Virus record (IMG/VR): IMGVR_UViG_2529292908_000005 | Length of the DNA: 14,191 nucleotides | Reading direction: 5' to 3' (one strand) | Source: a virus | Taxonomy: Duplodnaviria > Heunggongvirae > Uroviricota > Caudoviricetes | Part shown: positions 1 to 14,191 of the stretch, one piece after another | Numbering within the stretch: position 1 is the first letter of the stretch | Layout of the letters: every line of letters begins with the position of its first letter | Position numbers and translations under genes: made by a program | Notes under the pieces: generated by a model | The model's database searches: none | What the model was told of the DNA's origin: nothing | The model's input: the letters and a program-made list of their open reading frames with translations, nothing else

Positions 1-1578
1 ACCAGCATCATGCTCAAGGTACCAGGGGGCTCTTCCTGTTTCCTTGGTCAGTTTCATTGCCTTACCCCCGCTGGCTCCGGCATCATCCACGATTTGAGCC
101 TTGCCACCTCCGGCAGCCCAACCCTGTGGTGTCAACCGTCCTTCAGACTCAGATGCCCGGTAAGCAAATAGCGTACTCATCGTCGTGGTGTCTGCGGGTG
201 GCGTGGACGGTTTTGATGGTGTATCAGGTGACGGCTTCTCATCCGGTGGTGTCACGGTCTGCCCGCGCATCAGTTCAGCCGTGCGCCCTGCATGGAGCAT
301 AATAGCTGAGGCCAGACGGTCTGAAATGACGCCCCTGCGTGCCCATGAGCTGAAATGGCTGTCACGCTGTGTCGAAACAAAACTGCCCTGGGTTCGGGAT
401 GCTGCACCGTAATACCCGACAGCCACAATATCCGGGTCTTCCGCCGGAGCATTCGTTGGCGTGCTCTGTCCATTCTCATCCGTCAGGAACGGTACAAAGA
501 AAATTTTCTGTGCTTCCTTGCCTTTGTAGCCACCGTATACTGCCTCATATTTATCGGTGCCAGCGTTTTTCCAGTAATACGTGGTATCACCGCAAATCCA
601 CGGCACCGTGGTGGCATTTCCACTCACGCACTGCGCAGCAAGCGGAGCCAGGTCAGTTCTGAACTGCTGAACCATGGTCGTGAATAAACTATTATGCTGC
701 TGGCTTCCTGAGGCAAGGTCTGCCTCTCCCTGCATCCAGACCACAGCCAGAAGTTTGTTTTTCGGGTTTTTCGCCAGCGCGACTTTGGTGCGGCTTACCA
801 GGTCCTGATACAGAGGTTTACCGGCCCCCCAGCGTGAAGAATCAGCGGAAGCACCGCTGGCCTCACTGAATGAGCCGTCGGCTCCAGTGGTGAATGCTGA
901 CCCGCCACGACAACAGGGCACCAGAAGTATCCCGGCATTCTGTGGGATATAGGGAAGCAGTTTTTGGCAATATGCAACCCCTGACCGACAGTCCCGTACT
1001 GGCCTTTTGCCAGATCAGCTTTCGGGTGGTTTATCCCGCTCATATCCTGAACATCATGCAGGCAGTGGTCCGCCGGAATGATGTCGTTGTATGTACACGA
1101 CGTACCGTTGGGCGTTACCGTACTGCGGCGTGCCAGTTGCTTAATGCGTGGGTCCGGGCGGTCAAACGAATCCGGTAACGGCAGCCCCTCGCCGTAGGCC
1201 ATGCCATTTGACTGACCCGCGAGAATGACAACAAAGTAATATTCCGGCTCTGAACTGCTGCCATTCGTGCTACCGGAAGGCCCGGCGTTATCCGGTGCAT
1301 TCCAGTCGGAGGGCGTGAGCGTTCCGGCCACGTCAGATGTGATTGGAATGATGCCAGTCACGCCTGAACTGGTGATTTCTGCACTGGGATTACCGGATAC
1401 CGGCATTACCCATAATGGCTCTTTCGTGCTGAAGCGGATCACGCAGTCTGCGAAGGTGATCCCCCTTTATTACCCGAAGGGCGGAAGGGCTTTCAATAAA
1501 TGCCACCGTGCCACCGGCAACCTTGACTGAAAACTCTCCGGGCATGGCGGAGAGCATTTTCCACTTGGAGTCTGACAT
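1..1578 (-). pseudogene. nanS: NanS-p-like sialate 9-O-acetylesterase (SASA/SGNH domain) with extra N- and C-terminal regions; frame broken twice; 3' end runs off the window
   Basis: Minus-strand translation gives ...YYFVVILAGQSNGMAYGEGLP... (GQSN motif, ORF 795..1442) and, in the frame open from 960 to 1, ...LLPYIPQNAGILLVPCCRGGSAF...AVVWMQGEADL...GYYGA...; this matches NanS/YjhS-type esterases as recalled. N-terminal piece is ORF 1390..1578. Frame switches sit at C5 (1461-1465) and T5 (961-965). Pro/Thr-rich linker then a further domain towards position 1. Confidence 0.6.
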
Positions 1579-1663
1579 CGTCTTTTCTGCCTGTTTCTGA
1601 ATTAAACAGAGTCAGAATAGCGACCGCTGAAAAATATGTGTTTTGCGGAAATTCAAAAAAGCG

Positions 1664-2236
1664 TCACGGTACTTTTGGTGACGGAGCTGGTGAGGCAGGA
1701 AAATAACGATAAAGGGTGGAAAGGCCAATATCAAATATCAGTGCGATTTGTTTACGGGACTCGCCATTAGCCAGCAAACGGGCGATTTGCTCCCGCTCTT
1801 TCTCTGTCAGTTTCTGAGGTCTGCCGCCATGACGCCCCTGAGCACGGGCAGCAGCAAGACCCGCACGTGTACGTTCAATAATGAGTTCCCGCTCCATTTC
1901 CGCCAGCGCGCCCATTATATGGAAAAAGACACGTCCCATGGGAGTGGATGTATCAATATTGTCCGTAATGCTGCGGAAGTTAACGCCGCGTTGCCGGAGT
2001 TCTTCTGTTAAAAGGACAAGGTGCTGCATACTGCGTCCAAGGCGATCCAGTTTCCAGACCAGCAGGGTATCCCCTGGCCGGAGTCGCTTTAATGCGCGTT
2101 TAAGTCCGGGACGCTCCCTTGTCTTACCGCTTATTCTGTCTTCGAAAAACAGCTCACATCCTGCACATTCCAGCGCATTTCTTTGTAGCGCCGTATTCTG
2201 GTCATTTGTTGACACCCTGATATACCCAATCAGCAT
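1664..2236 (-). CDS. gin: Serine-recombinase DNA invertase (Gin/Pin/Hin/Cin family)
   Basis: 190-aa ORF starting MLIGYIRVSTNDQNT, with catalytic-domain pattern and C-terminal HTH ...LSTLYRYFPAS closely resembling Mu Gin as recalled; AAGGAA SD 5 nt upstream of ATG; start lies 66 bp from the left gix-like site. Confidence 0.95.
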   Translation of the reverse strand: MLIGYIRVSTNDQNTALQRNALECAGCELFFEDRISGKTRERPGLKRALKRLRPGDTLLVWKLDRLGRSMQHLVLLTEELRQRGVNFRSITDNIDTSTPMGRVFFHIMGALAEMERELIIERTRAGLAAARAQGRHGGRPQKLTEKEREQIARLLANGESRKQIALIFDIGLSTLYRYFPASPAPSPKVP

Positions 2237-2301
2237 ACGATTTCCTTATTATAAAAAGCCGGAATTGTCGCATGAGGAATAAAACAGAGTTAATCCTGGC
2301 T

Positions 2302-2327
2302 TTCCTGAAAACCTCGGTTTACGGGAA
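2302..2327. other. gix/hix-like 26-bp invertase crossover site (left)
   Basis: TTCCTGAAAACC|TCGGTTTACGGGAA: two inverted half-sites around a central dinucleotide; right half nearly identical to the Mu gix half-site TCGGTTTACAGGAA as recalled. Confidence 0.8.
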
Positions 2328-2687
2328 ACGGTAAACAGGGCGGCGAATGCTCTGCCATCGGACGGCACCGCCGTTGCCGCGAATAGACTCGCCACCCCAA
2401 GAAATATTAATGGGGTTCCCTTTGACGGGACGCAGGACATAAACATCACTTCTGGTATAACACAGCAGGATGCGGATTCCCGATATATCCAGGATATCAG
2501 GCTGGGAGCAGAGAACAGGCAGGTAATGTACGGTGGGGCATATTACTCTGCGTACGGTAATGTTATGGCAGGCCTGCAGATTGACAGTAAAGTTGATGCT
2601 TCAAAACGATTTTATAGCATTCAGACCCCTGCAAAAATTAGTCGGAGGTACATGGATTACGGTATCTCAGTTATAAATAGTCAGTAA
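2313..2687 (+). CDS. Silent alternative tail-fibre C-terminal cassette (Sv'-like); no start codon of its own
   Basis: Frame open from the left crossover site to TAA 2685-2687, encoding [48 protein letters not shown]...YMDYGISVINSQ. The first ~25 residues repeat the peptide encoded across the right site in the expressed fibre gene, so inversion would fuse this cassette to the constant fibre region. Confidence 0.7.
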   Translation, partial: LGLRETVNRAANALPSDGTAVAANRLATPRNINGVPFDGTQDINITSGITQQDADSRYIQDIRLGAENRQVMYGGAYYSAYGNVMAGLQIDSKVDASKRFYSIQTPAKISRRYMDYGISVINSQ

Positions 2688-2765
2688 ATAATATATTTTA
2701 AAACAGATTTATTTCCAGGAGGATTTTATGGAACTAAAAATATAACCCGTTATTATCCTGAAAAT

Positions 2766-3248
2766 ATGCCATATGGTAATAATGTTCAGTATTTCCAGAG
2801 TGAAGATGGTAAGGATTTCTACGAATCCCTGTCATTATTCACCAAAAAATATAAACTTTGCATAACACCTGACAGCGGCGTTATCTGCTCAATATCACAG
2901 GACGCCTCGGCGCTGTATCCTGCGGGGTTTTCTGTGGTTGAGGTCGATGAACTCCCTGAAGGCACGGATATTTCAGGAAACTGGAAGTTTGATAATGGCA
3001 TAATCTCCCGTATTCCGGTTAACTACGCAAGAAAACTGGAAGCAATGCGCCAGTCATATCTTAATCAGGCATATGAAAAAATTAATGACTGGAGAACGGA
3101 GCTACAACTGGGCACCATCAGCGATGAAGACAGAGCAGCACTTACCCAATGGATGGCATACATCAGTCAGGTGAAGAAAATGGAACTACCCGCCATTAAA
3201 ACAGAAGCTGAATTTAACGCCATTAAATGGCCTGAGCAGCCACAGTAA
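2766..3248 (+). CDS. tfa: Tail-fibre assembly protein (Tfa / Mu U-like chaperone)
   Basis: 160-aa ORF ...YFQSEDGKDFYE...ALYPAGFSVVEVDELPEG...GNWKFDNGIISR...KWPEQPQ, the characteristic Tfa pattern. ATG 2766 has no SD; a stronger start (AGGAGG + ATG 2728) lies upstream in another frame (see findings). Confidence 0.85.
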   Translation: MPYGNNVQYFQSEDGKDFYESLSLFTKKYKLCITPDSGVICSISQDASALYPAGFSVVEVDELPEGTDISGNWKFDNGIISRIPVNYARKLEAMRQSYLNQAYEKINDWRTELQLGTISDEDRAALTQWMAYISQVKKMELPAIKTEAEFNAIKWPEQPQ

Positions 3249-3251
3249 TAA

Positions 3252-3271
3252 AGAAGGCCGGAAGGCCTTCT
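3252..3271. terminator. Hairpin between convergent tfa and fibre genes (probable bidirectional terminator)
   Basis: AGAAGGCC-GGAA-GGCCTTCT: perfect 8-bp GC-rich stem with 4-nt loop, 3 nt after the tfa stop; T-rich run (TTATTACTG) on the minus-strand side. Confidence 0.5.
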
Positions 3272-3385
3272 GAATATCATTATATACTTGCAGCCGTCAC
3301 CCATGCTCCATTTAACAGATACTGCAACGGCCGGTAATACACGCCGCCGACGTTATCTGCCGTATTCTTACCGACATCCTGTACT

Positions 3386-4162
3386 TTAATTCCGGTAAGA
3401 ACATTGCCGCCCCCCCAGATTCAGATCCCAGCTTTCCCATGTTCCGGGCATATGTGCGGTCACCGACCCCAGTCTTATGGCGGTTACTGTTCCTGATGAG
3501 ATAGTGATATCCTGCGTCCCGTCAAAGGGAACACCATTAATTGTGTGGGCATTTGCCAGCCTGTTCGCGGCAACGGCGGTGCCGTCCGATGGCAGGGCAT
3601 TCGCCGCCCTGTTTACCGTTTCCCGTAAACCGACGTTATCGATAAAAGCCCCTTTATCCGGAATGTCTGCGCCGTTCTGCTCCCTGCGCAGGTAACGGTT
3701 ATCACCTTCGCTTTTGCTGTAAACATCCAGATTATTACGGGCGGTTCCCTTATTCTCCAGGTCGGCGAGATTCTGATCCTTCGCCAGGGCATTAACGTCA
3801 CCGGGACCAAGACTGTTTTTTGTGGCAAGCGTCCCCAGACCAAGATAACCACGGGCCAGACGCTGGGCCTCCGCACCGGCATCAGCAATTTCTTTCAGGT
3901 TATTTTTCCGGGAAAAGGCATTCGCAGCGATAATGGCTTTAATGGACAGCGTAAGCTGGTTTAACTGCGCCTTATCCGGCTGAATACTGGCTTCAGCCAG
4001 AATATTCAGCAGTTCGGCCTGGAGAATATTCAGCCAGTCCTGACCAATCCAGCTGATACCTTTTTGTCCGTCACCTTCGGTAAACCAGGTGGTGGTATTA
4101 CTCTGCGCCGGTGCCAGCGCAGGCATATTCGCCACGCCGGAATTATTATCAACATGAAACAT
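3386..4162 (-). CDS. Tail fibre protein (Mu S / P2 H-like): constant N-terminal part plus variable C-terminus inside the invertible segment; C-terminus probably truncated by a frameshift
   Basis: 258-aa ORF with ...[48 protein letters not shown]... crossing the right gix-like site; ATG overlaps the upstream gene stop (TAATG). A C7 tract at 3410-3416 is followed by a stop 8 codons later, while the -1 frame stays open to 3280. Confidence 0.85.
3620..3645. other. gix/hix-like 26-bp invertase crossover site (right, inverted)
   Basis: Reverse complement reads TTATCGATAACG|TCGGTTTACGGGAA; same TCGGTTTACGGGAA half-site as the left site and TTATC...AAC outer half as in Mu gix as recalled; lies inside the fibre coding sequence (encodes FIDNVGLRE). 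Confidence 0.8.
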
Positions 4163-4722
4163 TAAATAGTCTCCTCTTCATGGCTGTTTGCATACACGTA
4201 AATAAACGTCTGCCATGCAGGCTTATAACGGTTCAGAATACATTCCAGCGCACCGCCTTCATAAATACGCAGCGGCGTGAGAATATCATCCAGCACATTC
4301 ATATTCCGGTAGCCGGTTTCACTGTTAATCGTGACAATACTGACCCACTGCGAATCCGGTGAGGGCTGAATGTCAATCTGATAACCAAACTCCGCCGCAA
4401 ACCGGATATAAAATTCACGGTTCAGCGAGGGCTTCATCCGGTATTTATTTCCGGCATAACGCTGTCGCTCCGTGAGGGTGGCTCCGGCCATATCACACTC
4501 GGGAAGCCCGAGATAACGCTCCCAGTCTTCCAGCAGCAGGCGCGACGTGTCAGGGAAACGCTCGGCAAGCAGCTGTTTACCCGTCCAGGATACACGCGCT
4601 GTCGAATGACTGAGGCCCAGACATAATGATGCCAGTACGGATGACGGACGCTTGTCCCATGCCAGCCCGTCAGGCAGTAACTGCAACAGGGCGCGCTGAT
4701 GCGGGGTCAGGGTTACAGCCAT
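4162..4722 (-). CDS. Phage tail protein, DUF2313 / Mu gp48 / YmfQ-like
   Basis: 186-aa ORF in the conserved slot between baseplate J and tail fibre; start overlaps the J stop region and its stop overlaps the fibre start; composition and position match the gp48/YmfQ family as recalled. Confidence 0.75.
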
Positions 4723-5795
4723 GTGATTTCTCCTACCGTCAGCAGCTCACTGTCTCCCGCCTGAACTGACGTCAGCGGACTGCGCACTTCAAAATCCTCC
4801 AGATTTTTCACCCCTGCCACCGCCCGCCAGAAAGACGACGGCAGAACCAGACCGCCGGGCCGGGATTCGTTATACAACAGGTCGGTCAGCGCCTGTTTTA
4901 CGGCCGCCTGATTCTCCGGTGTTTTCGGGATGATCCTGATGCTGAAGGGCACCGGCTTATTGGTCAGTTTAAACACGGTCACCGTCGGCCCCAGAGGCTG
5001 TCCGACAGGCTGGCCGGTCGCCGGATCATCATGACTGCGGATATAATCCGCCACCCGCTGAACATCACCGTCACCGGGGAAAATATCCGGGTTATTATCC
5101 TGAACAAACGTTACCCCCACGCTGCCCGCCTGCGGCCATTCCGGGCGGCACCATGCCCGCGTCACGCCCGGCACTTCACGCGCCCAGCGTTCAAAATCAT
5201 ACTGCGTGCCGCCGGACGGTGGATTCTGCACCCGGAAAACCAGACGGGAAAGCAGCTCCGGCACGGTTTCCACATCCGCACCACCGGTGATCCCCGTTCC
5301 GGTCACCGTGGACGTCTGGTTGATCCCCGCCTGCGGTGTGATAAATGTCAGTTTTGTCCCTGCCGGGGCATTCCCCGCACGACCGGCACTTTCGGCTTCC
5401 ACACTGACATTCAGCGTACCGGCCTTACCGGTCAGGGAGGTGGTGATACGGTAAACCACGCCATCACTTCGCTGGAGAAGCACACCTTCCTTGATCCCCG
5501 CATCCGTGGTCAGCATCAGCTGAACCGGCCCGTCCCCCCGAGAGGCAGGCTTACGCATGACGCCCCAGAATGCACAGTGTTTCAGCAGTTCGGCTTCATC
5601 GGCTTCGGTCGGGATGATCTGACGCGCAATCCAGGCCAGATGCTCATGCTCCTGAGCAGATAACCCTGCCTGAGCGTAAGCAATGGCATTCAGGGTGGTT
5701 TCATTCACACCCGGCTGCGAGCCGGGCAGGCGCTGGCTGATATCCTGCTGTGTCTGCGTGATTAACTGTGCCAGCGGTAAAGGCTGATAAGGCAT
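4713..5795 (-). CDS. Baseplate J-like protein (Mu gp47 / P2 gpJ family)
   Basis: ORF-track frame 4713..5837 starts at TTG; a better start is ATG 5793-5795 (MPYQPLPLAQ...) with a GGG-containing SD. Translation shows the J-family layout (...ADEAELLKH.AFWGV.RK.A..A.G...GGADVE...) recalled from P2 J. Confidence 0.85.
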   Translation of the reverse strand: MPYQPLPLAQLITQTQQDISQRLPGSQPGVNETTLNAIAYAQAGLSAQEHEHLAWIARQIIPTEADEAELLKHCAFWGVMRKPASRGDGPVQLMLTTDAGIKEGVLLQRSDGVVYRITTSLTGKAGTLNVSVEAESAGRAGNAPAGTKLTFITPQAGINQTSTVTGTGITGGADVETVPELLSRLVFRVQNPPSGGTQYDFERWAREVPGVTRAWCRPEWPQAGSVGVTFVQDNNPDIFPGDGDVQRVADYIRSHDDPATGQPVGQPLGPTVTVFKLTNKPVPFSIRIIPKTPENQAAVKQALTDLLYNESRPGGLVLPSSFWRAVAGVKNLEDFEVRSPLTSVQAGDSELLTVGEITWL

Positions 5796-5954
5796 TAACC
5801 CTGTTCGATAAGGGGCTGATTTCCCGTGAGGAGGCAATACATATTATCAATCTCGCTCAAAAAAACTCTACCCCGGAAAATGCAGAAGATATCCAGGATG
5901 GCTCATATATTAATACCGACTGGCATTTCGACAATCTCCGGGCCTGTATGGGGA

Positions 5955-6242
5955 TTACCGCTGAAAAAGATTAAAAATTTTTGCATAATGTTCAGATGTA
6001 AGAATTGCTGAACCATCAACACCGAGCCTGCGGCGAACGTATTCCTCGCGGGCTATTTTATTATCCAGAGATACAGCATCCTTAATCAGGTTAATCTCCC
6101 GCTCCATTATCAAAAGGGCTTCTCTGGCTGCAAGATTTTCTTTTATCGCATATTCGATAATGTCCCGCATACGTTCAAGCATGCCGATTTTAGCCAGTTC
6201 TTCGTCGATAGATTTAGGCGCAAATTTGATTTCTTTTTCCAT
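5955..6242 (-). CDS. Hypothetical protein, predicted all-helical, encoded in AT-rich DNA
   Basis: ORF-track 5955..6257 (GTG start); preferred start ATG 6240-6242 (MEKEIKF...) with GAGGA SD 8 nt upstream, 1 nt after the stop of the upstream zinc-ribbon ORF; markedly lower GC than neighbours. Confidence 0.5.
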   Translation of the reverse strand: MEKEIKFAPKSIDEELAKIGMLERMRDIIEYAIKENLAAREALLIMEREINLIKDAVSLDNKIAREEYVRRRLGVDGSAILTSEHYAKIFNLFQR

Positions 6243-6243
6243 A

Positions 6244-6387
6244 TTATTCATCCTCACAATTTATACATGCAGTGTCGTCGCCCATATCGCAGTGGTTACA
6301 TTTTATCTCACCACAATGTGGGCACTCTTTCAGATACTCCGGGTCCTCATTTCCACAGGTGGGACATTCAACAATTTGCTCATCCAT
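6244..6387 (-). CDS. Small 4xCxxC zinc-ribbon protein (47 aa), not in the ORF track
   Basis: ATG 6385-6387 to TAA 6244-6246 translates MDEQIVECPTCGNEDPEYLKECPHCGEIKCNHCDMGDDTACINCEDE: four CxxC pairs in 47 residues; AGGGGA SD 7 nt upstream; start overlaps the stop of ORF 6380..6712 (ATGGATGA). Confidence 0.5.
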   Translation of the reverse strand: MDEQIVECPTCGNEDPEYLKECPHCGEIKCNHCDMGDDTACINCEDE

Positions 6388-6712
6388 TATGTATCCCCTG
6401 TAATTCCGGCAAGGCCGAAAGATGGCACCAGTGCGTCACCTGTCCGTCCTCATCTTCAAGGCAGGCTCCGGTTTCTTCATCAATAAAAAAGCCTTCATAC
6501 CCCATATGGCCGATGCGCAGTTCCTGTTGGTCACCATACTGAACAATCAGCACGACAGCCTCCATATCAGGCGGAAATGCGTCATCCAGTGAATGCCAGG
6601 GATAACCGCGCAAATCCCCGAAATAAACGCCGGTCAGCGTTCCGCCACAGAGCGGCATTCCGGCGGCACACACAAGAGGTTCATCTGATTCAACAAATAA
6701 GGTCGTTATCAT
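6380..6712 (-). CDS. Hypothetical protein (110 aa)
   Basis: ORF with ATGA start/stop overlap to the upstream gene at 6709-6712; acidic C-terminal half; no family recognised. Confidence 0.55.
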   Translation of the reverse strand: MITTLFVESDEPLVCAAGMPLCGGTLTGVYFGDLRGYPWHSLDDAFPPDMEAVVLIVQYGDQQELRIGHMGYEGFFIDEETGACLEDEDGQVTHWCHLSALPELQGIHNG

Positions 6713-7260
6713 GGCGTTAACTCCCGTAATACAGCGTCCTCGGCAGTCCGGCGACGGTAATAAACTGCGTGAGCAGAATGTTCAGATATTCCAAACTTTT
6801 CGCCAATTTCCCGGAATGACAGACGGCGTGGGTAATCGGAATCACGCAGCGCACGTATAAGACGTACATCATCATCAGATATGCGCGTGCCGGGGCGTAA
6901 CTCTCCGCACTTTGTTAATCCAGCACCAATCATTCCTGCCCGACATCTGACAGAATCTTTATTACGTCCGAGATATTCTCCCATTTGCTGGCAGGTCATT
7001 GTTCTGGCATTTTTTCGAATAAACTTATCTTCATCAGGTGTAAATCTTGGGTGTTTATATTTCAGTAACTCCGGGTATGAACTGCGCAATACACCAGTCC
7101 GGTTATATACAGCCCAGACAGTTCTTTTTATTCTGGCAGCAATATCCTTAACCGGGGTGGATGAATAAAGCGCAATCAGTAGCGCATCTTCTTCAGGTGT
7201 CCACGCGCGGACATGAGCGGGTGTACGACCTTTTCGCCCCATGGGTTGTAATTTCATCAT
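6709..7260 (-). CDS. Putative DNA-binding protein with tandem Myb/SANT-like HTH repeats
   Basis: 183 aa; repeats ...RAWTPEEDALLIALYS...IAARIKRTVWAVYNRTGVL and ...RFTPDEDKFIRKNARTMTCQQMGEYLGRNKDSVRCRA, plus a third weaker HTH-like segment; strong AGGGGGTGA SD; start 3 nt after the upstream stop. Confidence 0.6.
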   Translation of the reverse strand: MMKLQPMGRKGRTPAHVRAWTPEEDALLIALYSSTPVKDIAARIKRTVWAVYNRTGVLRSSYPELLKYKHPRFTPDEDKFIRKNARTMTCQQMGEYLGRNKDSVRCRAGMIGAGLTKCGELRPGTRISDDDVRLIRALRDSDYPRRLSFREIGEKFGISEHSAHAVYYRRRTAEDAVLRELTP

Positions 7261-7263
7261 GCA

Positions 7264-7779
7264 TCACCCCCTGACTCGCTTTTCAGCAGCATAAAACTCA
7301 TCAGACAGTATTTCGGTCATTTTCTGTTTTGCGGGTTTTACGCCGCACTGAAGGTAAATCACATCGTCAACGCAGAACCACTTCACAGGGCCAAACAGGA
7401 TTGCCGAGAAATCAATACCCAGCCAGAACAACAGCGCATCGGTTCTGGCATACGTGACGGGTGAATATTCACGCCACAGACTGTTCAGTTCATCAGAGGC
7501 AACACGCAGGGTTTTAGGGATACGTGATGTGCGCGGTGTGCAGCTCCAGCCATTCGACGCAGTCGGTTTTCGCCATAAGTCGCGATGAAAAGGATATTTG
7601 TCCTCCGTAAAACGCAGTCCCTTAAAGCAAAATCCACTGATACCGGATACAAATACCGACCGGCACGCAACATTCAGCACGGCCTCAAGGCGTTTTGCCT
7701 CATCCTTAACTTTCTGGCAGTCCTGCTGGTATTTTTGCCACGCAGCCAGCGCGGAAGGGTTTGATGTTTTAAAGAACAT
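7264..7779 (-). CDS. Hypothetical early-region protein (171 aa)
   Basis: ORF whose ATG shares a nucleotide with the upstream stop (TAATG at 7777-7781); no family recognised. Confidence 0.55.
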   Translation of the reverse strand: MFFKTSNPSALAAWQKYQQDCQKVKDEAKRLEAVLNVACRSVFVSGISGFCFKGLRFTEDKYPFHRDLWRKPTASNGWSCTPRTSRIPKTLRVASDELNSLWREYSPVTYARTDALLFWLGIDFSAILFGPVKWFCVDDVIYLQCGVKPAKQKMTEILSDEFYAAEKRVRG

Positions 7780-8312
7780 TACGCCACCTCCGCAGATATC
7801 CCGGCAGGCGCTGCTGTCCGGTCAACAATCAGGTAGCGCAGAACATGTTCAGTGATATTCCAGCCGCTTAAACCGCAGATAATGACGCCCAGGCGTATGT
7901 CGATATACGCCATCACAAACTGGGGCACGCCTTCTTTCATGGCCTGCTCATCAACTTCAGCCACCACATAAACGGTTTCACAGGTCAGAACGCCCTGAGC
8001 AAATTCCCACGCCATCGACGGAATATCATGCCCCTCAATCCATGGCAGGGATTTTCTGAAGCCGCACCACTGAACATCATCAGCCGCAGATTCCTGGCTG
8101 CATTTGCGACGAACCGGCTGCACCGGGCGGGGGCGCGGAATATCATAAAAACCGTTACATTCCGTCAGCACGCCTGCATCAACCGCATCACGCAGAAAAT
8201 AAACCATGGAGGATGGCGGCATATTCATTTTTTCAGCCAGTACACCGCAGGTCAGGCGGCCATAAATACGCAGCCAGTTTTTAACCCCTTCAAGCACTTT
8301 TGCATCAATCAT
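7779..8312 (-). CDS. Hypothetical early-region protein (177 aa)
   Basis: ORF with GGGGAAA SD 7 nt upstream of ATG 8310-8312; first gene after the 145-bp AT-rich gap downstream of gam; no family recognised. Confidence 0.55.
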   Translation of the reverse strand: MIDAKVLEGVKNWLRIYGRLTCGVLAEKMNMPPSSMVYFLRDAVDAGVLTECNGFYDIPRPRPVQPVRRKCSQESAADDVQWCGFRKSLPWIEGHDIPSMAWEFAQGVLTCETVYVVAEVDEQAMKEGVPQFVMAYIDIRLGVIICGLSGWNITEHVLRYLIVDRTAAPAGISAEVA

Positions 8313-8457
8313 GATTTATTTCCCCACCACATTATTAATGACGATATAAACGTATTTCATATTTCTTAACCCTTATTTTCTGTTTTCAGGCGCAAGCAGT
8401 CCCCTGACGCGAGCGCCATAATTAAAATGAAGTGATATTTAATTGATTAATGCGGTG

Positions 8458-8988
8458 TTATTTATTCAGTCCGGCGTCCTGTTCAAAAGGCTCGACATAA
8501 AAACTTTCAGCGCCTTTATTCACCTTGATACCGGCAATGCCTTTCACAGCATCCGGCTCCGCCAGGACGGCTTCCTTGTTCACTTCCTCTTTCGTGCGGA
8601 TGAAACGCTCAAGCCCCATACGGCGCAGCATTTCAATCACACCTTCCACATCACGGCTGACGCTGCATGATGGCGTTCCCAGCCGCCATGACACCGTTCC
8701 GGTGGTCAGATTGGCTGTTTTGGTTTTGCCGCCGTTCGTCAGCTCATCACGGTTGGTTTTGCACCAGTCCTGAATCCCTTTAAAAAGCACTTTGATTTGC
8801 TTTTTAAGATTTTCAATCTGCGGCGTATAACGGGCGGTGATTTCTGCCACTTCGTCATTCATCGCCGTTTCCAGGCGCAGCGCCTCTCGCTGAATATCTC
8901 CCAGGGTGCGGATATCACGGCTGACTTCTTCCCGGGTCTGCGGTGCCGCCTCGGCTGCGGCCTTTAATTTTGTAACGCGTTTAGCCAT
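8458..8988 (-). CDS. gam: Gam-like host-nuclease inhibitor (Mu Gam family, DNA-end binding)
   Basis: 176-aa ORF MAK...DIRTLGDIQREALRLETAMNDEVAEI...DWCKTNRDELTNGGKTKTANLTTGTVSWR...ERFIRTKEEVNKEAVL...EPFEQDAG, co-linear with Mu Gam as recalled; AGGA SD. Confidence 0.9.
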   Translation of the reverse strand: MAKRVTKLKAAAEAAPQTREEVSRDIRTLGDIQREALRLETAMNDEVAEITARYTPQIENLKKQIKVLFKGIQDWCKTNRDELTNGGKTKTANLTTGTVSWRLGTPSCSVSRDVEGVIEMLRRMGLERFIRTKEEVNKEAVLAEPDAVKGIAGIKVNKGAESFYVEPFEQDAGLNK

Positions 8989-8999
8989 TTTGTTTTTCC

Positions 9000-9293
9000 T
9001 TATTGCAGTGTGCCTGATGCTTTATGCACGCGGTGGCGTTTAATGATGGCATCCGCTCCAAAAGACTGTGCAGATGCCTGAAATTCCGCTGAGAGAAACT
9101 GAATAATTGCAGGACTGTGATACTGGAGAATACTTGCATAAACGTCACAGAGTGACGTCGGCCTGTTATCCGTATCACGTTCTGTTTTTACATCCACACC
9201 AATCTTTTCATGCACTTCAACACTGTCATTGCCTGCCGGTTTTTCGTCATGCGAAACATGCTCAAATTCAAAAATAACGCGTACTTTGCTCAT
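9000..9293 (-). CDS. Hypothetical small early protein (paralogue 1 of a tandem pair)
   Basis: ORF-track 9000..9320; preferred start ATG 9291-9293 (MSKVRVIFEFEHV...) with GGGG SD, 4 nt after the upstream gene stop; N-terminus parallels the upstream gene (MSKVVRIIFEYKE...). Confidence 0.55.
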   Translation of the reverse strand: MSKVRVIFEFEHVSHDEKPAGNDSVEVHEKIGVDVKTERDTDNRPTSLCDVYASILQYHSPAIIQFLSAEFQASAQSFGADAIIKRHRVHKASGTLQ

Positions 9294-9297
9294 GGAA

Positions 9298-9570
9298 TTA
9301 CCCCTGCTGATTAAATTCATTACCGTTAATAACCCCGGAAGCCATGCCTCTGTCTTTCATGAATGCACTGGCTTTCATTGCCACAAACTCTGCGAAGTTT
9401 CTGCTTTCTGCCAGCATAACCACCCCAAAAATCATGGCGGGTCCATTATCTTTCTTCTTTATTCCGGTTGAACGTATATCCAGACTTACCCCTCTGTGCG
9501 TGCTGCCATCAGAGTTTTTGCAGATAACATCTTCCTTGTATTCGAAAATAATGCGTACGACTTTACTCAT
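9298..9570 (-). CDS. Hypothetical small early protein (paralogue 2 of a tandem pair)
   Basis: 90-aa ORF MSKVVRIIFEYKEDV...; 4-nt start/stop overlap with the upstream gene. Confidence 0.55.
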   Translation of the reverse strand: MSKVVRIIFEYKEDVICKNSDGSTHRGVSLDIRSTGIKKKDNGPAMIFGVVMLAESRNFAEFVAMKASAFMKDRGMASGVINGNEFNQQG

Positions 9571-9848
9571 CCTCTGGTCCTCGTTCTGTTTGGATAACTG
9601 ACCCGGCGTCTAACCTCACGGCAGAACCGAATCATGGCATTAAAGGCTTCTTCCTCCGTCACCGCTTCCGGTATCCCAGGAACCAGTAGCTGTTCCTGTT
9701 CATCGCGTCCATGACGCGCCATAACCTCAATCACATGCCGTACCGTGGCAGGCTTTCCGGCAACTATCGGCAATGCACCTTCCGGCAGGACGTAACCAAA
9801 CTCAATAAGACCACTCGACCACGCCCATGCAATGAGATTTCGTTTCAC
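9567..9848 (-). CDS. Hypothetical small early protein (93 aa)
   Basis: ORF packed between neighbours in the B-to-gam interval; no family recognised. Confidence 0.5.
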   Translation of the reverse strand: MKRNLIAWAWSSGLIEFGYVLPEGALPIVAGKPATVRHVIEVMARHGRDEQEQLLVPGIPEAVTEEEAFNAMIRFCREVRRRVSYPNRTRTRG

Positions 9849-9849
9849 C

Positions 9850-10116
9850 TCACACCTCCCAGTAAACCGTGCAGCCGCTGATGCGGGTGGCCTTCACACG
9901 GCGGCGCAGGCCGTTGGTCTGTATGGTGATTTCAATTTCACCGGTTCCCTGCACGTTGCCTACCGGCGGCGTGGTTTTCAGTGCAAAACGTTGCGGATAG
10001 CGCTTACTGCGTTCCAGTACCGCACCGGCAAGTTCGGTCAGACGGCGCGCGCTGTTCAGGGAGTCGAATAAATTCATTTTGTTACCGCAGGATTGCATAT
10101 TCATATAACACCTCAT
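9850..10116 (-). CDS. Hypothetical small early protein (start ambiguous: ATG at 10116, 10104, 10098 or 10077)
   Basis: ORF directly following the upstream stop (TAA ATG); several in-frame ATGs, GAGGTG SD-like element before 10104/10098; sits where kil-type genes lie in Mu, but no sequence recognition. Confidence 0.45.
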   Translation of the reverse strand: MRCYMNMQSCGNKMNLFDSLNSARRLTELAGAVLERSKRYPQRFALKTTPPVGNVQGTGEIEITIQTNGLRRRVKATRISGCTVYWEV

Positions 10117-10338
10117 TTAGCTGACTTGTTTCGCACCAACAGAACGGCATATTCCGCTGTAAACTTCTGTCGCACCTTCGCGATCAAGTCCGGCAGATAT
10201 CACCATTCGTGTGCGGTCATTAAATTCAAAAAGTAAATCGCCACATTCTTTATTTTCGGCCAGTGAAATCACCTTCACGTTATCGAAATTAACCAGGTAA
10301 AAGCGTCCGTAAATATCAGGAATATTAAATACCGCCAT
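10117..10338 (-). CDS. Hypothetical small early protein (73 aa)
   Basis: ORF-track 10117..10344 (GTG); ATG 10336-10338 with AGGTG SD 5 nt upstream is preferred; begins 2 nt after the B stop. Confidence 0.5.
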   Translation of the reverse strand: MAVFNIPDIYGRFYLVNFDNVKVISLAENKECGDLLFEFNDRTRMVISAGLDREGATEVYSGICRSVGAKQVS

Positions 10339-10340
10339 AA

Positions 10341-11273
10341 TCACACCTGTGAGAGTAATTCAGGGTTGGTATAAACCTCTTTAAAGGCCGCATTAATATG
10401 TTTTTCTGTCAGCGCCGCGCCTTCACCGCTGGCGGTGAGCCACGCCTGGTTAAGCGTATGTGTCAGAACGCGTAACGCTCCCGGCTTTTCAGCGATAGCC
10501 TGCATGACGGCCAGCTCGGCCTCACCACTGATACCCCATGCCCTGGCAATGGCCAGCACATCCGCCTTTTTGGCCTTGCGAAGTTGTTTTGTACGGGCAA
10601 GACGGCTGAACAGGCGCGATAAATCATCAAAGGCGCGGCGTCCACCTTTAAACAATCCGCGCGGGTTACCAATAAGCACCATCCCGATCCCCGTGGCGTC
10701 CTGAATTGCCCGGAGTTGCTCCAGACCGTCAATACCAAGATGATCCGCCTCATCCACAATCACCAGTCCACGCGTTCCCGTCAGGCGACGGCGGATGGCG
10801 CGGGATAATGCCCCTTTGTTCGCGCGGGTGTAATCAATCCCCAGCGCATCGGCCAGCTCCAGCAGACACTCCGTGACGCTGGAGTGCGCGGGTGACAGGG
10901 TGATCATCCAGGTGTTTGGTTGCTCCTGGCAGTAATTACGGGCAGTGGCCGTTTTACCCACACCCGGTACGCCCACAATAACGTTAATACAGCCCATCAG
11001 GCGAACCGCCTGAAACAGTGCGCGCAGCTCCTGGACTGTCTGAGTTTCCACAAACTGCGGCGGTTCCGGCAGTGCGCTTTGTTTATTCCAGTTCTCATAC
11101 CAGGAGCGCAGGGAAGCAGCCACAGCGGCGTTATCGCCTTTATATTTCCCCTTGCGGAAAGCCGATAATGTGCCGTCGGAAATTCCCGCCTCTCTGGCGA
11201 TGGCATACTGCGTCAGCACGCCGCCATCAATAAGTTCATCAATGGTCTTGATTACATCGTTTATATCGGTCAT
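10341..11273 (-). CDS. B: MuB-like transposition target-capture protein (AAA+ ATPase)
   Basis: 310-aa ORF with Walker A VGVPGVGKTATARNY, ...LVIVDEADHLG..., N-terminal HTH-like region, and co-linearity with Mu B as recalled (...GDN..V...L..W...PEPP.FVETQTV...KPGALR.L...); GAGG SD; directly downstream of the transposase. Confidence 0.92.
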   Translation of the reverse strand: MTDINDVIKTIDELIDGGVLTQYAIAREAGISDGTLSAFRKGKYKGDNAAVAASLRSWYENWNKQSALPEPPQFVETQTVQELRALFQAVRLMGCINVIVGVPGVGKTATARNYCQEQPNTWMITLSPAHSSVTECLLELADALGIDYTRANKGALSRAIRRRLTGTRGLVIVDEADHLGIDGLEQLRAIQDATGIGMVLIGNPRGLFKGGRRAFDDLSRLFSRLARTKQLRKAKKADVLAIARAWGISGEAELAVMQAIAEKPGALRVLTHTLNQAWLTASGEGAALTEKHINAAFKEVYTNPELLSQV

Positions 11274-11312
11274 ATTATTACCTCGCGTTTGTGTAGTTCC
11301 TTTGTTTAATCA

Positions 11313-11348
11313 AATAACCTGAGTCGCCGCTCGGGTTATTTTTTATTT
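11313..11348 (+). terminator. Stem-loop plus T-tract in the A-B intergenic region; reads as an intrinsic terminator on the strand antisense to A/B
   Basis: AATAACCTGAG-TCGCCG-CTCGGGTTATT (11-bp stem with one G-U pair on the plus-strand RNA) followed by TTTTATTT; on the sense (minus) strand the stem has a C-A mismatch and a weaker U-tract. Confidence 0.35.
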
Positions 11349-13438
11349 CAGGCCAGAGGGTCATTTTCTTTTAATTTCGCTTCAAGCAGCTGCAATCCCC
11401 GCTGGAAATTACGCTCGTATTCTTCATCAGGTTCATCGTCAGCGACCGGTTGCTGAACGATCACCGTATTACCCACAGGGCGGTATATATTTTCCAGCCA
11501 CGGCTCCTGTGGCTTGTGCTCCAGCACGTTGACAATCTCATCCTCGGCATCACGGATTTTTTCCTCTGCGCGTTTACGCATGCCTTTAAGGCGCTGCTGC
11601 TGTTTGTGGTATTCCGCGCTGACCGGGAAGGCTTCGCGTTTATTGCCGTCCCATACCGCCTCGCAAATCACGCTGCCATCCGGGCGACGTACGGTAATTC
11701 GTTCGGCATCATGAATGTCATAGCTGATAAGCACCTTACGACCATGCTCGTCACGCAGCTCGGGCGCGTAGTAAATATTATTCAGCCAGCGTATTTCACA
11801 GCGTCTTACAGGGCGTTCCACCATCGGCCGGAACATATCCCGCAGCTCAACATCGGACAGCCATTCAATTTCCGTGTCCTCTTCCGCCAGGCGTTTTTTT
11901 CTGAACTCCGCCGGGCTGTAATGCTTGCCGTTCGGCTTCACCGGTAATTCATCGTGCGGCCGGTTGTTGTACCACTCAACACCATCACGAATGGCATCAA
12001 TCAGTTCAGCCCAGGACGGTAAATCACGCATCGCTGACTGCTGCCGGGCGTTCAGCCGTTTGCCCTGTTGCAGGGCAGTAAATGCCGAGCGTAAATCGCG
12101 GTTGGTTTTGCGTAACGTCTCGCGATCTGCACCTTTCCCGAAATAGGTGCGGTATTTACGGGCTATGCGCATCGGTAATGTGCGGTTAAGCCGTTCGATA
12201 ATGCCTCGTCCCTGCGGATTACCGGCAATCCCGGTCGGGTGATTAATCCCCAGTCGCGGCAGTATCCCCACAACCTCCTTATCCAGGATGTCGGCGGTTT
12301 CCCCGGAGCCGTTATCCGAGTAATACAGAAACGGTTTGCCGTGATGGCGAATGCCGTGCTGTATGGCACCGGCTACGGCGAAAACATTTTCAGCCAGGTC
12401 AAGGCTCCAGCCCACCACAAAGCGCGTGCCACCGTCGATAACAAAGGTCACTTCCGGTGCAAATGGCCGACCGTGAACCGGGTGTGCGCATTTCAGCTTC
12501 ATGCCGTGACCGTCACCAATCCAGACATAATTCACCGGCATTTTTGACCAGTCGCGGCGCGTGAATCCCTCAAGCTGGCGGTATTCACTGCCGGTCACCC
12601 GGCCTTTTTGTTTCACCACTTCCGGCAGTTTCTTCATTGCGCGGCGAATGGTGTCATAAGACGGCATGATATCGAGCATATAAGGCTCATCAGCGTGCCG
12701 GTGCTGCCATTCAGCAACAAAATCCTCGTAAGCCTCGGTCATTGGTCGGCCGTTTGACTGGCGATACTGCGCCAGAAATTCGGGCAGCCAGTTAATATCT
12801 TCGGCTTTTATTTCCTGGCGCTTACCCGGTGCCAGTAAAAGCAGGCGTTCAGCGGCGTTCTGCGCCTTGTTAAAGGCCGCAATCCAGCGTTTCAGCGTGA
12901 TTTCACTTAACGCGCGGCTGTTTCCCTTTTTGGCGTTCGCCGTCTCAACCATTGCCACAATGCGCTCGTCCAGCTGCGAACGTGCCAGGTTGTCAACGAT
13001 AAACCGGATAGCCTTCGCACAGCTGAAACCAGGTTGTTGCGCGACTTTCAGCACCTCGCTGACGATCGCGATTCGTGCATCAGCCACCTGGCGCTGGTTT
13101 TCAGTCAGGGCATTAAGGCGTTCAACCATCAGTTGTGGTGATCCGCGATATGCCTCCACCGCATCAACCACGGCAGGCGAGCGTCTGGCCTTTGTCACCA
13201 CTGGAGCCGGTGATTCATCGACTTTTTGAGTCATCAGTTGCAGGGCGTAGCGTTCACGTAATGCCTGCTGCGTCACTTCAGGTAAACAGTCGATGCTGTA
13301 TTCAGTTGCTTTAGAGCCTGAGCGACGACGGGAACAACAGCTTTTCCCTTGTACGTAACGTTGTAATGCCTGGCGAATACCTTTTGTTGTAGCAGGCATT
13401 CCGGGCGCGCCAATCAGTTCTTTTGCAATGACATACAT
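11348..13438 (-). CDS. A: Mu-type DDE transposase (MuA-like)
   Basis: 696-aa ORF of MuA size, immediately between ner-like and B-like genes; start 1 nt after the ner stop (TGATATG); internal ...YVWIGDGHGMKLKC... core region. Assignment rests mainly on size and conserved ner-A-B synteny. Confidence 0.9.
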   Translation of the reverse strand: MYVIAKELIGAPGMPATTKGIRQALQRYVQGKSCCSRRRSGSKATEYSIDCLPEVTQQALRERYALQLMTQKVDESPAPVVTKARRSPAVVDAVEAYRGSPQLMVERLNALTENQRQVADARIAIVSEVLKVAQQPGFSCAKAIRFIVDNLARSQLDERIVAMVETANAKKGNSRALSEITLKRWIAAFNKAQNAAERLLLLAPGKRQEIKAEDINWLPEFLAQYRQSNGRPMTEAYEDFVAEWQHRHADEPYMLDIMPSYDTIRRAMKKLPEVVKQKGRVTGSEYRQLEGFTRRDWSKMPVNYVWIGDGHGMKLKCAHPVHGRPFAPEVTFVIDGGTRFVVGWSLDLAENVFAVAGAIQHGIRHHGKPFLYYSDNGSGETADILDKEVVGILPRLGINHPTGIAGNPQGRGIIERLNRTLPMRIARKYRTYFGKGADRETLRKTNRDLRSAFTALQQGKRLNARQQSAMRDLPSWAELIDAIRDGVEWYNNRPHDELPVKPNGKHYSPAEFRKKRLAEEDTEIEWLSDVELRDMFRPMVERPVRRCEIRWLNNIYYAPELRDEHGRKVLISYDIHDAERITVRRPDGSVICEAVWDGNKREAFPVSAEYHKQQQRLKGMRKRAEEKIRDAEDEIVNVLEHKPQEPWLENIYRPVGNTVIVQQPVADDEPDEEYERNFQRGLQLLEAKLKENDPLA

Positions 13439-13439
13439 A

Positions 13440-13688
13440 TCATGACGCCTTTCTCATATAGCTCTTAACCTGGTATCGACTGGGCCAGATTTCTTCAGGC
13501 GATACCCCAAGAGCATCAGCAATTATTTGCTGATACGGTCGGCAAGGAGTACGTAATACGCTTTTCAGCGAATCCCTGCTGTAACCAGCCTTTAAAGATA
13601 AAGAGCGCAGTGATAAGCCAGCCATGTGTAAGCGCGCCTTGATGATTTCAGGCGGCCAATCGTGATCTGAAACTTCTCTTCTACTCAT
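13440..13688 (-). CDS. ner: Ner-like DNA-binding regulator (Ner/Nlp family)
   Basis: 82-aa ORF ...DWPPEIIKARL...GLSLRSLSLKAGYSRDSL...QQIIADALGVSPEEIWPSRY..., co-linear with Mu Ner / E. coli Nlp as recalled; first gene of the early operon, divergent from the repressor. Confidence 0.88.
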   Translation of the reverse strand: MSRREVSDHDWPPEIIKARLHMAGLSLRSLSLKAGYSRDSLKSVLRTPCRPYQQIIADALGVSPEEIWPSRYQVKSYMRKAS

Positions 13689-13855
13689 ACTTCCTCTATT
13701 CTAAAAAGTTACCCGCGCGGATATTCGTGCGGATATCTGTACGGGTAAATAATAGAACAAGCAAAAGAACCAAATCAAGGTATTTTGTTCTTTTTATTCT
13801 TTGCGGTGTTTTTGTTATTAATATCAATAAGATAAATAAAAAGGAACCTGAGAGC
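13689..13855. promoter_or_regulatory. Divergent early promoter/operator region between ner and the repressor gene
   Basis: 167-bp AT-rich intergenic region. Direct repeats GCGGATAT at 13717-13724 and 13729-13736 nested in inverted arms TTACCCG (13709-13715) / CGGGTAA (13742-13748). Candidate leftward promoter: -35 TTGATT (13773-13778) and -10 TATTAT (13749-13754), 18-bp spacer. AAGGAA SD for the repressor at 13841-13846. Confidence 0.5.
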
Positions 13856-14191
13856 ATGAACATGAAAAACAGTTCTTTTCTCGACGAAGGAAAAGAACCA
13901 GTGATCGAACGGATTTTTCGTCTTGCAGAGCGTTACAAATCGAGAAGTGAGGCGGCTAGAGCATGGGGAATAAACGTTCAGACATTGCAGAACTACTACA
14001 AAAGGAGAAACAATCAGCCGCCACCACAACCAAGAAAGCACCATCTCCAGAACATTGCAGAAAGAGAACATGTATCTATGGAGTGGCTGGTCAATGGTTA
14101 TGGTGATGAGCCAAGCATGAAAAAAGAACCAATTGAACAAACAAAAAGAACAAAAAACAAAGAATTGATGATAGTGATTCCATCATCATGA
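13856..14191 (+). CDS. Prophage repressor, CI-type HTH (Phage_CI_repr-like); ends at the window edge
   Basis: ORF-track frame 13727..14191; preferred start ATG 13856 (MNMKNSS...) with AAGGAA SD 9 nt upstream; HTH segment ...SRSEAARAWGINVQTLQNYYK... and the ...VSMEWLVNGYG motif typical of CI-type repressor N-domains; divergent from ner-A-B. Confidence 0.7.
   Translation: MNMKNSSFLDEGKEPVIERIFRLAERYKSRSEAARAWGINVQTLQNYYKRRNNQPPPQPRKHHLQNIAEREHVSMEWLVNGYGDEPSMKKEPIEQTKRTKNKELMIVIPSS

Follow-up and report, generated by a model that had tools for sequence, protein, structure and literature searches.

The stretch of phage DNA analysed here (14,191 nt, the window), positions 1-14191 of contig AIFX01000029.1 (GCA_000249635.2), raises the question of how a Mu-like early operon came to run directly into baseplate and tail-fibre genes. 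Very probably, the window is 14.2 kb of a 17,533-bp (~17.5-kb) defective transposable Mu-like prophage of the Sp18 family, inserted in E. coli kefC, that has undergone one ~21-kb internal deletion. This structural reading is supported, and we found no evidence against it.

Gene content of the window

Read on the minus strand, the window has a repressor gene oriented away from ner-A-B, 12 small early genes (gam and a kil-like gene among them), J, gp48, a fibre gene, an invertible segment and a Gin-type invertase gene, and nothing in it corresponds to mor or to a gene for lysis, head, sheath, tube, tape measure or hub. The initial annotation had proposed this order, from the repressor through ner-A-B, gam and the small genes to J-gp48-fibre, the invertible segment and gin, and profile matches together with identities to Mu proteins confirmed it. 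The c-type immunity repressor gene (13859-14191, plus strand; phrog_3037 transcriptional repressor, E 3.9e-32) runs off the end of the window, which contains the first 333 of its 585 nt; the full protein has 194 residues both in L006, an assembly that contains the whole element, and in the full-length prophage of E. coli DETEC-S792. Based on its position and on analogy with Mu 864-1098, the divergent control region between the repressor and ner (13689-13858) is presumed to contain the operator, the early promoter and a transposition enhancer. There follow, on the minus strand, a ner-like early regulator (13440-13688; Pfam HTH_35, E 2.5e-19; 43% identity to Mu Ner) and transposase A (11348-13438; Mu-transpos_C, E 2.2e-17; HTH_Tnp_Mu_1, E 6.9e-6), for which D309 (IGDGH), D375 (SDNGS) and E415 (IERLN) are candidate DDE residues and whose core can be aligned with retroviral integrase catalytic cores. 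Its neighbour, a MuB-type AAA+ transposition ATPase (10341-11273, minus strand), matched Phage-MuB_C (E 2.5e-25) and AAA_22 (E 2.9e-18) and shares 48% identity with MuB. Both proteins are intact, as had been claimed from the sequence: A (696 aa) and B (310 aa) have the lengths seen in full-length relatives, from which they differ at 6-17 and 2-3 residues, respectively. The element is thus identified as a Mu-like prophage by a DDE transposase with Mu-type DNA-binding and C-terminal domains, an adjoining MuB-type AAA+ ATPase and a repressor divergent from ner-A-B.

The remaining early genes are also on the minus strand. Five small genes lie within 8989-10338 (10117-10338, phrog_3375; 9850-10104, kil-like; 9567-9848; 9298-9570; and 9000-9293), with PHROG matches of E 1e-39 to 1e-55, and the L006 copy of the kil-like gene matched PF26843 (Kil_protein). 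These are followed by gam, encoding a host-nuclease inhibitor (8458-8988; Phage_Mu_Gam, E 5.5e-42; 57% identity to Mu Gam), and by the last six early genes (5955-8312), all with PHROG matches: gp11-like (7779-8312), gp12-like (7264-7779), SANT/Myb-like (6709-7260), phrog_6925 (6380-6712), gp13-like (6244-6387) and gp14-like (5955-6242). Identities to Mu gp11, gp12, gp13 and gp14 are 69, 54, 88 and 49%, respectively.

On the other side of the junction described below are three further minus-strand genes: an intact 360-residue baseplate J protein, the Mu gp47 homologue (4713-5795; Baseplate_J, E 3.6e-62; 53% identity), a gp48/YmfQ-type baseplate wedge protein (4162-4722; Phage_Mu_Gp48, E 7.5e-22; 50% identity to Mu gp48 and 28% to YmfQ) and tail fibre S (3386-4162), which comprises the constant part and the currently in-frame variable part (258 aa) and shares 47% identity with Mu S over 198 residues. 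A frameshift truncates the fibre at a C7 tract (3410-3416) that is common to the window, L006, L010 and L011; the C6 version, present in JMF1, TOE17 and DLI.5a (complete genomes with other derivatives, discussed below), would give 293 residues ending near 3281. The in-frame variant is frameshifted in every copy of the deletion lineage. A GC-rich, terminator-like palindrome (3252-3271) separates the convergent ends of the fibre gene and a plus-strand tail-fibre assembly gene (2728-3248; Caudo_TAP, E 3.6e-19; 33% identity to Mu U'; 173 aa in relatives). The first 1,578 nt of the window are not part of the fibre switch but belong to a further right-end gene, an esterase-like cargo gene of SASA/DUF6645 type (1-1578, minus strand), cut by the contig end to the first three quarters of its 684 codons; it is annotated as DUF6645 in JMF1, TOE17 and DLI.5a, and the L006 copy matched PF03629 (SASA) and PF20350.

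The invertase itself (1664-2236, minus strand) is a full-length Gin/Pin-type serine recombinase of 190 residues (Resolvase, E 3.3e-51; HTH_7), with 73% identity to Gin and 72% to PinE, a single private substitution (F103V) and an N-terminus with the catalytic serine motif, MLIGYIRVSTNDQ, aligned to VLIGYVRVSTNDQ of Gin. It adjoins an invertible segment of ~1.3 kb (2316-3631) flanked by inverted repeats of ~150 nt (2307-2455 and 3492-3640; matching stretches of 86 nt, 93% identical, and 50 nt, 84% identical). Two 26-bp gix-like crossover sites were identified in inverted orientation within the fibre gene: site A (2302-2327, plus strand), TTCCTGAAAACCTCGGTTTACGGGAA, which contains the sole exact AAACCNNGGTTT match in the window, and site B (3620-3645, minus strand), TTATCGATAACGTCGGTTTACGGGAA, which marks the outer end of the repeat; they agree with Mu gix, TTATCCAAAACCTCGGTTTACAGGAA, at 21 and 22 of 26 positions, respectively, and both have the central dinucleotide TC. 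An alternative fibre C-terminus (Sv') is predicted at 2316-2676 (plus strand), a region annotated in JMF1 as an N-terminally incomplete 'phage tail protein'; in-silico inversion fuses Sv' with the constant part into a fibre of ~300 residues, with the assembly gene coming next. The region corresponding to window 2298-3650 is present in the opposite orientation in DLI.5a (99.0% identity), and four assemblies of the deletion lineage itself have a single orientation. With the invertase at full length and both gix-like sites there in inverted orientation, it is plausible that fibre switching can still occur.

Three genes appear broken in the window assembly, each by single-base homopolymer indels: the repressor, where an A6/A7 difference at 14151 creates a stop at 14189-14191; the assembly gene, where an A5/A6 indel at 2735 makes the ORF begin at 2766 (160 aa); and the esterase-like gene, with indels at 960, 1460 and 1484. 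All are private to this assembly, with no counterpart in L006 or JMF1, which makes sequencing errors the probable cause.

Ends, insertion site and relatives

The window is not the entire element; the contig breaks off within the element at window position 1. L006 contains the whole of it, 17,533 bp in kefC, with K-12 kefC sequence on both sides, a target duplication and both ends intact, and the same kefC boundary was found in L007, L009 and L010. Beyond the contig end lie the remainder of the esterase-like gene, DUF1378, DUF826, com/mom and the right end itself. Hence the description of a prophage reduced to its early operon and fibre switch holds for both blocks but not as a statement that only these survive, as both ends, right-end cargo and com/mom are kept outside the window. 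A search of the flanks for the missing morphogenetic genes found kefC, kefF and yaaU and no head or tail genes; the complete late region (mor, lysis, head, tail) is missing from the window and from the whole L006 element.

Putative Mu-type ends, another point left to the flanks, were found in L006. The motif TTTGATAC occurs six times in the 17.5-kb element, three times forward in the first 165 bp and three times reversed in the last 81 bp, and nowhere else; judged by this pattern, each end has three repeats resembling transposase sites, inverted relative to those of the other end and outside the window. Insertions of the family were located in kefC, rhsD, citD/E, bglJ, hofC, sorM and a hydratase gene, with a duplication around each one examined. 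In six independent insertions the base after ...GCGCTAT was always A; its counterpart in the left flank varied, and the uninterrupted bglJ of K-12 showed that the A is not target sequence. The family termini are therefore TG...TA with a 4-bp target duplication, and the 5-bp duplication and 5'-TG...CA-3' termini that characterize Muvirus were not seen in these six insertions.

The element is a defective derivative, and thus an incomplete member, of the Sp18 family, whose full-length members are 38.8-39.2 kb and occupy differing loci among strains (PMC7430833); prophage Sp18 was judged intact (PMC2669165). Sp18 and its relatives, e.g., Phi804-3 of FRIK804 and the DETEC-S792 prophage (97-98.5% identity to the element), have the gene order, invertible fibre region and right-end cargo in common with the element. 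Identity to Sp18 of E. coli O157:H7 Sakai is 99.4% at the left end (176 bp), 94.7% at the right end (1.1 kb), 95.3% from ner-A-B to gam, 88.4% over the gp11-to-SANT/Myb block and 87.8% over J-gp48-fibre; the invertase and esterase-like genes share only ~69% with their Sp18 counterparts, and for the small genes immediately ahead of the breakpoint (5796-6702) DETEC-S792 offers a DNA match but Sp18 none. On the early side the similarity to Sp18 ends past position 9078 of that locus, returning exactly at the first base of J (30831), and relative to Sp18 the element lacks ~21 kb (ECs_4960 to ECs_4986).

With Mu (NC_000929) the element shares the architecture c | ner A B kil ... gam gp11-gp14 ... 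gp47 gp48 S U / U' S' gin com mom, nearly identical gix sites and, at each end, three putative transposase-site repeats whose layout resembles L1 / L2-L3 and R1-R3. It differs in lacking the whole mor-to-gp46 region, in having additional cargo between the invertase and com, and in its transposase, which shows only 22% identity to MuA (746 aligned positions) and so is not the close MuA relative expected of a Muvirus. Mu makes a 5-bp duplication and ends in CA-3', whereas the element's family makes one of 4 bp and has a right terminus in TA-3'; the Mu invertible segment measures 3 kb, carries both U and U' and has 34-bp repeats, whereas that of the element measures 1.3 kb, carries one assembly gene and has 150-nt repeats.

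The parallel that the initial annotation had drawn with the cryptic element e14 of E. coli K-12 holds for the architecture: e14 has also suffered internal loss and retains early/regulatory genes together with jayE-ymfQ-stfP-tfaP / tfaE-stfE-pinE. J of the element has 31% identity to JayE, gp48 has 28% to YmfQ and the invertase 72% to PinE; the fibre and assembly proteins of the two elements showed no significant similarity to each other. The parallel does not extend to the early halves, which are unrelated in kind (an integrase in e14, a transposase here); e14 is lambdoid, with a fixed att site in icd, and its own J is a pseudogene.

The deletion junction and its origin

The early genes join J at 5795/5798, 2-3 nt upstream of the J ATG. 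In a three-way alignment the J side agreed with relatives through 5797 and the early side from 5796 on, leaving a TA dinucleotide (5796-5797) common to both parental sequences, i.e., a microhomology of 2 bp. One breakpoint lies inside a small antisense ORF after the gp14-like gene, at the position of Mu gp15. Its 3' remnant (5796-5974, plus strand) lost the first 61 nt in the deletion and aligns with L003 20001-20179, within the 240-nt CDS WP_001280088.1 (19940-20179). The other breakpoint precedes J, whose start in the parent overlapped the upstream gp46 (TAATG, as seen in TOE17), a gene gone from the element. Against the DETEC-S792 prophage, 20,981 bp and 27 genes are missing, and the corresponding interval in Mu is ~21.7 kb; the loss includes a gp16/GemA-like gene, a Mor-family activator, the lysis cassette, terminase, portal, head, sheath, tube, tape measure and the baseplate hub through gp46. 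The deletion presumably took place in situ, although no parent prophage at kefC was found in 5,426 complete genomes.

Four complete genomes carry other late-region deletion derivatives, JMF1 (in rhsD), TOE17 (between citD and citE), DLI.5a (bglJ) and 2018-166 (hofC), in all of which A and B survive together with the ends, the fibre switch and com/mom. In three of them the right part is 99.1-99.7% identical to window 1-2440 or beyond, yet none has the window junction, and the breakpoints differ, with IS903B in JMF1, IS1A in 2018-166 and direct joins in TOE17 and DLI.5a. Five independent derivatives that all retain A, B and both ends, with the control region also intact here, bring to mind a natural mini-Mu under selection at the level of the element, transposing by itself and packaged and spread by full-length helpers of the Sp18 type. 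Engineered mini-Mu elements (laboratory-made Mu deletions in which the ends, and in some cases A and B, are retained) transpose on derepression and require a helper for packaging. They resemble the element in having kept the ends, repressor, ner, A and B and lost the morphogenetic genes; the element differs from them in being natural, in its 17.5-kb size, in its semi-essential early genes, three baseplate/fibre genes, invertase and com/mom, and in showing no sign of having moved. Such selection, if real, would account for A, B, the ends and the left-end region staying intact while morphogenetic genes are dispensable. A helper is conceivable in TOE17 and 2018-166, where extra matches to the family late region elsewhere on the chromosome could represent a second prophage, and the copy of the window junction in L013, which differs at 16 positions over 2.3 kb, indicates that the deletion lineage is not brand new. 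We nevertheless consider this explanation unlikely: all copies of the window deletion with visible flanks are at one kefC position, with no sign of movement after the deletion and no second site for the same junction, which did not occur in the 5,426 complete genomes; the TOE17 and DLI.5a junctions are singletons among the 5,426 genomes; deletion endpoints differ widely, two being simply IS-mediated; and the family occurs in ~230 genomes, where the halves of each junction tested mostly lie apart, as full-length copies predict. Moreover, because both blocks were part of the query, derivatives that retain the two would necessarily come out on top, an ascertainment effect.

Illegitimate recombination at the level of microhomology could in turn be replaced by a rearrangement mediated by an IS or by the transposase, as Mu-type transposition is a known source of deletions and an IS lies exactly at the junction in two sister derivatives (JMF1 and 2018-166). 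This is very unlikely here, as no IS sequence or IS end is present at 5796-5797, where both parental sequences run uninterrupted to the common TA, and as transposase-mediated deletions begin at an element end and both of these breakpoints are internal. A chimeric join or collapsed contig in a strain that truly has a full-length prophage has a negligible chance of being correct: although the draft source assembly has numerous errors in homopolymer length and its contig stops inside the element, and although the junction was not found in the complete E. coli genomes, GTDB representatives or JGI metagenome contigs, an exact 61-mer across it is present in five other independent assemblies from different samples and pipelines (L006, L009, L012, L013 and L014; ENA and Logan), one of which, L006, covers all 17.5 kb from kefC to kefC, and a 2-bp overlap cannot produce a graph-based misjoin, so the assembly-artefact reading is refuted.

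Predicted behaviour of the element

A single illegitimate-recombination event thus best accounts for the junction, and would have removed ~21 kb from a full-length prophage of ~38.5 kb. In the resulting element the repressor would keep the early operon silent. Were it derepressed, A and B could still act on the ends to transpose the element; their intactness is consistent with transposition remaining possible. The deleted stretch covers the position of the central gyrase site of Mu (annotated at 17,879 in Mu), which promotes efficient synapsis of distant ends. J-gp48-fibre follow the early operon directly and in its direction, and no terminator is predicted in the interval (no terminator-like site was found on the minus strand from 7000 to 4857, and in a scan of 3200-7000 the first such site downstream of the early genes was the palindrome at 3252-3271), so read-through from the early promoter is expected. 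Lysis, late transcription and particle formation should be impossible, and the invertase could presumably flip the 1.3-kb segment independently of the state of the early operon. The element, which would have been passed on vertically in one E. coli lineage, is a real, yet ordinary case of prophage decay.

Gene content and the deletion junction

Nearly all of the genes in the window are carried on the minus strand and, when these are read from position 14191 downwards, their order is that given by the initial annotation: a c-type repressor gene (13859–14191, plus strand; phrog_3037, E-value 3.9e-32), a divergent ner-like gene (13440–13688, minus; HTH_35, 2.5e-19), the gene for a 696 residue transposase A (11348–13438, minus; Mu-transpos_C, 2.2e-17, together with HTH_Tnp_Mu_1), a MuB-type ATPase gene (10341–11273, minus; Phage-MuB_C, 2.5e-25), and 12 small early genes on the same strand between B and J, which include a kil-like gene, gam (8458–8988, minus; 5.5e-42) and homologs to Mu gp11, gp12, gp13 and gp14. 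The baseplate J gene (4713–5795, minus; Baseplate_J, 3.6e-62) stands directly behind these early genes, followed by gp48 (4162–4722, minus), a fibre gene (3386–4162, minus), a tail-fibre assembly gene on the strand opposite to the fibre (2728–3248), a serine invertase gene (1664–2236, minus; Resolvase, 3.3e-51) and a SASA/DUF6645 esterase-like gene (minus), which occupies the first 1,578 nt (1–1578) and runs off the window. Rfam and tRNA scans of the window returned no matches.

Identities to the phage Mu proteins were 43% for Ner, 22% for A, 48% for B, 57% for Gam, 69% for gp11, 54% for gp12, 88% for gp13, 49% for gp14, 53% for gp47, 50% for gp48, 47% for S, 33% for U' and 73% for Gin. The proposal that this region mirrors the E. 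coli element e14 holds for the architecture and for a common baseplate, fibre and invertase module: after internal loss e14 keeps jayE (a pseudogene), ymfQ, stfP, tfaP, tfaE, stfE and pinE, with JayE 31% identical to J, YmfQ 28% to gp48 and PinE 72% to the invertase. However, the remainder of e14 is lambdoid and carries an integrase, unlike the Mu-type element, and the e14 fibre and assembly proteins had no significant match to those of the element.

The point of deletion was located by alignment to relatives. In the tail block, alignment to the TOE17 prophage of E. coli continues as far as window 5797, which is the ATG of J with the overlapping stop of gp46, and from 5796 on the early block matches the prophage of DETEC-S792, which is full length; in register, all that the two parental sequences have in common is the dinucleotide TA at 5796–5797. 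On the early side, the breakpoint falls 61 nt into a small antisense ORF that takes the place of Mu gp15. Between the two breakpoints DETEC-S792 has 20,981 bp with 27 genes, including regulatory and lysis genes (a gp16-family gene, a Mor-family activator, lysozyme, spanins and a TraR-like gene), head genes (terminase subunits, portal, head morphogenesis genes, protease and major head protein), and tail and baseplate genes (sheath, tube, tape measure, DNA-circularization protein, baseplate P and V, and gp46). Against Sp18, the Mu-like prophage of E. coli O157:H7 Sakai, the J-side alignment starts exactly at the first base of J (locus 30831) and early-side DNA similarity stops at locus 9078; from there to the gp16-type gene at 10098 Sp18 has other small early genes with no match to the window. 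From these alignment limits the missing late region corresponds to about ECs_4960 to ECs_4986 of Sp18. In Mu, ~21.7 kb lie between gp15 and the end of gp46, whereas in the window J adjoins the early genes. The start of J overlapped the gp46 stop in the parent, with GGAG ahead of it, and in the window new sequence stands upstream of J.

The window is identical to 1–14191 of contig AIFX01000029.1 (GCA_000249635.2), its position 1 being the contig end, and a join made in assembly was one of the findings that the initial annotation had named as fatal to its reading. The junction was found in none of 5,426 complete E. coli genomes, in no GTDB representative genome and in no JGI metagenome contig. 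A look-up of the exact J protein in ENA and Logan, however, identified the junction 61-mer, without mismatch, in five other assemblies (L006, L009, L012, L013 and L014), one of which, L006, spans the whole element and is 99.87% identical to the window. Since these five come from independent samples and assemblers, and the overlap at the junction is a mere 2 bp, an assembly join is excluded. One draft genome and ENA/Logan assemblies are the only known sources of the lineage with this deletion (the deletion lineage). Several short-read contigs stop exactly at the deletion junction, window 5797 (L010, L011 and L015), or at the repeats of the invertible segment, where L009, L012 and L015 end at 3604 and L011 starts at 2314; such stops would be expected in samples that contain a full-length relative as well, or the segment in both orientations.

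The whole element, its insertion site and its termini

The element is 17,533 bp long (L006 361–17893) and is flanked on both sides in L006 by kefC sequence of E. coli K-12; its left boundary recurs in L007 and L009 and its right boundary in L010. Head, lysis and tail-tube genes in the flanks had been named as a finding that would refute the reading, but what these hold is kefC, kefF and yaaU, with no morphogenetic genes, which disposes of that objection. None of the 5,426 complete genomes had a full-length parent prophage at this kefC site, and deletion in situ is therefore presumed. The element breaks kefC ~410 nt into the 1,863-nt gene (L006 1–360 and 17894–18308; K-12 48180–48184), and since kefC is interrupted the lineage should lack the KefC potassium-efflux system.

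Outside the window, L006 supplies the rest of the esterase-like gene, DUF1378 and DUF826 genes, a small ORF and com/mom. Members of the family carry, between the invertase and com/mom (window 1–1578; L006 13485–16156), a 684-residue SASA/DUF6645 gene with DUF1378 and DUF826 genes after it; one stretch of the esterase-like gene (724–1250) has 74–76% identity to lambdoid-type Escherichia phages, and the region looks like cargo gained from another phage type.

The two ends of the element share 99.4% and 94.7% identity with those of Sp18. Across the 17.5 kb there are just six copies of the octamer TTTGATAC, three forward (18, 113 and 165; L006 378–540, at the left end) and three reverse (17452, 17487 and 17509; L006 17812–17876, at the right end), a layout and spacing that recall the L1/L2-L3 and R1-R2-R3 sites of Mu; we infer that these repeats are putative transposase-binding sites. 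When six independent insertions of the family were compared (L006, JMF1, DLI.5a, Sp18, 2018-166, and L003/L005, L003 being DETEC-S792), the base after ...GCGCTAT was always A, its left-flank counterpart varied, and in the uninterrupted bglJ of K-12 this A is not target sequence. A 5-bp target duplication (AGATT) was dropped after this comparison; given the invariant A and the uninterrupted bglJ target, the termini read as TG...TA, with a 4-bp duplication. The element thus reads 5'-TGTAAC...GCGCTATA-3', and the duplications are GTAT, GTAC, GATT, TAAA, GATA and TGGA. This TA-3' right terminus and 4-bp duplication of the Sp18 family, as against CA-3' and 5 bp in Mu, is the most unexpected point of the analysis, and it concerns the family rather than the deletion.

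Surviving genes and the fibre switch

Both A and B have the lengths found in full-length relatives, from which they differ by 6–17 and 2–3 residues, respectively. The core of transposase A aligns with retroviral integrase catalytic cores, and its residues D309, D375 and E415 lie in IGDGH, SDNGS and IERLN contexts. The invertase is also full length, with one private substitution, F103V (window 1928–1930): the residue is Val in the window and Phe in L006, JMF1 and Mu Gin (MGRFFFH to MGRVFFH). Fis-independent mutants of Gin and Hin map to the stretch around this residue; F103V may equally be a sequencing error.

The window has seven single-base differences in homopolymer length (960, 1460, 1484, 2603, 2735, 11338 and 14151); those at 960, 1460 and 1484 break the esterase-like gene, that at 2735 breaks the assembly gene and that at 14151 the repressor. 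All seven are missing from L006, and the five within the stretch compared (window 1–4102) are missing from JMF1. Because these differences are private to the draft assembly, sequencing error is their most likely cause, and decay was rejected as the reading of the three frameshifted genes. A C7 tract at 3410–3416, which cuts the fibre from 293 to 258 residues, is present in the window, L006, L010 and L011, and this frameshift is real and common to all four deletion-lineage assemblies; JMF1, TOE17 and DLI.5a have C6 at the same tract and a 293-residue fibre. The tract is possibly slippage-prone.

The 1.3-kb invertible segment is flanked by ~150-nt inverted repeats (2307–2455 and 3492–3640), with the gix-like sites TTCCTGAAAACCTCGGTTTACGGGAA (2302–2327, plus strand) and TTATCGATAACGTCGGTTTACGGGAA (3645–3620, minus strand) at their outer ends; these match the Mu gix site TTATCCAAAACCTCGGTTTACAGGAA at 21 and 22 of 26 positions, respectively, and both have the central TC. 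Inversion in silico joins the constant part of the fibre to an alternative C-terminus, giving a fibre of approximately 300 residues, and puts the single assembly gene downstream of it on the same strand. The segment does invert in the Sp18 family, since DLI.5a holds window 2298–3650 in the opposite orientation at 99.0% identity. The deletion-lineage assemblies that cover it have one orientation (4/4), a number too small for inference.

A variable slot of the early operon at window 8320–8343, between gam and the gp11-like gene, holds a ~540-nt gene in Sp18, TOE17 and DETEC-S792; this gene is missing from the window, JMF1 and DLI.5a, and 2018-166 has a DUF5420 gene there. Among the otherwise close relatives JMF1, TOE17, DETEC-S792 and DLI.5a, the repressor gene varies in annotation and in length (531, 546, 585 and 612 nt), and the left-end search string had no match in TOE17, which together suggest that the immunity regions are mosaic.

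Sister derivatives, origin and expected behavior

Sp18, taken as an intact Mu-like prophage (PMC2669165), belongs to a family with strain-specific insertion sites and lengths of 38.8–39.2 kb (PMC7430833) that we found in ~230 of the 5,426 complete E. coli genomes. In most of these the two sides of each tested junction lie at separate places, as expected for full-length prophages. Four complete genomes carry sister derivatives, although the search query held both surviving blocks, so that derivatives keeping both were bound to rank first: JMF1 (in rhsD), 2018-166 (in hofC), TOE17 (between citD and citE) and DLI.5a (in bglJ). Two of the junctions carry an IS, which is IS903B in JMF1 and IS1A in 2018-166; the IS1A copy adjoins the small antisense ORF that the window deletion also cuts. 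Breakpoints and insertion sites differ in all four, and the TOE17 and DLI.5a junctions were each confined to one genome, with no spread to other sites or genomes and hence no support for mobile mini-Mu derivatives; late-region loss is therefore recurrent, sporadic decay, with no sign among the genomes examined that such derivatives spread by transposition. A literature search identified no account of the element, nor of Sp18-type prophages with natural deletions.

The initial observation is confirmed, and the structural interpretation that the element is a defective Mu-like prophage resembling a mini-Mu, its late block lost by deletion as first proposed, is supported. A transposable phage of ~38.5 kb was reduced to 17.5 kb by a single deletion at the 2-bp microhomology; as both breakpoints are internal, no IS is left and the overlap is 2 bp, one illegitimate-recombination event is the simplest origin. 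The earlier statement that the element cannot make virions also agrees with its content: lacking the Mor-family activator, all lysis genes and all head and tail-shaft genes, it has no late program, no lysis and no particles.

On gene content, transposition and fibre switching by this element are plausible. Transposition after derepression would be possible, the ends, control region, ner, A and B being intact; against efficient movement, every copy with visible flanks is at one site, and the deletion spans the position of the annotated central gyrase site of Mu. J, gp48 and the fibre gene now lie behind the early genes and share their direction, no terminator-like sites were predicted on that strand from 7000 to 4857, the first being inside J, and the early promoter may therefore read through into J-gp48-fibre. 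A bolder reading is that the element is a natural autonomous mini-Mu, which transposes from its intact ends on derepression, expresses J-gp48-fibre from the early promoter, and can be packaged by the headful, with ~20 kb of adjacent chromosome, by full-length Sp18-type phages, so that it would serve in nature as a vehicle for transduction and as a source of alternative fibre genes; we regard this as unlikely. As it stands the element is ordinary prophage decay, but a clean and well-documented case in which the transposition machinery and the host-range switch were kept while lysis and particles were lost, and together with the four sister derivatives it shows that late-region loss recurs in the Sp18 family. 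Should the element prove to move, or to be packaged by a helper, it would be the equivalent in nature of the mini-Mu elements made in the laboratory.

Follow-up and report, generated by a model that had tools for sequence, protein, structure and literature searches.

NanS-p proteins are built of three domains, a DUF1737 domain, a SASA domain and a lectin-like C-terminal domain (PMC10462455), and in phage phi24B the DUF1737 module binds the capsid and so anchors NanS-p (bioRxiv 10.64898/2026.04.10.717836). The stretch of DNA analysed here (the window, 14,191 nt) opens within a gene of this family. It corresponds to positions 1-14191 of AIFX01000029.1 (GCA_000249635.2), a contig of the 2012 draft genome of Escherichia coli DEC6C, with 100% identity over contig positions 1-9578 and a match that carries on along the contig. 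A NanS-p-type sialate O-acetylesterase gene of 684 codons occupies positions 1-1578 (minus strand) with its first 527 codons, as counted after repair. In alignment, this sequence is 99.7% identical to the gene for WP_001284084.1 (684 aa) of E. coli FORC_069, from which the window copy departs by three single-base gaps and two substitutions.

The NanS-like identity given to the gene in the original prediction is supported by the intact homologue, whose residues 110-428 match the NanS/YjhS structure 3PT5 (E 1.8e-117) and whose residues 469-683 match the NanS-p C-terminal domain 6YP6 (E 1.1e-96). The Pfam search, run on the intact homologue, which is identical to the repaired window sequence apart from A302T, placed SASA (PF03629) at residues 117-312 (E 1.5e-13, 51.3 bits against a cut-off of 24.8); the intact protein also carries DUF6645 at residues 533-649 (E 4e-67), and NCBIfam returned no hit. 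As the window stops at codon 527, only the start of the lectin-like domain lies inside it. The N-terminal residues 1-113 have no DUF1737 (PF08410) and no Pfam hit even at E<=10, and the Mu-type N-terminus (window 1250-1578, residues 1 to ~110) has no match among the PHROGs. Matches to the NanS-p proteins of Stx phages show ~65% identity and start at residue 94-108, the only full-length match being to a Mu-like insert. The Mu-type N-terminal module may perhaps be a different virion-attachment domain. Several PHROG families are mere fragments of this protein, which shows that split nanS-p ORFs are common in deposited sequences.

The internally deleted Mu-like prophage

The esterase gene belongs to a Mu-like element, the features of which are as follows.

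1-1578, minus strand: esterase gene, cut by the start of the contig and of the window
1664-2236, minus strand: intact serine invertase (Gin/Pin-like), immediately upstream of the esterase gene and a marker of the Mu-like context
2307-2392 and 3555-3640: inverted repeats of an invertible tail-fibre segment, gene order on the minus strand
4162-5795, minus strand: gp48 and baseplate J
directly after 5795, minus strand: Mu-type early region (Gam, kil, B, A, ner-like), all ORFs intact
13856 to beyond the window end, plus strand: prophage repressor gene (PHROG 3037, E 2e-59)

Set against complete Mu-like prophages, the element lacks GemA, Mor, the lysis genes and every head and tail gene, and at junction 5796/5797 the early region is joined straight to the start of the baseplate J gene. 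The same junction is present in several independent assemblies (loci L040-L045), so the deletion is real, and the element is an internally deleted Mu-like prophage. Past the window, the DEC6C contig (L039, 1-4850) shows the left end of the prophage adjoining kefC-folA-apaH-apaG-ksgA-pdxA; no indels separate this flank from that of L038 or L041, and A8, the only long run in it, has kept its length.

Several run-length differences were observed elsewhere in the prophage. At 2603-2606, in an alternative C-terminal segment of the tail fibre, DEC6C alone has A4 for A3, and at 2736-2740, near the start of the tail-fibre assembly gene, it alone has A5 for A6, so that the product is called with 160 aa and not 173 aa; neither change was seen in 15-17 other loci or in L040. 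At 3410-3416, the window has C7 where most relatives have C6, which gives a tail-fibre product of 258 aa instead of 293 aa. This C7 is probably a real allele, since it is common to L040, unlike the other run changes. Exact-product look-ups with the 160-aa and 258-aa fragments, as with the 178-aa esterase fragment described below, returned DEC6C only. The intergenic run between A and B (11339-11344) is T6 in DEC6C and in the IMG/VR locus L024 and T7 in L038, L040, L041, and L042. The dinucleotide at 9841-9842 is TT in all close relatives and CG in DEC6C; the change breaks an 8-nt T run in a 93-aa early gene and alters one codon in frame.

Three contractions in the esterase gene

The reading frame of the esterase gene is interrupted three times, and the contractions and the open readings that they leave are listed here.

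1485-1486, minus strand: contraction 1, coding T3 to T2 (plus-strand A3 to A2), codons 31/32, 21 nt upstream of the C5 tract
1461-1465, minus strand: contraction 2, coding G6 to G5 (plus-strand C5), codons 39-40
961-965, minus strand: contraction 3, coding A6 to A5 (plus-strand T5), at Lys206-Lys207 of ...HIAKKLLPYIP..., in the SASA domain
1390-1578, minus strand: 62-codon ORF, ECDEC6C_0003, with its ATG at 1578; correct for 31 residues, then out of frame to the stop
795-1442, minus strand: 215-codon ORF carrying the SGNH block I motif GQSN (1206-1217); out of frame after 965, to the stop
1-960, minus strand: open 320-codon reading in the original frame, with the rest of the esterase domain, RDSH and the start of the lectin-like domain

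The original prediction attributed the split to the C5 and T5 tracts, and both are present as described, each one base short relative to the relatives. The ORF map likewise agrees that the N-terminal piece and 960-1 share one frame and that the GQSN segment lies in another. Both of the proposed frame switches are real, but their number was underestimated, as the contraction at 1485-1486 had been missed. The proposal that one base added at each of the two tracts would give a continuous reading fails for this reason: when tested directly, the two-base repair runs into a stop at codon 47. Two added bases could in any case not unite pieces that share a frame. The three-base repair, also tested directly, opens all 527 codons, and the sole amino acid difference from WP_001284084.1 is then A302T. 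The seven codons between contractions 1 and 2 (FRPSGNK) are correct only in the third frame, and the ancestral N-terminal junction given by the alignment is ...ESPFRPSGNKGGITFADC... and not the ...VIKGGITFADC... that had been put forward. The second junction, ...HIAKKLLPYIPQNAG..., had been reconstructed correctly, and the segment is conserved in NanS 3PT5.

Alignment with the intact homologues, in which the gene is one 684-codon ORF, shows no genuine gene boundary at 1442-1467. The catalytic domain is split in the sequence as written, as had been predicted: with the blocks of the SGNH esterases as defined in PMC10462455, block I (GQSN, 1206-1217, minus strand) and block IV (RDSH, 355-366, minus strand) lie in separate ORFs and come together in a single ORF only after three insertions, so the sequence as written would not be expected to encode an active esterase. 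The 215-codon ORF is annotated from 1331 as ECDEC6C_0002 (178 aa), and its 215-aa product as written has no Pfam hit, SASA included.

The contracted states are rare. The run at site 1 is of three bases and that at site 2 of six bases in 28 other loci, the runs of two and five being found only in DEC6C and L006, and the run at site 3 is one base shorter than in 25 other loci. The long alleles occur at all three sites in 22 complete genomes (at least 99% identity) and in 17 viral and 8 metagenome contigs, so that the gene is in frame at the three sites in all other loci except L006 (28, 28, and 25 loci) and in the 22 complete genomes. Among the complete genomes and the viral and metagenome contigs, there was no allele that had just one or two of these deletions, and a scan of viral contigs found no A5 allele. 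A pattern scan of species-representative genome contigs, in which the representatives do not have this prophage, matched neither allele. The contractions fall on two of only three 6-nt runs in the gene.

Relatives, other defective alleles and the PA7 draft

The one other record with all three contractions, T3 to T2 included, is the Logan contig L006 (SRR15989091), which derives from an independent read set and has a fourth contraction, G6 to G5 at gene nt 752, in the remaining 6-nt run of the gene; a scan of viral contigs found no further instance of this fourth contraction. L006 is a different strain, with 16 substitutions relative to DEC6C and L002-type alleles upstream, and its nearest relative, L002, has an intact esterase gene. 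The invertase allele of L006 was found in no complete genome. Random errors arising separately are unlikely to have produced the T3 to T2 change in both records; two separate hits on one 3-nt run would be expected only of a systematic error. L006 may nevertheless come from an error-prone run, given that it combines four deletions with no substitutions in 987 nt relative to the common allele, lacks the private DEC6C substitutions at 678 and 1071, and ends ~550 nt before the usual repeat boundary, which is found in L049, L050, and DEC6C. We considered L006 as near-proof of a real pseudogene and downgraded it, because the nearest relatives are intact and the pattern is reproduced in PA7, as described below. 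Other inactivating alleles are a 2-nt CC deletion at gene nt 125-126, just after the G6 run, in L051 (ENA ERZ27299644 k119_37678) and a 17-nt deletion at gene nt 680-696 in L033, both in short-read metagenome assemblies.

The closest relatives of the DEC6C prophage have no such interruptions. L040 carries the same deleted prophage, with 99.87% identity over the whole window and an intact 684-codon esterase gene, and 12 substitutions and 7 gaps separate it from DEC6C. The gaps (966, 1466, 1487, 2606, 2741, 11345, and 14158) are without exception homopolymer changes found only in DEC6C, which makes seven private run-length changes in 19 kb, four of them outside the esterase gene. L049 and L050 carry the exact DEC6C invertase allele, and their esterase readings are open for 525 and 510 codons. 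Relative to JMF1, 6 indels and 8 substitutions fall in the first 4.1 kb, against 2 and 60 in the early region (Fisher p=0.0003). The truly private substitutions of DEC6C (678, 1071, 1865, 2832, 3801, and 4195) all lie within the same 4.2 kb. Long runs are in several cases called as in the relatives (A8 in the chromosomal flank, T7 at 11894-11900, and C7 at 3410-3416), which argues that the DEC6C assembly is not globally poor.

At the other end of the window, an A7 to A6 change at 14152-14157 truncates the prophage repressor at about codon 100 of 194, and the run is A7 in four close relatives. A truncated repressor beside intact early genes should be harmful unless repressor is supplied in trans, and since the ner-like, A, B, and kil genes are intact here, this contraction is probably a miscall.

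A comparable case is provided by the draft of E. coli PA7 (AMTQ01000033.1), which has the locus-tag style of DEC6C and in which a 131-kb contig also ends in a nanS-p gene. Over the 5,848-nt stretch compared (L055), the first 3,675 nt are identical to EDL933, and the last 2.2 kb (3676-5848) contain five one-base homopolymer contractions and six substitutions that are absent from EDL933. These contractions include the identical CATATTGCC-A6 to A5 change, here in a paralogous lambdoid nanS-p. The eight finished genomes listed as best matches, PA11 and PA20 included, all span ~5 nt more than PA7. Several nanS-p paralogues and one Salmonella homologue also have a shortened A-run, and the resulting HIAKNCF junction is likewise found in megabase long-read contigs; we rejected these contigs as proof of a natural hot spot, as homopolymer indels account for almost all of the differences among them.

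Sequencing artefact or mutation

We favor the explanation that the three contractions are errors of base calling or assembly near a contig end, and consider this probable. According to this explanation, the gene would encode an SGNH/SASA catalytic domain flanked by an N-terminal module and a C-terminal lectin-like domain, and its frame would have been broken by three single-base homopolymer errors within the last few kb of the contig, which breaks off in a member of a gene family represented by several paralogues in each genome. The likely cause would be the sequencing chemistry, on a platform that we take to have been flow-based, or a low-quality consensus, and not mutation. The evidence leans this way on the strength of the intact nearest relatives (L040, L049, and L050), the long alleles of the 22 complete genomes and 25 contigs, the skewed indel ratio, the placement of contractions on two of the three 6-nt runs, the biologically implausible private frameshift in the repressor, the PA7 draft, and the HIAKNCF contigs. 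Against it stand the contractions common to DEC6C and L006, the long runs called as in the relatives, the genuine indel alleles of L051 and L033, and the defective state of the host prophage, in which decay is unsurprising. Alternatively, the gene may be a real pseudogene, in which three slippage deletions produced an allele that was inherited or recombined, is also present in another strain, and makes no active esterase, the 62-aa and 215-aa ORFs being debris. An independent run with all three contractions and a fourth favors this account, as do the other real indel alleles; the private substitutions within the same 4.2 kb are as expected of import from a diverged, decayed copy, and the loss of the head, tail, and lysis genes, at a junction common to L040-L045, shows the late genes to be dispensable. 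However, the contractions conflict with the flanking markers, as the relatives of both DEC6C (L040, L049, and L050) and L006 (L002) are intact; four deletions with no substitutions in 987 nt of L006 are predicted by no standard mutation spectrum; alleles intermediate between the intact and the triply contracted state were not found in the genomes and contigs searched; PA7 shows the same pattern arising as an artefact; and the same record has a repressor frameshift that can hardly be taken as genuine. We therefore regard a real pseudogene as a tentative possibility.

According to a third account, the contractions would be real and would have arisen or spread recurrently, with site-specific slippage or templated hot spots struck independently in two lineages and repeatedly turning off the prophage esterase in the manner of a contingency switch. 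The contractions are homoplasic relative to the flanking markers, the nearest relatives of both strains being intact, and the A-run is shortened in paralogues and in the Salmonella homologue; the loss of the T, moreover, turns GCCCTTTCCGCCCTTC into two perfect GCCCTTC direct repeats, which might point to templated misalignment. Tracts of only 3-6 nt are, however, much shorter than the phase-variable tracts that are known, a gene already killed by one frameshift is under no selection to acquire others, and many of the paralogue cases are from assemblies that are demonstrably prone to error, so we consider recurrent hot spots very improbable. Even harder to credit is that the gene functions despite its splits, through programmed ribosomal frameshifting or the assembly of separately translated pieces. 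The net change of -3, its sole support, does bring the C-terminal part back to the original frame, but three separate +1 events would be required, the starting frame meets a stop at 1390-1392, the catalytic Ser and His blocks lie in different ORFs, the middle fragment alone has no SASA hit, and the frameshifts occur in no homologue. Neither a conserved frameshift site nor a variable tract of at least 8 nt, as would mark programmed frameshifting or phase variation, was found at these 3-6 nt tracts, and with no conservation and the stop at 1390 we rejected both the programmed-frameshifting and the split-but-functional readings.

If the contractions are indeed artefacts, DEC6C would be predicted to make a normal full-length NanS-p-type esterase, the "hypothetical protein" annotations of ECDEC6C_0002 and ECDEC6C_0003 would be artefacts, and the truncations of the repressor and of the tail-fibre assembly gene would probably be artefacts as well. 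If they are real, the locus is a further instance of a defective prophage in which a cargo gene has decayed. None of these readings is novel, as the gene family and its carriage by prophages are well known and so are homopolymer frameshifts of both mutational and technical origin, and the case has little biological weight; what it yields is the corrected three-site anatomy, the identity of the source, and the need to confirm these and the adjacent frameshifts of the record at the read level. It also carries a lesson for the annotation of these genes, in that a nanS-p gene found in pieces in a draft or long-read assembly, like the protein-database families that such fragments seed, should not be taken for gene loss unless the reads have been checked.

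The closest parallel to the intact form of the gene is that of WP_001284084.1, a DUF6645 domain-containing protein (sialate O-acetylesterase) of Mu-like prophages in E. coli and Shigella, found as the exact protein on 396 contigs. After the three-base repair, the 527 codons of the window differ from it in the single residue A302T, and its gene occupies the same location, between the invertase and the DUF1378, DUF826, and com genes, whereas the window copy is spread over three reading frames and cut after codon 527 by the start of the contig. For the state of the sequence, the parallel is PA7, with the same A6 to A5 change in the homologous nanS-p run, where one-base contractions and substitutions cluster over the ~2 kb before a contig end that also falls in nanS-p; it differs in that the gene is a lambdoid paralogue in O157:H7 and that finished genomes of the clone supply a truth set, which DEC6C lacks. 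The NanS-p proteins of Stx and lambdoid prophages (933W; phi24B vb_24B_21/gp84) are alike over residues 94-683 (~65%) and also have the SASA domain and a C-terminal jelly-roll lectin-like domain. The N-terminal ~100 residues encoded in the window are, however, unrelated to the DUF1737 capsid-binding module of phi24B gp84, and the gene lies beside an invertase in a Mu-like prophage, not in the lambdoid position that follows stx and Q and precedes the lysis genes. The chromosomal NanS (YjhS, 9-O-acetyl-N-acetylneuraminic acid esterase, 3PT5) has in common with the window gene the GQSN motif and the segment ...HIA(K/R)KLLP(Y/F)IP..., which is the site disrupted by contraction 3, but unlike the window gene it consists of the catalytic domain alone and is not borne by a prophage.

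Follow-up and report, generated by a model that had tools for sequence, protein, structure and literature searches.

A probable phage-borne nanS-p paralogue between gin and com-mom in a Mu-like prophage of Escherichia coli

The opening 14,191 nt of the draft contig AIFX01000029.1 of E. coli DEC6C, assembly GCA_000249635.2 (the whole stretch of DNA that was analysed, hereafter the window) very probably carry, at a probability of about 0.8 judged from sequence comparison, the 5' three quarters of a phage-borne paralogue of nanS-p, which is located between gin and com-mom in a Mu-like prophage. The reading of this sialate O-acetylesterase gene starts at the ATG at 1576-1578 and runs past window position 1 on the minus strand, so that codons 1-526 of 684 are represented and 158 C-terminal codons lie beyond the window. 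Since the window starts at the contig start, the 3' end of the gene is unrecoverable from the DEC6C assembly. The invertase gene lies upstream of the esterase gene on the same strand, and the original prediction of a large multi-domain esterase gene placed directly after the invertase and running off the window on the minus strand was accurate. The family to which the enzyme belongs is well known; the Mu-like setting, the three-gene module shared with lambdoid phages and the lineage-restricted N-terminal domain are modestly new, and a search of the available literature found no published account of nanS-p in Mu-like phages, nor of DUF6645. The coordinates of the features are compiled in Table 1, in which residues are numbered as in the intact 684-aa allele.

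Table 1. Features of the esterase gene and its surroundings in the window (residue numbers are those of the intact 684-aa allele)
Feature	Position	Strand	Evidence or remarks
nanS-p-like sialate O-acetylesterase gene	1..1578	-	translations; 99.8% identity to intact L001:15527-17581 and L006:5490-7544; Pfam; PDB
C-terminal lectin-like DUF6645 domain, residues 469-526 (first 58)	1..177	-	6YP6 alignment, query 469-683
Linker 2, residues 433-468	178..285	-	Pro/Thr-rich; translation and alignment
SASA/SGNH esterase core, residues 112-432	286..1247	-	phmmer alignment to 3PT5; Pfam SASA; motifs
Frameshift site 3	961..965		T5 versus T6 in intact alleles; codon 206/207
Linker 1, residues 93-111	1248..1304	-	Ser/Gly/Asn-rich; alignment; pLDDT low past residue 82
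N-terminal domain, residues 1-92	1305..1578	-	not DUF1737; predicted all-beta; contains two frameshift sites
Frameshift site 2	1461..1465		C5 versus C6 in intact alleles; codon 39/40
Frameshift site 1	1485..1486		AA versus AAA in intact alleles; codon 32
gin to nanS-p spacer, 85 bp	1579..1663	-	partly conserved between lineages
Gin/Pin-family serine invertase	1664..2236	-	Pfam Resolvase 1.6e-51 and HTH_7, on the identical protein of L001

The assignment of the enzyme family is based on profile and structure-sequence searches performed with the intact allele, the core of which shares 99.8% DNA identity with the window. The Protein Data Bank entry 3PT5 (NanS) matches residues 110-428 (phmmer, E=1.8e-117) and the entry 6YP6 (the C-domain of phi24B NanS-p) matches residues 469-683 (E=1e-96), while phrog_143 matches the allele at E=1.9e-296 and the Pfam family DUF6645 covers residues 533-649 (E=4e-67). 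The core had been predicted to belong to the SASA/SGNH esterases, close to chromosomal nanS and prophage nanS-p, with a profile search named as the result that could overturn this call; that search places residues 117-312 inside SASA (PF03629; 51.3 bits against a cutoff of 24.8, E=1.5e-13), and the call stands. The predicted domain order, namely an N-terminal region, a linker, the SASA core, a Pro/Thr-rich linker and a C-terminal domain, is likewise recovered on the intact allele.

The catalytic motifs can be located individually. Block I (GQSN, residues 122-125, window 1206-1217 on the minus strand) aligns with GQSN of 3PT5, and its Ser124 falls on the nucleophilic Ser of NanS (chain residue 30 of 3PT5). 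Block III is represented by MQGE at residues 283-286, with QGE at window 724-732, and RDSH (residues 406-409, window 355-366) aligns with RSSH of 3PT5, in which chain residue 312 is the counterpart of His409. Chain residues 30 and 312 are presumably Ser19 and His301 in the published numbering of NanS, as the 11-residue offset agrees for the two positions. In SASA-type enzymes, block III in the form (H)QGE replaces GxND and positions the oxyanion Gln (PMC9487903), while RxSH constitutes the last block, with the catalytic His, in NanS as well as NanS-p (PMC10462455). By extension from NanS, the phage enzyme would follow SASA-type SGNH catalysis with Ser124 as nucleophile, His409 as base and an oxyanion hole formed by the GQSN Gln, which the QGE block holds in place; the enzyme would strip 9-O-acetyl (and 7/8-O-acetyl) groups from sialic acids. 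The lectin-like jelly-roll of DUF6645 would direct the enzyme to glycans, and the four aromatic residues of its sugar site (Y554, Y559, Y584 and F654 by alignment to 6YP6) are conserved in the intact allele, at positions that lie beyond the contig end and outside the window. The esterase is without a recognisable signal peptide, and the enzyme would presumably work after lysis or on the virion.

Comparison with the characterised systems places the gene between two known types. Chromosomal NanS (YjhS of E. coli, 3PT5) is ~65% identical to the core over 319 residues, with the catalytic Ser (in GQSN) and His (in RxSH) aligned and the QGE of block III present; nevertheless, NanS is a single-domain protein of ~326 residues belonging to the nan regulon, whereas the phage protein adds N- and C-terminal domains as well as linkers. 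The NanS-p proteins of Stx and lambdoid phages (933W L0105/z1466; phi24B vb_24B_21, that is gp84) share the SASA core and the DUF6645 C-domain, up to 93% and 91-93% identity being reached in core and C-domain, respectively, by some lambdoid alleles. They also share the two flexible linkers and the downstream DUF1378 and DUF826 genes (PMC10462455). The differences concern the N-terminal domain, which in lambdoid NanS-p is DUF1737 (a helix and three strands) and in the Mu-like version an unrelated all-beta domain of ~90 residues; the carrier, which is a transposable Mu-like myovirus here and a lambdoid phage there; and the state of the gene, the window copy being truncated and frameshifted. Esterase activity is probable on account of the ~65% identity to NanS and the identity of up to ~93% to lambdoid alleles of the DUF1737 type.

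The Mu-like setting is most clearly seen in relatives that extend beyond the contig end. The complete Mu-like prophage of strain HH35 measures 38.6 kb, lies within a diguanylate cyclase gene and has the gene order c, ner, MuA, MuB, Gam, Mor, lysis, head, tail, fibre, invertible segment and gin. After gin follow NanS-p, DUF1378, DUF826, a small ORF, Com (a match to PF10122 at E=2e-12) and, at the extreme end, a 245-aa protein which is Mom (Pfam PF25680, E=2.4e-77). The order fibre, (gin), nanS-p, DUF1378, DUF826, com, mom and prophage end is found in 6/6 complete-genome loci, namely HH35, FORC_069 (in elfC), JE86-ST02 (citF), M18 (hsdR), STEC299 and 2012EL-2448 (hofC); these occupy six different chromosomal sites, as expected of a transposing phage. 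Near-identical prophages, which share 99.7-99.8% DNA identity with the window, have com-mom downstream of the esterase. Among the 34 IMG/VR contigs encoding the N-domain, 25 are colinear through Com and either Mom or a C5 methylase, seven end too early and two are joined to lambdoid sequence. A second lineage (lineage B) is represented by a Mu-like phage inserted in Stx phages (LC727881), in which gin is followed by a 680-aa NanS-p-like protein (67% identical), DUF1378, DUF826, Com and a C5 cytosine methylase, while in a Salmonella Mu-like prophage the tail genes and the invertase precede an esterase with the N-domain.

As in phage Mu (gin, com, mom) and e14 (pin, mcrA), an invertase serving a tail-fibre segment is thus followed by accessory genes on the same strand, and com and mom hold the extreme right end in the complete relatives as they do in Mu. 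In comparison with Mu, gin and com are separated by an additional block of ~3.5 kb (nanS-p, DUF1378, DUF826 and the small ORF), and the DNA-modification slot is kept in the relatives, its content varying between Mom and the C5 methylase. The esterase module is therefore an insertion between gin and com, by which com-mom is not replaced, and the variable DNA-modification slot is the position after com. Within this module nanS-p is the first of three genes at the right end of the Mu-like prophage, together with DUF826 and DUF1378, the latter a putative small membrane protein with one hydrophobic segment. The spacer between gin and nanS-p is kept in the gin-less variant (the JE86-ST02 prophage lacks gin), and a scan of positions 1-2800 found no consensus promoter or terminator in it above chance, the counts being at shuffle expectation. 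Transcription of nanS-p could come about by read-through from gin or start at an activator-dependent (C/Mor) late promoter.

The state of the window copy deserves separate consideration, as the gene had been treated as intact. It is not a single ORF; three frame changes are needed for its translation, and the public annotation of the contig breaks it into the short ORFs ECDEC6C_0002 and ECDEC6C_0003. Window positions 1-4578 are identical to L046 in reverse complement. Relative to the intact 684-codon reference alleles of E. coli FORC_069 (L001:15527-17581) and HH35 (L006:5490-7544), the window gene shows two substitutions and three 1-nt homopolymer deletions. At least 20 complete E. coli genomes carry an undamaged gene (intact protein WP_001284083/WP_001284084), and the cluster of intact sequences has 599 members. 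Over window positions 1-5797, comparison with HH35 reveals eight substitutions and six single-base homopolymer indels, all six inside 1-3410; apart from the three in nanS-p, the indels hit the silent fibre fragment (Sv'), the tail-fibre assembly gene (tfa) and the fibre gene. Furthermore, window positions 5796-13304 match the early region of the HH35 prophage (MuA, MuB, Gam and Ner by Pfam) at 98.2%, and the prophage in the window is without 21.1 kb (Mor through gp46), including lysis, head and most tail genes. The junction of this deletion at 5796/5797 has a 2-bp microhomology and lies 2 nt upstream of the baseplate-J start. A 696-aa ORF in the early region (11348-13438) was at first taken for the tape measure, and Pfam identifies it as the MuA transposase.

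One explanation of these observations is that the prophage is a decaying Mu-like remnant with an internal deletion, in which the esterase gene is a genuine pseudogene and does nothing in this strain. The frameshifts shared out between nanS-p and the neighbouring fibre, tfa and Sv' genes would fit such decay, as would the loss of Mor, lysis, head and most tail genes across a microhomology junction and the presence of the same three deletions, together with a fourth and with no substitutions in the gene, in the independent Logan contig SRR15989091, which has another gin allele. Yet every indel is a single-base homopolymer change, the ratio of indels to substitutions (3:2 for the gene in the window, 4:0 for the SRR15989091 contig) is an abnormal mutation spectrum, and other database fragments present varied combinations of frameshifts at the same runs. 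Because the indel ratio is abnormal and the changes affect homopolymers only and cluster where multi-copy sequence opens the contig, the three deletions are more likely to be sequencing or assembly errors than the marks of true decay, and the pseudogene, while possible, is the less probable account. The recurrence of the same three deletions in two haplotypes could reflect either a shared pseudogene allele or slippage-prone runs. As for the 21-kb deletion, none of the 5426 complete genomes carries the junction (0/5426), and it may therefore be an assembly chimera.

[quoted passage not shown] Residues 1-92 have no match in Pfam, NCBIfam or the named PHROGs, and DUF1737 (PF08410), which the lambdoid homologues carry, is absent from the intact allele even at E<=0.1; against DUF1737-type alleles these residues show 26-28% identity over forced columns. 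Linker 1 is the boundary of this domain swap in the alignment with DUF1737-type NanS-p. When phmmer was run exhaustively over 1.84 billion cluster representatives, the matches were limited to fragments of the gene itself, one homologue from Salmonella enterica and one low-complexity match (P0127), the last being regarded as spurious; word-indexed searches with the N-domain retrieved fragments only, and scanning 185,579 species at one genome each added no N-domain match. The Salmonella homologue has the same architecture of N-domain, Pro/Thr linker and GQSN esterase, with 30% identity in the N-domain, whereas the N-domain of lineage B is ~60% identical (62% over residues 1-92). Among 5426 complete E. 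coli genomes, 32 contain the domain (28 of type A and four of type B), and it occurs solely in Mu-like prophages, those of E. coli, Shigella and Salmonella. AlphaFold applied to a four-sequence alignment predicts residues 1-80 to be all-beta with moderate confidence (pLDDT 71-89), and fold searches with this model returned weak cupin-like matches only; a whole-protein model from the single sequence was set aside (mean pLDDT 33).

Unlike the N-domain, the remainder of the protein is held in common with the lambdoid alleles. Locus L007, which carries the closest DUF1737-type homologue, has the lambdoid order Q, methylase, NanS-p(DUF1737), DUF1378, DUF826, holin, lysozyme, Rz and terminase, its DUF1378 and DUF826 proteins being 69% and 56% identical to those of the Mu-like prophages. 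The three-gene module occupies the site between Q/stx and holin S in lambdoid phages, as against the site between gin and com-mom here. Within the Mu-type alleles the N-domain is 98-100% conserved and the esterase bodies range from 81 to 99% identity; the lambdoid esterase bodies, at 84-93%, fall inside the Mu-type range, and one lambdoid allele shares linker 2 at 100%. In two IMG/VR contigs (L012 and L017), Mu-like gin and the N-domain nanS-p are joined directly to lambdoid DUF1378, holin S, lysozyme, Rz and Nu1, junctions which fit recombination, or misassembly, through the shared body. The esterase and lectin body of the Mu-like version is probably exchangeable and still recombining with lambdoid alleles.

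The function of the N-terminal domain can be approached by analogy with its lambdoid counterpart. In phi24B gp84 (NanS-p), the DUF1737 domain serves as a hexameric anchor that decorates the capsid, and the esterase is cleaved away from it (bioRxiv 10.64898/2026.04.10.717836). In the Mu-like version this domain is replaced by the unrelated all-beta domain of ~90 residues, which, we infer, would be a phage-type-specific docking or targeting module corresponding to the DUF1737 anchor. A DUF1737-type NanS-p is also present in a P2-like myovirus, and the notion of one anchor per phage type is weakened, because DUF1737 is not tied to a single capsid type. An extended form of this proposal is put forward here as a tentative and somewhat doubtful one: in the NanS-p of enterobacterial Mu-like phages, DUF1737 would have been exchanged for a small, unrelated beta-barrel that docks to the Mu-type virion or another phage-specific partner, and nanS-p-DUF1378-DUF826 would be a portable cassette, accommodated by phages of different morphotypes by means of interchangeable N-terminal adaptors, recombination in the body linking Mu-like and lambdoid prophages.

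Rather than feeding the lysogen on host mucin, the esterase might primarily be a virion-associated, receptor-modifying enzyme that de-O-acetylates bacterial surface glycans (O-antigen, K1-type polysialic acid) for adsorption. Such a role has been raised as a possibility for NanS-p in a review (PMC8065619), phi24B NanS-p has been found in the virion (bioRxiv 10.64898/2026.04.10.717836), the gene adjoins the host-range module of fibre genes, invertible G-segment and gin, and the N-domain is swapped by phage type. Nevertheless, this role is unlikely, as the substrates of the characterised NanS-p enzymes are free Neu5,9Ac2 and mucin O-glycans, with a growth advantage as the result (PMC8065619), and the phi24B capsid keeps only the N-domain once the esterase has been cleaved (bioRxiv 10.64898/2026.04.10.717836).

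Least tenable is the model of the original prediction, in which cargo of the lambdoid EHEC kind, on this reading newly acquired, fills the post-invertase slot instead of a DNA-modification or restriction function such as com-mom (Mu) or mcrA (e14): the gene does follow the invertase immediately, its body reaches 93% identity to NanS-p of the lambdoid DUF1737 type and the window stops before any downstream gene, but every relative whose sequence reaches far enough has Com together with Mom or the C5 methylase downstream (6/6 complete genomes and 25 IMG/VR loci), the arrangement and the N-domain are kept across lineages, and the GC content of the esterase gene (54.9%) is not distinct from that of the prophage (53.8%) and shows no sign of recent acquisition, which together make the model highly improbable. 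The kinship with lambdoid EHEC cargo is correct for the body, DUF1378 and DUF826, which are shared with lambdoid late regions, and fails for the N-terminal DUF1737, which is replaced. Since the arrangement is kept in three diverged Mu-like lineages (A and B of E. coli, and that of Salmonella), between which N-domain identity falls to 60% and 30%, the placement of the esterase next to gin and its N-domain are old in Mu-like phages and not a recent EHEC cargo.

For the annotation of such elements, the analysis corrects the slot model, as com-mom is retained, and flags the draft contig for homopolymer frameshifts and a possibly chimeric or deleted prophage. DUF1378 and DUF826 consistently accompany the esterase gene in the different phage types, which suggests that these two small proteins work with the enzyme. 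NanS-p has been discussed almost only as a fitness and virulence accessory of lambdoid and Stx phages; its body is also carried by Mu-like prophages in ~0.6% of complete E. coli genomes (32/5426), as well as in Shigella and Salmonella. With the N-terminal module swapped and the body recombining, the two phage types offer a natural experiment on the role of the N-domain, following the report of DUF1737 as a capsid anchor, and carriage by Mu-like phages widens the possible sources of sialic-acid de-O-acetylation capacity.

The late region of the window is interrupted, with the baseplate J gene directly abutting the Mu early region at 5796-5797. With the intact HH35 prophage as reference, 21.1 kb is absent from the window, comprising Mor and the genes for lysis, head, sheath, tube, tape measure and gp43-46. 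The junction displays microhomology of 2 bp only and was found in none of the complete E. coli genomes; it represents either a true deletion or an assembly chimera. The window also lacks the region in which RefSeq annotates a 'tRNA-OTHER' in the Mu-like prophages of FORC_069 (L001, 34268-34303) and HH35 (L006, 24226-24305), flanked there by a virion morphogenesis gene and a minor head protein gene.

Coordinates of features in the window and in related loci
Feature	Sequence	Position	Strand	Remark
Baseplate J gene	window	4716-5795	minus	
Mu early-region side of junction	window	5797-14191		
Gam gene	window	8461-8988		early region
MuB gene	window	10344-11273		early region
MuA gene	window	11351-13438		early region
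Ner-like gene	window	13443-13688		early region
Inverted repeat pair 1	window	2307-2392 / 3555-3640		93% complementary
Inverted repeat pair 2	window	2406-2455 / 3492-3541		84% complementary
Tail-fibre assembly gene	window	2766-3248	plus	Caudo_TAP; within segment
Homopolymer indel	window	2603		A3 to A4
Homopolymer indel	window	2735		A6 to A5
Homopolymer indel	window	3410		C6 to C7
C5 cytosine DNA methylase gene	L002	2796-3845		after com; likewise L029, L035, L041
DUF1378 gene	L001	15200-15382		
DUF826 gene	L001	14910-15164		
DUF1378 and DUF826 genes	L007	9090-9597		

The segment of ~1.1 kb flanked by both inverted-repeat pairs is the Gin-invertible host-range segment, and contains, besides the tail-fibre assembly gene, a fibre C-terminal fragment without a promoter. 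As the segment is oriented here, both the alternative end of the fibre and the chaperone belonging to it point away from the fibre gene. Compared with FORC_069 and HH35, three more single-base homopolymer indels (see table) disturb three reading frames, namely that of the silent C-terminal fragment of the fibre, that of the tail-fibre assembly gene at its start (its ORF now begins at 2766) and that of the fibre gene, which meets an early stop at 3386 and encodes 258 aa vs 293 aa. Furthermore, the Logan contig SRR15989091_6127, compared with window 595-2229, harbours the same three homopolymer deletions in nanS-p, together with a fourth in a C-run near window 825. Its gin carries 12 substitutions, and its nanS-p has none relative to HH35; it is a contig independent of the window.

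In some Mu-like prophages (L002, L029, L035 and L041), a C5 cytosine DNA methylase of 350 aa follows com in place of Mom, and the position after com is the truly variable DNA-modification slot. Two IMG/VR contigs, L012 (754-8233) and L017, combine Mu-like gin and nanS-p of the N-domain type with lambdoid genes downstream, namely DUF1378 (58% identity), P21-type holin S, DUF1327, lysozyme, Rz and terminase Nu1, and the order DUF826, com, mom does not follow nanS-p in them. These contigs are a hybrid joint via the nanS-p body common to both phage types, arising from either inter-prophage recombination or misassembly.

The esterase occurs in temperate phages of at least three types, the lambdoid, the P2-like and the Mu-like, since the P2-like Escherichia phage vB_EcoM-569R5 (Peduoviridae) also encodes a NanS-p homologue, of the DUF1737 type and located downstream of the lysis genes (L008, 1-1251). 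In Mu-like as in lambdoid phages, nanS-p is always followed by DUF1378, a protein of ~60 aa with a single N-terminal hydrophobic segment, and DUF826, which suggests that the esterase is functionally linked with both.

Follow-up and report, generated by a model that had tools for sequence, protein, structure and literature searches.

A compact G-segment-like invertible tail-fibre region with one assembly gene for two tips in a Mu-like prophage of Escherichia coli

Introduction

Does a stretch of about 1.3 kb between two gix-like sites behave as the G segment of phage Mu does, and how could a single tail-fibre assembly gene (tfa) serve two alternative fibre tips? Both questions arise from a stretch of 14,191 nucleotides of Caudoviricetes DNA (IMG/VR record IMGVR_UViG_2529292908_000005), referred to below as the window. 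An earlier note, made from the letters of the window without database searches, had proposed a Gin/gix-type invertible tail-fibre segment with asymmetric contents. Here, we compare the window with structures of Mu proteins and with related prophages in public genomes.

Results

Two gix-type sites lie next to a Gin-family invertase

The proposal of a Gin/gix-type invertible segment is borne out by the layout of the window, in which two 26-bp sites, inverted relative to each other, bound about 1.3 kb beside an invertase gene. The elements of this recombination module are:

1664-2236, minus strand: intact serine DNA invertase of the Gin family (190 aa), separated from the left site by 65 bp
2302-2327, plus strand: left crossover site, gix-like, invertase-proximal, TTCCTGAAAACC TC GGTTTACGGGAA, with the core TC at 2314-2315
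3620-3645, minus strand: right crossover site, fibre-side, reverse complement TTATCGATAACG TC GGTTTACGGGAA, with the core at 3632-3633
2307-2455, plus strand: inverted repeat, left arm, 86 nt at 93%, then 50 nt at 84%
3492-3640, minus strand: inverted repeat, right arm, complementary to the left arm

The invertase comprises an N-terminal catalytic Resolvase domain (Pfam, 1.6e-51) and a C-terminal HTH_7 domain (4.9e-15). It aligns with Mu Gin (PDB 4m6f, 3uj3) over 184 residues at ~72% identity (E = 2.5e-88), and its catalytic Ser lies within IRVSTNDQ. Residue 103 is V in place of the F found in relatives and in Mu Gin, and the V103 allele recurs in two other assemblies. In the Gin/Hin/Cin/Pin (Din) inversion systems, a Fis-dependent recombinational enhancer lies in the 5' part of the invertase gene. 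As candidates for it, matches to the degenerate and weak Fis consensus are located 54 bp apart at nt 78 and 132 in gin and in all invertase genes of the family; identity of the invertase gene to gin at third codon positions is only slightly higher toward the 5' end.

The half-site TCGGTTTACGGGAA has exactly two matches in the 14.2-kb window, at 2314-2327 (+) and 3620-3633 (-), where ~0.06 are expected by chance; two matches were found in none of 200 shuffles. Each site comprises two imperfect 12-bp half-sites that flank a 2-bp core, TC in both cases. When aligned with Mu gix, the left site agrees at 21 of 26 positions; the right site agrees with Mu gixL at 22 of 26, and the following 14 nt are identical to Mu. 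A count of exactly two sites sets the window apart from multiple-inversion systems with more than two (p15B Min, shufflons); a Citrobacter relative has three. The 26-bp sites lie at the outer ends of the 86-nt inverted repeat (2307-2392 and 3555-3640), which extends further inward at 2406-2455 and 3492-3541. Both repeat arms are coding, and protein homology goes on beyond them in diverged form, just as the earlier note had described.

The segment holds two homologous fibre tips and one assembly gene

Within and around the segment, the fibre module consists of:

3632-4162, minus strand: Sc, the constant portion of the fibre gene (aa 1-177), with homology to its counterpart in Mu S
3280-3631, minus strand: Sv, the cassette that the fibre carries at present, with 116 aa in relatives and without a co-linear tfa
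2316-2687, plus strand: Sv', the silent alternative to Sv, with 119 aa in relatives and a frameshift in the window
2728-3248, plus strand: tfa, the sole tail-fibre assembly (chaperone) gene, 173 aa in relatives, Pfam Caudo_TAP 4.8e-19
3252-3271, no strand: G+C-rich hairpin between the convergent fibre and tfa stops, 3' of the expressed genes in either orientation

Residues 1-191 of the fibre match Mu S (PDB 5yvq_A, 8ju3_A; E about 1e-46), the Sv tip aligns with the tips of Mu S and S', and Tfa is homologous to Mu U (PDB 5yvq_B, E = 4e-16). The two cassettes lie inside the segment in opposite orientation, with the constant N-terminus outside. In the orientation of the window, the fibre bears the cassette without tfa, and tfa is antisense to it; 31 nt separate the tfa stop from the stop of the other cassette, and the hairpin located there may act as a terminator. 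The core of the right site coincides with positions 2-3 of the Val177 codon of the fibre, and the sites fall at the same codon position in the homologous Mu fibre gene. The crossover core lies directly before the conserved peptide (aa 178-194), whereas the earlier note had placed the crossover within that peptide.

The asymmetry between the two cassettes disappears upon comparison with relatives. What had been read as a short variable end of the fibre is due to a +1 shift in a run of seven C at 3408-3414, which makes the Sv cassette end early, at 3386; seven relatives have C6 or C5 here, and C6 yields the 116-aa cassette. The claim that inversion would fuse the other cassette (2313-2687) to the fibre is right as to the fusion, as FORC_043 has Sv' fused to the fibre in a 296-aa protein, and wrong as to the end of the cassette. 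Owing to a shift at 2603-2606 (A4, A3 in relatives), the window gives an incorrect reading of the last ~25 residues; the correct stop is equivalent to 2674-2676. Both fibre fusions are annotated as intact proteins in relatives, and the two cassettes are homologous along their whole length and similar in size (116 vs 119 aa). Asymmetric contents are therefore confined to tfa. This gene is itself shifted at the A5 run 2736-2740 (A6 in relatives), so that its longest open reading frame in the window begins at 2766; the frameshifts in tfa and in the second cassette had been overlooked.

The window derives from an internally deleted prophage

The order gp47, gp48, fibre, segment, invertase is that of Mu, and gp47-gp48 upstream of the fibre is the normal context. 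The window also contains MuA, MuB, Gam and Ner. The features on this side of the fibre gene are:

4162-4722, minus strand: Mu gp48-like (YmfQ) gene, Pfam Phage_Mu_Gp48
4713-5795, minus strand: Baseplate_J (gp47-like) gene, Pfam Baseplate_J
5795/5796, no strand: internal deletion junction, at which the Baseplate_J start codon abuts Mu early-region DNA

This fusion of Baseplate_J to the Mu early region had escaped the first reading. Mor, lysis and gp16 genes are present in full-length relatives. The window copy is without mor, lysis, head and tail genes and hence cannot build virions.

Six frameshifting indels, at window positions 957, 1457, 1484, 2603, 2736 and 3408, are concentrated in 1-4200 and affect both fibre cassettes, tfa and an esterase gene close by, compared to none in 6 kb of intact early reading frames (Fisher P = 0.005). 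This distribution contradicts sequencing error spread uniformly across the window. If the frameshifts are real, the locus would be a dead relic, a decaying fossil without function even if it still flips, and both the missing mor, lysis, head and tail genes and the presence in other genomes of independently deleted remnants, some with a frame-shifted invertase, are in line with such decay. However, all six changes are +/-1 in homopolymers and private to one 131-kb draft contig, where they lie within 3.4 kb of the contig end at which the window starts. The indels do not occur in seven relatives. In two further assemblies that share the invertase allele, the runs are of intact length at all three sites covered. 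Six indels stand against seven substitutions, an error-like ratio, and the position at the contig end together with the two same-allele contigs again makes error a likelier cause than decay. Moreover, the invertase, the sites and the constant fibre part are intact in the window copy. We thus lean modestly towards contig-end errors over recent decay as the source of the window frameshifts, and consider a dead relic a serious contender whose chance is somewhat short of even. For genome annotation, the lesson is that an apparent structural asymmetry in a draft contig can stem from homopolymer runs that are off by one base.

Related prophages occur in both orientations and differ from the site cores inward

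Counting related forms, the segment is present in some 240 of the 5,426 complete genomes of E. coli, O157:H7 among them. The earlier note had suggested looking for both orientations, and both exist among near-identical prophages in public E. coli genomes: the arrangement of the window is shared by 19 complete genomes and the opposite form by six, making the window-type orientation the commoner one in assemblies. Strains DLI.5a and TOE17 harbour one copy of each orientation apiece. These comparisons between genomes, made in strains other than that of the window, suggest that the segment still flips in nature.

Three clean comparisons (L001/L007 vs L008/L010; L001 vs L002; and O157:H7 FRIK2069 vs ECP19-198) reveal where the exchange takes place. 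In each, the outer half-sites are fixed, everything from the core inward has moved, and the exchange interval begins exactly at the site core TC; in the O157 pair the whole segment is inverted, core to core. The 26-bp elements, which the earlier note had taken for the recombination points, are thus supported as such by exchange at their central TC.

In two further assemblies, L004 and L009, the arms are mosaic in a way not accounted for by one exchange at the sites. Between L004 and L002, the exchange lies within a 23-bp identical block 100-125 bp inside the site, and L009 contains a conversion tract between arm positions 50 and 83. Given that the arms are long and 84-93% identical, these patterns would fit a scenario in which inversion is driven by RecA, through homologous recombination of the ~135-bp inverted coding repeats, and not by the invertase acting at the sites. 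Yet the longest perfectly identical stretches between the arms (37, 32 and 23 bp) are poor RecA substrates, and the L004 pattern is also expected from polishing of a mixed-orientation culture. The clean pairs, by contrast, exchange from the core of sites that are homologous to Mu gix, with an intact Gin homologue close by; in Mu, Gin cleavage has been mapped experimentally at gix. We regard RecA-dependent inversion as very improbable, and invertase action at the sites remains the preferred explanation.

One assembly gene is conserved alongside two tips

The statement that the segment, unlike Mu G, holds only one tfa is correct and extends to the relatives. Each segment has one Caudo_TAP gene only in the window, in L001-L010, in L029 and in the Citrobacter locus L021; all relatives, at 81-99% identity, and also Citrobacter braakii, have a single tfa. 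An assembly gene of its own co-linear with each cassette, as U and U' are in Mu, is not found. Outside E. coli, a scan of species-representative genomes yielded only two informative relatives.

All diverged relatives have kept an intact tfa-less cassette. Its dN/dS between them is 0.09-0.15 at dS 0.34-0.72; by this measure, it is under purifying selection. Tfa proteins that are 91% identical adjoin tips that are only about 52% identical. In the O157 relatives, Tfa (61-64% identity) and its linked tip have diverged together while the tip without tfa is still 90% identical, a pattern more in keeping with a cognate Tfa than with a shared one. Citrobacter keeps the layout with the tip types swapped, its tfa-linked cassette being the subtype that is tfa-less in E. 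coli.

We also considered that the tip subtype GKNxADNxGGVY is inherently chaperone-independent. As a general rule, this was rejected because the same subtype is tfa-linked in Citrobacter; it is countered as well by a co-linear tfa-type gene behind each of the most similar tips, which belong to POP15, 19-1-2 and a P1-like phage.

The gene directly behind the nearest tips of other phages has the annotation tail-fibre assembly in POP15; elsewhere, it is called 'tail fibers protein' or hypothetical. As all of these tips have a co-linear gene, the fibre form without tfa may fold poorly. A consensus scan of the plus strand found no sigma-70-like promoter for tfa in the window orientation, and a relaxed scan of the tip-to-tfa spacers at four diverged loci gave 8/12 matches only, none of them conserved. 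The spacer before tfa is unusually long (51-121 nt).

These data bear on whether a second tfa has been lost, such that the tfa-less orientation produces misfolded or absent fibres and inversion toggles infectivity instead of selecting between two host ranges. In addition to the single tfa and the lack of a promoter match for it in the tfa-less orientation, such an on/off switch would be in keeping with the homologous tips of Mu, the P1-like phage and POP15, each followed by a co-linear tail-fibre assembly or tail-fibre gene, and with the requirement of Mu S for U. It is at odds with the intact state and low dN/dS of the tfa-less cassette in diverged relatives, with the tfa-less orientation being the commoner one in assemblies, and with a layout that is kept in Citrobacter although the tip types are swapped; moreover, the host usually carries other tfa genes. 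We judge an on/off switch unlikely.

Both fibre forms appear to be used. A tentative reading, to which we assign a chance well below even, is that the one-Tfa layout is a selected design and not a loss, in which each of the two fibre forms works and inversion alternates between fibres with and without a co-linear Tfa. The second form would then be made with Tfa provided in trans, by orientation-independent expression of tfa from the long spacer, or with no chaperone at all. Mu Tfa reportedly stays bound to the fibre tip; if the layout is a selected design and Tfa is bound here as in Mu, a bound cap could set the two states apart in addition to the sequence of the tip. Less probable is a variant of the selected-design reading in which deletion remnants, the window copy among them, keep a flipping fibre module that would benefit the host; host benefit has been reported for StfE2 of e14 (PMC12529663). 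If both forms work, the locus would offer a natural test of the specificity of Tfa for fibre tips, which bears on the engineering of phage and tailocin host range.

Discussion

We conclude that the region is, with high probability, the G-segment homologue of an Sp18-type E. coli Mu-like prophage, in which a Gin-family invertase flips 1.3 kb at gix-type TC cores and swaps fibre tips in the presence of one tfa. Recombination by the invertase would take place at the TC core that both inverted 26-bp sites have in common, and the flip would join the constant fibre part (aa 1-177) to one of two homologous receptor-binding cassettes, a swap predicted to change host range. With tfa co-linear to one cassette only, a single Tfa may serve both tips when expressed, or a Tfa may come from another source within the cell.

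Gin-type inversion that exchanges phage fibre tips is textbook knowledge, and an invertible host-specificity region had already been noted for Sp18 in 2009 (PMC2669165). New here are the sequence-level description of a compact G-segment homologue with comparative evidence of flipping, the conservation of one chaperone gene for two tips, and the signature of purifying selection on the cassette without tfa. By serotype and gene set, we equate two O157:H7 relatives, L005 and L029, with Sp18, a Mu-like prophage in strain Sakai of E. coli O157:H7. Their genes and architecture are those of the window family, with about 85% identity in the flanks. The sub-family of the window differs from the Sp18 type in its tip cassettes and in the length of the invertase gene (573 bp vs 561 bp), and the window copy is internally deleted.

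As in the Mu G segment, the constant Sc lies outside and the alternative tips inside, at the right end of a Mu-type genome. The segment is smaller (1.3 kb vs 3 kb in Mu), the fibres are shorter (293 and 296 aa vs 504 aa in Mu), and there is one tfa instead of the two of Mu, a difference that also separates the segment from those of P1 and e14. The repeats, 86 nt or more here, are 34 bp in Mu and SfMu (PMC4406740). Downstream of the invertase gene, an esterase gene (DUF6645 + SASA) takes the place of com/mom in Mu.

In the e14 P segment with PinE and the P1 C segment with Cin, a recombinase of this family likewise exchanges the C-termini of fibres. The sites of e14 are pix-type (AAACCTTGGTTTGGGAGAA), and its segment (stfE, tfaE, tfaP, stfP) has two tfa genes; Pin enzymes of other prophages can act in trans (PMC12529663). 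The 'Mu' locus of EPEC E2348/69, for which inversion was shown experimentally, was rejected as a member of the same family in view of its pix-type repeats and its length of 1.9 kb.

Carotovoricin Er, a P2-type tailocin of Pectobacterium with the invertase Ein, is said to have a small invertible segment with 26-bp inverted repeats that swaps fibre C-termini, reportedly with no chaperone gene per cassette. Although tailocin host and invertase differ, it would resemble the window in having a small swap segment without a chaperone for each cassette.

Crossover sites, repeat and invertase

The half-site TCGGTTTACGGGAA occurs exactly twice in the window, at 2314-2327 (+) and 3620-3633 (-), against a chance expectation of ~0.06 matches, and none of 200 shuffles contained two copies. 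A window scan with the generic 12-2-12 Din-type site pattern returned the same two places only.

2302-2327: left site, TTCCTGAAAACC TC GGTTTACGGGAA
3620-3645: right site, reverse complement, TTATCGATAACG TC GGTTTACGGGAA
1664-2236 (-): invertase ORF, 190 aa, start 65 bp from the left site

The inverted repeat has 86-nt arms (2307-2392 / 3555-3640, 93% complementary) and is extended by a second block (2406-2455 / 3492-3541) at 84%. The Mu G boundary sequence is TTATCCAAAACC TC GGTTTACAGGAA ACGGTAAACAGGGC; Mu gix matches the fibre-side site of the window at 22 of 26 positions, and the next 14 nt are identical. This window site and the Mu site occupy the same codon position (…N-V/G-L-R-E-T-V-N-R in the window, …N-L/G-L-Q-E-T-V-N-R in Mu). 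The core dinucleotide forms positions 2-3 of the Val177 codon of the fibre gene, and the arm immediately inside the crossover encodes the conserved peptide (aa 178-194); the crossover is thus adjacent to this peptide, whereas the earlier note placed it within.

The invertase carries Pfam Resolvase and HTH_7 domains, retains the catalytic serine motif and can be aligned to Mu Gin along 184 residues (E = 2.5e-88, ~72% identical as counted from the alignment). Codon 103 (1928-1930) encodes Val in place of the Phe103 of relatives and Mu Gin, which in Gin belongs to the flat hydrophobic interface for subunit exchange (PMC3575834). The Val103 allele is real because identical proteins are present in SRR9913975 and GCA_012373615.2. 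Repeat, site and ORF checks bear out the earlier note in its coordinates and its description of the sites, repeat and invertase: this is a genuine feature, and it lies where the note put it.

In mechanism, and for the most part in anatomy, the system is that of the Mu G segment and Gin. Of the features that define Din inversion systems, those examined are present, with the enhancer at most putative. Assignment to a known kind of inversion system is well supported. For Sp18, the Mu-like prophage of E. coli O157:H7 Sakai, Asadulghani et al. had already noted an invertible region linked to host specificity (PMC2669165). The Mu G layout has one chaperone per cassette, a feature that the window segment lacks. 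In genome-wide surveys, few targets of programmed inversion are commoner than tail-fibre and tail-fibre-assembly genes (PMC9881135; PMC4272514).

Both orientations occur among related prophages

Window positions 1600-4200 are ~99.7% identical to prophages in complete E. coli genomes, 19 of which are colinear with the window and 6 opposite. FORC_043 has tfa on the same strand as the fibre gene, whose 296-aa product is fused to the other cassette; in strains DLI.5a and TOE17 one copy of each orientation is present. The exchange can be bracketed by positions at which the two arms differ. In clean pairs (window, L001 and L007 versus L008, L010 and L002, the L numbers standing for related prophage loci) the outer half-sites, site positions 1-12, stay put and movement with the segment sets in by position 50, so the exchange interval begins exactly at the core. 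In a sub-family 85% related, O157:H7 FRIK2069 and ECP19-198 differ by inversion of the whole segment at 99.6% identity, and the inverted block starts at the core dinucleotide. A query in the ECP19-198 orientation found 25 colinear genomes, and ~200 others (90-99% identity) aligned over the flanks only, the opposite orientation being checked in one of these. The presence of both orientations in public genomes, with a block that starts at the core, supports the earlier claim of an invertible segment with probable exchange at the 26-bp sites; this evidence is a comparison between genomes.

A single exchange at the sites does not account for two of the assemblies. In NCCP 13905 (L004) the flanks and both arms are identical to FORC_043 and the interior is inverted, with the switch point inside a 23-bp identical block, GTTCCCTTTGACGGGACGCAGGA, 100-125 bp inside the sites (mosaic arms L004 3703-3838 and 4907-5045). 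In L009, a TOE17 copy, a short conversion tract lies on the right arm only, between arm positions 50 and 83. Gene conversion between arms, homologous exchange between arms and consensus polishing of mixed-orientation cultures are all possible origins.

The short-read contigs L019 and L020, which carry the window's invertase allele, end at window-equivalent 2343 and 2350, just short of 2351, where the two arms first differ and the assembly graph forks. Such ends are expected from the k-mer limit; a culture with both orientations would also give them.

Three remnant copies (L007, L008, L010) share an A5-to-A4 frameshift at invertase codon ~105, and both orientations are represented among them. 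Either inversion predated the frameshift, or another prophage's invertase may have acted in trans, as shown for e14 (PMC12529663), or the frameshift is a recurrent homopolymer artefact.

Two homologous cassettes and a single tfa

4162 (-): start of the fibre gene, residues 1-191 homologous to the Mu tail fibre S constant part
2728-3248 (+): tfa, tail-fibre assembly gene (Caudo_TAP) with homology to Mu U
Upstream of the fibre gene: Mu gp48-like and Baseplate_J genes

Fibre residues 1-191 match PDB 5yvq and 8ju3 (Mu S constant part) with E about 1e-46, and the final ~70 residues align with the Mu S and S' tips (IRLG…RPxQ…NGxW…). The "short variable end" ascribed to the fibre is a truncation caused by a one-base shift in a C run; with C6 the fused cassette comprises 116 aa, ending …GGVYYRPLQYLLNGAWVTAASI. 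The end of the alternative cassette as read in the window is likewise wrong, the true product having 119 aa and ending …FRPLQKLVGGTWITVSQL. The true start of tfa is 2728 (product, 173 aa). The cassettes are homologous throughout (48% identical) and similar in size; therefore, of the asymmetric contents described in the earlier note, only the single tfa stands.

Every relative examined has one tfa per segment, a count that took in the window's sub-family, L003 and L006 (81-86% identity), O157:H7 loci L005 and L029, and a prophage of Citrobacter braakii with 73% identity in the N-terminus of its fibre. The convergent stops of tfa and the fibre cassette are 31 nt apart with a hairpin (3252-3271) between them, leaving no second-tfa remnant in this interval. 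The cassette without tfa is intact in all relatives examined, and its dN/dS of 0.09-0.15 at dS 0.34-0.72 suggests that it is expressed and useful; the orientation expressing it is the commoner one in assemblies. The nearest tips in POP15, 19-1-2 and a P1-like phage, and the Mu tips, are each directly followed by a co-linear gene, annotated as tail-fibre assembly (Mu, POP15) or as "tail fibers protein" or hypothetical (19-1-2, P1-like phage), and the single-tfa layout therefore looks derived. We found no description of it in searchable papers, a set outside which the older fibre-inversion literature lies.

Sharing of the single Tfa by both tips remains a candidate arrangement: Tfa proteins 91% identical adjoin tips only ~52% identical, and the tip subtype without tfa in E. 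coli is the tfa-linked one in Citrobacter. However, a scan found no promoter to express the antisense tfa, and in O157 divergence of Tfa went along with that of its linked tip, the other tip still being 90% identical. Supply of Tfa by another resident prophage is a further possibility.

Between the linked-cassette stop and the tfa start lies an AT-rich spacer of 51-121 nt, non-homologous between sub-families, compared with 0-5 nt in Mu, POP15 and the P1-like phage; L003 and L006 spacers contain a small hairpin, CTGAAATATGCGTTATTTCAG.

Window 2677-2727: stop-to-tfa spacer
L003 3975-4095: stop-to-tfa spacer
L005 4548-4626: stop-to-tfa spacer
L006 4549-4668: stop-to-tfa spacer

The C. braakii locus (L021) carries one tfa and three gix-like sites (about 4819, 6856 and 7223), of which one is forward and two are reverse. 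A short third stretch separates the last two of these, and the locus may operate with three sites, in more than two arrangements.

The window prophage is internally deleted

Past Baseplate_J, the window enters the Mu early region directly instead of tail genes.

Between 5796 and 14191: early region genes Gp11, Gp12, Gam, Kil
10341-11273: MuB
11348-13438: MuA
13440-13688: Ner

All seven appear intact. Homology to full-length relatives breaks at 5795/5796, at the start codon of Baseplate_J and, on the other side, near gp16; the full-length relative AF39 has ~24 kb between the two parts. This junction had no match among complete genomes in the collection, and remnants in other genomes have different junctions. 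The window copy thus has no mor, lysis, head or tail genes; it is unable to build particles and presumably also to transcribe its late genes. It resembles a natural mini-Mu that keeps transposition genes and the right-end module without virion genes.

Related sequences occupy up to 8 places per genome. Window 4200-5795 (gp48, Baseplate_J) is ~85% identical to L001 and ~97% to FORC_043, and the adjacent 4.2 kb is 99.7% identical to L001, with a sharp mosaic boundary near the fibre gene start.

Homopolymer shifts

Six of the 13 differences from L001 in 4.2 kb are one-base changes in homopolymer length.

957-961, 1457-1461, 1484-1485, 2603-2606, 2736-2740, 3408-3414: homopolymer length changes

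At five of these sites the seven close relatives are uniform and differ from the window; the C run at 3408-3414 is 7 bases long in the window, against 6 in most relatives and 5 in FORC_043. The window derives from an NCBI draft contig, AIFX01000029.1 (GCA_000249635.2), and begins at the contig end. We somewhat favour sequencing errors: each of the six changes adds or removes a single homopolymer base and is private to this contig, at <=3.4 kb from its end, and two assemblies with the identical invertase allele have intact runs at the three sites covered. Real decay is somewhat less probable; in its favour, the 6 kb of early region has no disrupted ORFs (Fisher P = 0.005), and the window copy is defective anyway.

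The cassette without tfa is out of frame at the C/G run 3408-3414 in two independent assemblies, which could come from a tract prone to slippage or from sequencing error that recurs at the longest homopolymer.

The shifts at 957-961, 1457-1461 and 1484-1485 fragment a 684-aa gene downstream of the invertase, which encodes DUF6645 and SASA sialate O-acetylesterase domains, resembles NanS-p and holds the place of mom in Mu. This gene is intact in all relatives, including the two contigs with the same invertase allele.

What the first reader, a model, noticed from the sequence alone, without database searches (positions are those of the whole stretch)
2717..2768. tfa has a strong upstream start cut off from its body by an A-run frameshift
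AGGAGG (2717-2722) plus ATG 2728 is the best ribosome-binding site in the region, but it opens only MELKI-stop. The annotated ATG 2766 has no SD. Adding one A to the A5 run (2736-2740) would give MELKNITRYYPENMPYGNNVQYFQSEDG…, and MxxLKNI is a typical Tfa/Mu U N-terminus as recalled. So tfa is probably frameshifted at codon 5 and, at best, reinitiated at Met-13.
Basis: partly seen in the sequence, partly recalled or inferred. Interest (0 to 1): 0.45.

Follow-up and report, generated by a model that had tools for sequence, protein, structure and literature searches.

The report
One-base gap splits tfa; likely miscall
A phage tail-fibre chaperone gene in this draft E. coli contig is cut off from its real start by one missing A in a run of six, and the comparisons indicate an ordinary sequencing miscall rather than biology.

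Summary
AGGAGG (2717-2722) and ATG 2728 open MELKI-stop. An A5 run lies at 2736-2740. The 160-aa ORF starts at ATG 2766, which has no Shine-Dalgarno sequence.

All 29 related loci whose DNA I read have A6 here and encode a 173-aa Tfa that starts at the ATG 2728 equivalent. All 115 full-length homologues keep the N-terminus M-x-L-x-N-[VI]-x-R-Y-x-P, and none starts at the internal Met. That Met is residue 14, not 13.

The lesion is probably not biological. The window is the first 14 kb of a draft contig of E. coli DEC6C (AIFX01000029.1). The A5 run is one of six one-base homopolymer changes, all between 960 and 3410, that no other sequence shares. An independent assembly of the whole invertible segment (1,243 bp) matches the window at every base, including an otherwise private substitution. 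It differs only at the three homopolymer sites inside that segment.

The likeliest cause is therefore a homopolymer-length miscall near a contig end (about 0.85). The main alternative is a real slippage mutation in an already dead, internally deleted Mu-like prophage (about 0.12). Nothing supports programmed frameshifting or phase variation. Low interest.

The parts
2717..2722 (+). Shine-Dalgarno sequence AGGAGG of the true tfa start, 5 nt upstream of the ATG
   Evidence: -10.3 kcal/mol against the anti-SD. Identical in FORC_069, where the CDS starts at this ATG.
2728..2745 (+). True tfa start codon (ATG 2728) and the first codons. In this record they read MELKI-stop because one A is missing.
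2736..2740 (+). A5 run. It is A6 in every related sequence read. This is the site of the one-base gap at codons 4-5 of tfa.
2766..3248 (+). Body of tfa as deposited: a 160-aa ORF from the internal Met14, GenBank EHV67298.1. It contains the Caudo_TAP domain. The intact gene would span 2728-3248.
3252..3271 (.). GC-rich hairpin (GAAGGCC-GGAA-GGCCTTC) between the convergent tfa and tail-fibre genes. It is terminator-like.
   Evidence: (I3).
3280..4162 (-). Tail-fibre gene, 293 aa in relatives. Here it is cut to 258 aa by C7 instead of C6 at 3410-3416.
2301..2676 (+). Promoterless alternative C-terminal segment of the fibre gene, immediately upstream of tfa. It carries A4 instead of A3 at 2600-2603.
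2307..2455 (.). Left inverted repeat of the invertible segment. It pairs with 3492-3640.
3492..3640 (.). Right inverted repeat of the invertible segment.
1664..2236 (-). Gin/Pin-type serine invertase, 190 aa and intact, with one substitution (F103V) found otherwise only in one sister strain (draft L055 and Logan contig L054).
1..1578 (-). SASA/DUF6645 gene, 684 aa in relatives. It runs off the contig end and is broken by three one-base homopolymer losses at 960, 1460 and 1484.

Best explanation
The gene is an ordinary Mu-U-type tail fibre assembly protein (Tfa). Its real start is ATG 2728, behind the AGGAGG. In relatives it encodes 173 aa. In this record one A of an A6 run (codons 4-5) is missing, so the start is separated from the body and annotation falls back on the internal Met14. 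The missing A is most probably not in the bacterium. It looks like a homopolymer-length miscall in the draft assembly of E. coli DEC6C. It is one of six such one-base errors packed into the 3.4 kb next to the contig end. If so, tfa is intact in the real genome. Shown: the true start, the conserved N-terminus, the uniqueness of A5, and the pattern of differences being homopolymer-only. Inferred: that the cause is technical. The reads and the sequencing platform were not available.
For: (1) The window is positions 1-14191 of AIFX01000029.1 (GCA_000249635.2), so it starts at a contig end. NCBI protein names identify the strain as E. coli DEC6C.
(2) Against FORC_069 and JMF1, the first 4.1 kb has six one-base indels, all in homopolymers: 960 T5/T6, 1460 C5/C6, 1484 A2/A3, 2603 A4/A3, 2735 A5/A6, 3410 C7/C6. 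Every other locus that covers these sites has the reference length at all six, except L018, which has C5 at 3410.
(3) Four of the nine 6-nt runs in that stretch have a changed length.
(4) The nearest relative of the invertible segment is AAUUHL010000066.1, with its Logan counterpart SRR9184501_1051. Both are 1.24 kb. They match window 2352-3595 with zero substitutions, and they share 2832T, which none of the 30 panel loci compared earlier carries. They differ only at 2603, 2735 and 3410.
(5) A sister strain (draft AASIYF02, contigs L055 and L040) shares both the prophage deletion junction and the rare invertase F103V. It has T6, C6 and A3 and an uninterrupted DUF6645 ORF.
(6) The 160-aa product is on record for this one contig only. 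The only other 160-aa calls, in Shigella sonnei, start 6-10 nt from contig ends.
(7) Window 5391-9840 is 100% identical to sister contig L038, so the lineage is not generally decayed.
Against: The reads and the platform of the DEC6C assembly could not be inspected. The genome paper is not held. The same 4.1 kb also has private or near-private substitutions that are not next to homopolymers (1071, 1865, 1930), so some real divergence exists there. The prophage is defective: gemA, mor, the lysis genes, the head genes and most tail genes are deleted, so real decay of tfa would cost nothing. The indels reach 3.4 kb from the contig end, which is further than simple end-of-contig low coverage explains. 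Two further run-length differences (11344 T6, 14157 A6) are shared with another genome, E. coli 9.0111, and may be genuine alleles.
Confidence: 0.85

Rival explanations
1. The missing A is real. It would be a replication-slippage deletion in the A6 run that inactivated tfa in a Mu-like prophage already dead through a large internal deletion. This would make tfa an ordinary pseudogene, with at most weak reinitiation at Met14.
For: The prophage lacks gemA, mor, the lysis genes, the head genes and most tail genes. Baseplate J is joined directly to the early region at about 5797, and the same junction occurs in other assemblies. In the window's orientation tfa is convergent with the fibre gene, so it is not co-transcribed with it. 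Homopolymers are natural slippage sites. A few real substitutions private to this lineage exist nearby.
Against: Six private one-base homopolymer changes occur in 3.4 kb, against zero substitutions relative to the nearest relative of the invertible segment. Against the sister strain over window 5-2350 there are only 4 substitutions. From my recollection of E. coli mutation-accumulation studies, not checked here, neutral mutation gives several to many substitutions per indel. Four of nine 6-nt runs are changed, while the adjacent 4.4 kb is identical to a sister strain. No other assembly carries any of the six changes.
Confidence: 0.12
2. The arrangement is functional. One version is a five-codon leader ORF with regulated reinitiation at ATG 2766. 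Another is a programmed -1 ribosomal slip on A-AAA-A before the rare AUA codon. A third is a phase-variable A-run that switches tfa on and off.
For: The sequence CUA-AAA-AUA-UAA would let tRNA-Lys re-pair one base back, and that reading reproduces exactly the wild-type MELKNIT... This is direct reading plus general knowledge of shifty Lys codons, so it is inference only. The mini-ORF stop lies 20 nt before ATG 2766.
Against: No relative conserves the interrupted form. All 29 loci read have A6, and the 20 complete genomes at 99.6% presumably do too. Diverged homologues have no A-run at all (CTGATTAAT) and no Met14. ATG 2766 has no Shine-Dalgarno sequence. The 13 lost residues are among the most conserved of the protein and are modelled as structured. 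A 5-6 nt run is too short for a typical contingency locus, which is established knowledge. No run-length polymorphism is seen among relatives.
Confidence: 0.02
3. The 160-aa ORF from ATG 2766 is the native gene, and the upstream SD and ATG are a chance occurrence.
For: The GenBank annotation of the record calls it that way (EHV67298.1). The Pfam Caudo_TAP domain lies wholly inside the 160 aa.
Against: Of 115 homologues, 93 start exactly at the upstream Met, the other 22 are called with longer upstream extensions, and none starts at position 14. Only 52 of the 115 have Met at position 14. The other 160-aa calls are contig-end truncations.
Confidence: 0.01

Closest known systems
Phage Mu tail fibre assembly protein U (TfaMu; PDB 5YVQ chain B) and its E. 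coli prophage relatives (TfaE/TfaP type; Pfam PF02413 Caudo_TAP)
   Same: The restored protein matches 5YVQ_B by sequence (E 1.7e-16). It also matches by fold: TM 0.79 on the target and rmsd 2.4 A over all 103 resolved residues. It has the Caudo_TAP C-terminal domain. It lies directly after the variable part of a tail-fibre gene, inside an invertible segment, next to a Gin-type invertase of a Mu-like prophage. According to PMC9608196, the Mu Tfa N-terminal domain binds the distal fibre and the C-terminal helical domain drives trimerisation.
   Different: Identity to Mu U is only about 33% over the N-terminal domain. The invertible segment here carries a single tfa, whereas my recollection is that Mu has both U and U'. 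In this record the first 13 codons are out of frame.
Homopolymer-length errors in draft assemblies
   Same: All differences from the nearest relative are +/-1 changes in mononucleotide runs. They cluster near a contig end. Each breaks an ORF that is intact in all the relatives compared.
   Different: The platform and the read evidence for this assembly could not be checked here. Two of the six sites are short 3-nt runs.
Frameshifted pseudogenes in decaying prophages
   Same: The prophage is internally deleted and cannot make particles. Other assemblies also show broken copies of this module, for example the split tfa in CP169402.1 (L042) and the rearranged segment in TOE17.
   Different: The ratio of indels to substitutions on this branch is far too high for ordinary decay.

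Membership tests
Tail fibre assembly protein (Tfa; Mu U type, Pfam Caudo_TAP) | C-terminal Caudo_TAP domain above Pfam's gathering score | tested here: met
   PF02413 scores 69.3-69.6 bits against a cut-off of 22.1, in both the 160-aa ORF and the restored 173-aa protein.
Tail fibre assembly protein (Tfa; Mu U type, Pfam Caudo_TAP) | Sequence and fold similarity to the solved Mu Tfa (5YVQ_B) | tested here: met
   phmmer gives E 1.7e-16. The AF2 model of the 99%-identical intact protein has pLDDT 91.5. Foldseek gives E 3.6e-8, TMt 0.79 and rmsd 2.4 A over 103 columns.
Tail fibre assembly protein (Tfa; Mu U type, Pfam Caudo_TAP) | Conserved N-terminus M-x-L-x-N-[VI]-x-R-Y-x-P as part of one uninterrupted ORF | tested here: not met
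   The motif is encoded at 2728-2765 but only after one A is restored. As deposited, the ORF is interrupted at codon 5. This makes the deposited copy a broken member, not a non-member.
Tail fibre assembly protein (Tfa; Mu U type, Pfam Caudo_TAP) | Position directly downstream of a tail-fibre variable segment, in a Gin-type invertible region of a Mu-like phage | tested here: met
   The inverted repeats are at 2307-2455 and 3492-3640. The invertase is at 1664-2236, with the fibre, gp48-like and baseplate J genes next to it. L045 shows the other orientation, with fibre and tfa on one strand.
Tail fibre assembly protein (Tfa; Mu U type, Pfam Caudo_TAP) | Chaperone activity on the cognate fibre | not testable with these tools
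   This needs co-expression or phage assembly assays.
Programmed ribosomal frameshift site | The interrupted reading frame and slippery site are conserved among homologues | tested here: not met
   None of the 29 loci read, and none of the 115 protein cluster representatives, has the interruption. Diverged homologues lack the A-run.
Phase-variable (contingency) homopolymer tract | Run-length polymorphism among close relatives, and a long tract | tested here: not met
   All relatives have A6, and the tract is only 5-6 nt.
Homopolymer sequencing or assembly error | Differences from the closest independent sequence are confined to mononucleotide run lengths | tested here: met
   There are 0 substitutions and 3 run-length differences in 1,243 bp. 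Against the sister strain over window 5-2350 (2.3 kb) there are 3 run-length differences and 4 substitutions.
Homopolymer sequencing or assembly error | Raw reads or resequencing show the reference run length | not testable with these tools
   No DEC6C reads are accessible. The genome announcement (PMC3370608) is not held.

The most novel reading that the evidence does not exclude
DEC6C really carries A5, and full-length Tfa is still made at a low level. This would happen by a -1 slip of tRNA-Lys on A-AAA-A while the ribosome waits at the rare AUA codon just before the UAA stop. That reading restores exactly the wild-type sequence MELKNIT...
Probability: 0.02. Interest if true: 0.3.

Novelty: already known. 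Interest (0 to 1): 0.06.

Why it matters
It matters only as housekeeping. The deposited protein EHV67298.1 (160 aa) and its neighbours EHV67295, EHV67296 and EHV67299 are most likely truncated by assembly errors. They should not be used as evidence for short Tfa forms, alternative starts or pseudogenisation. The case also shows that Met14-start Tfa entries in databases arise from frameshift errors or contig ends, not from biology. No open question is advanced.

Tried and rejected
1. A scan of species-representative genomes for the A5/A6 pattern found nothing.
2. The phage GenBank collection has no near match to 2600-3300.
3. I tried to establish the sequencing platform and paper of the DEC6C assembly. 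The accession and strain searches were uninformative and the genome announcement is not held.
4. I tried to reach more of contig AIFX01000029.1 to measure its error rate in chromosomal genes. Look-ups of the truncated repressor returned another genome or nothing, and the MuA look-up returned other strains.
5. Shigella sonnei 160-aa Tfa entries looked like independent cases of the same truncation. They turned out to be genes cut by contig ends.
6. I first took the sharing of 11344 T6 and 14157 A6 with Logan SRR495239 as proof that these are natural alleles. That run corresponds to E. coli 9.0111 (EII22191.1), another draft genome whose date and sequencing platform I could not check. The point stays open.
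It was reached through the exact-sequence cluster look-up instead.
8. My first script for private indels failed because of gap placement in runs. The flank-based tally was used instead.

Full report
**Observation.**
- AGGAGG lies at 2717-2722.
- ATG 2728 is followed by GAA CTA AAA ATA TAA, which reads MELKI-stop.
- The A5 run is at 2736-2740.
- ATG 2766 opens a 160-aa ORF that ends at 3248.
- Predicted pairing with the 16S rRNA 3' end is -10.3 kcal/mol upstream of ATG 2728. That is in the top 1% of the 203 + strand ATGs. It is +0.4 kcal/mol upstream of ATG 2766.
- The hexamer alone is not unusual: 3 copies against 4.1 expected.
- The internal Met is residue 14 of the intact protein, not 13.

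**What the gene is.** The ORF carries the Caudo_TAP domain. The restored protein matches the solved Mu tail fibre assembly protein U (5YVQ_B) by sequence, with E 1.7e-16. It also matches by fold. An AlphaFold model of the 99%-identical intact protein has pLDDT 91.5. It superposes on all 103 resolved residues of 5YVQ_B with TM 0.79 and rmsd 2.4 A. According to PMC9608196, the N-terminal domain of Mu Tfa binds the distal fibre and the C-terminal helices drive trimerisation.

**Genomic context.** The window holds a Mu-like prophage read on the - strand.
- MuA is at 11348-13438, MuB at 10341-11273 and Gam at 8458-8988.
- Baseplate J is at 4713-5795, a gp48-like gene at 4162-4722 and the tail-fibre gene at 3280-4162.
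- A Gin-type invertase is at 1664-2236, and a SASA/DUF6645 gene runs off the left end.
- About 150-nt inverted repeats (2307-2455 and 3492-3640) bracket a segment. That segment holds an alternative fibre C-terminus, tfa and the current fibre C-terminus.
- In this orientation tfa is convergent with the fibre gene, and a hairpin at 3252-3271 lies between them. L045 shows the other orientation, with fibre then tfa on one strand.
- The prophage is internally deleted. Baseplate J is joined at about 5797 to the early region, so gemA, mor, the lysis genes, the head genes and most tail genes are missing. The same junction occurs in three other draft assemblies.

**True start of tfa.**
- FORC_069 and JMF1 are 99.6% identical over 2600-3300. 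They have A6 and an annotated 173-aa tail fiber assembly protein (WP_000421093.1) that starts at the ATG 2728 equivalent.
- All 20 complete E. coli genomes at 99% identity or more gave the same score, so they presumably carry the same differences.
- Seven metagenome contigs and ten IMG/VR contigs with the exact flanks all have A6.
- Among all loci fetched, 29 have A6 and none has A5, apart from the window's own record.
- Diverged homologues (CI5, M3) have CTGATTAAT instead of the A-run. They begin MQLINVKRYYPEHKPYGN, which keeps the N-terminus and has Lys at position 14.
- Among 115 full-length cluster representatives (54-99% identity), M1, L3, Y9 and P11 are invariant. N5 occurs in 114 and R8 in 110, while Met14 occurs in only 52. 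Ninety-three start exactly at M1 and none starts at position 14.
- In the model, residues 1-10 have pLDDT 93 and include beta residues 2-3 and 7-9.

**Cause of the missing A: provenance and the set of indels.** The window is positions 1-14191 of AIFX01000029.1 (GCA_000249635.2), so it starts at a contig end. NCBI names the proteins as E. coli DEC6C.

Against both FORC_069 and JMF1, the first 4.1 kb has six one-base indels, all in homopolymers:

| Window position | Window | Relatives |
|---|---|---|
| 960 | T5 | T6 |
| 1460 | C5 | C6 |
| 1484 | A2 | A3 |
| 2603 | A4 | A3 |
| 2735 | A5 | A6 |
| 3410 | C7 | C6 |

- Each breaks an ORF that is intact in all the relatives compared. DUF6645 is hit three times, and the alternative fibre end, tfa and the fibre gene once each.
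- No other sequence shares any of the window's six lengths.
- Four of the nine 6-nt runs in this stretch have changed length.
- Window 5391-9840 is 100% identical to a sister assembly that carries the same deletion junction.

**Cause of the missing A: the two closest relatives.**
- A sister strain (draft AASIYF02 and Logan SRR9913975) shares the rare invertase substitution F103V. Over window 5-2350 it differs by four substitutions and has T6, C6 and A3. Its DUF6645 ORF is uninterrupted.
- The restored 173-aa Tfa includes Ser36. That residue comes from 2832T, which none of the 30 panel loci compared earlier carries. This exact protein exists as EFW7503406.1.
- Its 1,243-bp contig (AAUUHL010000066.1), and an independent Logan contig (SRR9184501_1051), match window 2352-3595 with zero substitutions. 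They differ only at 2603, 2735 and 3410.
- Three independent slippage events with no substitution in 1.24 kb, on top of three more next door, is not what neutral decay produces. My recollection of E. coli mutation-accumulation work, not checked here, is that substitutions outnumber indels several-fold or more. The pattern is what homopolymer miscalls in one assembly produce.

I therefore put about 0.85 on a technical error and about 0.12 on a real slippage mutation in a dead prophage.

**Caveats.**
- The reads and the platform could not be checked.
- A few substitutions private to this lineage exist in the same stretch, and they are not next to homopolymers.
- The indels extend 3.4 kb from the contig end.
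- Sister-strain assemblies break inside baseplate J and at the invertible segment. The region is therefore repeated or heterogeneous and hard to assemble. That fits a low-quality consensus but does not prove it.

**Functional readings.**
- A leader ORF with reinitiation, a programmed -1 slip on A-AAA-A before the rare AUA codon, or phase variation would each need the interrupted form or run-length variation to recur among relatives. Neither recurs.
- The only other 160-aa Tfa entries, in Shigella sonnei, are genes cut 6-10 nt from contig ends.

**Verdict.** The gene is a known kind (Mu-U-type Tfa). The lesion is most probably an assembly artefact and otherwise an ordinary pseudogene. Interest is low.

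Noticed in passing
window 960, 1460, 1484, 2603, 3410: There are five further one-base homopolymer changes that no relative shares. They break the SASA/DUF6645 gene three times (684 aa in relatives), the alternative fibre C-terminus, and the tail-fibre gene (293 aa cut to 258 aa). They have the same likely cause as the tfa gap.
   Followed up: yes
window 5768-5974 (junction at about 5797): The Mu-like prophage is internally deleted. The baseplate J start is joined to the early region just after a 95-aa gene, so gemA, mor, the lysis genes, the head genes and most tail genes are gone. A 68-aa ORF spans the junction. It is also found in GCA_000704465.1, GCA_000704505.1 and GCA_012373615.2, so the deletion is inherited within a lineage.
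   Followed up: partly
window 13856-14191 (A6 at 14152-14157) and 11339-11344 (T6): The repressor-like gene is 194 aa in most relatives. Here it is cut to 111 aa by A6 instead of A7. An intergenic T7 is T6. Both variants are shared with E. coli 9.0111 / Logan SRR495239, whose prophage is 2.2% diverged. This could be a natural split allele or a recurrent miscall, and it is not resolved.
   Followed up: partly
window 2307-3640: The invertible segment carries only one tfa. In the window's orientation the 293-aa fibre has no co-oriented tfa. In the other orientation (L045) a 296-aa fibre is followed by tfa. My recollection is that Mu has a chaperone gene for each orientation (U and U'). Whether the 293-aa fibre form needs Tfa is unknown.
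   Followed up: no
window 1930 (invertase codon 103): The Gin-type invertase has F103V in the conserved GRFFFH stretch. This substitution is seen otherwise only in the draft assembly GCA_012373615.2 and in a Logan contig (SRR9913975) that differs from the window at the same sites. The effect on activity is unknown.
   Followed up: partly
L005 (TOE17) 3804-4759; L042 (CP169402.1) 6474-6993: Other genomes carry damaged versions of this module. TOE17 has a partly inverted and duplicated piece, in which window 2820-3336 is inverted, with two tfa fragments. CP169402.1 has tfa split into 146 + 31 aa.
   Followed up: no
window 9838-9845: The window reads TTTCGTTT where most relatives have a T8 run, and two relatives have T7. 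The adjacent 93-aa gene is called with different lengths in different genomes.
   Followed up: no
L051, L052, L056 (contig ends near the window 2350-2760 equivalents): Short-read assemblies of relatives break at the borders of the invertible segment and just upstream of tfa codon 14. This produces database Tfa entries of 152-160 aa that look like N-terminally short forms.
   Followed up: partly

Follow-up and report, generated by a model that had tools for sequence, protein, structure and literature searches.

The stretch of DNA analysed here (the window; 14,191 nucleotides) corresponds to positions 1-14191 of AIFX01000029.1, a contig of the draft assembly of E. coli DEC6C. It carries the tail end and the early region of a Mu-like E. 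coli prophage which is inserted in kefC. A divergent prophage repressor-like gene (phrog_3037) lies on the plus strand at 13856-14191; it is frameshifted at an A6 run (14152-14157) and cut at about residue 100 of 194. On the minus strand the order is a ner-like HTH gene, the Mu-type transposase A (11348-13438), MuB (10341-11273), kil, gam along with other early genes, the baseplate protein J/gp47 (4713-5795), a Mu Gp48-like (YmfQ) baseplate protein (4162-4722), the tail fibre, a serine DNA invertase and a DUF6645/SASA-esterase gene (1-1578). Both baseplate genes are intact. The DUF6645/SASA gene is cut by the contig end and has three private one-base deletions, and it is continuous in all relatives, sister assemblies included. 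In its intact form (L003, 454-2508) it encodes 684 aa, with a domain of the SASA (sialate O-acetylesterase-like) type and DUF6645 at the C-terminus; an esterase which modifies surface glycans or is associated with the tail is conceivable.

At 5796-5797 the early region runs straight into the start codon of gene J, and about 20 kb is absent at this junction, including gemA/mor (late activator) and the lysis, head and tail genes. The junction was not found in any complete genome of the collection examined. An ORF of 68 aa which spans it was found in four other E. coli draft assemblies; these are independent of each other, and a misassembly was therefore rejected. Because the junction ORF recurs in these four assemblies, the loss of about 20 kb is taken as real and inherited. 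A different internal junction, in which window position 4311 is joined to 10069, was seen in the IMG/VR contig L014. The prophage copy cannot make virions, and by analogy with Mu it probably lacks the late-gene activators and promoter. The locus is thus a naturally occurring 'mini-Mu'-like internal-deletion derivative of a Mu-like prophage inserted in kefC. Since the late genes of the missing 20 kb are lost, the fibre is not expressible as a part of a virion. The preliminary description had called the variable end of this fibre expressed; the end is in frame with the constant part, but with gemA/mor and the lysis, head and tail genes absent it is not plausibly expressed.

The fibre gene reaches into an invertible segment. 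The right gix-like site of 26 bp (3620-3645, minus strand; TTATCGATAACGTCGGTTTACGGGAA) lies within the fibre codons FIDNVGLRE and marks the boundary between the constant and the invertible part. We take this site to resemble the gix site of Mu, and the inversion seen in relatives breaks exactly at it. The left gix-like site, also of 26 bp, is at 2302-2327 on the plus strand (TTCCTGAAAACCTCGGTTTACGGGAA). The right arm of an inverted repeat (3492-3640) pairs with the left arm (2307-2455) and encodes the stretch common to both fibre ends. The repeats bound a segment of about 1.3 kb which holds the fibre end with the C tract (Sv), an alternative end on the other strand (Sv') and one Caudo_TAP gene (U'). 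The silent end Sv' (2302-2676, plus strand) has an extra A at 2603-2606, which frameshifts it and destroys its FRPLQKLVGGTWITVSQL terminus. The tail-fibre assembly (chaperone) gene U' (2728-3248, plus strand) encodes 173 aa in relatives; in the window an A is missing at 2736-2740, the frame shifts after codon 4, and an ORF of 160 aa is left from an ATG at 2766. The segment 2302-3645 is asymmetric in its gene content: U', the sole tail-fibre-assembly gene, is co-oriented with Sv', and in the Sv orientation the fibre ends at a shared hairpin without a downstream chaperone gene, though the RPLQxLxxGxW motif is present in both ends.

The invertase gene next to this segment (1664-2236, minus strand) is intact and encodes a catalytic Resolvase domain (PF00239, 3e-51) along with a C-terminal HTH (HTH_7, PF02796, 5e-15). 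The crossover sites lie inside the fibre gene and both orientations occur in nature, as in the Gin/Cin/Pin type of switch. The flipped state was found in FORC_043 and several other contigs; in FORC_043 the constant part continues into Sv', giving a fibre of 296 aa, and U' follows. The inversion-switch context given to the fibre in the preliminary description is hence real, being seen in both orientations in public genomes and metagenome contigs. The invertase itself has a valine in place of phenylalanine at codon 103 (nt 1930), in the conserved GRFFFH stretch; 10 of 10 relatives have F, and V103 is shared by two sister contigs only (AASIYF02 and Logan SRR9913975).

The closest known system is the G segment of Mu with Gin, to which the P1 C segment with Cin and the e14 Pin can be added. 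Like these, the locus has a serine invertase beside an invertible segment of about 1.3 kb, inverted repeats with 26-bp gix-like sites, and a crossover in the fibre gene which joins a constant N-terminal part to either of two alternative ends; the backbone with transposase A, MuB, Gam, Gp48 and baseplate J is also that of Mu. The locus differs from Mu in that there is a single tail-fibre-assembly gene, placed with Sv', and not two, so the arrangement S-U / S'-U' in which each fibre end has its own chaperone was not found. Also unlike Mu, the fibre is short (293 or 296 aa), the DUF6645/SASA esterase gene stands in the place of mom, and the copy in the window is a deletion derivative.

The fibre ORF as it stands in the window (3386-4162, minus strand) encodes 258 aa, stops at 3386-3388 and is identical to EHV67299.1 of E. 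coli DEC6C. Its frame is changed at a homopolymer at 3410-3416, which is C7 on the plus strand and G7 on the coding strand and one base longer than the C6 of 40 other public copies. The coding strand reads CTG GGG GGG CGG CAA TGT TCT TAC CGG AAT TAA, and the final seven residues, RQCSYRN, are out of frame. The run and the truncation, both reported in the preliminary description, are present in the window sequence. When one C is removed the ORF becomes a 293-aa protein which ends in GGVYYRPLQYLLNGAWVTAASI and stops at 3280-3282, as had been proposed; the extension had been counted as 44 codons, and the remainder (3280-3409, minus strand, now out of frame) has 42 codons and the stop, a trivial miscount.

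This remainder is the C-terminus of the intact 293-aa fibre and is conserved in homologues down to 67% identity. The predicted extension equals the translation of the intact gene in a relative of 99.8% identity, and in 23 complete E. coli genomes the region is one base shorter, is annotated as a CDS of 882 nt and encodes the identical 293-aa protein. In the whole gene-position index the 293-aa protein is found on 202 contigs and the truncated protein on 1. A Pfam search of the fibre gave no domain; the end-to-end homology came from PHROGs, where the 293-aa form matches phrog_1833 (tail fibre) over the full length of the profile (E = 4e-141); several other fibre families have C-terminal ends with which the last residues of the 293-aa form align. 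The terminal motif F/YRPLQxLxxGxWxT is kept in homologues at 91% and 67% protein identity and in the alternative end Sv'. Because the exact protein is on 202 contigs, matches phrog_1833 in full and keeps its terminal motif in homologues, the 293-aa form is the native one, and the short form has no homologue. The suggestion that the long end is the native C-terminus thus holds when homologous fibres are compared, the protein being the same as that of the intact relatives. The hairpin (3252-3271) said to abut it was also recovered directly after the native stop; it is GC-rich with 8 pairs and a T-rich tail, resembles a terminator and separates the fibre end from the chaperone gene, which converge on it.

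The length of the tract was surveyed in 43 public copies. It was C6 in 40, C5 in 2, and C7 in the window's own contig only, and the C6 copies comprise 23 of 24 complete E. coli genomes, 11 of 12 IMG/VR contigs and all 6 metagenome contigs. A further scan of genome contigs for the tract gave no hit. C5 was read in FORC_043 (L004, 3023-3037), whose tract is in the silent orientation, and in an IMG/VR contig (L012, at about 4478 in the reverse-complement coordinate), where it is fused to the fibre. The latter contig has other clear private indels at 2102 and 3530, with four private homopolymer indels in all besides C5; in FORC_043 one further indel (2307) looks private, and the rest are shared alignment effects at repeat boundaries. 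In diverged homologues the run is broken (CTAGGGGAGGGC, CTGGGGGGTGGC), with A or T interruptions at 84-92% identity, and the protein position is variable, reading LGGG, LGEG, APSG or SAYG, so the Gly-Gly is not conserved. A diverged fibre homologue of E. coli SCU-171 (L019, 2012-2613) is annotated as CDS fragments of 171 nt and 150 nt; its disruption lies elsewhere than the tract. Within the window, one C7/G7 run was observed against 2.44 expected from shuffles, which is no excess over chance; what goes beyond chance is the frameshift relative to the homologues, the run being shorter in 42 of 42 other public copies.

These data bear on the most attractive reading of the tract, in which it is a contingency locus, a poly-G/C slippage switch, layered on the Gin-type inversion, by which one of the two ends of the fibre is silenced. 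C5, C6 and C7 all exist in public data, and the fibre gene in whose host-range-determining end the tract is found is already under programmed variation. The contingency loci of Neisseria, Haemophilus and Campylobacter likewise have a G/C run in the coding sequence of a surface-recognition protein, where a change of length shifts the frame. Unlike those loci, in which a long tract (typically 8 nt or more) is maintained across homologues and ON and OFF lengths are frequent among isolates and within populations, the run here has an in-frame length of just 6 nt, is in frame and nearly monomorphic (40 of 43 copies), is interrupted in diverged homologues where the encoded residues vary, and stands alongside unrelated homopolymer indels. 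All three off-length copies come from assemblies with other private indels. The chaperone gene of the window is frameshifted along with both fibre ends, it and Sv' at unrelated A runs, and the window has no C7/G7 excess. We therefore regard a contingency locus as very improbable. Its narrower form, in which the G6 Gly-Gly run, where the receptor-binding tip begins, would be a low-frequency slippage hot spot and the G5 and G7 copies (FORC_043, one IMG/VR contig and DEC6C) would be heritable OFF states of one fibre orientation, is equally doubtful. The preliminary description had offered a sequencing miscall, a decay mutation and such an on/off switch as explanations; the true one is to be sought among the three, and it is the switch that finds no support, the C6 being short, fixed in 40 of 43 copies and interrupted in homologues, and the C7 being one of eight private homopolymer indels.

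It could also be supposed that the C7 allele is a functional one, decoded to the full-length fibre through programmed ribosomal frameshifting or through transcriptional slippage on the G7. The sequence G GGG GGG has the form of a slippery heptamer, and RNA polymerase can slip on homopolymers. Such heptamers promote a shift of -1, whereas the native frame needs +1 (or -2); the allele is confined to one assembly; and every relative encodes the protein in a single frame with C6. A programmed shift would be required in all homologues, and the relatives make the 293 aa in one frame. Programmed frameshifting was rejected on the need for a +1 shift and on the in-frame relatives. Runs of seven G or C are moreover generally poor slippage templates. 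Taken as a whole, a recoded fibre has a negligible chance of being the explanation.

The tract was then considered together with the other changes private to this assembly. Window positions 1-5797 were aligned to 9-13 relatives of at least 98% identity, and the private changes comprise six indels, all of one base and all in homopolymers, against five substitutions. Three of them fall in the DUF6645 gene, at 961-965 (T5, T6 in relatives), 1461-1465 (C5, C6 in relatives) and 1485-1486 (A2, A3 in relatives), the last two being just 24 nt apart. The others are at 2603-2606 in the silent end Sv' (A4, A3 in 10 of 10 relatives), at 2736-2740 in the chaperone gene U' (A5, A6 in relatives) and at 3410-3416 in the fibre end Sv (C7, C6 in relatives). 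Over 5801 alignment columns, 10 substitutions separate the window from its nearest relative, strain 600029, and the indels between the two are precisely these six. Two further private indels were found in the early region: one at 11339-11344 between transposase A and MuB (T6, T7 in five relatives, including L005, L006, L023 and L024, and in the sisters L027 and L028), and one at 14152-14157 in the repressor-like gene, where the A6 of the window is A7 in every relative and also in the sister that shares its kefC site. Of the eight indels, seven disrupt ORFs which are intact everywhere else. As judged from these alignments, the C7 is private to the DEC6C assembly and belongs to a set of eight one-base homopolymer differences.

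The share of indels is high. In mismatch-repair-defective E. coli, 5,324 small indels were counted to 30,061 substitutions (PMC8510543). At that indel fraction six indels to five substitutions have P = 0.0027, and at an assumed fraction of 9% the value is about 2e-4. Other old draft contigs of the region have their own scattered private homopolymer indels (nine in L015, four in L008, and four in L012 along with its C5).

Sister assemblies give a closer comparison. JNRB01 shares both the deletion junction and the kefC insertion with DEC6C, to which it is identical over 5391-9840 and 11683-15972 save two sites, where it has T7 at 11339 and A7 at 14152, the latter with an intact 194-aa repressor. 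The two sister contigs which have the rare invertase F103V, AASIYF02 and Logan SRR9913975, read T6, C6 and A3 at the three DUF6645 sites and have a continuous DUF6645 ORF. All five indels covered by the sisters (961, 1461, 1485, 11339 and 14152) are thus absent from them, in sequence otherwise identical over about 8.7 kb; this coverage extends to five of the eight sites, as the sister contigs break off at the inverted repeat or within gene J, before the C tract. Between 9841 and 11106, a patch over MuB has 20 substitutions between DEC6C and the otherwise identical sister JNRB01, to be explained either by recombination over this tract or by two prophage copies having been mixed in one assembly.

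Two explanations of the eight differences have to be weighed on this evidence, and the first is that they are errors of the assembly. All eight, C7 against C6 included, are changes of one base within a mononucleotide run. They are private to one assembly, with the truncated protein on 1 contig and the five covered indels absent in the sisters, and they come as a group with an excess of indels over substitutions (6:5, P = 0.0027). The homopolymer errors of pyrosequencing-era and long-read drafts have the same character: they are of one base, in both directions, several per region and private to one assembly, they break ORFs that are intact in relatives, and indels exceed substitutions. The 2012 drafts of the DEC collection were probably 454 assemblies. 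The same centre in the same year (2012) used 454 Titanium with Celera for its own other genomes (PMC3491183).

The window is unlike typical draft errors of this kind in two respects. Over the 9.5 kb of core chromosome that adjoins the prophage on this contig, identity to K-12 is 100.0% with zero indels, a T8 run included. In addition, two of the eight differences are found in runs of just 2-4 nt (A3 to A2, A3 to A4), where consensus errors are unusual. A uniform error rate across the contig was rejected as stated on account of this core. That all eight indels fall in the prophage and none in the core has P = 0.019 when counted per base. Runs of at least 6 nt number 4 in the 9.5-kb core and 19 in the prophage, six of these discordant, and the Fisher test per run gives P = 0.54; the contrast between core and prophage is not significant once normalised by long runs, and the sequencing error may be a localised one.

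The second explanation is genuine decay, in which the C7 is a real +1 mutation by replication slippage, fixed in DEC6C, and one of several in tail-end genes that are of no further use. Frameshift pseudogenes of cryptic prophages resemble the window in having a large internal deletion with the remaining late genes frameshifted. The deletion here is real and inherited, as seen from its junction recurring in four other assemblies and from JNRB01 having the prophage at the same kefC site, and therefore selection on the fibre, chaperone and DUF6645 genes would be relaxed, the late activator, head and tail genes being already lost. Slippage mutations favour homopolymers, the run length does vary in the database (C5 in two other copies), two indels are in short runs, and the neighbouring core is free of errors over 9.5 kb on the same contig. 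The spectrum is, however, implausibly rich in indels for cryptic-prophage pseudogenes, the 6:5 ratio being far above any measured E. coli spectrum, and the sister copies are intact at the five checkable sites. Because these near-identical sisters carry the same defective prophage without the five covered indels, decay would require all of the changes to have arisen very recently. That one gene takes three of the hits, with two of these 24 nt apart, also weighs against decay. The repressor weighs on the same side: from the biology of Mu, a truncated repressor beside intact ner, A, B and kil, if real, should be harmful to the host and counter-selected. Genuine decay is on balance a tentative alternative, and we consider it unlikely.

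We infer that the eight differences are base-calling or consensus errors rather than mutations. For the tract itself, the comparison points to the C7 being a one-base over-count of a native C6, a consensus miscall in one draft assembly, to which we assign a probability of roughly 0.68. The real gene would then most likely read CTG GGG GGC GGC AAT and encode an ordinary fibre of 293 aa, in which the constant part is joined at the gix-like site to one of two invertible ends by the Gin-type switch of a Mu-like prophage. The tract would have no mechanism of its own and would encode Gly-Gly only. Most likely this is no biological feature; should it be one, ordinary pseudogene decay in a crippled prophage accounts for it.

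The positive result of this work is a corrected gene model, a 293-aa fibre with the conserved RPLQxLxxGxW C-terminus. A further useful outcome is the identification of the locus as a natural internal-deletion derivative of a Mu-like prophage in kefC. If the slippage hot spot, doubtful as it is, were true, it would add a second stochastic layer of host range over the Gin inversion in Mu-like prophages. As a caution, a homopolymer frameshift in a host-range gene mimics phase variation, and it is the comparison with sister assemblies that reveals it as one of a batch of run-length differences private to a single assembly.

What the first reader, a model, noticed from the sequence alone, without database searches (positions are those of the whole stretch)
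5796..6387. AT-rich junction block between the early operon and the baseplate J start
J keeps what looks like its native N-terminus and SD, yet the expected upstream baseplate gene is absent. Instead there is a 159-bp AT-rich gap and two small genes (95-aa helical protein and 47-aa zinc ribbon) in DNA of visibly lower GC than either flank. This looks like the deletion scar and/or an acquired insert, and is a plausible place for an accessory function.
Basis: partly seen in the sequence, partly recalled or inferred. Interest (0 to 1): 0.4.

Follow-up and report, generated by a model that had tools for sequence, protein, structure and literature searches.

The report
Deletion scar in defective Mu-like prophage
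The low-GC block is ordinary early-region DNA of a Mu-like E. coli prophage (homologues of phage Mu genes 13 and 14 plus a stump of a small opposite-strand gene); its left edge is the joint of a 21-kb deletion that removed the head, tail and lysis genes, and it is not an insert acquired at that joint.

Summary
Window 5796-6387 has GC 0.424, against 0.596 in J and 0.514 in the early operon. Its left edge is an exact deletion joint. In the intact E. coli HH35 prophage (99.8-99.9% identical near the joint), J-side homology ends at window 5797 and early-side homology begins at 5796. The joint is a 2-bp TA overlap and 21,144 bp are missing: gemA, the Mor-family activator, lysis, head, tail and baseplate genes through gp46.

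The block was not acquired at the scar. Intact prophages carry the same DNA in the same place. The 47-aa protein matches Mu gp13/E14 (88% identity over 41 aa) and the 95-aa protein matches Mu gp14/E15 (49%). The 159-bp "gap" is the 3' part of a convergent 79-aa ORF that lost its first 61 nt.

The block is one of at least two alternative low-GC cassettes in a variable slot before gemA; the cassette's right boundary is at 6395/6396. J keeps its ATG and N-terminus but lost its native Shine-Dalgarno sequence.

The same joint occurs in four other NCBI assemblies, so it is real and inherited. The function of gp13/gp14 remains unknown. This is ordinary prophage decay and of low interest.

The parts
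4713..5795 (-). Baseplate J / Mu gp47-family gene (360 aa). It is complete from its native ATG but has lost its native ribosome-binding site and the upstream gp46 gene.
   Evidence: Pfam Baseplate_J, E = 3.6e-62. One residue differs from HH35 J. Native and present upstream sequences are compared.
5796..5797 (.). Deletion joint. The 2-bp TA is shared by both parental sequences, and 21,144 bp of an HH35-type prophage are missing here.
   Evidence: J-side homology runs to window 5797. Early-side homology starts at 5796. Base-by-base three-way comparison. Record coordinates are 585761 and 606904 of NZ_CP136993.2.
5796..5974 (+). 3' remnant (last 58 codons plus stop) of a convergent 79-aa ORF (WP_001280088-type, phrog_32893). 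Its first 61 nt and its upstream region were deleted. The 68-aa ORF 5768-5974 is a fusion artefact of this remnant with antisense J sequence.
   Evidence: Full ORF annotated in HH35 and four other relatives. PHROG match E = 1.3e-45. The ORF is open in five relatives, with 13 of 25 variable sites at codon position 3. Frameshifted versions exist in public data, so whether it functions is doubtful.
5955..6242 (-). 95-aa all-helical protein, a homologue of phage Mu gp14 (formerly E15). It is the last gene of the early operon that remains.
   Evidence: 49% identity to Mu gp14, E = 1e-30. phrog_6075, E = 5e-44. 16 of 22 variable sites at codon position 3. AF2 model pLDDT 86, four helices.
6244..6387 (-). 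47-aa protein with four CxxC motifs, a homologue of phage Mu gp13 (formerly E14). Its start overlaps the stop of the 110-aa gene (ATGGATGA), and its stop lies 1 nt before the 95-aa start.
   Evidence: 88% identity over 41 aa to Mu gp13, E = 2e-27. phrog_5584, E = 3e-26. All eight Cys are conserved in five relatives. PGAP does not annotate it in the E. coli genomes.
5796..6395 (.). Surviving part of a 759-bp low-GC mosaic cassette (HH35 locus L001 8843-9601). It fills the variable slot between the 110-aa gene and gemA. The right boundary at 6395/6396 is an old recombination joint.
   Evidence: Most related prophages match only from window 6396 onward. HH35 compared with SJ7 and DLI.5a. The alternative cassette encodes unrelated proteins. 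GC is 0.418 for this cassette and 0.421 for the alternative.
6380..6712 (-). 110-aa early gene (phrog_6925). It is conserved on the upstream side of the cassette, and its 3' end contains the cassette boundary.
   Evidence: PHROG match E = 2e-51. Annotated in all relatives.

Best explanation
The window is the inside of a defective Mu-like prophage of E. coli (contig AIFX01000029.1, assembly GCA_000249635.2). A single 21,144-bp internal deletion joined two points by illegitimate recombination at a 2-bp TA overlap, with no IS element and no long repeat. One point is inside a small convergent ORF just past the end of the early operon. The other is 2 nt upstream of the baseplate J start codon.

The deletion removed gemA, the Mor-family late activator, the lysis genes, all head and tail-shaft genes and the baseplate genes through gp46.

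The low-GC block 5796-6387 is native phage DNA. It holds the last two early-operon genes, which are homologues of Mu gp13 and gp14, plus the stump of the convergent ORF. Its low GC reflects a mosaic cassette in a variable slot of the Mu semi-essential early region, not an insertion at the scar.

Inferred, not shown: the element can no longer form particles or lyse the host. J, gp48 and the fibre genes have lost their Mor-family activator, the Mu-C-type late regulator (whether a C-dependent late promoter lay in the deleted DNA was not tested). They could be transcribed only by read-through from the early promoter after derepression. gp13 and gp14 are small early accessory proteins whose targets are unknown.
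For: - Joint: homology to 13 complete E. coli genomes starts exactly at window 5796. Homology on the J side ends at 5797 in 228 records. The three-way base comparison shows the switch at TA.
- Parent structure: in HH35 the two sides lie 21.1 kb apart, with the full Mu-type gene set between them. The window is collinear with HH35 on both sides, at 99.76% and 98.1% identity.
- Native genes: Mu gp14 49% identity, E = 1e-30. Mu gp13 88% identity, E = 2e-27. Mu gene order is gp12-gp13-gp14-Mu_54-gemA. PHROG families 6075 and 5584. The starts and stops are tightly packed, as read from the sequence.
- Cassette: boundaries at L001 8842/8843 and 9601/9602. The alternative cassette is unrelated in protein sequence and equally low in GC.
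- Reality of the joint: the exact 32-mer occurs in two IMG/VR contigs. The junction-specific 68-aa ORF occurs in five NCBI assemblies, including the window's own, and one of the others has the same host flank. Sequence around the joint is identical among them.
- No IS element or significant repeat at the joint.
Against: - The deletion endpoint lies within 2 nt of a start codon. By my rough estimate that has a chance below 1% for a random endpoint, so selection on the fusion cannot be excluded from one event.
- The mechanism (illegitimate recombination) is inferred only from the 2-bp overlap and the absence of repeats.
- Nothing here tests transcription, translation of J from the new context, or any activity of gp13/gp14.
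- The true parent is unknown. HH35 is only the closest intact relative, and the early side is 98.1% identical with a different immunity region beyond window 13319. The deleted length therefore refers to an HH35-type parent.
Confidence: 0.93

Rival explanations
1. The low-GC block is foreign DNA, a moron or accessory cassette, inserted at or together with the deletion.
For: GC is 0.424, against 0.514 and 0.596 in the flanks. Only 13 of 233 related E. coli records carry this block. The block has sharp homology boundaries.
Against: The same DNA (99.9% identical) sits in the same place in intact prophages that still have gemA, lysis and morphogenesis genes downstream. Its two genes are homologues of Mu gp13 and gp14 in Mu's own order. 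The alternative cassette in the same slot is just as low in GC. The cassette exchange and the deletion are therefore separate events.
Confidence: 0.03
2. The joint is an assembly artefact, a chimeric or collapsed contig in a draft genome that carries more than one Mu-like prophage.
For: The source is a draft assembly. Three of the other contigs with the joint break about 400 nt into J and a fourth breaks only about 50 nt from the joint, which suggests repeat-induced fragmentation. The c gene in the window has a 1-nt homopolymer difference that could be a sequencing error.
Against: The identical joint occurs in five separate NCBI assemblies. Assemblers do not join sequences on a 2-bp overlap. 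In the source contig the joint lies 5.8 kb from the contig end and is continuous with 125 kb of chromosome.
Confidence: 0.02
3. The fusion is selected. Joining the J start codon precisely to the end of the early operon puts J, gp48, the tail fibre and the G segment under early-promoter control, or preserves a useful early or late module in a domesticated element.
For: The endpoint lies 2 nt from the J ATG. A GGG stretch three bases upstream of the ATG could serve as a weak ribosome-binding site. No terminator-like site was found in 5400-6800. The allele persists in at least five assemblies. Three other independent deletions in this family also keep both ends.
Against: J, gp48 and the fibre have no known role without the rest of the baseplate. 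The other three deletion alleles have different endpoints, two of which remove or truncate J or gp48. What is shared is therefore loss of morphogenesis genes, not a J fusion. In the two assemblies with flanks the allele sits at one chromosomal site, as expected for clonal inheritance.
Confidence: 0.03

Closest known systems
Phage Mu gp13 (E14) and gp14 (E15), genes of unknown function in the semi-essential early region (AF083977)
   Same: The gene order is the same: gp12-like, then a zinc-ribbon protein, then a helical protein of about 100 aa, all before gemA. Identities are 88% over 41 aa and 49% over 94 aa. DNA identity is 72% over window 6022-6369.
   Different: The N-terminus of the zinc-ribbon protein differs, and the protein is 47 aa against 60 aa. 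Mu follows gp14 with the co-directional Mu_54. This cassette instead has a convergent 79-aa ORF.
Intact Mu-like prophage of E. coli HH35 (NZ_CP136993.2, about 578-616 kb)
   Same: It is 99.76% identical over window 1-5797 and 98.1% over 5796-13319. It carries the same cassette with the same three ORFs.
   Different: HH35 still has the 21,144 bp between the two points. Its immunity region (ner and c) differs beyond window 13319.
Other internally deleted prophages of the same family: E. coli JMF1 (IS903B at the joint), DLI.5a and TOE17
   Same: All have lost head and tail morphogenesis genes. All keep c, ner, A and B on one side and the fibre, gin, DUF6645 and com/mom end on the other.
   Different: The endpoints and mechanisms differ. 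JMF1 has an IS903B at the joint. DLI.5a joins DUF2730 to a truncated gp48. TOE17 retains the baseplate genes. DLI.5a and TOE17 carry the alternative cassette.
Laboratory mini-Mu elements, which are internally deleted Mu derivatives that keep both ends and A/B (from my own knowledge, not tested here)
   Same: It is an internal deletion that keeps apparently intact transposase A (696 aa) and B (310 aa) genes.
   Different: The prophage ends lie outside the window and were not examined. Nothing suggests mobility: the two assemblies with flanks share one insertion site.

Membership tests
Mu gp14 / E15 family (phrog_6075) | Significant full-length sequence similarity to Mu gp14 | tested here: met
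   BLASTP 49% identity over 94 of 95 aa, E = 1e-30. phrog_6075 E = 5.4e-44, profile positions 1-95 of 100.
Mu gp14 / E15 family (phrog_6075) | Position immediately after the gp13 homologue and before gemA in the early operon | tested here: met
   The order in Mu is shown. The order in the intact relatives HH35, 2012EL-2448, SCU-106, NCCP 13963 and OkiPb01696 is shown. In the window itself gemA is deleted.
Mu gp13 / E14 family (phrog_5584) | Sequence similarity, including the four CxxC motifs | tested here: met
   88% identity over 41 aa, E = 2e-27. phrog_5584 E = 3.1e-26. All Cys are conserved in five relatives. Pfam zinc-ribbon models match only below their thresholds.
Mu gp13 / E14 family (phrog_5584) | Metal binding | not testable with these tools
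   Inferred only from the eight Cys arranged as CxxC pairs.
Baseplate J / Mu gp47 (PF04865) | Pfam Baseplate_J domain above the gathering score, followed by a gp48 gene | tested here: met
   210 bits against a cut-off of 21.1. The downstream gene hits Phage_Mu_Gp48.
Mu-like transposable prophage | Ner, transposase A, ATPase B, Kil, Gam and gp11/gp12-like early genes in Mu order | tested here: met
   Precomputed Pfam hits on the source contig are Mu-transpos_C, Phage-MuB_C, Kil_protein, Phage_Mu_Gam, Gp11_C and Phage_Mu_Gp12. Gp11_C also hit. Annotation of relatives.
Mu-like transposable prophage | Complete late and morphogenetic gene set, meaning a functional phage | tested here: not met
   gemA, the Mor-family activator, lysis genes, terminase, portal, head, tail sheath and tube, tape measure and baseplate genes through gp46 are absent.
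Microhomology-type illegitimate deletion | Both flanks are contiguous with distant points of an intact relative, with only a few bp of overlap and no IS or long repeat | tested here: met
   2-bp TA overlap. No repeat of note and no IS in 5500-6700. The enzymatic mechanism itself cannot be tested here.
Known anti-phage defence or RNA families | A match to PADLOC, NCBIfam or Rfam models | tested here: not met
   PADLOC gave no hits. NCBIfam gave nothing near its cut-offs. Rfam gave no hits in the whole window.

The most novel reading that the evidence does not exclude
The gp13/gp14 cassette and its alternative form a swappable early host-takeover or counter-defence slot of Mu-like phages. Alternatively, or in addition, the deleted element is retained in its E. 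coli lineage because the early operon, now fused directly to J, gp48 and the fibre genes, gives some benefit. If so, the precise ATG joint would not be a coincidence.
Probability: 0.05. Interest if true: 0.4.

Novelty: already known. Interest (0 to 1): 0.1.

Why it matters
It matters little beyond annotation.

- It fixes the deletion breakpoint to the base.
- It shows that the element cannot form particles or lyse, although it still encodes apparently intact transposition genes.
- It corrects the idea of an insert at the scar.

Two modest by-products may be useful.
- The slot between the 110-aa gene and gemA is a mosaic, low-GC cassette site with at least two unrelated fillings, which makes it a reasonable place to look for Mu accessory functions.
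- The conserved 47-aa gp13 homologue is missed by PGAP in every E. coli genome inspected.

Tried and rejected
- **Function of the 95-aa protein.** Pfam, NCBIfam and PADLOC gave nothing. A PDB sequence profile search gave nothing below E = 0.06. The AF2 model (pLDDT 86, four helices) had no Foldseek match below E = 0.4 in the PDB or below E = 1.5 in BFVD. The family is tiny, with 20 representative clusters among 1.84 billion proteins and 8 clusters at 90% identity, all E. coli.
- **Literature.** Two full-text searches on the Mu semi-essential early region found nothing about E14 or E15.
- **RNA elements.** Rfam gave no hit in the window.
- **Terminators and promoters in 5400-6800.** No terminator-like site was found, and the single promoter-like match is below the number expected by chance.
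- **Repeats or IS at the joint.** Only chance-level 13-nt repeats and weak 19-26-nt inverted repeats were found.
- **Is the convergent ORF a membrane peptide?** Maximum Kyte-Doolittle hydropathy is 1.27 over 19 residues, which I judged too low to call a transmembrane helix. I dropped the idea.
- **Junction searches.** The junction 32-mer was absent from the species-representative genomes and from JGI metagenomes. No complete E. coli genome among the 5,426 carries the joint.
- **Is the alternative cassette a diverged allele of gp13/gp14?** No. BLASTP gave E = 0.59 and E = 1.6.

Full report
**What the window is**

All long ORFs lie on the minus strand, in the order of phage Mu:
- a partial c repressor on the plus strand (13727-14191)
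- ner (13440-13688)
- transposase A (11348-13438, 696 aa)
- ATPase B (10341-11273, 310 aa)
- several small early genes, including a Kil homologue
- gam (8458-8988)
- gp11-like (7779-8312) and gp12-like (7264-7779)
- a 183-aa SANT/Myb-like protein (6709-7260)
- a 110-aa protein (6380-6712)
- the 47-aa and 95-aa ORFs of the finding
- then, directly, baseplate J (4713-5795), gp48 (4162-4722), a tail fibre gene, an invertible segment with a tail-fibre assembly gene, a Gin-type recombinase (1664-2236) and a DUF6645 protein.

These identities rest on Pfam, PHROGs, RefSeq annotation of near-identical prophages and precomputed Pfam hits on the source contig. The window is identical to the first 14,191 nt of contig AIFX01000029.1 of assembly GCA_000249635.2.

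**Checking the observation**

The coordinates are right.
- J starts at the ATG at 5795.
- 5796-5954 (159 bp) has no minus-strand gene.
- The 95-aa ORF is 5955-6242 and the 47-aa ORF is 6244-6387.
- GC of 5796-6387 is 0.424. J is 0.596 and the early operon 6388-13438 is 0.514. Only 5.6% of all 592-bp windows are as low, and none within the early operon is.
- Individual small early genes elsewhere are similarly low, at 0.417-0.436.

Two details do not hold.
- The "gap" (GC 0.453) is less AT-rich than either small gene, and it is not empty.
- The ribosome-binding site of J is not native (see the next section).

**The joint**

A megablast of 5600-6800 against 5,426 complete E. coli genomes found 13 records covering more than 80% of the query. 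Every one of them begins to match at query base 197, which is window 5796. A megablast of 4700-5960 found 228 records, and every one listed stops matching at window 5797.

In E. coli HH35 (NZ_CP136993.2) the two matching points lie at record positions 585761 and 606904. The stretch between them holds, in order from the early side: the start of the small convergent ORF, gemA (gp16 family), a Mor-family activator, lysozyme and other lysis genes, TraR/DksA, DUF2730, a gp27-family protein, a 1,665-nt gene annotated as hypothetical (terminase-sized), a DUF935 gene (portal-like), a minor head protein, virion morphogenesis genes, tail assembly, tape measure, a DNA circularization protein, and baseplate genes through gp46.

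A base-by-base comparison shows the switch. The J side reads ...AAGGCATTA|CTCCCCC. The early side reads ...TATGG|TAACCCTG. The window reads ...AAGGCATTAACCCTG. The overlap is 2 bp (TA), and 21,144 bp of an HH35-type parent are missing. No IS element and no meaningful repeat lies at the joint. I therefore infer an illegitimate, microhomology-type deletion.

The window is otherwise collinear with HH35, at 99.76% identity over 1-5797 and 98.1% over 5796-13319.

On the coding strand, the native J upstream sequence is CTTAAGGGGGAGTAATG. The window now reads GAACAGGGTTAATG. J keeps its start codon and its N-terminus, with 1 difference in 360 aa, but it has lost its Shine-Dalgarno sequence.

**Is the joint real?**

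- The exact 32-nt junction sequence occurs in two IMG/VR contigs.
- The 68-aa ORF that exists only because of the fusion (5768-5974, plus strand) is recorded in five NCBI assemblies: GCA_000249635.2 (the window's own), GCA_000704465.1, GCA_000704485.1, GCA_000704505.1 and GCA_012373615.2.
- One of these, L015, extends into the same host flank as the source contig, a KefB-like antiporter gene, at 99.76% identity.
- Differences among the copies cluster in gam and B. All copies are identical around the joint.

The joint is therefore a real, inherited allele sitting at one chromosomal site. It is neither an assembly artefact nor evidence of mobility.

**What the block is**

- *47-aa protein.* It is 88% identical over 41 aa to Mu gp13, formerly E14.
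- *95-aa protein.* It is 49% identical over 94 aa to Mu gp14, formerly E15.
- *DNA identity to Mu.* About 72% over window 6022-6369.
- *Gene order.* Mu has gp12-gp13-gp14-Mu_54-gemA. Intact E. coli relatives have 110-aa gene, zinc ribbon, 95-aa gene, convergent 79-aa ORF, gemA.
- *Packing.* The zinc-ribbon start overlaps the stop of the 110-aa gene, and its stop lies 1 nt before the 95-aa start.
- *Coding signal.* Across five relatives, variable sites fall mainly at third codon positions: 16 of 22 in the 95-aa gene and 6 of 9 in the 47-aa gene. All eight cysteines are conserved.
- *Annotation gap.* PGAP does not annotate the 47-aa gene in any of the E. coli records inspected.

**The 159-bp "gap"**

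It is the 3' part of a plus-strand ORF that is annotated as a 79-aa protein in the intact relatives (WP_001280088 and variants; phrog_32893, E = 1e-45). The deletion removed its first 61 nt and everything upstream of it. The ORF converges on the 95-aa gene and overlaps it by 20 bp.

The evidence that it is a working gene is mixed.
- For: it is open in all five relatives, the other five frames are closed by stops, and 13 of 25 variable sites are at codon position 3.
- Against: codon differences between HH35 and NCCP 13963 run 11 nonsynonymous to 6 synonymous, and several frameshifted versions exist in public data.

**Why the GC is low**

Most related E. coli prophages match the window only from 6396 onward. 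Comparing HH35 with SJ7 and DLI.5a places the boundaries of a 759-bp cassette at L001 8843 and 9601. The second boundary corresponds to window 6395/6396.

In SJ7, DLI.5a and TOE17 the same slot holds three or four unrelated small co-directional genes in place of this cassette.

GC is low whichever cassette fills the slot:
- 0.418 for the HH35 cassette
- 0.421 for the SJ7 cassette
- 0.462 for Mu gp13-gp14

Neighbouring genes run 0.51-0.55.

Its right edge is an old module-exchange joint and its left edge is the recent deletion. The two events are unrelated, because intact phages already carry the cassette.

**Function**

I could not assign a function to gp13 or gp14.
- Pfam, NCBIfam and PADLOC gave no match for the 95-aa protein. 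For the 47-aa protein, Pfam gave only sub-threshold zinc-ribbon matches and NCBIfam and PADLOC gave nothing.
- A PDB sequence profile search gave nothing below E = 0.06.
- The AF2 model of the 95-aa protein is confident (pLDDT 86) and has four helices. It has no significant structural neighbour in the PDB or BFVD.
- The family is very small: 20 representative clusters among 1.84 billion proteins.
- Two literature searches found nothing on these genes.

From established knowledge of Mu, these genes lie in the semi-essential early region, which the phage can lose and still grow. My best inference is that they are small accessory proteins made early from the early promoter. That is an inference, not a result.

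**Consequences of the deletion (inferred)**

- Without a terminase-sized gene, a portal-like gene, head and tail genes, lysis genes and the Mor-family activator, the element cannot make particles or lyse the cell.
- J, gp48 and the fibre genes have lost their activator.
- No terminator-like site was found in 5400-6800, so these genes could be reached only by read-through from the early promoter.
- J would then be translated from a weak ribosome-binding site.

**A curiosity**

The deletion endpoint lies 2 nt from a start codon. By my rough estimate a random endpoint has well under a 1% chance of doing that. Three other independent deletion alleles of this family (JMF1 with IS903B, DLI.5a, TOE17) have quite different endpoints, two of which remove or truncate J or gp48. 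I therefore treat the precise fusion as coincidence. I give about 3% to the narrow selected-fusion reading, and about 5% to the broader novel reading that also includes an accessory role for the cassette.

**Verdict**

The "acquired insert" part is wrong. This is ordinary decay of a Mu-like prophage, and every component belongs to an already catalogued, though uncharacterised, phage gene family.

Noticed in passing
window 14146-14191, compared with L015 8467-9051: The c repressor gene in the window has a 1-nt shorter A-run than the otherwise near-identical copy in GCA_000704465.1, which encodes an intact 194-aa protein. The difference shifts the frame about halfway through the gene and gives a stop at 14189-14191, exactly at the window end. 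It could be a homopolymer sequencing error or a real inactivation. A real one would be surprising with A, B and kil apparently intact.
   Followed up: partly
L004 (JMF1), L005 (DLI.5a), L013 (TOE17), against the window: There are four independent internal deletions in the same Mu-like prophage family. Each removes head and tail morphogenesis genes, and each keeps c-ner-A-B on one side and the fibre, gin, DUF6645 and com/mom end on the other. One has an IS903B at the joint.
   Followed up: partly
window 2298-2440 and 3507-3650: These are 143-bp inverted repeats (87% identical) that bound the invertible tail-fibre (G-type) segment next to the Gin-type recombinase gene (1664-2236). E. coli DLI.5a carries the segment in the opposite orientation.
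   Followed up: partly
window 6244-6387; L001 9448-9584 and the equivalent gaps in L008-L011: RefSeq/PGAP leaves the conserved 47-aa Mu gp13 homologue unannotated in every E. coli genome inspected. All of them show an empty interval of about 137 bp there.
   Followed up: yes
window 8527-8605 and 10485-11345, against L006/L016 and L015: Differences between copies of the deleted element are tightly clustered in gam and in B, and are not spread evenly. This suggests gene-conversion patches from other Mu-like prophages rather than gradual divergence.
   Followed up: no
window 2551-2850 and 13651-13950: Two other patches have lower GC than the finding, at 0.337 and 0.373. One lies inside the invertible segment near the tail-fibre assembly gene. 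The other lies in the ner-c regulatory region.
   Followed up: no
L008 690-1387 (E. coli 2012EL-2448): In this relative an IS1A sits between gemA and the convergent 79-aa ORF. The short stretch upstream of that ORF is thus hit by insertions as well as by deletions.
   Followed up: no

What the first reader, a model, noticed from the sequence alone, without database searches (positions are those of the whole stretch)
5955..10338. Eleven tightly coupled small genes of unknown function flank gam: candidate anti-defence or host-takeover cluster
Apart from gam, none of the small genes between B and the tail junction is recognisable to me. They are co-directional and mostly joined by ATGA/TAATG overlaps, which argues that they are real, co-translated genes. 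The corresponding Mu region houses kil, gam and other host-interaction functions, and phage early regions are where anti-restriction and anti-defence proteins concentrate. The six genes after gam (177, 171, 183, 110, 47 and 95 aa) are the least Mu-like part.
Basis: inference. Interest (0 to 1): 0.5.

Follow-up and report, generated by a model that had tools for sequence, protein, structure and literature searches.

The report
Mu-type semi-essential early gene cluster
The twelve small genes are real, but they are the already known accessory "semi-essential early" block of a Mu-like E. coli prophage (here a deleted, defective copy), with a Kil homologue, Gam and mostly Mu-homologous genes of untested function, so the finding is largely ordinary.

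Summary
The gene structure is confirmed. Twelve co-directional minus-strand ORFs, gam plus eleven others, fill 5955-10344. Spacings run from -8 to +12 nt, apart from one 145-nt gap. All are under purifying selection.

The block is the counterpart of phage Mu's semi-essential early (SE/SEE) region, downstream of ner-A-B. It sits in an Sp18-type Mu-like prophage. That block is present in 232 of 5,426 complete E. coli genomes.

Seven of the twelve genes have Mu homologues:
- g2 matches Kil.
- g9 matches Mu gp9 (hhalign probability 95.9%).
- gam is 57% identical to Mu Gam.
- g7, g8, g11 and g12 match gp11, gp12, gp13 and gp14.

The non-Mu genes are g1, g3, g4, g5 and g10.

g3 belongs to a family of 828 database hits that NCBI labels "host nuclease inhibitor". 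A confident model shows only a weak MbtH-like resemblance, which does not support that label.

"Host takeover" fits Kil, Gam and the Mu literature. "Anti-defence" remains untested beyond Gam.

Two side findings: a deletion at 5796/5797 removed gemA through gp46, and a conserved, covarying hairpin lies downstream of gam (8377-8429).

The parts
10117..10338 (-). g1, 73 aa (75 from the GTG start at 10344). First gene after B. No Mu homologue. Alleles vary between prophages.
   Evidence: ORF. PHROG 3375, unknown function, E 1.3e-46. 51% identical to the 80-aa protein in the same position of the Salmonella Mu-like prophage. dN/dS 0.13-0.24 with dS up to 0.77, indicating allele exchange.
9850..10104 (-). 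g2, 84 aa: Kil-family protein, a divergent homologue of Mu Kil/gp5.
   Evidence: PHROG 2679 'Kil protein for bacterial septation inhibition', E 7.8e-46, plus the Mu Kil family 2743 at E 1e-3. Mu Kil reciprocally hits 2679 at E 9.3e-5. 67% identical to the Salmonella protein carrying Pfam PF26843 Kil_protein.
9567..9848 (-). g3, 93 aa: member of a family of 828 database hits in Mu-like prophages, labelled 'host nuclease inhibitor protein' by NCBI and PHROG without supporting evidence.
9298..9570 (-). g4, 90 aa: narrowly distributed gene of unknown function.
   Evidence: PHROG 4107. Only 10 representative clusters among 1.84 billion proteins at E<=0.001, several of them fragments or repetitive proteins. 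dN/dS 0.31-0.33.
9000..9293 (-). g5, 97 aa (106 from the upstream ATG): unknown function, possible distant paralogue of g4, most variable allele.
   Evidence: PHROG 2230. 64-96% identity between prophages that share 98-99% identical B and Gam. dN/dS 0.35. g4/g5 BLASTP E 6e-4, but hhalign probability only 19.7%. Weak relatives in the same slot in L007 and L009.
8458..8988 (-). gam: Mu-type (Ku-like) double-strand DNA-end-binding protein.
   Evidence: Pfam PF07352 E 5.5e-42, above the curated cut-off. 57% identical to Mu Gam over the full length. dN/dS 0.01-0.15.
8377..8429 (-). Conserved intergenic hairpin element downstream of gam: TTTTAATTAT-GGCGC-ucGCGUCAGGGGACuGCuu-GCGCC-TGAA.
   Evidence: Conserved with Mu, Salmonella, Kluyvera, Pantoea and IMG/VR Mu-like contigs. 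Outer-stem covariation CG:10/UA:7/UG:1 and AU:6/GC:3. 88.8% of cells paired against <=56% in slid registers. Covariance model finds one copy per Enterobacterales locus, E<=1e-8. No Rfam family.
8316..8360 (-). 14-codon remnant ORF: all that remains of the 180-aa gene (PHROG 2260; the same slot holds a Pfam DUF5420 protein in Salmonella) that relatives carry between gam and the gp11 homologue.
   Evidence: Window 8343-8520 and 8250-8320 match the two ends of that gene's slot in L002, L004 and L006, with about 520 bp missing in between. The gene is annotated in L002, L004 and L006.
7779..8312 (-). g7, 177 aa: orthologue of Mu gp11. Probable N-terminal winged helix plus a Gp11_C domain.
   Evidence: 69% identical to Mu gp11. 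Pfam Gp11_C E 5.8e-41. The three best sub-threshold profile hits to PDB are MarR, Lrp/AsnC and CodY winged helices on residues 8-52, E 0.5-1.2, which is suggestive only.
7264..7779 (-). g8, 171 aa: orthologue of Mu gp12, unknown function.
   Evidence: 54% identical to Mu gp12. PHROG 2314. The Salmonella counterpart carries Pfam PF26885 Phage_Mu_Gp12. No PDB sequence match.
6709..7260 (-). g9, 183 aa: basic Myb/SANT-like plus HTH protein, a longer homologue of Mu gp9 (E8) placed after gp12 instead of before gam. Probable DNA-binding regulator.
   Evidence: PHROG 323, E 6.6e-53, the same family as Mu gp9. hhalign probability 95.9%, E 5.5e-9, to Mu gp9. Sub-threshold Pfam hits to Myb and AsnC-type HTH. 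pI 10.0.
6380..6712 (-). g10, 110 aa: very acidic protein (pI 4.05, 19 acidic and 2 basic residues). No Mu homologue. Sits in a variable slot.
   Evidence: PHROG 6925. Weak DUF551 hit, E 0.06. Only 17 close homologues in E. coli and Salmonella. Absent from L003 and L004. AF2 model unusable, pLDDT 54.
6244..6387 (-). g11, 47 aa: orthologue of Mu gp13. Acidic, with eight cysteines in four CxxC pairs (double zinc ribbon).
   Evidence: 88% identical to Mu gp13 over 41 aa. PHROG 5584. Sub-threshold zinc-ribbon Pfam hits.
5955..6242 (-). g12, 95 aa: orthologue of Mu gp14, unknown function.
   Evidence: 49% identical to Mu gp14. PHROG 6075.
5796..5797 (.). Deletion junction that ends the early region. 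Everything from inside the gp15-like gene through gemA, mor, lysis, head and tail genes up to gp46 is missing. The baseplate gp47 gene starts 2 nt away.
   Evidence: Window up to 5797 matches L004 up to the gp47 start. Window from 5796 onward matches the intact relatives L035 and L002 inside the gp15-like gene.

Best explanation
The block is the semi-essential early (SE/SEE) region of a Mu-like transposable prophage of E. coli, of the O157 Sp18 type. It is a run of dispensable accessory genes lying directly downstream of ner-A-B. It is most likely read as part of the single long early transcript from the early promoter after the repressor is lost (inferred from layout and from Mu).

Two products have recognisable roles. 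A Kil-family protein is toxic to the host and disturbs cell division or shape. Gam binds double-stranded DNA ends and shields phage DNA from RecBCD.

Two others are probable DNA-binding regulators: the gp11 homologue, with a putative winged helix, and the Myb/HTH gp9 homologue. The remainder (gp12, gp13 zinc ribbon, gp14, g1, g3, g4, g5, acidic g10) are small proteins whose most likely job is to bind and modulate host or phage proteins early in lytic growth. That last step is inference.

The block is mosaic. A conserved Mu-type core (kil, gam, gp11-gp14, a gp9-like gene) is interleaved with replaceable cassettes in the B-gam interval, the gam-gp11 slot and the gp12-gp13 slot.

This copy sits in a defective prophage that lost gemA through gp46.
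For: Context. c, ner, A and B lie upstream on the same strand, with a promoter-like site before ner and no minus-strand terminator-like site inside the block. Intact relatives that are 97.6% identical over 5796-14191 (L002) and 99.3% identical over the block (L035) continue into gp16/GemA, Mor and lysozyme.

Homology to Mu. Gam 57%, gp11 69%, gp12 54%, gp13 88%, gp14 49%. Kil by PHROG and by 67% identity to a Pfam Kil_protein-bearing protein. The gp9 family by hhalign, 95.9%.

Real genes. dN/dS is 0.01-0.35.

Mosaicism. g1, g4, g5 and g9 alleles are 64-90% identical between prophages whose B and Gam are 98-99% identical. The 180-aa gene is present or absent. g10-g12 are replaced in L003 and L004. 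Across 23 distant Mu-like loci, only gam, gemA and mor are broadly kept.

Literature. The Mu SE region has 14 ORFs, is part of the long early transcript with A and B, and its deletion restores host viability (PMC3325207). [quoted passage not shown]

Prevalence. The block is present in 232 of 5,426 complete E. coli genomes.
Against: No expression or phenotype data exist for this element. Co-transcription is inferred from layout and consensus scans only.

The Kil assignment rests on a divergent family relationship; direct BLASTP to Mu Kil gives only 26 bits.

The winged helix in the gp11 homologue is supported only by sub-threshold hits.

For nine of the twelve proteins the proposed action, binding host or phage partners, is a default assumption. 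In a prophage that has lost lysis and morphogenesis genes the block may never be usefully expressed.
Confidence: 0.85

Rival explanations
1. Dedicated anti-defence island. Several of the unknown genes, especially the cassette genes g1, g3, g4, g5 and g10, are inhibitors of bacterial immune systems such as restriction, RecBCD-linked systems or abortive infection. They are expressed first to disarm the host.
For: The genes lie in an early operon next to Gam, a RecBCD antagonist. The cassettes show allele replacement and relaxed constraint: g4 and g5 dN/dS 0.31-0.35, dS up to 0.8. g10 is very acidic (pI 4.05), as many DNA-mimic inhibitors are. g3 is widespread in Mu-like prophages and stays in place even where Gam is replaced by DUF3164. 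Gam-type proteins interact with defence systems such as Gabija (PMC12407980).
Against: No similarity to any characterised inhibitor was found by sequence. The g3 model gave only weak MbtH-like and Bro-N-like resemblance. Seven of twelve genes are conserved with Mu, where decades of genetics assigned only kil, gam and replication or immunity phenotypes. Two of the genes look like DNA-binding regulators. Variability can be explained by ordinary phage mosaicism.
Confidence: 0.25
2. Accessory factors for transposition and replication and for regulation of the phage itself. These would be the counterparts of Mu's arm and cim phenotypes, acting on phage DNA or phage promoters rather than on the host.
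For: Mu genetics maps arm (amplified replication) and cim (immunity control) to this region (PMC4553209). The gp11 homologue and g9 are probable DNA-binding proteins. gp11-gp14 are the best conserved part and are under the stronger constraint, dN/dS 0.11-0.28. A conserved cis element lies just upstream of the gp11 homologue.
Against: The Mu record now equates cim with kil. No protein here resembles a known replication or transposition factor. gp11 is confined to Enterobacterales and gp12 was not detected in any of the 23 distant Mu-like loci, so they are not general requirements of Mu-type transposition.
Confidence: 0.3
3. Inert relic. Because this prophage lost gemA through gp46, the block is simply decaying cargo with no current function in this genome.
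For: The deletion junction is at 5796/5797. Frameshifts are present in the neighbouring DUF6645 and tail-fibre genes. The 180-aa gene has been reduced to a 14-codon remnant.
Against: All twelve ORFs are intact and 99.3% identical to those of an intact prophage. The signal of purifying selection was inherited from functional phages, so it cannot distinguish recent inactivity. This explanation is about present use, not about what the genes are.
Confidence: 0.2

Closest known systems
Semi-essential early (SE/SEE) region of Escherichia phage Mu (Mup05-Mup15, 4.3-8.2 kb)
   Same: Same position, after B and before gemA/mor in intact relatives. Same strand and tight packing. Homologues of kil, gp9, gam, gp11, gp12, gp13 and gp14 are present. 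The same conserved hairpin lies downstream of gam.
   Different: Mu gp6, gp7 and gp8 are absent. g1, g3, g4, g5 and g10 are absent from Mu. An extra gene (g1) sits between B and kil. The gp9 homologue is twice as long and sits after gp12. Protein identity is 33-88%, and DNA similarity is detectable over only a third of the block.
Sp18-type Mu-like prophages of E. coli (O157:H7 and others) and the Mu-like element inserted in Stx phages LC727895 and LC727881
   Same: The same block at 90-99% DNA identity in 232 of 5,426 complete genomes. The same gene order from B through the g9 homologue.
   Different: O157 copies carry the 180-aa gene between gam and the gp11 homologue. After the Myb protein they carry a different set of genes (103, 116, 110, 65 and 98 aa). 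They have divergent g4 and g9 alleles and are not deleted for gemA-gp46.
Salmonella enterica Mu-like prophage early region (L030-L033)
   Same: The same architecture: B, g1-like, Kil_protein, g3-like, g5-like, [end-protection slot], DUF5420, Gp11_C, Phage_Mu_Gp12, Myb-like 182 aa, g10-like, then GemA and Mor. The same hairpin is present.
   Different: A DUF3164 protein occupies the gam position. There is only one g4/g5-type gene. Identities are 50-80%.
Early accessory and anti-defence gene clusters of other phages, for example host-interaction genes in the early regions of Pseudomonas Mu-like phages (own knowledge, not tested here)
   Same: Small, tightly packed, fast-turnover early genes next to conserved replication or transposition genes.
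   Different: No sequence or structural link to any characterised member was found. Membership is not claimed.

Membership tests
Mu-type semi-essential early region | Lies downstream of ner-A-B on the same strand in a Mu-type transposable phage, and upstream of gemA/mor. | tested here: met
   c, ner, A and B are upstream. gemA and mor are deleted in the window but follow the block in the 99.3%-identical intact relative L035.
Mu-type semi-essential early region | Contains kil and gam homologues. | tested here: met
   Gam: Pfam PF07352 E 5.5e-42, 57% identical to Mu Gam. Kil: PHROG 2679 E 7.8e-46 and 67% identity to a Pfam Kil_protein-bearing protein.
Mu-type semi-essential early region | Shares the other Mu SE ORFs. 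| tested here: inconclusive
   gp9, gp11, gp12, gp13 and gp14 homologues are present. gp6, gp7 and gp8 are absent and five non-Mu genes are present. The match is partial, as expected for a mosaic region.
Mu-type semi-essential early region | Transcribed as part of the long early transcript; dispensable for growth. | not testable with these tools
   Only consensus scans were possible. They found a promoter-like site before ner and no minus-strand terminator-like site in the block.
Mu Gam / Ku-like DNA-end-binding proteins (Pfam PF07352) | Full-length match to the family profile above the curated threshold. | tested here: met
   143.7 bits against a cut-off of 28.3, covering profile positions 1-149 of 149.
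Host nuclease inhibitors (the label carried by the g3 family) | Sequence or fold similarity to a characterised nuclease inhibitor (lambda Gam, Mu Gam, T7 gp5.9, Abc2). | tested here: not met
MbtH-like proteins | Strong fold match, the conserved tryptophan signature, and association with non-ribosomal peptide synthetases. | tested here: not met
Known anti-defence proteins (Ocr, ArdA, Acr, Tad, Gad and others) | A match to a curated anti-defence profile or structure. | not testable with these tools
   No anti-defence library was available. PADLOC holds defence systems and gave nothing. PHROG functional labels gave only Kil, Gam and 'host nuclease inhibitor'.
Winged-helix transcription regulators (N-terminus of the gp11 homologue) | A significant profile match to a winged-helix family. 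| tested here: inconclusive
   The three best PDB hits of the gp11 profile are MarR, Lrp/AsnC and CodY helix-turn-helix regions on residues 8-52, but at E 0.5-1.2.

The most novel reading that the evidence does not exclude
At least one of the five non-Mu cassette genes is a new inhibitor of a host defence or DNA-repair function. The most plausible candidates are the widespread g3 family, which has a confident novel-looking small fold and an unsupported 'nuclease inhibitor' label, and the very acidic g10. Separately, the conserved covarying hairpin downstream of gam may be a previously undescribed cis-acting RNA element, for processing, stabilisation or attenuation, of the early operon of enterobacterial Mu-like phages.
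Probability: 0.3. Interest if true: 0.55.

Novelty: already known. Interest (0 to 1): 0.28.

Why it matters
The value here is mainly corrective. The block is a textbook feature of Mu-type phages, and near-identical copies are already annotated in hundreds of E. coli genomes. It should not be flagged as a new system.

It does mark a set of conserved phage early proteins whose functions have stayed unknown since the Mu genome was sequenced: gp11-gp14, the g3 family and acidic g10.

The work also provides three things:
- a precise map of which slots are conserved and which are replaceable, which is the information needed to choose candidates for anti-defence or toxicity screens;
- evidence that the 'host nuclease inhibitor' name on the g3 family has no support in sequence or fold;
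- a conserved structured element in the early operon that could be tested by transcript mapping.

Tried and rejected
- NCBIfam and PADLOC scans of ten proteins gave nothing useful.
- PDB sequence searches of g3, g7, g8 and g9 gave nothing significant.
- The first homologue search for g3 returned only near-identical proteins. An alignment query was needed to reach the family.
- The homologue search for g10 found only 17 close relatives. The resulting AF2 model was unusable (pLDDT 54), so no fold search was run on it.
- The AFDB50 fold library was not available.
- BFVD search with the g3 model gave only weak baculovirus Bro-type hits at E 0.07. I rejected these as evidence.
- g4/g5 tandem paralogy is suggestive by BLASTP (E 6e-4) but not confirmed. 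hhalign probability was 19.7%, and g5 was not among the hits of an exhaustive g4 search.
- The g1 versus Mor BLASTP hit (26 bits in a 16-sequence database) was dismissed as chance.
- A Pfam scan of cargo genes in the variable slots of relatives found nothing.
- The degenerate hairpin pattern saturated the IMG/VR scan with GC-rich chance matches. Only the 11 contigs that also encode Mu early proteins were kept, and nine of those were used in the alignment.
- Rfam gave no family for the hairpin. It is not a classical intrinsic terminator because no T-run follows it.
- Literature searches found no functional study of Mu gp11-gp14 or of the Sp18 early genes.

Full report
WHAT IS THERE. The window is a Mu-like prophage read on the minus strand. 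A repressor gene lies at the right edge (13727-14191, plus strand). It is followed by ner (13440-13688), the transposase A (11348-13438) and the AAA+ protein B (10341-11273). Twelve further minus-strand ORFs then tile 5955-10344.

With the longest ORF starts, the spacings are -4, 0, +1, -4, -23, +11, +145, -1, +3, -4, -8 and -14 nt. With the ATG starts that RefSeq uses in near-identical relatives, all junctions lie between -8 and +12 nt except the 145-nt gap after gam. Most starts are preceded by a purine-rich Shine-Dalgarno-like stretch.

A simple scan finds a promoter-like site just upstream of ner and no minus-strand terminator-like site inside the block.

THESE ARE REAL GENES. I compared each gene with five relatives (L002-L006). 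Nei-Gojobori dN/dS is well below 1 wherever there are enough substitutions:
- gam 0.01-0.15
- g7 and g8 0.11-0.17
- g1 0.13-0.24
- g9 0.06-0.27
- g10 0.15-0.18
- g11 0.24
- g12 0.28
- g4 0.31-0.33
- g5 0.35

RefSeq annotates eleven of the twelve in a 99.3%-identical intact prophage. Only the 47-aa gene is missed.

IDENTITY OF THE BLOCK. DNA searches place the block in a family of E. coli Mu-like prophages of the type known as Sp18 in O157 Sakai. It occurs in 232 of 5,426 complete E. coli genomes, with at least 80% coverage in 227 of them.

Phage Mu itself is detectable at about 68% DNA identity over a third of the block. Protein comparison with Mu gives:
- gam = Mu Gam, 57%
- g7 = gp11, 69%
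- g8 = gp12, 54%
- g11 = gp13, 88%
- g12 = gp14, 49%

g2 is a Kil-family protein. It hits PHROG 2679 at E 7.8e-46, with a cross-hit to the Mu Kil family 2743. Mu Kil reciprocally hits 2679. g2 is 67% identical to a Salmonella protein that carries Pfam Kil_protein.

g9, a basic 183-aa protein with sub-threshold Myb and AsnC-type HTH hits, falls in the same PHROG as Mu gp9. It aligns to Mu gp9 by profile-profile comparison at 95.9% probability, E 5.5e-9.

So seven of the twelve genes have Mu counterparts, including five of the six genes after gam. The non-Mu genes are g1, g3, g4 and g5, all between B and gam, plus g10.

The block is the counterpart of Mu's semi-essential early region. That region has 14 ORFs and is transcribed with A and B on the long early transcript. 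Its deletion restores host viability after infection with replication-defective Mu (PMC3325207). [quoted passage not shown]

MOSAIC STRUCTURE. Among close relatives, B and Gam proteins are 98-99.7% identical. In contrast, g1 (77-100%), g4 (81-100%), g5 (64-96%) and g9 (72-99%) occur as divergent alleles with high synonymous divergence, dS up to 0.8. This indicates allele exchange rather than only fast protein evolution.

Relatives carry a 180-aa gene (PHROG 2260; a DUF5420 protein in Salmonella) between gam and the gp11 homologue. In the window lineage that gene is reduced to a 14-codon remnant at 8316-8360.

The slot after the Myb protein holds different sets in different prophages: 110+47+95 aa here, 61+110+65+98 aa in L003 and L004, and 103+116+110+65+98 aa in O157.

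A Salmonella Mu-like prophage has the same architecture, with a DUF3164 protein in place of Gam.

Across 23 distant Mu-like loci retrieved through Gam, only gam, gemA and mor recur widely. gp11 homologues are confined to Enterobacterales. g3 homologues appear sporadically: in L007 directly upstream of gam, and in Pseudomonas L018 as the C-terminal half of a 156-aa protein.

THE UNKNOWN PROTEINS.

g4 is nearly an orphan, with ten representative clusters among 1.84 billion proteins. g4 and g5 share an MSKV-R-IFE start and a BLASTP E of 6e-4. Profile comparison (19.7%) does not establish paralogy.

g10 is strikingly acidic, with pI 4.05, and has a weak DUF551 hit. It has few homologues, and its model was unusable.

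g11 has four CxxC pairs.

The gp11 homologue has the Pfam Gp11_C domain. Its N-terminus draws only sub-threshold hits, but all are to winged-helix regulators.

NCBIfam, PADLOC and PDB sequence searches added nothing.

HOW IT MOST LIKELY WORKS. Shown:
- the position and homology of the block;
- that the genes are real and tightly packed;
- the presence of a Kil-family protein and a Mu-type Gam.

Inferred from Mu:
- co-transcription from the early promoter after derepression;
- host toxicity through Kil;
- protection of phage DNA ends from RecBCD by Gam;
- dispensability of the block.

Inferred from weak sequence signals: DNA binding by the gp11 homologue and by g9.

Default assumption only: the remaining small proteins act by binding host or phage partners.

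The anti-defence reading is neither supported nor excluded for the cassette genes. I put it at about 0.25-0.3 for at least one gene.

SURROUNDINGS. Homology with intact relatives stops at window 5796, and homology with the baseplate gene gp47 starts at 5797. The two matches share a 2-nt overlap, only 2 nt upstream of the gp47 start codon. So gemA, mor, the lysis genes and all head and tail genes up to gp46 are deleted.

The plus-strand ORF at 5768-5974 is the truncated remnant of a gp15-like gene. Other relatives carry different internal deletions. The DUF6645 and tail-fibre genes to the left carry frameshifts relative to relatives.

SIDE FINDING. The 97-nt stretch after gam is conserved with Mu and with Salmonella, Kluyvera and Pantoea prophages. 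Its core is a hairpin, GGCGC-N-GCGUCAGGGGACUGC-N-GCGCC, flanked by TTTTAAWTAT and TGAA.

It occurs once per locus and always on the sense strand of the early operon. It lies in front of different genes: gp11, the 180-aa gene, gp12 or gemA.

The outer stem covaries (CG 10, UA 7, UG 1; next pair AU 6, GC 3). 88.8% of cells are paired, against at most 56% in shifted registers. A covariance model finds it in all Enterobacterales Mu-like loci held, at E<=1e-8. It finds none in the Gilliamella/Orbaceae, Pseudomonas or Rodentibacter loci. Rfam has no matching family, and no T-run follows it. Its role is unknown.

VERDICT. One comparative claim is wrong. The entity is a known feature of a known prophage family, so novelty is low. 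What remains of interest is the long-standing lack of functions for these conserved early genes, the unsupported annotation of the g3 family, and the conserved hairpin.

Noticed in passing
window 8377-8429 (- strand): Conserved hairpin with covarying outer stem and a conserved CGUCAGGG loop core, downstream of gam. It occurs once per locus in Mu and in all Enterobacterales Mu-like prophages examined, always on the sense strand of the early operon. No Rfam family matches and it is not a classical terminator.
   Followed up: partly
window 8316-8360 (- strand): A 14-codon remnant ORF is all that is left of a 180-aa gene (PHROG 2260, DUF5420-like) that related prophages carry between gam and the gp11 homologue. 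About 520 bp has been deleted internally.
   Followed up: yes
window 5796-5797; 5768-5974 (+): A clean internal deletion joins the truncated gp15-like gene to a point 2 nt upstream of the baseplate gp47 start codon. It removes gemA, mor, lysis, head and most tail genes. As a result the gp47 ORF gains about 14 foreign N-terminal codons if read from the TTG at 5837.
   Followed up: yes
L003 (CP103972) and L004 (CP069093): Other members of this prophage family carry independent internal deletions of structural genes at different points. They still keep the early region, the tail-fibre/Gin segment, the DUF6645 gene and mom/com.
   Followed up: no
window 1-1578 and 3283-4162 (- strand): The DUF6645 gene and the tail-fibre S gene are broken by frameshifts relative to 99.6%-identical relatives (4 indels in 2.3 kb). 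These are either pseudogenes or assembly errors. The twelve early genes have no such breaks.
   Followed up: partly
L030-L033 (Salmonella enterica), 6572-7210: In an otherwise collinear Salmonella Mu-like prophage, a 212-aa DUF3164 protein occupies the exact position of gam. This suggests a functional replacement for end protection.
   Followed up: no
window 9567-9848 and database family (P0001-P0123): The name 'host nuclease inhibitor protein' given by NCBI and PHROG to this 80-156-aa family (828 database hits) has no support in sequence or in the predicted fold. It looks like propagated annotation.
   Followed up: partly
window 2249-3304: The tail-fibre assembly gene (2766-3248, + strand) and tail-fibre fragments lie inverted next to a Gin-type invertase (1664-2236). 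This is an invertible host-range segment like Mu's G segment.
   Followed up: no

What the first reader, a model, noticed from the sequence alone, without database searches (positions are those of the whole stretch)
6244..6387. Unlisted 47-aa 4xCxxC zinc-ribbon gene translationally coupled inside the post-gam operon
It falls below the ORF-track length cut-off but has a good SD, a start overlapping the upstream stop (ATGGATGA), and a stop 1 nt before the next gene's ATG. The CxxC pairs at residues 8/11, 22/25, 30/33 and 41/44 are very unlikely by chance. Small zinc ribbons in phage early regions often bind polymerase or other host proteins.
Basis: seen in the sequence. Interest (0 to 1): 0.55.

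Follow-up and report, generated by a model that had tools for sequence, protein, structure and literature searches.

The report
Phage Mu gp13 two-zinc mini-protein
The 47-codon reading frame is a real gene under purifying selection, the counterpart of phage Mu's catalogued but never studied gp13 (E14): a very acidic eight-cysteine, probably two-zinc mini-protein carried by many phages and other mobile elements, function still unknown.

Summary
All four CxxC pairs, the ATGGATGA start/stop overlap, an AGGGGA Shine-Dalgarno and the TAA-N-ATG junction to the next gene are present. It is not a new gene. It is the ortholog of phage Mu gp13 (formerly E14; UniProt GP13_BPMU; PHROG 5584; 88% identical over the 41-aa core). 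The exact 47-aa protein is already in NCBI/UniRef as "Mu prophage protein". RefSeq/PGAP left it unannotated in 3 of 3 genomes checked. Coding is firm: against Mu, pS is 0.70 and pN 0.06. A profile search found more than 80 sequence clusters sharing C-x2-C-G-x(8-28)-C-P-x-C-x3-K-C-x2-C-D-M-G-D-D-[VT]-x-C-x2-C plus an acidic tail. No Pfam or NCBIfam family, solved structure or paper covers it. An AlphaFold model (pLDDT 81) and a PDB profile search point weakly to FYVE/RIM-like two-zinc fingers, but FYVE signature motifs are absent. The module is strongly acidic (net charge -12) and nearly always C-terminal behind unrelated N-terminal domains. It sits in varied accessory positions in Mu-like phages, a lambdoid-type prophage and an ICE-like element. 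Best inference, at moderate-to-low confidence: a zinc-stabilised protein-binding module acting on a conserved host factor.

The parts
6244..6387 (-). gp13-like gene (47 codons plus TAA), ortholog of phage Mu gp13/E14
   Evidence: ORF listing. 88% identity to the Mu gp13 core by tblastn, with the Mu sequence. PHROG 5584 at E 3e-26. pS 0.70 and pN 0.06 against Mu in this frame.
6256..6366 (-). Eight-Cys core module (residues 8-44): CxxC-x10-CxxC-x4-CxxC-x7-CxxC, including the conserved K-C-x2-C-D-M-G-D-D loop
   Evidence: All eight Cys are invariant. Spacers 2 and 3 are fixed at 4 and 7 residues and loop 1 varies from 9 to 29. Conservation: K 98%, D 98%, M 83%, G 99%, D 82%, D 84%.
6394..6399 (-). 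Shine-Dalgarno AGGGGA, 6 nt upstream of the ATG, lying inside the upstream gene's last codons
   Evidence: Read from the sequence. Mu's curated record annotates an RBS at the equivalent place.
6380..6387 (-). ATGGATGA start/stop overlap: gp13 ATG at 6387-6385, upstream gene TGA at 6382-6380
   Evidence: Sequence and ORF coordinates.
6240..6255 (-). Junction to the next gene. GAGGA (6255-6251), formed by the codons of the acidic tail, serves as SD. It is followed by TAA (6246-6244), one base, then the ATG (6242-6240) of the gp14 homolog
   Evidence: Sequence. Mu has the same 1-nt spacing and an RBS inside gp13's 3' end.
6380..6712 (-). Upstream 110-aa gene (PHROG 6925; weak DUF551-like), absent from Mu at this position
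5955..6242 (-). Downstream 95-aa gene, homolog of Mu gp14 (PHROG 6075)

Best explanation
The ORF encodes the ortholog of phage Mu gp13 (E14), here reduced to the bare conserved module. It is translated from the Mu-type early transcript by coupling to the gene upstream, and its own last codons supply the ribosome-binding site of the gp14 homolog. These points are shown or follow directly from the sequence. The protein is a 41-residue core with eight invariant cysteines. The inference is that these hold two zinc ions in a compact fold: a beta-hairpin around the second CxxC and a short C-terminal helix starting at the fourth, most like FYVE/RIM-type cross-brace fingers. The fold would display an invariant acidic loop (C-D-M-G-D-D) and an acidic C-terminal tail. 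Because the protein is strongly acidic, works as a C-terminal add-on to unrelated domains, and moves between accessory slots of different mobile elements, the most likely mechanism is that it binds a conserved proteobacterial host protein. That partner may be a nucleic-acid-binding protein, which an acidic surface could occupy. Binding would modulate or block the partner when the element is expressed (host take-over or counter-defence). It is less likely to bind DNA or RNA itself. Identity and coding status are near certain (about 0.95). The two-zinc fold is likely (about 0.7). The protein-binding host-factor mechanism is an inference, and the 0.4 below refers to it.
Confidence: 0.4

Rival explanations
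1. It is an accessory factor of Mu-type transposition or replication, for example one of the genetically mapped but unassigned semi-essential early functions such as arm. It would act on MuA/MuB or on host replication proteins.
For: [quoted passage not shown] In enterobacterial Mu-likes it keeps a fixed place after gam-gp11-gp12. In an ICE-like element it is separated from DnaB only by a 38-aa ORF.
Against: The module also occurs in phages with no detectable Mu transposase, in a repressor/integrase prophage, and inside head-gene clusters between portal and Mu F. A core transposition cofactor would be expected to travel with MuA/MuB. gp12 can be replaced or deleted next to it.
Confidence: 0.15
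2. It is a nucleic-acid-binding zinc-finger regulator of transcription or translation, in the manner of Mu Com or P2 Ogr, controlling the nearby gemA/mor middle-gene switch.
For: Small C4 zinc fingers in phages are often regulators (established knowledge, not tested here). The gene usually sits just upstream of gemA-mor. One fusion group has a weak ProQ-C-like domain. Sub-threshold hits go to ribosomal and RadA zinc ribbons.
Against: Net charge is -12 with only two Lys and no Arg, pI is about 4, and the tail is acidic, all unfavourable for binding nucleic acid. The gene's position is not fixed relative to gemA/mor, and it occurs in elements lacking them.
Confidence: 0.1
3. It is a virion-associated or ejected small protein, or a head-assembly accessory factor.
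For: In at least four module clades of mainly betaproteobacterial Mu-like prophages the gene lies between the Mu-type portal gene and Mu F. In L092 it starts 3 nt after the portal stop.
Against: In Mu, in the window and in most other loci it lies in early or accessory operons far from structural genes. Head-gene clusters of Mu-like phages are known to tolerate accessory insertions (general knowledge, not tested here).
Confidence: 0.05
4. It is not an independent protein but the C-terminal domain of the upstream gene product, joined by frameshifting or read-through.
For: A natural in-frame fusion exists (PHROG 6418, 231 aa) in which another early protein runs into the gp13 module. In Mu, gp12 and gp13 overlap by 14 nt.
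Against: The window ORF has its own ATG and SD. The upstream partner differs between phages: gp12, gp11 or the 110-aa gene. Stand-alone versions of 45-65 aa dominate the family. No slippery sequence was noticed at the ATGGATGA junction.
Confidence: 0.03
5. It is a chance ORF, and the real gene is one of the longer plus-strand ORFs overlapping it (6160-6486 at 108 aa, or 6267-6542 at 91 aa).
For: Those plus-strand ORFs are longer and would pass a length cut-off. One antisense frame also shows pS above pN.
Against: That antisense frame shares third-codon positions with the true frame, which accounts for its signal. The minus-strand frame has the highest pS/pN. The peptide matches a family with invariant Cys across more than 80 clusters, whereas the plus-strand ORFs run against an operon that is otherwise entirely on the minus strand.
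Confidence: 0.01

Closest known systems
Phage Mu gp13 (formerly E14; Mup13, NP_050617; UniProt GP13_BPMU); PHROG 5584
   Same: Same 41-residue core (88% identity) with all eight Cys. Same place in the early operon ahead of gp14. Same 1-nt stop-to-start spacing to gp14, with gp14's RBS inside the 3' end.
   Different: Mu gp13 has a 19-residue N-terminal leader (MENNKTSYSWLGKFTTVKQ) and overlaps gp12. The window version has only six residues before the core and follows two extra genes (a 183-aa SANT/Myb-like gene and a 110-aa gene) that Mu lacks. Neither protein has a known function.
FYVE and FYVE-like (RIM/rabphilin-type) two-zinc cross-brace fingers of eukaryotes
   Different: No R(R/K)HHCR, WxxD or RVC motifs. 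The knuckle 3-4 loop is 7 residues rather than about 16 or more. The protein is acidic rather than basic. No Pfam FYVE hit appears among matches at E<=1. The hosts are bacterial mobile elements. It is a structural analogue at most, not a member.
Classical zinc ribbons (Pfam Zn_Ribbon_1, DZR, Zn_ribbon_LapB; ribosomal L32/L37; RadA N-terminus)
   Same: The CPxCG-type knuckles 1 and 2, separated by a variable loop, resemble a rubredoxin-like ribbon.
   Different: All these hits fall below the gathering thresholds and cover only knuckles 1-2. The conserved K-C-x2-C-D-M-G-D-D-x2-C-x2-C half has no counterpart in them.
Lar/Ral-type restriction-alleviation proteins and other small acidic phage inhibitors (Ocr, ArdA): functional analogy only, from general knowledge
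   Same: A small protein in an early or accessory region of a prophage. Lar-family proteins also carry a Cys4 zinc-ribbon motif, and Ocr and ArdA are strongly acidic protein-binding DNA mimics.
   Different: The match to Pfam Lar_restr_allev is not significant (E 0.43, 11.3 bits against a 28.6 cut-off). No restriction-alleviation assay exists for gp13. The protein is far smaller than Ocr or ArdA.

Membership tests
Mu gp13/E14 family (PHROG 5584) | Significant match to the family profile over the core | tested here: met
   phrog_5584 E 3.1e-26, residues 7-47 aligned to profile positions 20-60 of 60. 88% identity to the Mu gp13 core.
Mu gp13/E14 family (PHROG 5584) | Eight Cys as CxxC-x(9+)-CxxC-x4-CxxC-x7-CxxC with the K-C-x2-C-D-M-G-D-D signature | tested here: met
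   The window protein has spacing 10/4/7 and KCNHCDMGDD. The Cys are invariant across the family.
Mu gp13/E14 family (PHROG 5584) | Position in the Mu-type early operon after gam/gp11/gp12 and directly before the gp14 homolog | tested here: met
   Window order is gam, gp11, gp12, 183-aa gene, 110-aa gene, gp13, gp14. The same order is seen in relatives. gemA and mor are missing from the window itself because of a deletion junction at about 5796.
Mu gp13/E14 family (PHROG 5584) | Zinc binding by the Cys pairs | not testable with these tools
   Inferred only from the invariant Cys and the predicted fold.
FYVE zinc finger (Pfam PF01363) | Four CxxC pairs with FYVE-like spacing and a cross-brace fold | tested here: inconclusive
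FYVE zinc finger (Pfam PF01363) | Basic R(R/K)HHCR motif at knuckle 2, plus the WxxD and RVC motifs (the PI3P-binding signature, from established knowledge) | tested here: not met
   The window has YLKECPHCG at knuckle 2, no WxxD, and TACINC at knuckle 4. No FYVE model appears among Pfam hits at E<=1.
Classical zinc ribbon / double zinc ribbon (Pfam PF13240, PF12773, PF18073) | Score above the Pfam gathering threshold | tested here: not met
   Best are Zn_ribbon_LapB at 16.8 bits against 25.7, DZR at 14.9 against 27.3, and Zn_Ribbon_1 at 13.0 against 25.
Lar restriction-alleviation family (Pfam PF14354) | Score above the Pfam gathering threshold | tested here: not met
   11.3 bits against 28.6, E 0.43.
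NCBIfam named families | Any curated NCBIfam model matching | tested here: not met
   0 families at E<=0.1. PGAP leaves the ORF unannotated in 3 of 3 RefSeq genomes checked.

The most novel reading that the evidence does not exclude
The gp13 module defines an undescribed, Pfam-less family of FYVE-like two-zinc acidic mini-proteins. It spreads as a cassette among transposable phages, lambdoid-type prophages and ICE-like elements of Gamma- and Betaproteobacteria. In this reading it acts as a portable inhibitor or decoy for a conserved host DNA-binding protein, for example a defence or repair factor. That would make it a new anti-defence or host-take-over family, and a bacterial-virus example of a cross-brace finger otherwise associated with eukaryotes.
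Probability: 0.2. Interest if true: 0.65.

Novelty: already known. Interest (0 to 1): 0.33.

Why it matters
The gene itself is not a discovery. It is Mu gp13, catalogued for decades, and the exact protein is already in public databases. Three things are still useful. First, RefSeq annotation omitted this short variant in all three genomes checked. Second, the gene belongs to a well-conserved eight-cysteine family that has no Pfam or NCBIfam model, no solved structure and no literature. The family is found in more than 80 sequence clusters and in several kinds of mobile element. Third, its size, acidity, modular use and shifting accessory positions make it a cheap, well-defined candidate for a host-factor-binding or counter-defence protein in the best-studied transposable phage. 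Genetics for such a test already exist in Mu.

Tried and rejected
1. Pfam, NCBIfam and a PDB sequence search with the single protein gave only sub-threshold zinc-ribbon hits.
2. AlphaFold with the shallow 11-sequence alignment gave pLDDT 58, which is unusable. It was redone with 57 sequences.
3. Foldseek against PDB and BFVD found nothing at E<=0.001. The afdb50 library was unavailable.
4. I suspected that the 231-aa PHROG 6418 family was a gp12-gp13 fusion. It is not: its N-terminal part is a different protein with PHROG 2510-like similarity. The 316-aa P0019 is not gp12-like either.
5. Six literature searches, including identifiers and the CDMGDD motif string, found nothing on gp13. The gp13 mentioned in PMC12407980 and PMC12236752 belongs to other phages.
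6. The Pfam scan of the fusion partners gave only a borderline Phage_ProQ_C_like hit for one group and nothing else informative.
7. My first codon-test script failed because of an off-by-one error in the regular expression. It was corrected.
8. The 15-billion-protein collection places the 47-aa protein in a cluster whose representative is the neighbouring 110-aa protein. I treated this as a clustering artefact and did not use it.
9. PADLOC was not searched, because it models defence systems rather than anti-defence genes.

Full report
**1. What is in the sequence**

The finding's coordinates are right, but the gene reads on the minus strand, from 6387 down to 6244. It encodes MDEQIVECPTCGNEDPEYLKECPHCGEIKCNHCDMGDDTACINCEDE, with cysteines at 8/11, 22/25, 30/33 and 41/44.

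On the minus strand the context reads ...AGGGGATACATAATGGATGAGC...:
- The AGGGGA Shine-Dalgarno is at 6399-6394, 6 nt before the ATG at 6387-6385.
- The upstream 110-aa gene ends with TGA at 6382-6380, inside ATGGATGA.
- At the 3' end the sequence is TGT GAG GAT GAA TAA T ATG. The stop (6246-6244) is one base from the ATG (6242-6240) of the next gene.
- The GAGGA formed by the last acidic codons is placed 8 nt before that ATG, so it serves as the next gene's SD.

There are no minus-strand promoter-like or terminator-like sites between 5600 and 7400.

The Cys pattern is not a chance product. It is the only one of 180 six-frame segments of at least 40 aa in the window with three or more CxxC within 47 residues. 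Only 4 of 200,000 nucleotide shuffles of the 144 nt reached three.

**2. Identity**

The window is the early region of a Mu-like prophage of E. coli, read on the minus strand. Its genes, in order:

| Gene | Window coordinates |
|---|---|
| ner-like HTH | 13440-13688 |
| MuA | 11348-13438 |
| MuB | 10341-11273 |
| four small genes | 9000-10116 |
| Gam | 8458-8988 (Pfam E 5.5e-42) |
| gp11 | 7779-8312 |
| gp12 | 7264-7779 |
| 183-aa SANT/Myb-like gene | 6709-7260 |
| 110-aa gene | 6380-6712 |
| this ORF | 6244-6387 |
| gp14 homolog | 5955-6242 |

A sensitive blastn search hit phage Mu itself across the ORF. Mu's annotation there is gp13, "previously called E14", a 60-aa protein whose stop is one base before gp14. 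Its sequence is MENNKTSYSWLGKFTTVKQECPTCGNESPEYLKECPHCGGLKCNHCDMGDDTACMNCEGE. It is 88% identical to the window protein over the 41-residue core, and all eight Cys are kept.

PHROGs places the window protein in phrog_5584 (E 3e-26, unknown function). Mu's curated GenBank record marks an RBS for gp13 and puts gp14's RBS inside gp13's 3' end, which is the same layout as here.

The exact 47-aa sequence is already in NCBI, ENA and UniRef, for example BCA72774.1, under names such as "Uncharacterised protein" and "Mu prophage protein". It is seen on at least 1000 contigs. Mu gp13 is UniProt GP13_BPMU, "Uncharacterized protein gp13". The gene is therefore not new.

It is nevertheless easy to miss. 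In three of three RefSeq/PGAP genomes that I inspected, the 137-nt slot between the 110-aa gene and the gp14 homolog carries no CDS, although the identical or near-identical ORF is there. All 14 complete E. coli genomes with this variant list only two features under the match.

**3. It is a coding gene under selection**

I compared the 41-codon core with Mu-type sequences. Proportional synonymous differences are 0.65-0.82 and non-synonymous differences 0.06-0.08. With more distant relatives pS approaches saturation while pN stays at 0.12-0.33.

Four of the other five frames show pN above pS. The fifth, an antisense frame that shares third-codon positions with the true frame, mimics the signal more weakly, as expected. 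The longer plus-strand ORFs that overlap the gene (108 and 91 aa) are therefore shadows.

**4. The family**

The word-indexed search found only ten close relatives. A profile of these, run against 1.84 billion cluster representatives, gave 121 hits at E<=1e-3. Of the 129 proteins retrieved in these searches, 80 carry the complete module under a strict pattern and 90 under a looser one.

The module is: C-x2-C-G-x(8-28)-C-P-x-C-x3-K-C-x2-C-D-M-G-D-D-[VT]-x-C-x2-C, followed by an acidic tail.

- The spacers after knuckles 2 and 3 are invariant at 4 and 7 residues. Only the first loop varies.
- Non-Cys conservation is concentrated in three places: the G after knuckle 1 (96%), the K before knuckle 3 (98%), and the D-M-G-D-D loop (98/83/99/82/84%).
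- The five residues after the last Cys are 54% acidic and 3% basic.
- The window protein has net charge -12 and pI about 4.05. Short family members average -7.8, and only 1 of 56 is non-negative.
- Members range from 45 to 316 aa. The module is almost always at the C-terminus, typically with only a few residues (median about 5) after the last Cys.

The N-terminal parts are unrelated to one another:
- a borderline Phage_ProQ_C-like domain in one group (26.6 bits against a 27-bit cut-off);
- a PHROG 2510-like region in the 231-aa PHROG 6418 fusion, found in E. coli Mu-likes in place of gp12;
- several regions with no family at all.

The window version, with six residues before the core, is essentially the bare module, which shows that the module is autonomous.

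No Pfam or NCBIfam model reaches threshold. No solved structure is related by sequence.

**5. Fold**

With the 57-sequence alignment, AlphaFold gives pLDDT 80.8. The model has strands at 19-21 and 28-30 flanking knuckle 2 and a helix at 42-46 beginning at knuckle 4.

- Foldseek finds nothing significant in PDB or BFVD. The weak top hits are FYVE, zf-HIT, PHD, RING and GATA fingers.
- Independently, the family profile's best PDB sequence hit is the EEA1 FYVE domain (E 0.003). It aligns CMACG...CRQCGNIFCAEC with C-x2-C-G...C-P-x-C-G-x2-K-C-x2-C.

Three weak lines of evidence thus converge on a FYVE/RIM-like two-zinc finger. However, the FYVE signature motifs (R(R/K)HHCR, WxxD, RVC, from established knowledge) are absent. 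The knuckle 3-4 loop is much shorter than in FYVE domains, and the protein is acidic rather than basic. It is therefore at most a structural analogue.

I could not inspect the model coordinates. The ligand pairing, cross-brace or two sequential fingers, is unresolved.

**6. Where the module lives**

The viral-contig collection yielded 70 loci, and the species-representative genomes yielded 17. All 17 are in Gamma- or Betaproteobacteria.

In enterobacterial Mu-likes the order is gam, gp11, gp12, (optional extras), gp13, gp14, gemA, mor. The left neighbour is interchangeable: gp12, gp11 directly, the 110-aa gene, or an in-frame fusion partner. An extra gene may also sit between gp13 and gp14.

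Clustering of neighbouring ORFs over 29 module clades found GemA downstream in 9 clades and Mor in 7. The position shifts in other Mu-like phages:
- after mor (L065, L091);
- beside gp27 (L075, L094);
- between the Mu-type portal and Mu F, in a long-loop, mainly betaproteobacterial subfamily (L069, L072/L092, L082, L096). In L092 the gene starts 3 nt after the portal stop.

Roughly half of the distinct loci show no Mu marker. Sampled examples:
- the early operon of an S24-repressor/integrase prophage, next to an Rv2179c-like exonuclease;
- an ICE-like element (ParA, DnaB, AcaB, TopoIII), where a 115-aa member lies between a D12 methylase and DnaB;
- a small-gene cluster with GmrSD_N and ParE/Phd.

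The module thus behaves as a mobile accessory cassette, not as a fixed part of one machine.

**7. Mechanism**

Shown: the gene is real, under purifying selection, laid out for translational coupling within the operon, and a member of a conserved eight-Cys family.

Inferred with fair confidence: two structural zinc sites hold a 41-residue fold.

Inferred with moderate-to-low confidence (about 0.4): the module binds a protein. The arguments are:
- its extreme acidity, with almost no basic residues, is unfavourable for nucleic-acid binding;
- it has an invariant exposed-looking acidic loop and an acidic tail;
- it is reused as a C-terminal appendage on unrelated domains, which is typical of interaction or targeting modules;
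- it moves among accessory slots of different mobile elements that share proteobacterial hosts, which points to a conserved host target.

A nucleic-acid-binding host protein is a natural candidate for such an acidic ligand. Counter-defence is one possibility (about 0.2). None of this is demonstrated.

The rivals are a transposition/replication accessory factor (0.15), a nucleic-acid-binding regulator (0.1), a virion-associated protein (0.05), a frameshift or fusion domain (0.03) and a chance ORF (0.01). They are set out with their tests in the structured fields.

**8. Literature**

[quoted passage not shown] Nothing mentions gp13/E14, its identifiers or its motif.

**9. Verdict**

But it is the known, uncharacterised Mu gp13, and the host-protein-binding idea remains a hypothesis.

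Novelty: already known as a gene and as a PHROG family. The family-level picture may not have been described, but it does not change the category. That picture is the absence of any Pfam model, the FYVE-like two-zinc fold, the acidic cassette shared by phages and ICE-like elements, and the omission from RefSeq annotation in the genomes checked.

Interest: 0.33.

Noticed in passing
window 5796-5797 (junction), with 4713-5837 and 5768-5974: The prophage is internally deleted or rearranged. Right of about 5796 the DNA matches the gp14/gp15-like region of intact Mu-like prophages. Left of it the DNA matches the GP46/baseplate-J boundary. gemA, mor, C, the lysis and head genes and most tail genes are therefore missing. 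None of 5,426 complete E. coli genomes has the two sides contiguous. It could be a defective prophage or an assembly join.
   Followed up: partly
window 6380-7260 (minus strand): Two genes absent from Mu sit between gp12 and gp13. One is a 183-aa SANT/Myb-like/HTH protein (PHROG 323, 'transcriptional regulator, D5-like', E 7e-53). The other is a 110-aa protein (PHROG 6925; weak DUF551-like).
   Followed up: partly
L004 3448-3584; L101 and L102 642-778: RefSeq/PGAP annotation leaves the gp13 slot empty in 3 of 3 genomes inspected, although the ORF is present there. All 14 complete E. coli genomes carrying this variant list only the two flanking features. Some GenBank submitters do annotate it.
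   Followed up: yes
L019 5368-6126: A natural in-frame fusion (PHROG 6418, 231 aa). An unrelated early protein (PHROG 2510-like) replaces gp12 and runs directly into the gp13 leader and module.
   Followed up: partly
L025 5403-6123; L001 3444-3457: The gene boundary ...VNNGKQ*/MENN... is the same whether gp12 (in Mu) or gp11 (in L025) precedes gp13. This suggests a conserved inter-gene junction used for module exchange among Mu-like phages.
   Followed up: no
L092 3710-9267; also L069, L072, L082, L096: A long-loop subfamily (first loop 18-28 residues, signature KCCMCDMGDDVEC), mainly in betaproteobacterial Mu-like prophages, lies between the Mu-type portal gene and Mu F, inside the head-gene cluster.
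   Followed up: partly
window 1664-3386: A Gin-like serine recombinase (1664-2236, Resolvase E 3e-51) sits next to oppositely oriented tail-fibre and tail-fibre-assembly genes (2766-3248 on the plus strand is Caudo_TAP; 3386-4162 is on the minus strand). This looks like a Mu G-segment-type invertible host-range region.
   Followed up: no
window 6160-6486 (+) and 6267-6542 (+): Antisense ORFs of 108 and 91 aa overlap gp13 and are longer than the real gene, so a length-based ORF track would list them and not gp13. Codon statistics favour the minus-strand frame.
   Followed up: yes
protein collection, cluster of P0130: The 90%-identity cluster that holds the 47-aa protein has the neighbouring 110-aa protein as its representative. 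This looks like a clustering artefact.
   Followed up: no
L099 2699-5373: In an ICE-like element (ParA, DnaB, DUF2857, AcaB, TopoIII) a 115-aa member of the family lies between a D12 adenine methyltransferase and DnaB. The module is therefore not confined to phages.
   Followed up: no

What the first reader, a model, noticed from the sequence alone, without database searches (positions are those of the whole stretch)
6709..7260. Early-operon protein built from tandem Myb/SANT-like repeats
Two clear repeats (RAWTPEEDALL…RTVWAVYNRTGVL and RFTPDEDKFI…RNKDSVRCRA) and a third HTH-like segment suggest a multi-HTH DNA-binding protein. It is the only regulator-like protein in a prophage that lacks a recognisable Mor/C late activator.
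Basis: seen in the sequence. Interest (0 to 1): 0.4.

Follow-up and report, generated by a model that had tools for sequence, protein, structure and literature searches.

The report
T5 D5-like triple-HTH phage DNA-binding protein
This is a real early gene of a defective Mu-like prophage that encodes a small basic protein made of three Myb/SANT-like helix-turn-helix domains; it is a distant relative of phage T5's D5 DNA-binding protein, public databases already name it as SANT/Myb-like, and it does not stand in for a missing late activator.

The parts
6709..7260 (-). CDS of the 183-aa triple-HTH protein (stop codon at 6709-6711). It is basic: pI 10.0, 36 K+R against 22 D+E.
   Evidence: ORF list; PHROG 323 E 6.6e-53; orthologue alignments; dN/dS 0.27-0.30; pI.
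7267..7272 (-). Shine-Dalgarno-like AGGGGG, 6 nt upstream of the ATG. It lies inside the end of the upstream gene, whose TGA stop is at 7264-7266.
   Evidence: Read directly from the sequence.
7213..7260 (-). N-terminal arm, residues 1-16 (consensus MxLKPMGxPGxxPAH). It is conserved in orthologues but predicted disordered (pLDDT below 50).
   Evidence: Alignment A2; pLDDT; mean column entropy 1.6 bits.
7075..7212 (-). Repeat 1, residues 17-62: a Myb/SANT-like three-helix HTH. W20 is invariant.
   Evidence: AF2 helices 22-32/37-44/48-59; Pfam Myb_DNA-binding 20.8 bits, below the 24.4-bit cut-off; family profile against c-Myb E 3.6e-8; hhalign against repeat 2.
6919..7050 (-). Repeat 2, residues 71-114: a second Myb/SANT-like three-helix HTH, with F73 in place of the Trp.
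   Evidence: AF2 helices 75-84/90-97/101-111; hhalign R1 vs R2 E 2.7e-16; phrog_14101 match to residues 73-108.
6883..6918 (-). Linker, residues 115-126, with invariant K117 and G119 (motif K-x-G-D/E).
   Evidence: Alignment A2, invariant columns.
6748..6882 (-). Domain 3, residues 127-171: a third HTH. It is the most conserved domain and is probably a diverged third copy of the repeat, with a longer loop between helices 1 and 2. It resembles sigma-70 region 4 and homeodomain-type HTH.
   Evidence: AF2 helices 129-140/149-156/160-169; below-threshold Pfam matches to HTH_AsnC-type, HTH_10 and Sigma70_r4; hhalign against R1 and R2 at 88.7% and 91.9%.
6712..6747 (-). Conserved C-terminal helix, residues 172-183 (consensus R-x-T-A-x-D-x-x-x-R-E-x-L-P).
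   Evidence: AF2 helix 173-181; alignment A2.
6709..6712 (-). ATGA overlap: the stop of this gene overlaps the start of the downstream 110-aa gene (6380-6712), indicating translational coupling.
   Evidence: ORF coordinates; sequence.
5795..5796 (.). Deletion or rearrangement junction. The early region is fused directly to the ATG of baseplate gene J (4713-5795, minus strand). This removes gemA, mor, the lysis genes, the head genes and most tail genes.
   Evidence: blastn against intact relatives stops at window 5796; Pfam Baseplate_J; the junction is not contiguous in any of 5,426 complete E. coli genomes.

Best explanation
The gene encodes a small, basic protein that is probably monomeric (inferred only from there being three DNA-binding domains on one chain). 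It consists of three tandem three-helix HTH domains joined by short linkers: two clear Myb/SANT-like repeats and a diverged third. It is the temperate-phage counterpart of the C-terminal three-domain part of phage T5 protein D5. It is made from the early transcript together with the transposition genes (A, B) and the DNA-end-protection gene (gam). Its likely action is to bind double-stranded DNA, with the third helix of each domain in successive major grooves, in the manner of the tandem repeats of Myb proteins. By occupying DNA it would modulate early DNA transactions, as D5 does in T5: replication and the balance between early and late transcription. It is an accessory gene that moves between phages, not a core regulator. 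Phage Mu gave no match in the phage search, and relatives sit in early operons of both Mu-like and P2-like phages. What is shown: the gene is real, the fold, the repeat homology, the homology to D5, the early-operon position and the distribution. What is inferred: DNA binding, whether binding is sequence-specific or cooperative and non-specific, and the biological effect.

For: Sequence. The family profile hits c-Myb at E 3.6e-8, B-Myb at 1.6e-7 and the three-HTH protein Cbp1 at 1.6e-5.

Link to D5. phrog_323 'transcriptional regulator, D5-like' matches at E 6.6e-53 over residues 2-182. T5 D5 itself matches phrog_323 at E 1.2e-71. hhalign of the family against T5 D5 gives Prob 97.3%, E 2.6e-11 over 164 columns, pairing residues 17-183 with D5 71-252. 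The T5 GenBank record describes D5 as a DNA-binding protein required for DNA replication and late transcription and involved in shut-off. PMC12630848 cites McCorquodale 1979 for this.

Charge. pI is 10.0.

Context. Copies at 50% identity or more lie between gam and gemA/mor in Mu-like prophages. Copies at 36-46% identity lie in P2-like early operons, upstream of the replication gene gpA and directly adjacent to it in about half of the ten loci.

Variation. Differences between the two alleles fall on helix 3 of each domain: 18 of 33 positions against about 30 of 150 elsewhere, Fisher p 1e-4 to 4e-4. Helix 3 is also the most variable helix across orthologues. This is what is expected if helix 3 is the functional contact surface.
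Against: There is no experimental datum for this protein or for any close relative. The window protein falls below the Pfam Myb gathering score (20.8 against 24.4 bits) and has only the first of the three canonical Myb tryptophans. Foldseek against the PDB found nothing at E <= 1e-3 for the whole model, and pTM is 0.44, so the relative arrangement of the domains is undefined. SANT domains can bind proteins rather than DNA. The roughly 70-residue N-terminal part of D5 is absent here. No candidate DNA target was found: in a comparison of prophages carrying the two alleles, the early and middle regulatory DNA is 96-100% identical, so allele-specific operators within that region are unlikely.
Confidence: 0.6

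Rival explanations
1. It is a sequence-specific transcription factor whose alleles have different DNA specificities. The three recognition helices would read an extended site of about 25-30 bp on phage or host DNA, and the two alleles (the 'SANT/Myb' type and the 'AsnC family' type) would recognise different sites.
For: Allelic substitutions are enriched in helix 3 of all three domains, while helices 1 and helix 2 of domain 3 are almost invariant. The gene is the most divergent alignable stretch in otherwise 93-100% identical prophages. Tandem Myb repeats are classical sequence-specific readers (established knowledge; structural matches).
Against: No co-diverging non-coding DNA was seen across about 13 kb of the early, middle and lysis regions between prophages carrying the two alleles. 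The characterised relative, T5 D5, is not known to be sequence-specific (my own knowledge, not tested here). No repeated candidate site was identified.
Confidence: 0.25
2. The DNA-binding surface is under an arms race with host immunity. D5-like proteins would be sensed by defence systems through their HTH surface, and the helix-3 divergence would reflect escape rather than a change of target.
For: A 2026 preprint reports that T5 D5 triggers the type IX retron Kva2. Its HTH is predicted to bind the retron msdDNA, mimicking the retron's own winged-helix protein; escape phages carry D5 mutations; and D5 is mildly toxic when expressed alone (bioRxiv 10.64898/2026.07.11.737809). The window protein is homologous to D5. 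Divergence is focused on helix 3.
Against: dN/dS over the whole gene is 0.27-0.30, which does not indicate positive selection; codon-level tests were not run. Nothing links this protein to any retron. The protein and its neighbours have no PADLOC match, although that library lists defence genes, not their triggers.
Confidence: 0.1
3. It is a GcrA-like reader of DNA methylation, or a sigma-70 cofactor, that works with phage Dam-type methyltransferases.
Against: The window protein has no Pfam GcrA match at E <= 1 and nothing resembling the GcrA C-terminal sigma-interacting domain. No methylase is adjacent in the Mu-like loci. The seven Dam-linked loci represent only about two lineages, so the synteny may simply be inherited (Dam identities fall into 68-100% and 54-56% groups).
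Confidence: 0.05

Closest known systems
Phage T5 protein D5 (T5.118, YP_006946; PHROG 323 'transcriptional regulator, D5-like')
   Same: Both belong to the same PHROG family. The profile alignment covers all three HTH domains (Prob 97.3%). Both are early genes in a DNA-metabolism neighbourhood. D5 also gives weak Myb and Sigma70_r4 Pfam signals at the corresponding positions.
   Different: D5 is 255 aa and has an extra N-terminal part of about 70 residues that is absent here. Identity is only about 24%. D5 belongs to a virulent phage and is needed for replication and late transcription, whereas this gene gave no match in Mu or D108 and so appears dispensable for that phage type. No function has been tested for the prophage protein.
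Eukaryotic Myb/SANT repeats (c-Myb R1R2R3, R2R3-MYB, CoREST SANT2, Cdc5/Cef1, SNAPc4)
   Different: Only the first of the three spaced tryptophans is kept. The loop between helices 1 and 2 is about 3 residues shorter (alignments). The score is below the Pfam gathering threshold. The setting is a bacteriophage.
GcrA N-terminal DNA-binding domain (PDB 5yiu)
   Different: There is no GcrA HMM match and no sigma-interacting C-terminal domain. This protein has three domains where GcrA has one.
Cbp1, the CRISPR repeat-binding protein of Sulfolobus (PDB 2lvs)
   Same: It is also a small basic protein made of tandem imperfect HTH repeats. It is the top Foldseek PDB match (E 0.08, prob 0.94), and hmmsearch gives E 1.6e-5.
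   Different: It is archaeal and binds CRISPR repeats. The window protein has no NCBIfam HTH_Cbp1 match.
Mu Mor / C late activators
   Same: Both are small HTH proteins of Mu-type phages. One BFVD 'Mor transcription activator' entry appears among the structural matches (E 8.9e-4).
   Different: There is no Pfam Mor match. Intact relatives carry a separate Mor-family gene downstream. This protein is an array of HTH domains on a single chain, whereas Mor acts as a dimer with one HTH per subunit (my own knowledge).

Membership tests
T5 D5-like proteins (PHROG 323) | Significant match to the family HMM over most of the protein | tested here: met
   phrog_323 E 6.6e-53, residues 2-182 against profile positions 80-256 of 319. 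T5 D5 itself scores E 1.2e-71.
T5 D5-like proteins (PHROG 323) | Homology to T5 D5 across the three-HTH region | tested here: met
   hhalign of A2 against T5 D5: Prob 97.3%, E 2.6e-11, 164 columns, residues 17-183 against D5 71-252.
T5 D5-like proteins (PHROG 323) | The N-terminal region of D5 (about 70 residues) is present | tested here: not met
   The alignment starts at D5 residue 71. The window protein has only a 16-residue N-terminal arm.
T5 D5-like proteins (PHROG 323) | Binds double-stranded DNA; required for replication, late transcription and early shut-off | not testable with these tools
   Known for T5 D5 only (record note; citation).
Myb/SANT domain (Pfam PF00249 / PF13921) | Score at or above the Pfam gathering threshold | tested here: not met
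   20.8 bits against 24.4 for PF00249 and 17.3 against 22.9 for PF13921. Orthologue P0023 reaches exactly 24.4, and the multi-repeat relative P0024 scores 140 bits.
Myb/SANT domain (Pfam PF00249 / PF13921) | Three-helix HTH fold of about 50 residues that superposes on solved Myb/SANT domains | tested here: met
Myb/SANT domain (Pfam PF00249 / PF13921) | Three regularly spaced tryptophans (or aromatic residues) forming the core | tested here: not met
   Only W20 (repeat 1) and F73 (repeat 2) are kept at the first position. From the c-Myb alignments, read by eye, the second and third positions are not aromatic in the window protein.
Myb/SANT domain (Pfam PF00249 / PF13921) | Tandem homologous repeats | tested here: met
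   R1 vs R2 E 1.5e-11 and 2.7e-16. Domain 3 vs R1 and R2 at 88.7% and 91.9% probability.
AsnC/Lrp family (the database name of the 72% allele) | N-terminal AsnC-type HTH plus a C-terminal alpha/beta ligand-binding (RAM) domain | tested here: not met
   There is only a below-threshold HTH_AsnC-type match, 19.1 against 27 bits, at residues 130-164. No RAM-domain family appears among the Pfam matches. The AF2 model is all-alpha. The name 'AsnC family protein' is a misnomer.
GcrA (Pfam PF07750) | GcrA HMM match including the sigma-70-interacting C-terminal domain | tested here: not met
   No PF07750 match at E <= 1. Only the DNA-binding-domain fold is similar.
Mor/C late transcription activators | Match to the Mor family, in the position between gemA and the lysis genes | tested here: not met
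   No Mor Pfam match. In intact relatives a separate Mor-family gene lies between gp16 and the lysozyme gene.

The most novel reading that the evidence does not exclude
The gene is a temperate-phage version of T5 D5 whose DNA-contact helices are being exchanged or diversified between otherwise near-identical prophages. Either the alleles read different DNA targets, giving Mu-like and P2-like phages a second specificity determinant beside the immunity region, or the D5-type HTH surface is what host defences such as type IX retrons sense. In the second case the prophage protein would be both a modulator of replication and transcription and an immune trigger under escape selection.
Probability: 0.2. 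Interest if true: 0.5.

Novelty: new member of a known kind. Interest (0 to 1): 0.27.

Why it matters
In itself it matters little. The protein is already labelled SANT/Myb-like in RefSeq, and PHROGs already groups it with T5 D5. Three points are useful.

1. It corrects two misleading readings: the 'AsnC family protein' name given to the sister allele, and the idea that this gene replaces Mor.

2. It connects a widespread and unstudied accessory gene of Mu-like and P2-like prophages of E. coli and Salmonella (matching DNA in 232 of 5,426 complete E. coli genomes) to the one member of the family with genetics and biochemistry, T5 D5. D5 has recently been reported as a retron trigger.

3. The divergence between alleles is focused on helix 3. 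That gives a concrete and inexpensive experiment to distinguish sequence-specific regulation, generic DNA coating and immune evasion.

Tried and rejected
- Single-sequence repeat test. Smith-Waterman with shuffling gave only z = 2.8 for R1 vs R2 and nothing for domain 3. Profiles were needed.
- phmmer of the single protein against PDB sequences gave nothing significant.
- NCBIfam: no family for the protein.
- PADLOC: no defence-system match for the protein or nine neighbouring early genes.
- The search for related loci failed with A2 (no conserved stretch). With A1 it found nothing in the GTDB representative genomes. The viral collection gave 19 loci.
- Mor/C substitute idea: rejected.
- Search for co-diverging regulatory DNA between prophages with the two alleles: none found in about 13 kb.
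- Promoter and terminator scan of 5700-9100: nothing above the shuffle expectation.
- The DRT4 trigger ORF55 of T5 (PMC12783706) was checked and is unrelated: it is a PriA-NTD-like ssDNA binder.
- The original D5 papers (PMC353123) and the Davison review (PMC4743489) are not held. D5 biochemistry beyond the GenBank note therefore rests on secondary citation and on my own knowledge.

Full report
**What the window is.** The window is a defective Mu-like prophage of E. coli. On the minus strand, going from high to low coordinates, it carries:
- a Ner-like gene (13440-13688; Pfam HTH_35, E 2.5e-19);
- transposase A (11348-13438) and MuB (10341-11273);
- several small early genes;
- gam (8458-8988; Phage_Mu_Gam, E 5.5e-42);
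- a gp11-like gene (7779-8312) and a PHROG 2314 gene (7264-7779);
- the target gene (6709-7260);
- three small genes (6380-6712, 6244-6387, 5955-6257).

A repressor gene runs on the plus strand from 13727 or 13859 to the window end.

At 5795/5796 the early region is joined directly to the ATG of baseplate gene J (4713-5795). Downstream of that come a gp48-like gene, tail-fibre genes, a G-type invertible segment (inverted repeats 2307-2455 and 3492-3640) and a Gin invertase (1664-2236). Intact relatives in E. coli JE86-ST05, DETEC-S792, DLI.5a and O157:H7 FRIK804 continue after the small genes with gp16/GemA, a Mor-family activator, lysozyme and the head genes. So Mor is missing from the window because of a deletion or rearrangement. 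The exact junction is not contiguous in any of 5,426 complete E. coli genomes.

The ORF is 183 aa and contains the quoted peptides. A strong Shine-Dalgarno sequence (AGGGGG, 7267-7272) lies 6 nt before the ATG, inside the end of the upstream gene. The stop codon overlaps the next gene's start as ATGA. dN/dS against the 72%-identical allele is 0.27-0.30.

Pairwise similarity of the two repeats is weak (z = 2.8). Profile-profile comparison shows homology in register: E 1.5e-11 with 17 orthologues and 2.7e-16 with 23. The third segment aligns with both repeats at 88.7% and 91.9% probability once the diverse alignment is used, and it has a longer loop between helices 1 and 2.

AlphaFold2 predicts three 3-helix bundles with pLDDT of 84-94 inside the domains, joined by low-confidence linkers (pTM 0.44). 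The architecture is kept in orthologues down to 30% identity. W20, K117, G119 and D129 are invariant. The N-terminal arm (KPMGxPG) and the C-terminal tail (RxTAxD...RExLP) are also conserved.

The window protein itself is below the Pfam Myb gathering score (20.8 against 24.4 bits) and keeps only the first of the three canonical tryptophans. It is therefore best described as Myb/SANT-like rather than canonical. RefSeq (PGAP) already names it 'SANT/Myb-like DNA-binding domain-containing protein' (WP_000977058 and relatives). The 72%-identical allele is named 'AsnC family protein'. That name is unjustified: the HTH match is below threshold, no ligand-binding domain family appears among the Pfam matches, and the model is all-alpha.

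**The link to T5 D5.** PHROG 323, 'transcriptional regulator, D5-like', matches at E 6.6e-53. I fetched phage T5, confirmed that its D5 protein (T5.118, 255 aa) is the namesake of that family (E 1.2e-71), and compared it with the orthologue profile. The result was Prob 97.3%, E 2.6e-11 over 164 columns, covering all three domains (residues 17-183 against D5 71-252).

The T5 record describes D5 as a DNA-binding protein required for DNA replication and late transcription and involved in shut-off. PMC12630848 cites McCorquodale 1979 for this. A 2026 preprint reports that D5 triggers the type IX retron Kva2, and an AlphaFold3 model there has its HTH engaging the retron msdDNA. It also reports that D5 is mildly toxic on its own and that escape phages carry D5 mutations (bioRxiv 10.64898/2026.07.11.737809). 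BFVD contains many phage proteins with the same multi-HTH layout, including a 'D5 protein' of a T5-like Vibrio phage.

**Distribution and context.** An exhaustive profile search found 8,465 cluster representatives at E <= 1e-3. About twenty are full-length orthologues of 170-216 aa. Most of the rest are longer proteins with 4-10 tandem copies of the repeat.

Copies at 50% identity or more lie in Mu-like early regions between gam and gemA/mor. Copies at 36-46% identity lie in early operons of P2-like phages (Peduoviridae). The P2-like gene order is Cox ... [Dam-type D12 methyltransferase] - this gene - [PAPS reductase] - replication protein gpA. Other copies lie in a Rac-like region, beside a C5 methylase, and in another temperate element. 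Phage Mu and D108 gave no tblastn match at E <= 1e-5. The gene is thus a horizontally mobile accessory gene of early operons.

**Allelic pattern (new here).** Between prophages whose flanking genes are 93-99% identical at the nucleotide level, this gene is only 78.8% identical, falling to 62-78% in window 6761-7120. Over about 13 kb of early, middle and lysis DNA it is the most divergent alignable stretch. The only other difference is a non-homologous cassette immediately downstream.

The amino-acid differences concentrate in helix 3 of each of the three domains: 18 of 33 positions against about 30 of 150 elsewhere, Fisher p 1e-4 to 4e-4. The helix 1 segments are almost invariant. In Myb-type HTH domains helix 3 is the recognition helix (established knowledge). 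So the functional surface is what differs between alleles.

Two readings remain open: changed DNA specificity, or escape from a sensor of that surface. The regulatory DNA of the two prophages is 96-100% identical, so allele-specific operators within that region are unlikely.

**Mechanism proposed.** The protein is an early-expressed, basic (pI 10.0) array of three HTH domains. It would bind duplex DNA along successive major grooves and, like D5, modulate replication and the early/late transcription balance.
- Confidence that it is a DNA-binding HTH array: high.
- Confidence that it acts like D5: moderate.
- Sequence specificity and the physiological target: unknown.

The rivals are a specific transcription factor with allele-specific targets, an immune-evasion arms race, and a GcrA-like methylation reader linked to phage Dam. 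Each is listed with its refutation test.

**Verdict.** This is a new member of a known kind and of low to moderate interest.

Noticed in passing
window 5795-5796: The early region is fused exactly to the start codon of baseplate gene J, deleting gemA, mor, the lysis genes, the head genes and most tail genes. The junction is not found contiguous in any of 5,426 complete E. coli genomes, so it is a private deletion, a rearrangement, or possibly an assembly join.
   Followed up: partly
window 6761-7120 compared with L022, L020, L032: Two alleles of the target gene (78.8% nucleotide identity) lie in otherwise 93-99% identical prophages. The amino-acid differences concentrate in the third helix of all three HTH domains (Fisher p about 1e-4).
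   Followed up: yes
P0024 (807 aa) and P0027 (762 aa); not in the window: These are long relatives with 9 to 14 or more tandem Myb-like repeats. In P0024 (a ResIII/Helicase_C helicase followed by 9 near-identical 46-47 aa repeats), helices 1-2 are almost invariant between repeats, while about 7 positions of helix 3 are hypervariable (entropy 1.9-2.5 bits). This looks like a modular DNA-reading array. 8,465 representatives match the profile.
   Followed up: partly
L004, L008, L009, L025, L026, L028, L029 (P2-like loci): In 7 of 10 P2-like early operons the orthologue lies directly downstream of a D12-class (Dam-type) DNA adenine methyltransferase gene and upstream of replication gene gpA. In two of these loci a PAPS-reductase-like gene is inserted between. 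The seven loci represent only about two lineages.
   Followed up: partly
window 5796-6390 compared with L032 11292-11990: The three small genes just downstream of the target form a replaceable cassette: a 100-aa gene at 5955-6257, a 47-aa four-cysteine zinc-ribbon ORF at 6244-6387, and part of the 110-aa gene. Non-homologous small genes occupy the same place in O157-type relatives.
   Followed up: no
window 8313-8457: There is a 145-bp gap between gam and the gp11-like gene. Relatives (L002, L032, L020) carry an extra gene of about 180 aa here, so this is an insertion/deletion polymorphism.
   Followed up: no
window 1664-3640: A Mu G-type invertible tail-fibre segment: inverted repeats 2307-2392/3555-3640 (93% complementary) and 2406-2455/3492-3541, a Gin-like serine invertase at 1664-2236, and a tail-fibre assembly gene at 2766-3248 on the plus strand.
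   Followed up: partly
window 1-1660: Only fragmentary ORFs occur here (the longest is 215 aa, at 795-1442, with no Pfam match). The relative DLI.5a has an intact gene for a 684-aa DUF6645 protein next to the invertase gene, so the window copy may be a pseudogene or may simply be cut by the window end.
   Followed up: no
L001 318-397 and L002 578-662 (intact relatives): PGAP annotates a 'tRNA-OTHER' between the head-morphogenesis and virion-morphogenesis genes of the intact Mu-like prophages. This region is deleted in the window.
   Followed up: no
L031 14546-17332 (phage T5 gene T5.108): The T5 'replication origin binding' helicase is annotated with a SANT/Myb InterPro domain (IPR001005). That is the same helicase-plus-Myb-like architecture as P0024. 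Pfam here found only Herpes_ori_bp.
   Followed up: no

Follow-up and report, generated by a model that had tools for sequence, protein, structure and literature searches.

The gene 7 position of Mu-like phages

Variable slots of transposable phages, such as the anti-CRISPR/accessory loci of Pseudomonas Mu-like phages, are occupied by short, fast-evolving and lineage-restricted genes, which are swapped as cassettes between conserved neighbours; several different cassettes are sometimes arranged in a row. In phage Mu, both kil and gam act on host proteins. Pe drives transcription of the semi-essential early genes of Mu, for most of which no function is known (PMC3820752). For SfMu, ORF7 was described as identical to its Mu counterpart and less than 50% identical to that of D108 (PMC4406740). 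Comparison of the gene 7 regions of Mu (locus L001, positions 4784-5047) and D108 (L190, 901-1170) showed that genes 6 and 8 are 96-100% identical at the DNA level, whereas the sequence from approximately codon 11 of gene 7 to the stop codon is 26-50% identical. This sharp drop indicates that gene 7 represents a mosaic cassette, the left edge of which is located just after the N-terminal motif.

A synteny-guided set comprising the Gam-anchored loci of 23 genomes and 80 IMG/VR contigs was compiled, for which gam served as the anchor of the comparisons. The gene 7 position in these loci is occupied by a small gene occurring in discrete types, namely the Mu gp7 type (MAKVIIEIKN..., 87 aa), the D108 gp7 type (MAKVIFEFNN...GPHDVMAGIIKSMAPEII..., 89 aa) with a related form starting MAKVIFEFTW..., and a Kluyvera/Enterobacteriaceae form (MAKVIIE[IL]TRDFT..., 83-88 aa). 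The family is absent from the Mu-like prophages of, among others, Gilliamella, Pseudomonas and Pantoea. In one Pantoea prophage of this kind (L096), gam is preceded by three small tandem ORFs that resemble the family by eye, but similarity was detectable neither among the three nor with family members.

Genetic context of the gene pair

The window analyzed in this study is the IMG/VR record IMGVR_UViG_2529292908_000005, a stretch of 14,191 nucleotides. Based on Pfam and PHROG matches, by which MuA, MuB, Kil, Gam and Gp11_C were recognised, it is assigned to the early (Pe) operon of a Mu-like prophage from E. coli, encoded on the minus strand. In the direction of transcription, the operon comprises genes for a Ner-like HTH protein (13440-13688), MuA (11348-13438), MuB (10341-11273), a 75-aa ORF, a Kil-like protein (9850-10116), the small proteins w93 (9567-9848), w90 (9298-9570) and w97 (9000-9293), Gam (8458-8988; Pfam Phage_Mu_Gam, E 5.5e-42; 57% identity to Mu Gam) and a Gp11-like protein (7779-8312; 69% identity to Mu gp11). 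The genes w90 and w97 are located between kil and gam, a position comparable to that of gene 7 in Mu, D108 and the loci L084 and L086.

The w90 gene encodes 90 aa and starts with MSKVVRIIFEYKED / MSKVVRIIFEYKEDVICKNSDG, and the w97 gene encodes 97 aa and starts with MSKVRVIFEFEHV / MSKVRVIFEFEHVSHDEK; the complete proteins are MSKVVRIIFEYKEDVICKNSDGSTHRGVSLDIRSTGIKKKDNGPAMIFGVVMLAESRNFAEFVAMKASAFMKDRGMASGVINGNEFNQQG (w90) and MSKVRVIFEFEHVSHDEKPAGNDSVEVHEKIGVDVKTERDTDNRPTSLCDVYASILQYHSPAIIQFLSAEFQASAQSFGADAIIKRHRVHKASGTLQ (w97). Both coding sequences are annotated identically by RefSeq in a 99% identical E. coli genome (WP_000049428.1 for w90 and WP_000049310.1 for w97, each labelled 'hypothetical protein'), whereas the mechanically called ORF of w97 is longer and begins further upstream, at the ATG at 9320. 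Spacing between the genes is minimal. The w93 stop codon and the w90 start codon overlap in the sequence ATGA, a sign of translational coupling in the early operon, and only 4 nt separate the w90 stop from the w97 start and 11 nt the w97 stop from the gam start. A consensus scan for promoter-like and terminator-like sites detected none on the minus strand from 8400 to 10400; the one match on this strand is located downstream of gam (8360-8331). Rfam searches recognised no RNA family across the whole window, and antisense ORFs of the plus strand were without support.

The upstream neighbour w93 (93 aa) belongs to phrog_1518, which carries the label 'host nuclease inhibitor', for which no backing was obtained from Pfam, NCBIfam or PADLOC. 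In L084, a w93 homologue is placed between the gene-7-like gene and gam.

The 2-kb stretch around w90 and w97 was found in 232 of 5426 complete E. coli genomes and also in two Stx-phage records, where it is annotated as 'inserted Mu-like phage'. The prophage represented by the window carries an internal deletion. Its collinearity (98.2%) with a full-length relative from E. coli (L188, NZ_CM128582.1) is limited to positions 5796-13304. Below 5796, the next genes in the window are those for Baseplate_J (4713-5837), Mu Gp48 (4162-4722) and a tail fibre (3386-4162), whereas the relative continues with gp16/GemA, Mor and lysozyme. A Gin-like serine invertase gene (1664-2236, minus strand) adjoins a tail-fibre assembly gene (2766-3248, plus strand), so that positions 1664-3248 look like an invertible, G-segment-like host-range switch. 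At the left (repressor) end, over positions 13304-14191, collinearity with the 99%-related prophage of L188 is lost, which points to another immunity region or another insertion site.

Similarity between w90 and w97

The first-pass annotation had described a tandem pair of divergent paralogues, consisting of adjacent genes of roughly 90 aa in the early region that share similar starts and scattered downstream identities. The ORF list, RefSeq and the dN/dS values given below confirmed that both genes are real, albeit encoded on the minus strand. Their products start with MSKVVRIIFEY (w90) and MSKVRVIFEF (w97), resulting in the consensus MSKV(V)R[IV]IFE[YF], which among 9,789 ORFs of related loci is restricted to the w90 and w97 families. 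The two proteins were aligned by BLASTP with 22% identity over 76 aa (E 6e-4, single comparison), and Smith-Waterman alignment of the whole proteins yielded a z-score of 6.0 and p 2e-4 (5000 shuffles). Moreover, comparison of the family profiles (24 and 8 sequences) by means of hhalign resulted in probabilities of 84-89% (best 88.8%), E-values from 8e-6 to 2.5e-6 and a z-score of 11.7 over column-shuffled controls.

The likeness of the two gene starts is thus beyond chance. A fortuitous resemblance of unrelated small ORFs, or spurious ORFs altogether, would be compatible with the frequency of MSK and MAK starts among bacterial genes and with the lack of significant body similarity reported below; however, the N-terminal match exceeds the shuffled controls, and both ORFs are conserved, evolve under purifying selection and are represented among RefSeq coding sequences and PHROG families. 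Overall, such an explanation is considered highly improbable, and pure chance resemblance is excluded.

Removal of the N-terminal residues changed the outcome. Without the first 13 residues, the Smith-Waterman comparison retained p 0.03, and without the first 12-13 residues the hhalign z-score was 0.2, with 34 of 100 shuffles scoring as well. The correlation of the hydropathy profiles was equalled by 10 of 60 realigned permutations and was therefore not significant; a z-score of 3.4 calculated against circular shifts was discarded, since it was inflated by alignment optimisation and disappeared when permutations were realigned. At the DNA level, the sole repeat between the genes comprises 19 nt (9266-9284 and 9540-9558, 89% identity) encoding VR[VI]IFE, and the sequences upstream of the two genes differ from each other.

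Significant similarity between w90 and w97 is accordingly confined to approximately the first dozen residues (about 12 residues or 19 nt), and significant similarity over most of both proteins, the hallmark of tandem whole-gene paralogues, was not observed. The downstream identities noted in the first-pass annotation are not significant on their own. That annotation had named similarity limited to the first dozen residues as the observation that would speak against paralogy, and the alignments come close to this situation.

An in-situ duplication of one whole gene of about 90 aa, followed by divergence of all but a constrained N-terminus, would nevertheless account for the adjacency, the same orientation and the similar length of the genes. 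It is also in accordance with the residual Smith-Waterman signal, with the similar order of predicted secondary-structure elements and with the N-terminal module, in which w90 is nearer to w97 than either is to the MAKVI[IF]E start of Mu and D108 gp7. The loss of significance upon removal of the first 12-13 residues argues against it. Further evidence on both sides was obtained from the family assignments.

Family assignment of the two proteins

The two proteins were assigned to separate PHROGs. For w90, a full-length match to phrog_4107 was obtained (E 1.7e-54, residues 1-90 of 90), and no match to phrog_2230 was found at E <= 1; w97 matched phrog_2230 (E 6.3e-39, residues 3-97 versus profile positions 1-88 of 89), which also takes in D108 gp7 and Kluyvera/Enterobacteriaceae proteins. 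The w90 family (phrog_4107) is narrow and almost entirely composed of proteins from E. coli prophages; every named member among 42 close homologues of w90 originates from E. coli. Word-indexed searches with w90 and w97 likewise retrieved narrow families only, almost entirely from E. coli.

Comparison of w97 with the D108 gp7 type by hhalign resulted in 97% probability and E 3e-11, and in E 1.4e-7 and z 15.9 when the N-termini were omitted. At the sequence level, w97 is firmly assigned as a full-length homologue of phage D108 gp7, and, as judged from these profiles, D108 gp7 and the Kluyvera proteins are far closer relatives of its body than w90 is.

Placement of w90 proved more difficult. Its hhalign comparison with the D108 type reached E 0.05, and that with the pooled families without the N-terminus z 1.5-1.8. 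In a full-length alignment, residues 5-79 of w90 were in register with the pooled profile of the other families (columns 3-77) at E 1e-5. The match between the w90 body and Mu gp7 was marginal (E 0.01-0.03 over 36 columns, z 3.1, one of 60 shuffles as good), and two of 60 permutations equalled the hydropathy correlation of this pair. At best, the w90 body is marginally homologous to the other types. Between w97 and the Mu gp7 body, hhalign detected no similarity beyond the N-terminus. Mu gp7 itself matched a pooled profile of w97, D108 and Kluyvera sequences with 93% probability (E 2.6e-7); its match to phrog_2230 was weak (E 0.009), and its body alone gave a marginal z-score of 1.9.

Despite these differences, the motif M[AS]KV..I[IF]E[IFY] is located at the very start of a protein of 83-97 aa in w90, w97 and the Mu, D108, Kluyvera and Enterobacteriaceae members. 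Furthermore, a merged profile of w90, w97 and Mu gp7 recognised the syntenic Kluyvera/Enterobacteriaceae genes at E 1e-5 among 1812 ORFs, whereas none of the single-family profiles performed better than E 0.004 on the same genes. This superiority is expected if w90, w97 and Mu gp7 share real family features. When 1.84 billion representatives were searched exhaustively by HMMER with the merged profile, nothing was retrieved apart from the three source families, fragments and a single repetitive ORF of 710 aa, which is a spurious match.

Regarding the duplication of a whole gene in situ, the in-register alignment of w90 with the pooled families is in its favour. Against it stand the separate PHROGs of the two proteins and the finding that the w97 body has much closer relatives in D108 gp7 and the Kluyvera proteins than in w90; given the latter, the duplication would have to predate the radiation of all these phages and to have been followed by reciprocal loss elsewhere. 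It is retained as a tentative, rather unlikely explanation.

Selection acting on the gene pair

Distinct alleles collected from related loci revealed a median dN/dS of approximately 0.29 for w90 (16 alleles) and 0.36 for w97 (23 alleles). Both genes are real and evolve under purifying selection. The first 13 codons represent the most constrained part of both genes. For codons 1-13 of w90 (9532-9570, minus strand; MSKVVRIIFEYKE), which include the repeat copy at 9540-9558, dN was 0.008 and dS 0.38 among the 16 alleles. The corresponding codons of w97 (9255-9293, minus strand; MSKVRVIFEFEHV), which include the copy at 9266-9284, showed a dN of 0.039 and a dS of 0.21, compared to 0.17 and 0.47 for the rest of the gene. 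Low dN accompanied by abundant synonymous change implies that the N-terminal motif is kept at the protein level and is not merely conserved DNA.

Many frameshifted or truncated copies of both genes are present in public assemblies (P0039, P0042, P0051-P0057, P0062 and P0063, as well as L149, positions 2414-2879), which suggests either decay in resident prophages or sequencing errors. In addition, one public E. coli genome encodes a 67-aa in-frame deletion hybrid (P0030) consisting of w90 residues 1-49 and w97 residues 80-97. Its junction is the 'FG' common to both genes, out of homologous register.

Cassette behaviour and copy number

A further mosaic edge was observed in a related locus (L189, GCA_902846645.1, positions 2951-3571), which harbours a diverged w90 allele with 57% identity. 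Its DNA is nearly identical to that of w90 from -50 to +40, with three differences that are all located upstream of the start codon, and diverges thereafter, whereas the adjacent w97 is approximately 93% identical. In the same locus, w93 is absent save for a remnant of its 3' end, and Kil and a Mu gp8-like gene are located upstream instead. The occurrence of a diverged w90 beside a w97 of about 93% identity indicates that the two genes recombine as independent modules.

In accordance with the copy-number check proposed in the first-pass annotation, exactly one w90 and one w97 were found in 41 of 41 contigs of the window's lineage, adjacent and in fixed order. The Mu and D108 types never occurred together in the 29 other Mu-like IMG/VR contigs that contain a gene-7-type gene. 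Two gene-7-type cassettes are present only in this lineage, and they are always adjacent. A lineage with w90 alone or w97 alone was not found.

The mosaic edges just after the motif, in Mu versus D108 as well as in the diverged w90 allele, might also be explained if only the 5' module, i.e. the ribosome-binding context and about 12 codons, were common to both genes and unrelated bodies had been captured behind a reusable start. The restriction of DNA similarity to 19 nt and the lack of significant similarity between the bodies fit such a scenario. However, dS values of 0.38 and 0.21 inside the module show that it is kept as protein and not as a DNA linker, and the upstream sequences of the two genes differ. 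Moreover, the similar length of all body types, the better recognition of independent members by the merged profile than by any single profile and the marginal in-register signals between w90 and Mu gp7 are at odds with unrelated bodies. A common origin of the 5' module alone is consequently considered improbable.

The interpretation preferred here, with moderate confidence, is that w90 and w97 represent two gene-7-type cassettes arranged in tandem and provided with a common 5' module. Both are considered members of a set of proteins of 83-97 aa encoded at the polymorphic 'gene 7' position of Enterobacterales Mu-like phages, in which the N-terminal module M[AS]KV..I[IF]E[IFY] is predicted to form the first strand of a beta-hairpin and is followed by a body of one of several discrete types, namely Mu gp7, D108 gp7, Kluyvera-like or w90. 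The body of w97 is of the D108 gp7 type, and that of w90 is of a type of its own that is marginally nearest to Mu gp7. Long ago, the slot or at least its 5' module may have been duplicated, or a second cassette may have been inserted, and the 5' modules could have stayed alike through strong constraint at the protein level, possibly together with gene conversion. The conserved N-terminal strand may have a shared task, for instance in dimerisation or docking, the variable body may set specificity, and two cassettes may thereby confer two specificities.

An old duplication of the slot is plausible. The old local duplication postulated in the first-pass annotation is likely with respect to the 5' module or the slot, in view of the common module and the same operon slot; for the whole gene it is less likely, as the bodies lack significant similarity. 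Given that w90 is far more distant from the w97 body than D108 gp7 and the Kluyvera proteins are, a common origin of the two bodies would predate the split between the Mu and D108 types; alternatively, the bodies may be separate cassettes that were juxtaposed by recombination.

Predicted structure and function

AlphaFold2 models calculated from the family alignments were of low confidence (mean pLDDT 51.0 and 51.8). The low-confidence models feature an N-terminal beta-hairpin, composed of strands 4-16 and 27-35 in w90 and of strands 4-17 and 26-39 in w97, which is followed by a helix. Structure prediction, which had been suggested as a further check of paralogy, accordingly returned the same hairpin-plus-helix layout for both proteins, yet at these pLDDT values the models provide only weak evidence for a layout common to w90 and w97. 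A Foldseek search of the PDB with the low-confidence w97 model returned nothing with E < 0.5.

Database searches did not point to a particular function. For w90 and w97, no match was obtained in Pfam, NCBIfam or PADLOC, and sequence-profile searches of the PDB yielded chance-level matches only (a PDZ domain, E 0.62; cytochrome bc1 subunit 2, E 0.023). RraB (PF06877) was dismissed as a candidate, since only one D108-type sequence among 11 family members reached 16.9 bits, compared to a cut-off of 23.3, and neither w97 nor w90 matched. Likewise, a ClpX N-terminal recognition motif would fit the N-terminus of w90, but not that of w97 or of the Mu and D108 types.

Both proteins are short, lineage-restricted, cassette-like and subject to relaxed purifying selection. 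By analogy with the rest of the Mu semi-essential region, we infer that w90 and w97 may be dispensable early accessory proteins. Each of them probably binds a host protein and acts stoichiometrically, as would be expected from the neighbouring kil and gam and from how variable early genes of phages generally behave. A more far-reaching proposal, which is regarded as speculative and rather doubtful, is that the gene 7 slot is modular, with the N-terminal strand serving as a docking or oligomerisation handle and as a recombination anchor, while bodies for different host targets or defences are exchanged and stacked. If this proposal held true, the slot would parallel, on the phage side, the cassette swapping of polymorphic toxins, and the lineage studied here would harbour a two-cassette array.

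Comparison with known systems

Existing catalogues list both w90 and w97 as hypothetical phage proteins, and gene 7 polymorphism is known from the literature. Results obtained within this study add the link between w97 and D108 gp7, the location of the gene 7 cassette edge inside the coding region just after the constrained N-terminal motif, and the presence of two such cassettes side by side in a single widespread prophage lineage of E. coli. The value of these findings is modest and descriptive, and on their own they matter little. If the semi-essential early genes of Mu-like phages turned out to be counter-defence or host-takeover factors, the gene 7 slot would be a sensible place for variable specificities.

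The closest described relative of w97 is gp7 of phage D108 (ACV50266.1), which belongs to phrog_2230, the PHROG matched by w97 over its full length, is of similar length and is likewise encoded in the early-operon region between kil and gam. The bodies of both proteins have the landmarks ..P.D..A.I....P.II...E....G..A in common, although overall identity amounts to only about 24%. They differ in the start, which reads MAKVIFEF in D108 and MSKVRVIFEF in w97, and in a 5-residue insertion in the hairpin of w97. Moreover, the D108 gene is single-copy and followed by genes 8 and 9, whereas w97 directly precedes gam.

Gp7 of phage Mu (E6; AAF01086.1; phrog_10252), a hypothetical protein according to GenBank, occupies the same slot as the pair, comprises 87 aa and starts with an N-terminal motif of the type MAKVIIEI. 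Weak in-register similarity connects it to the C-terminal half of w90 (..ES[RQ]...A......K[DN].G). This relationship is marginal (E approximately 0.01), whereas w97 has no similarity to Mu gp7 beyond the N-terminus.

Neither w90 nor w97 is similar in sequence or structure to known anti-defence proteins. The accessory loci of Pseudomonas Mu-like phages are located in the late region, whereas w90 and w97 are part of the early operon. The w90/w97 pair is a case of ordinary mosaicism in phage accessory regions.
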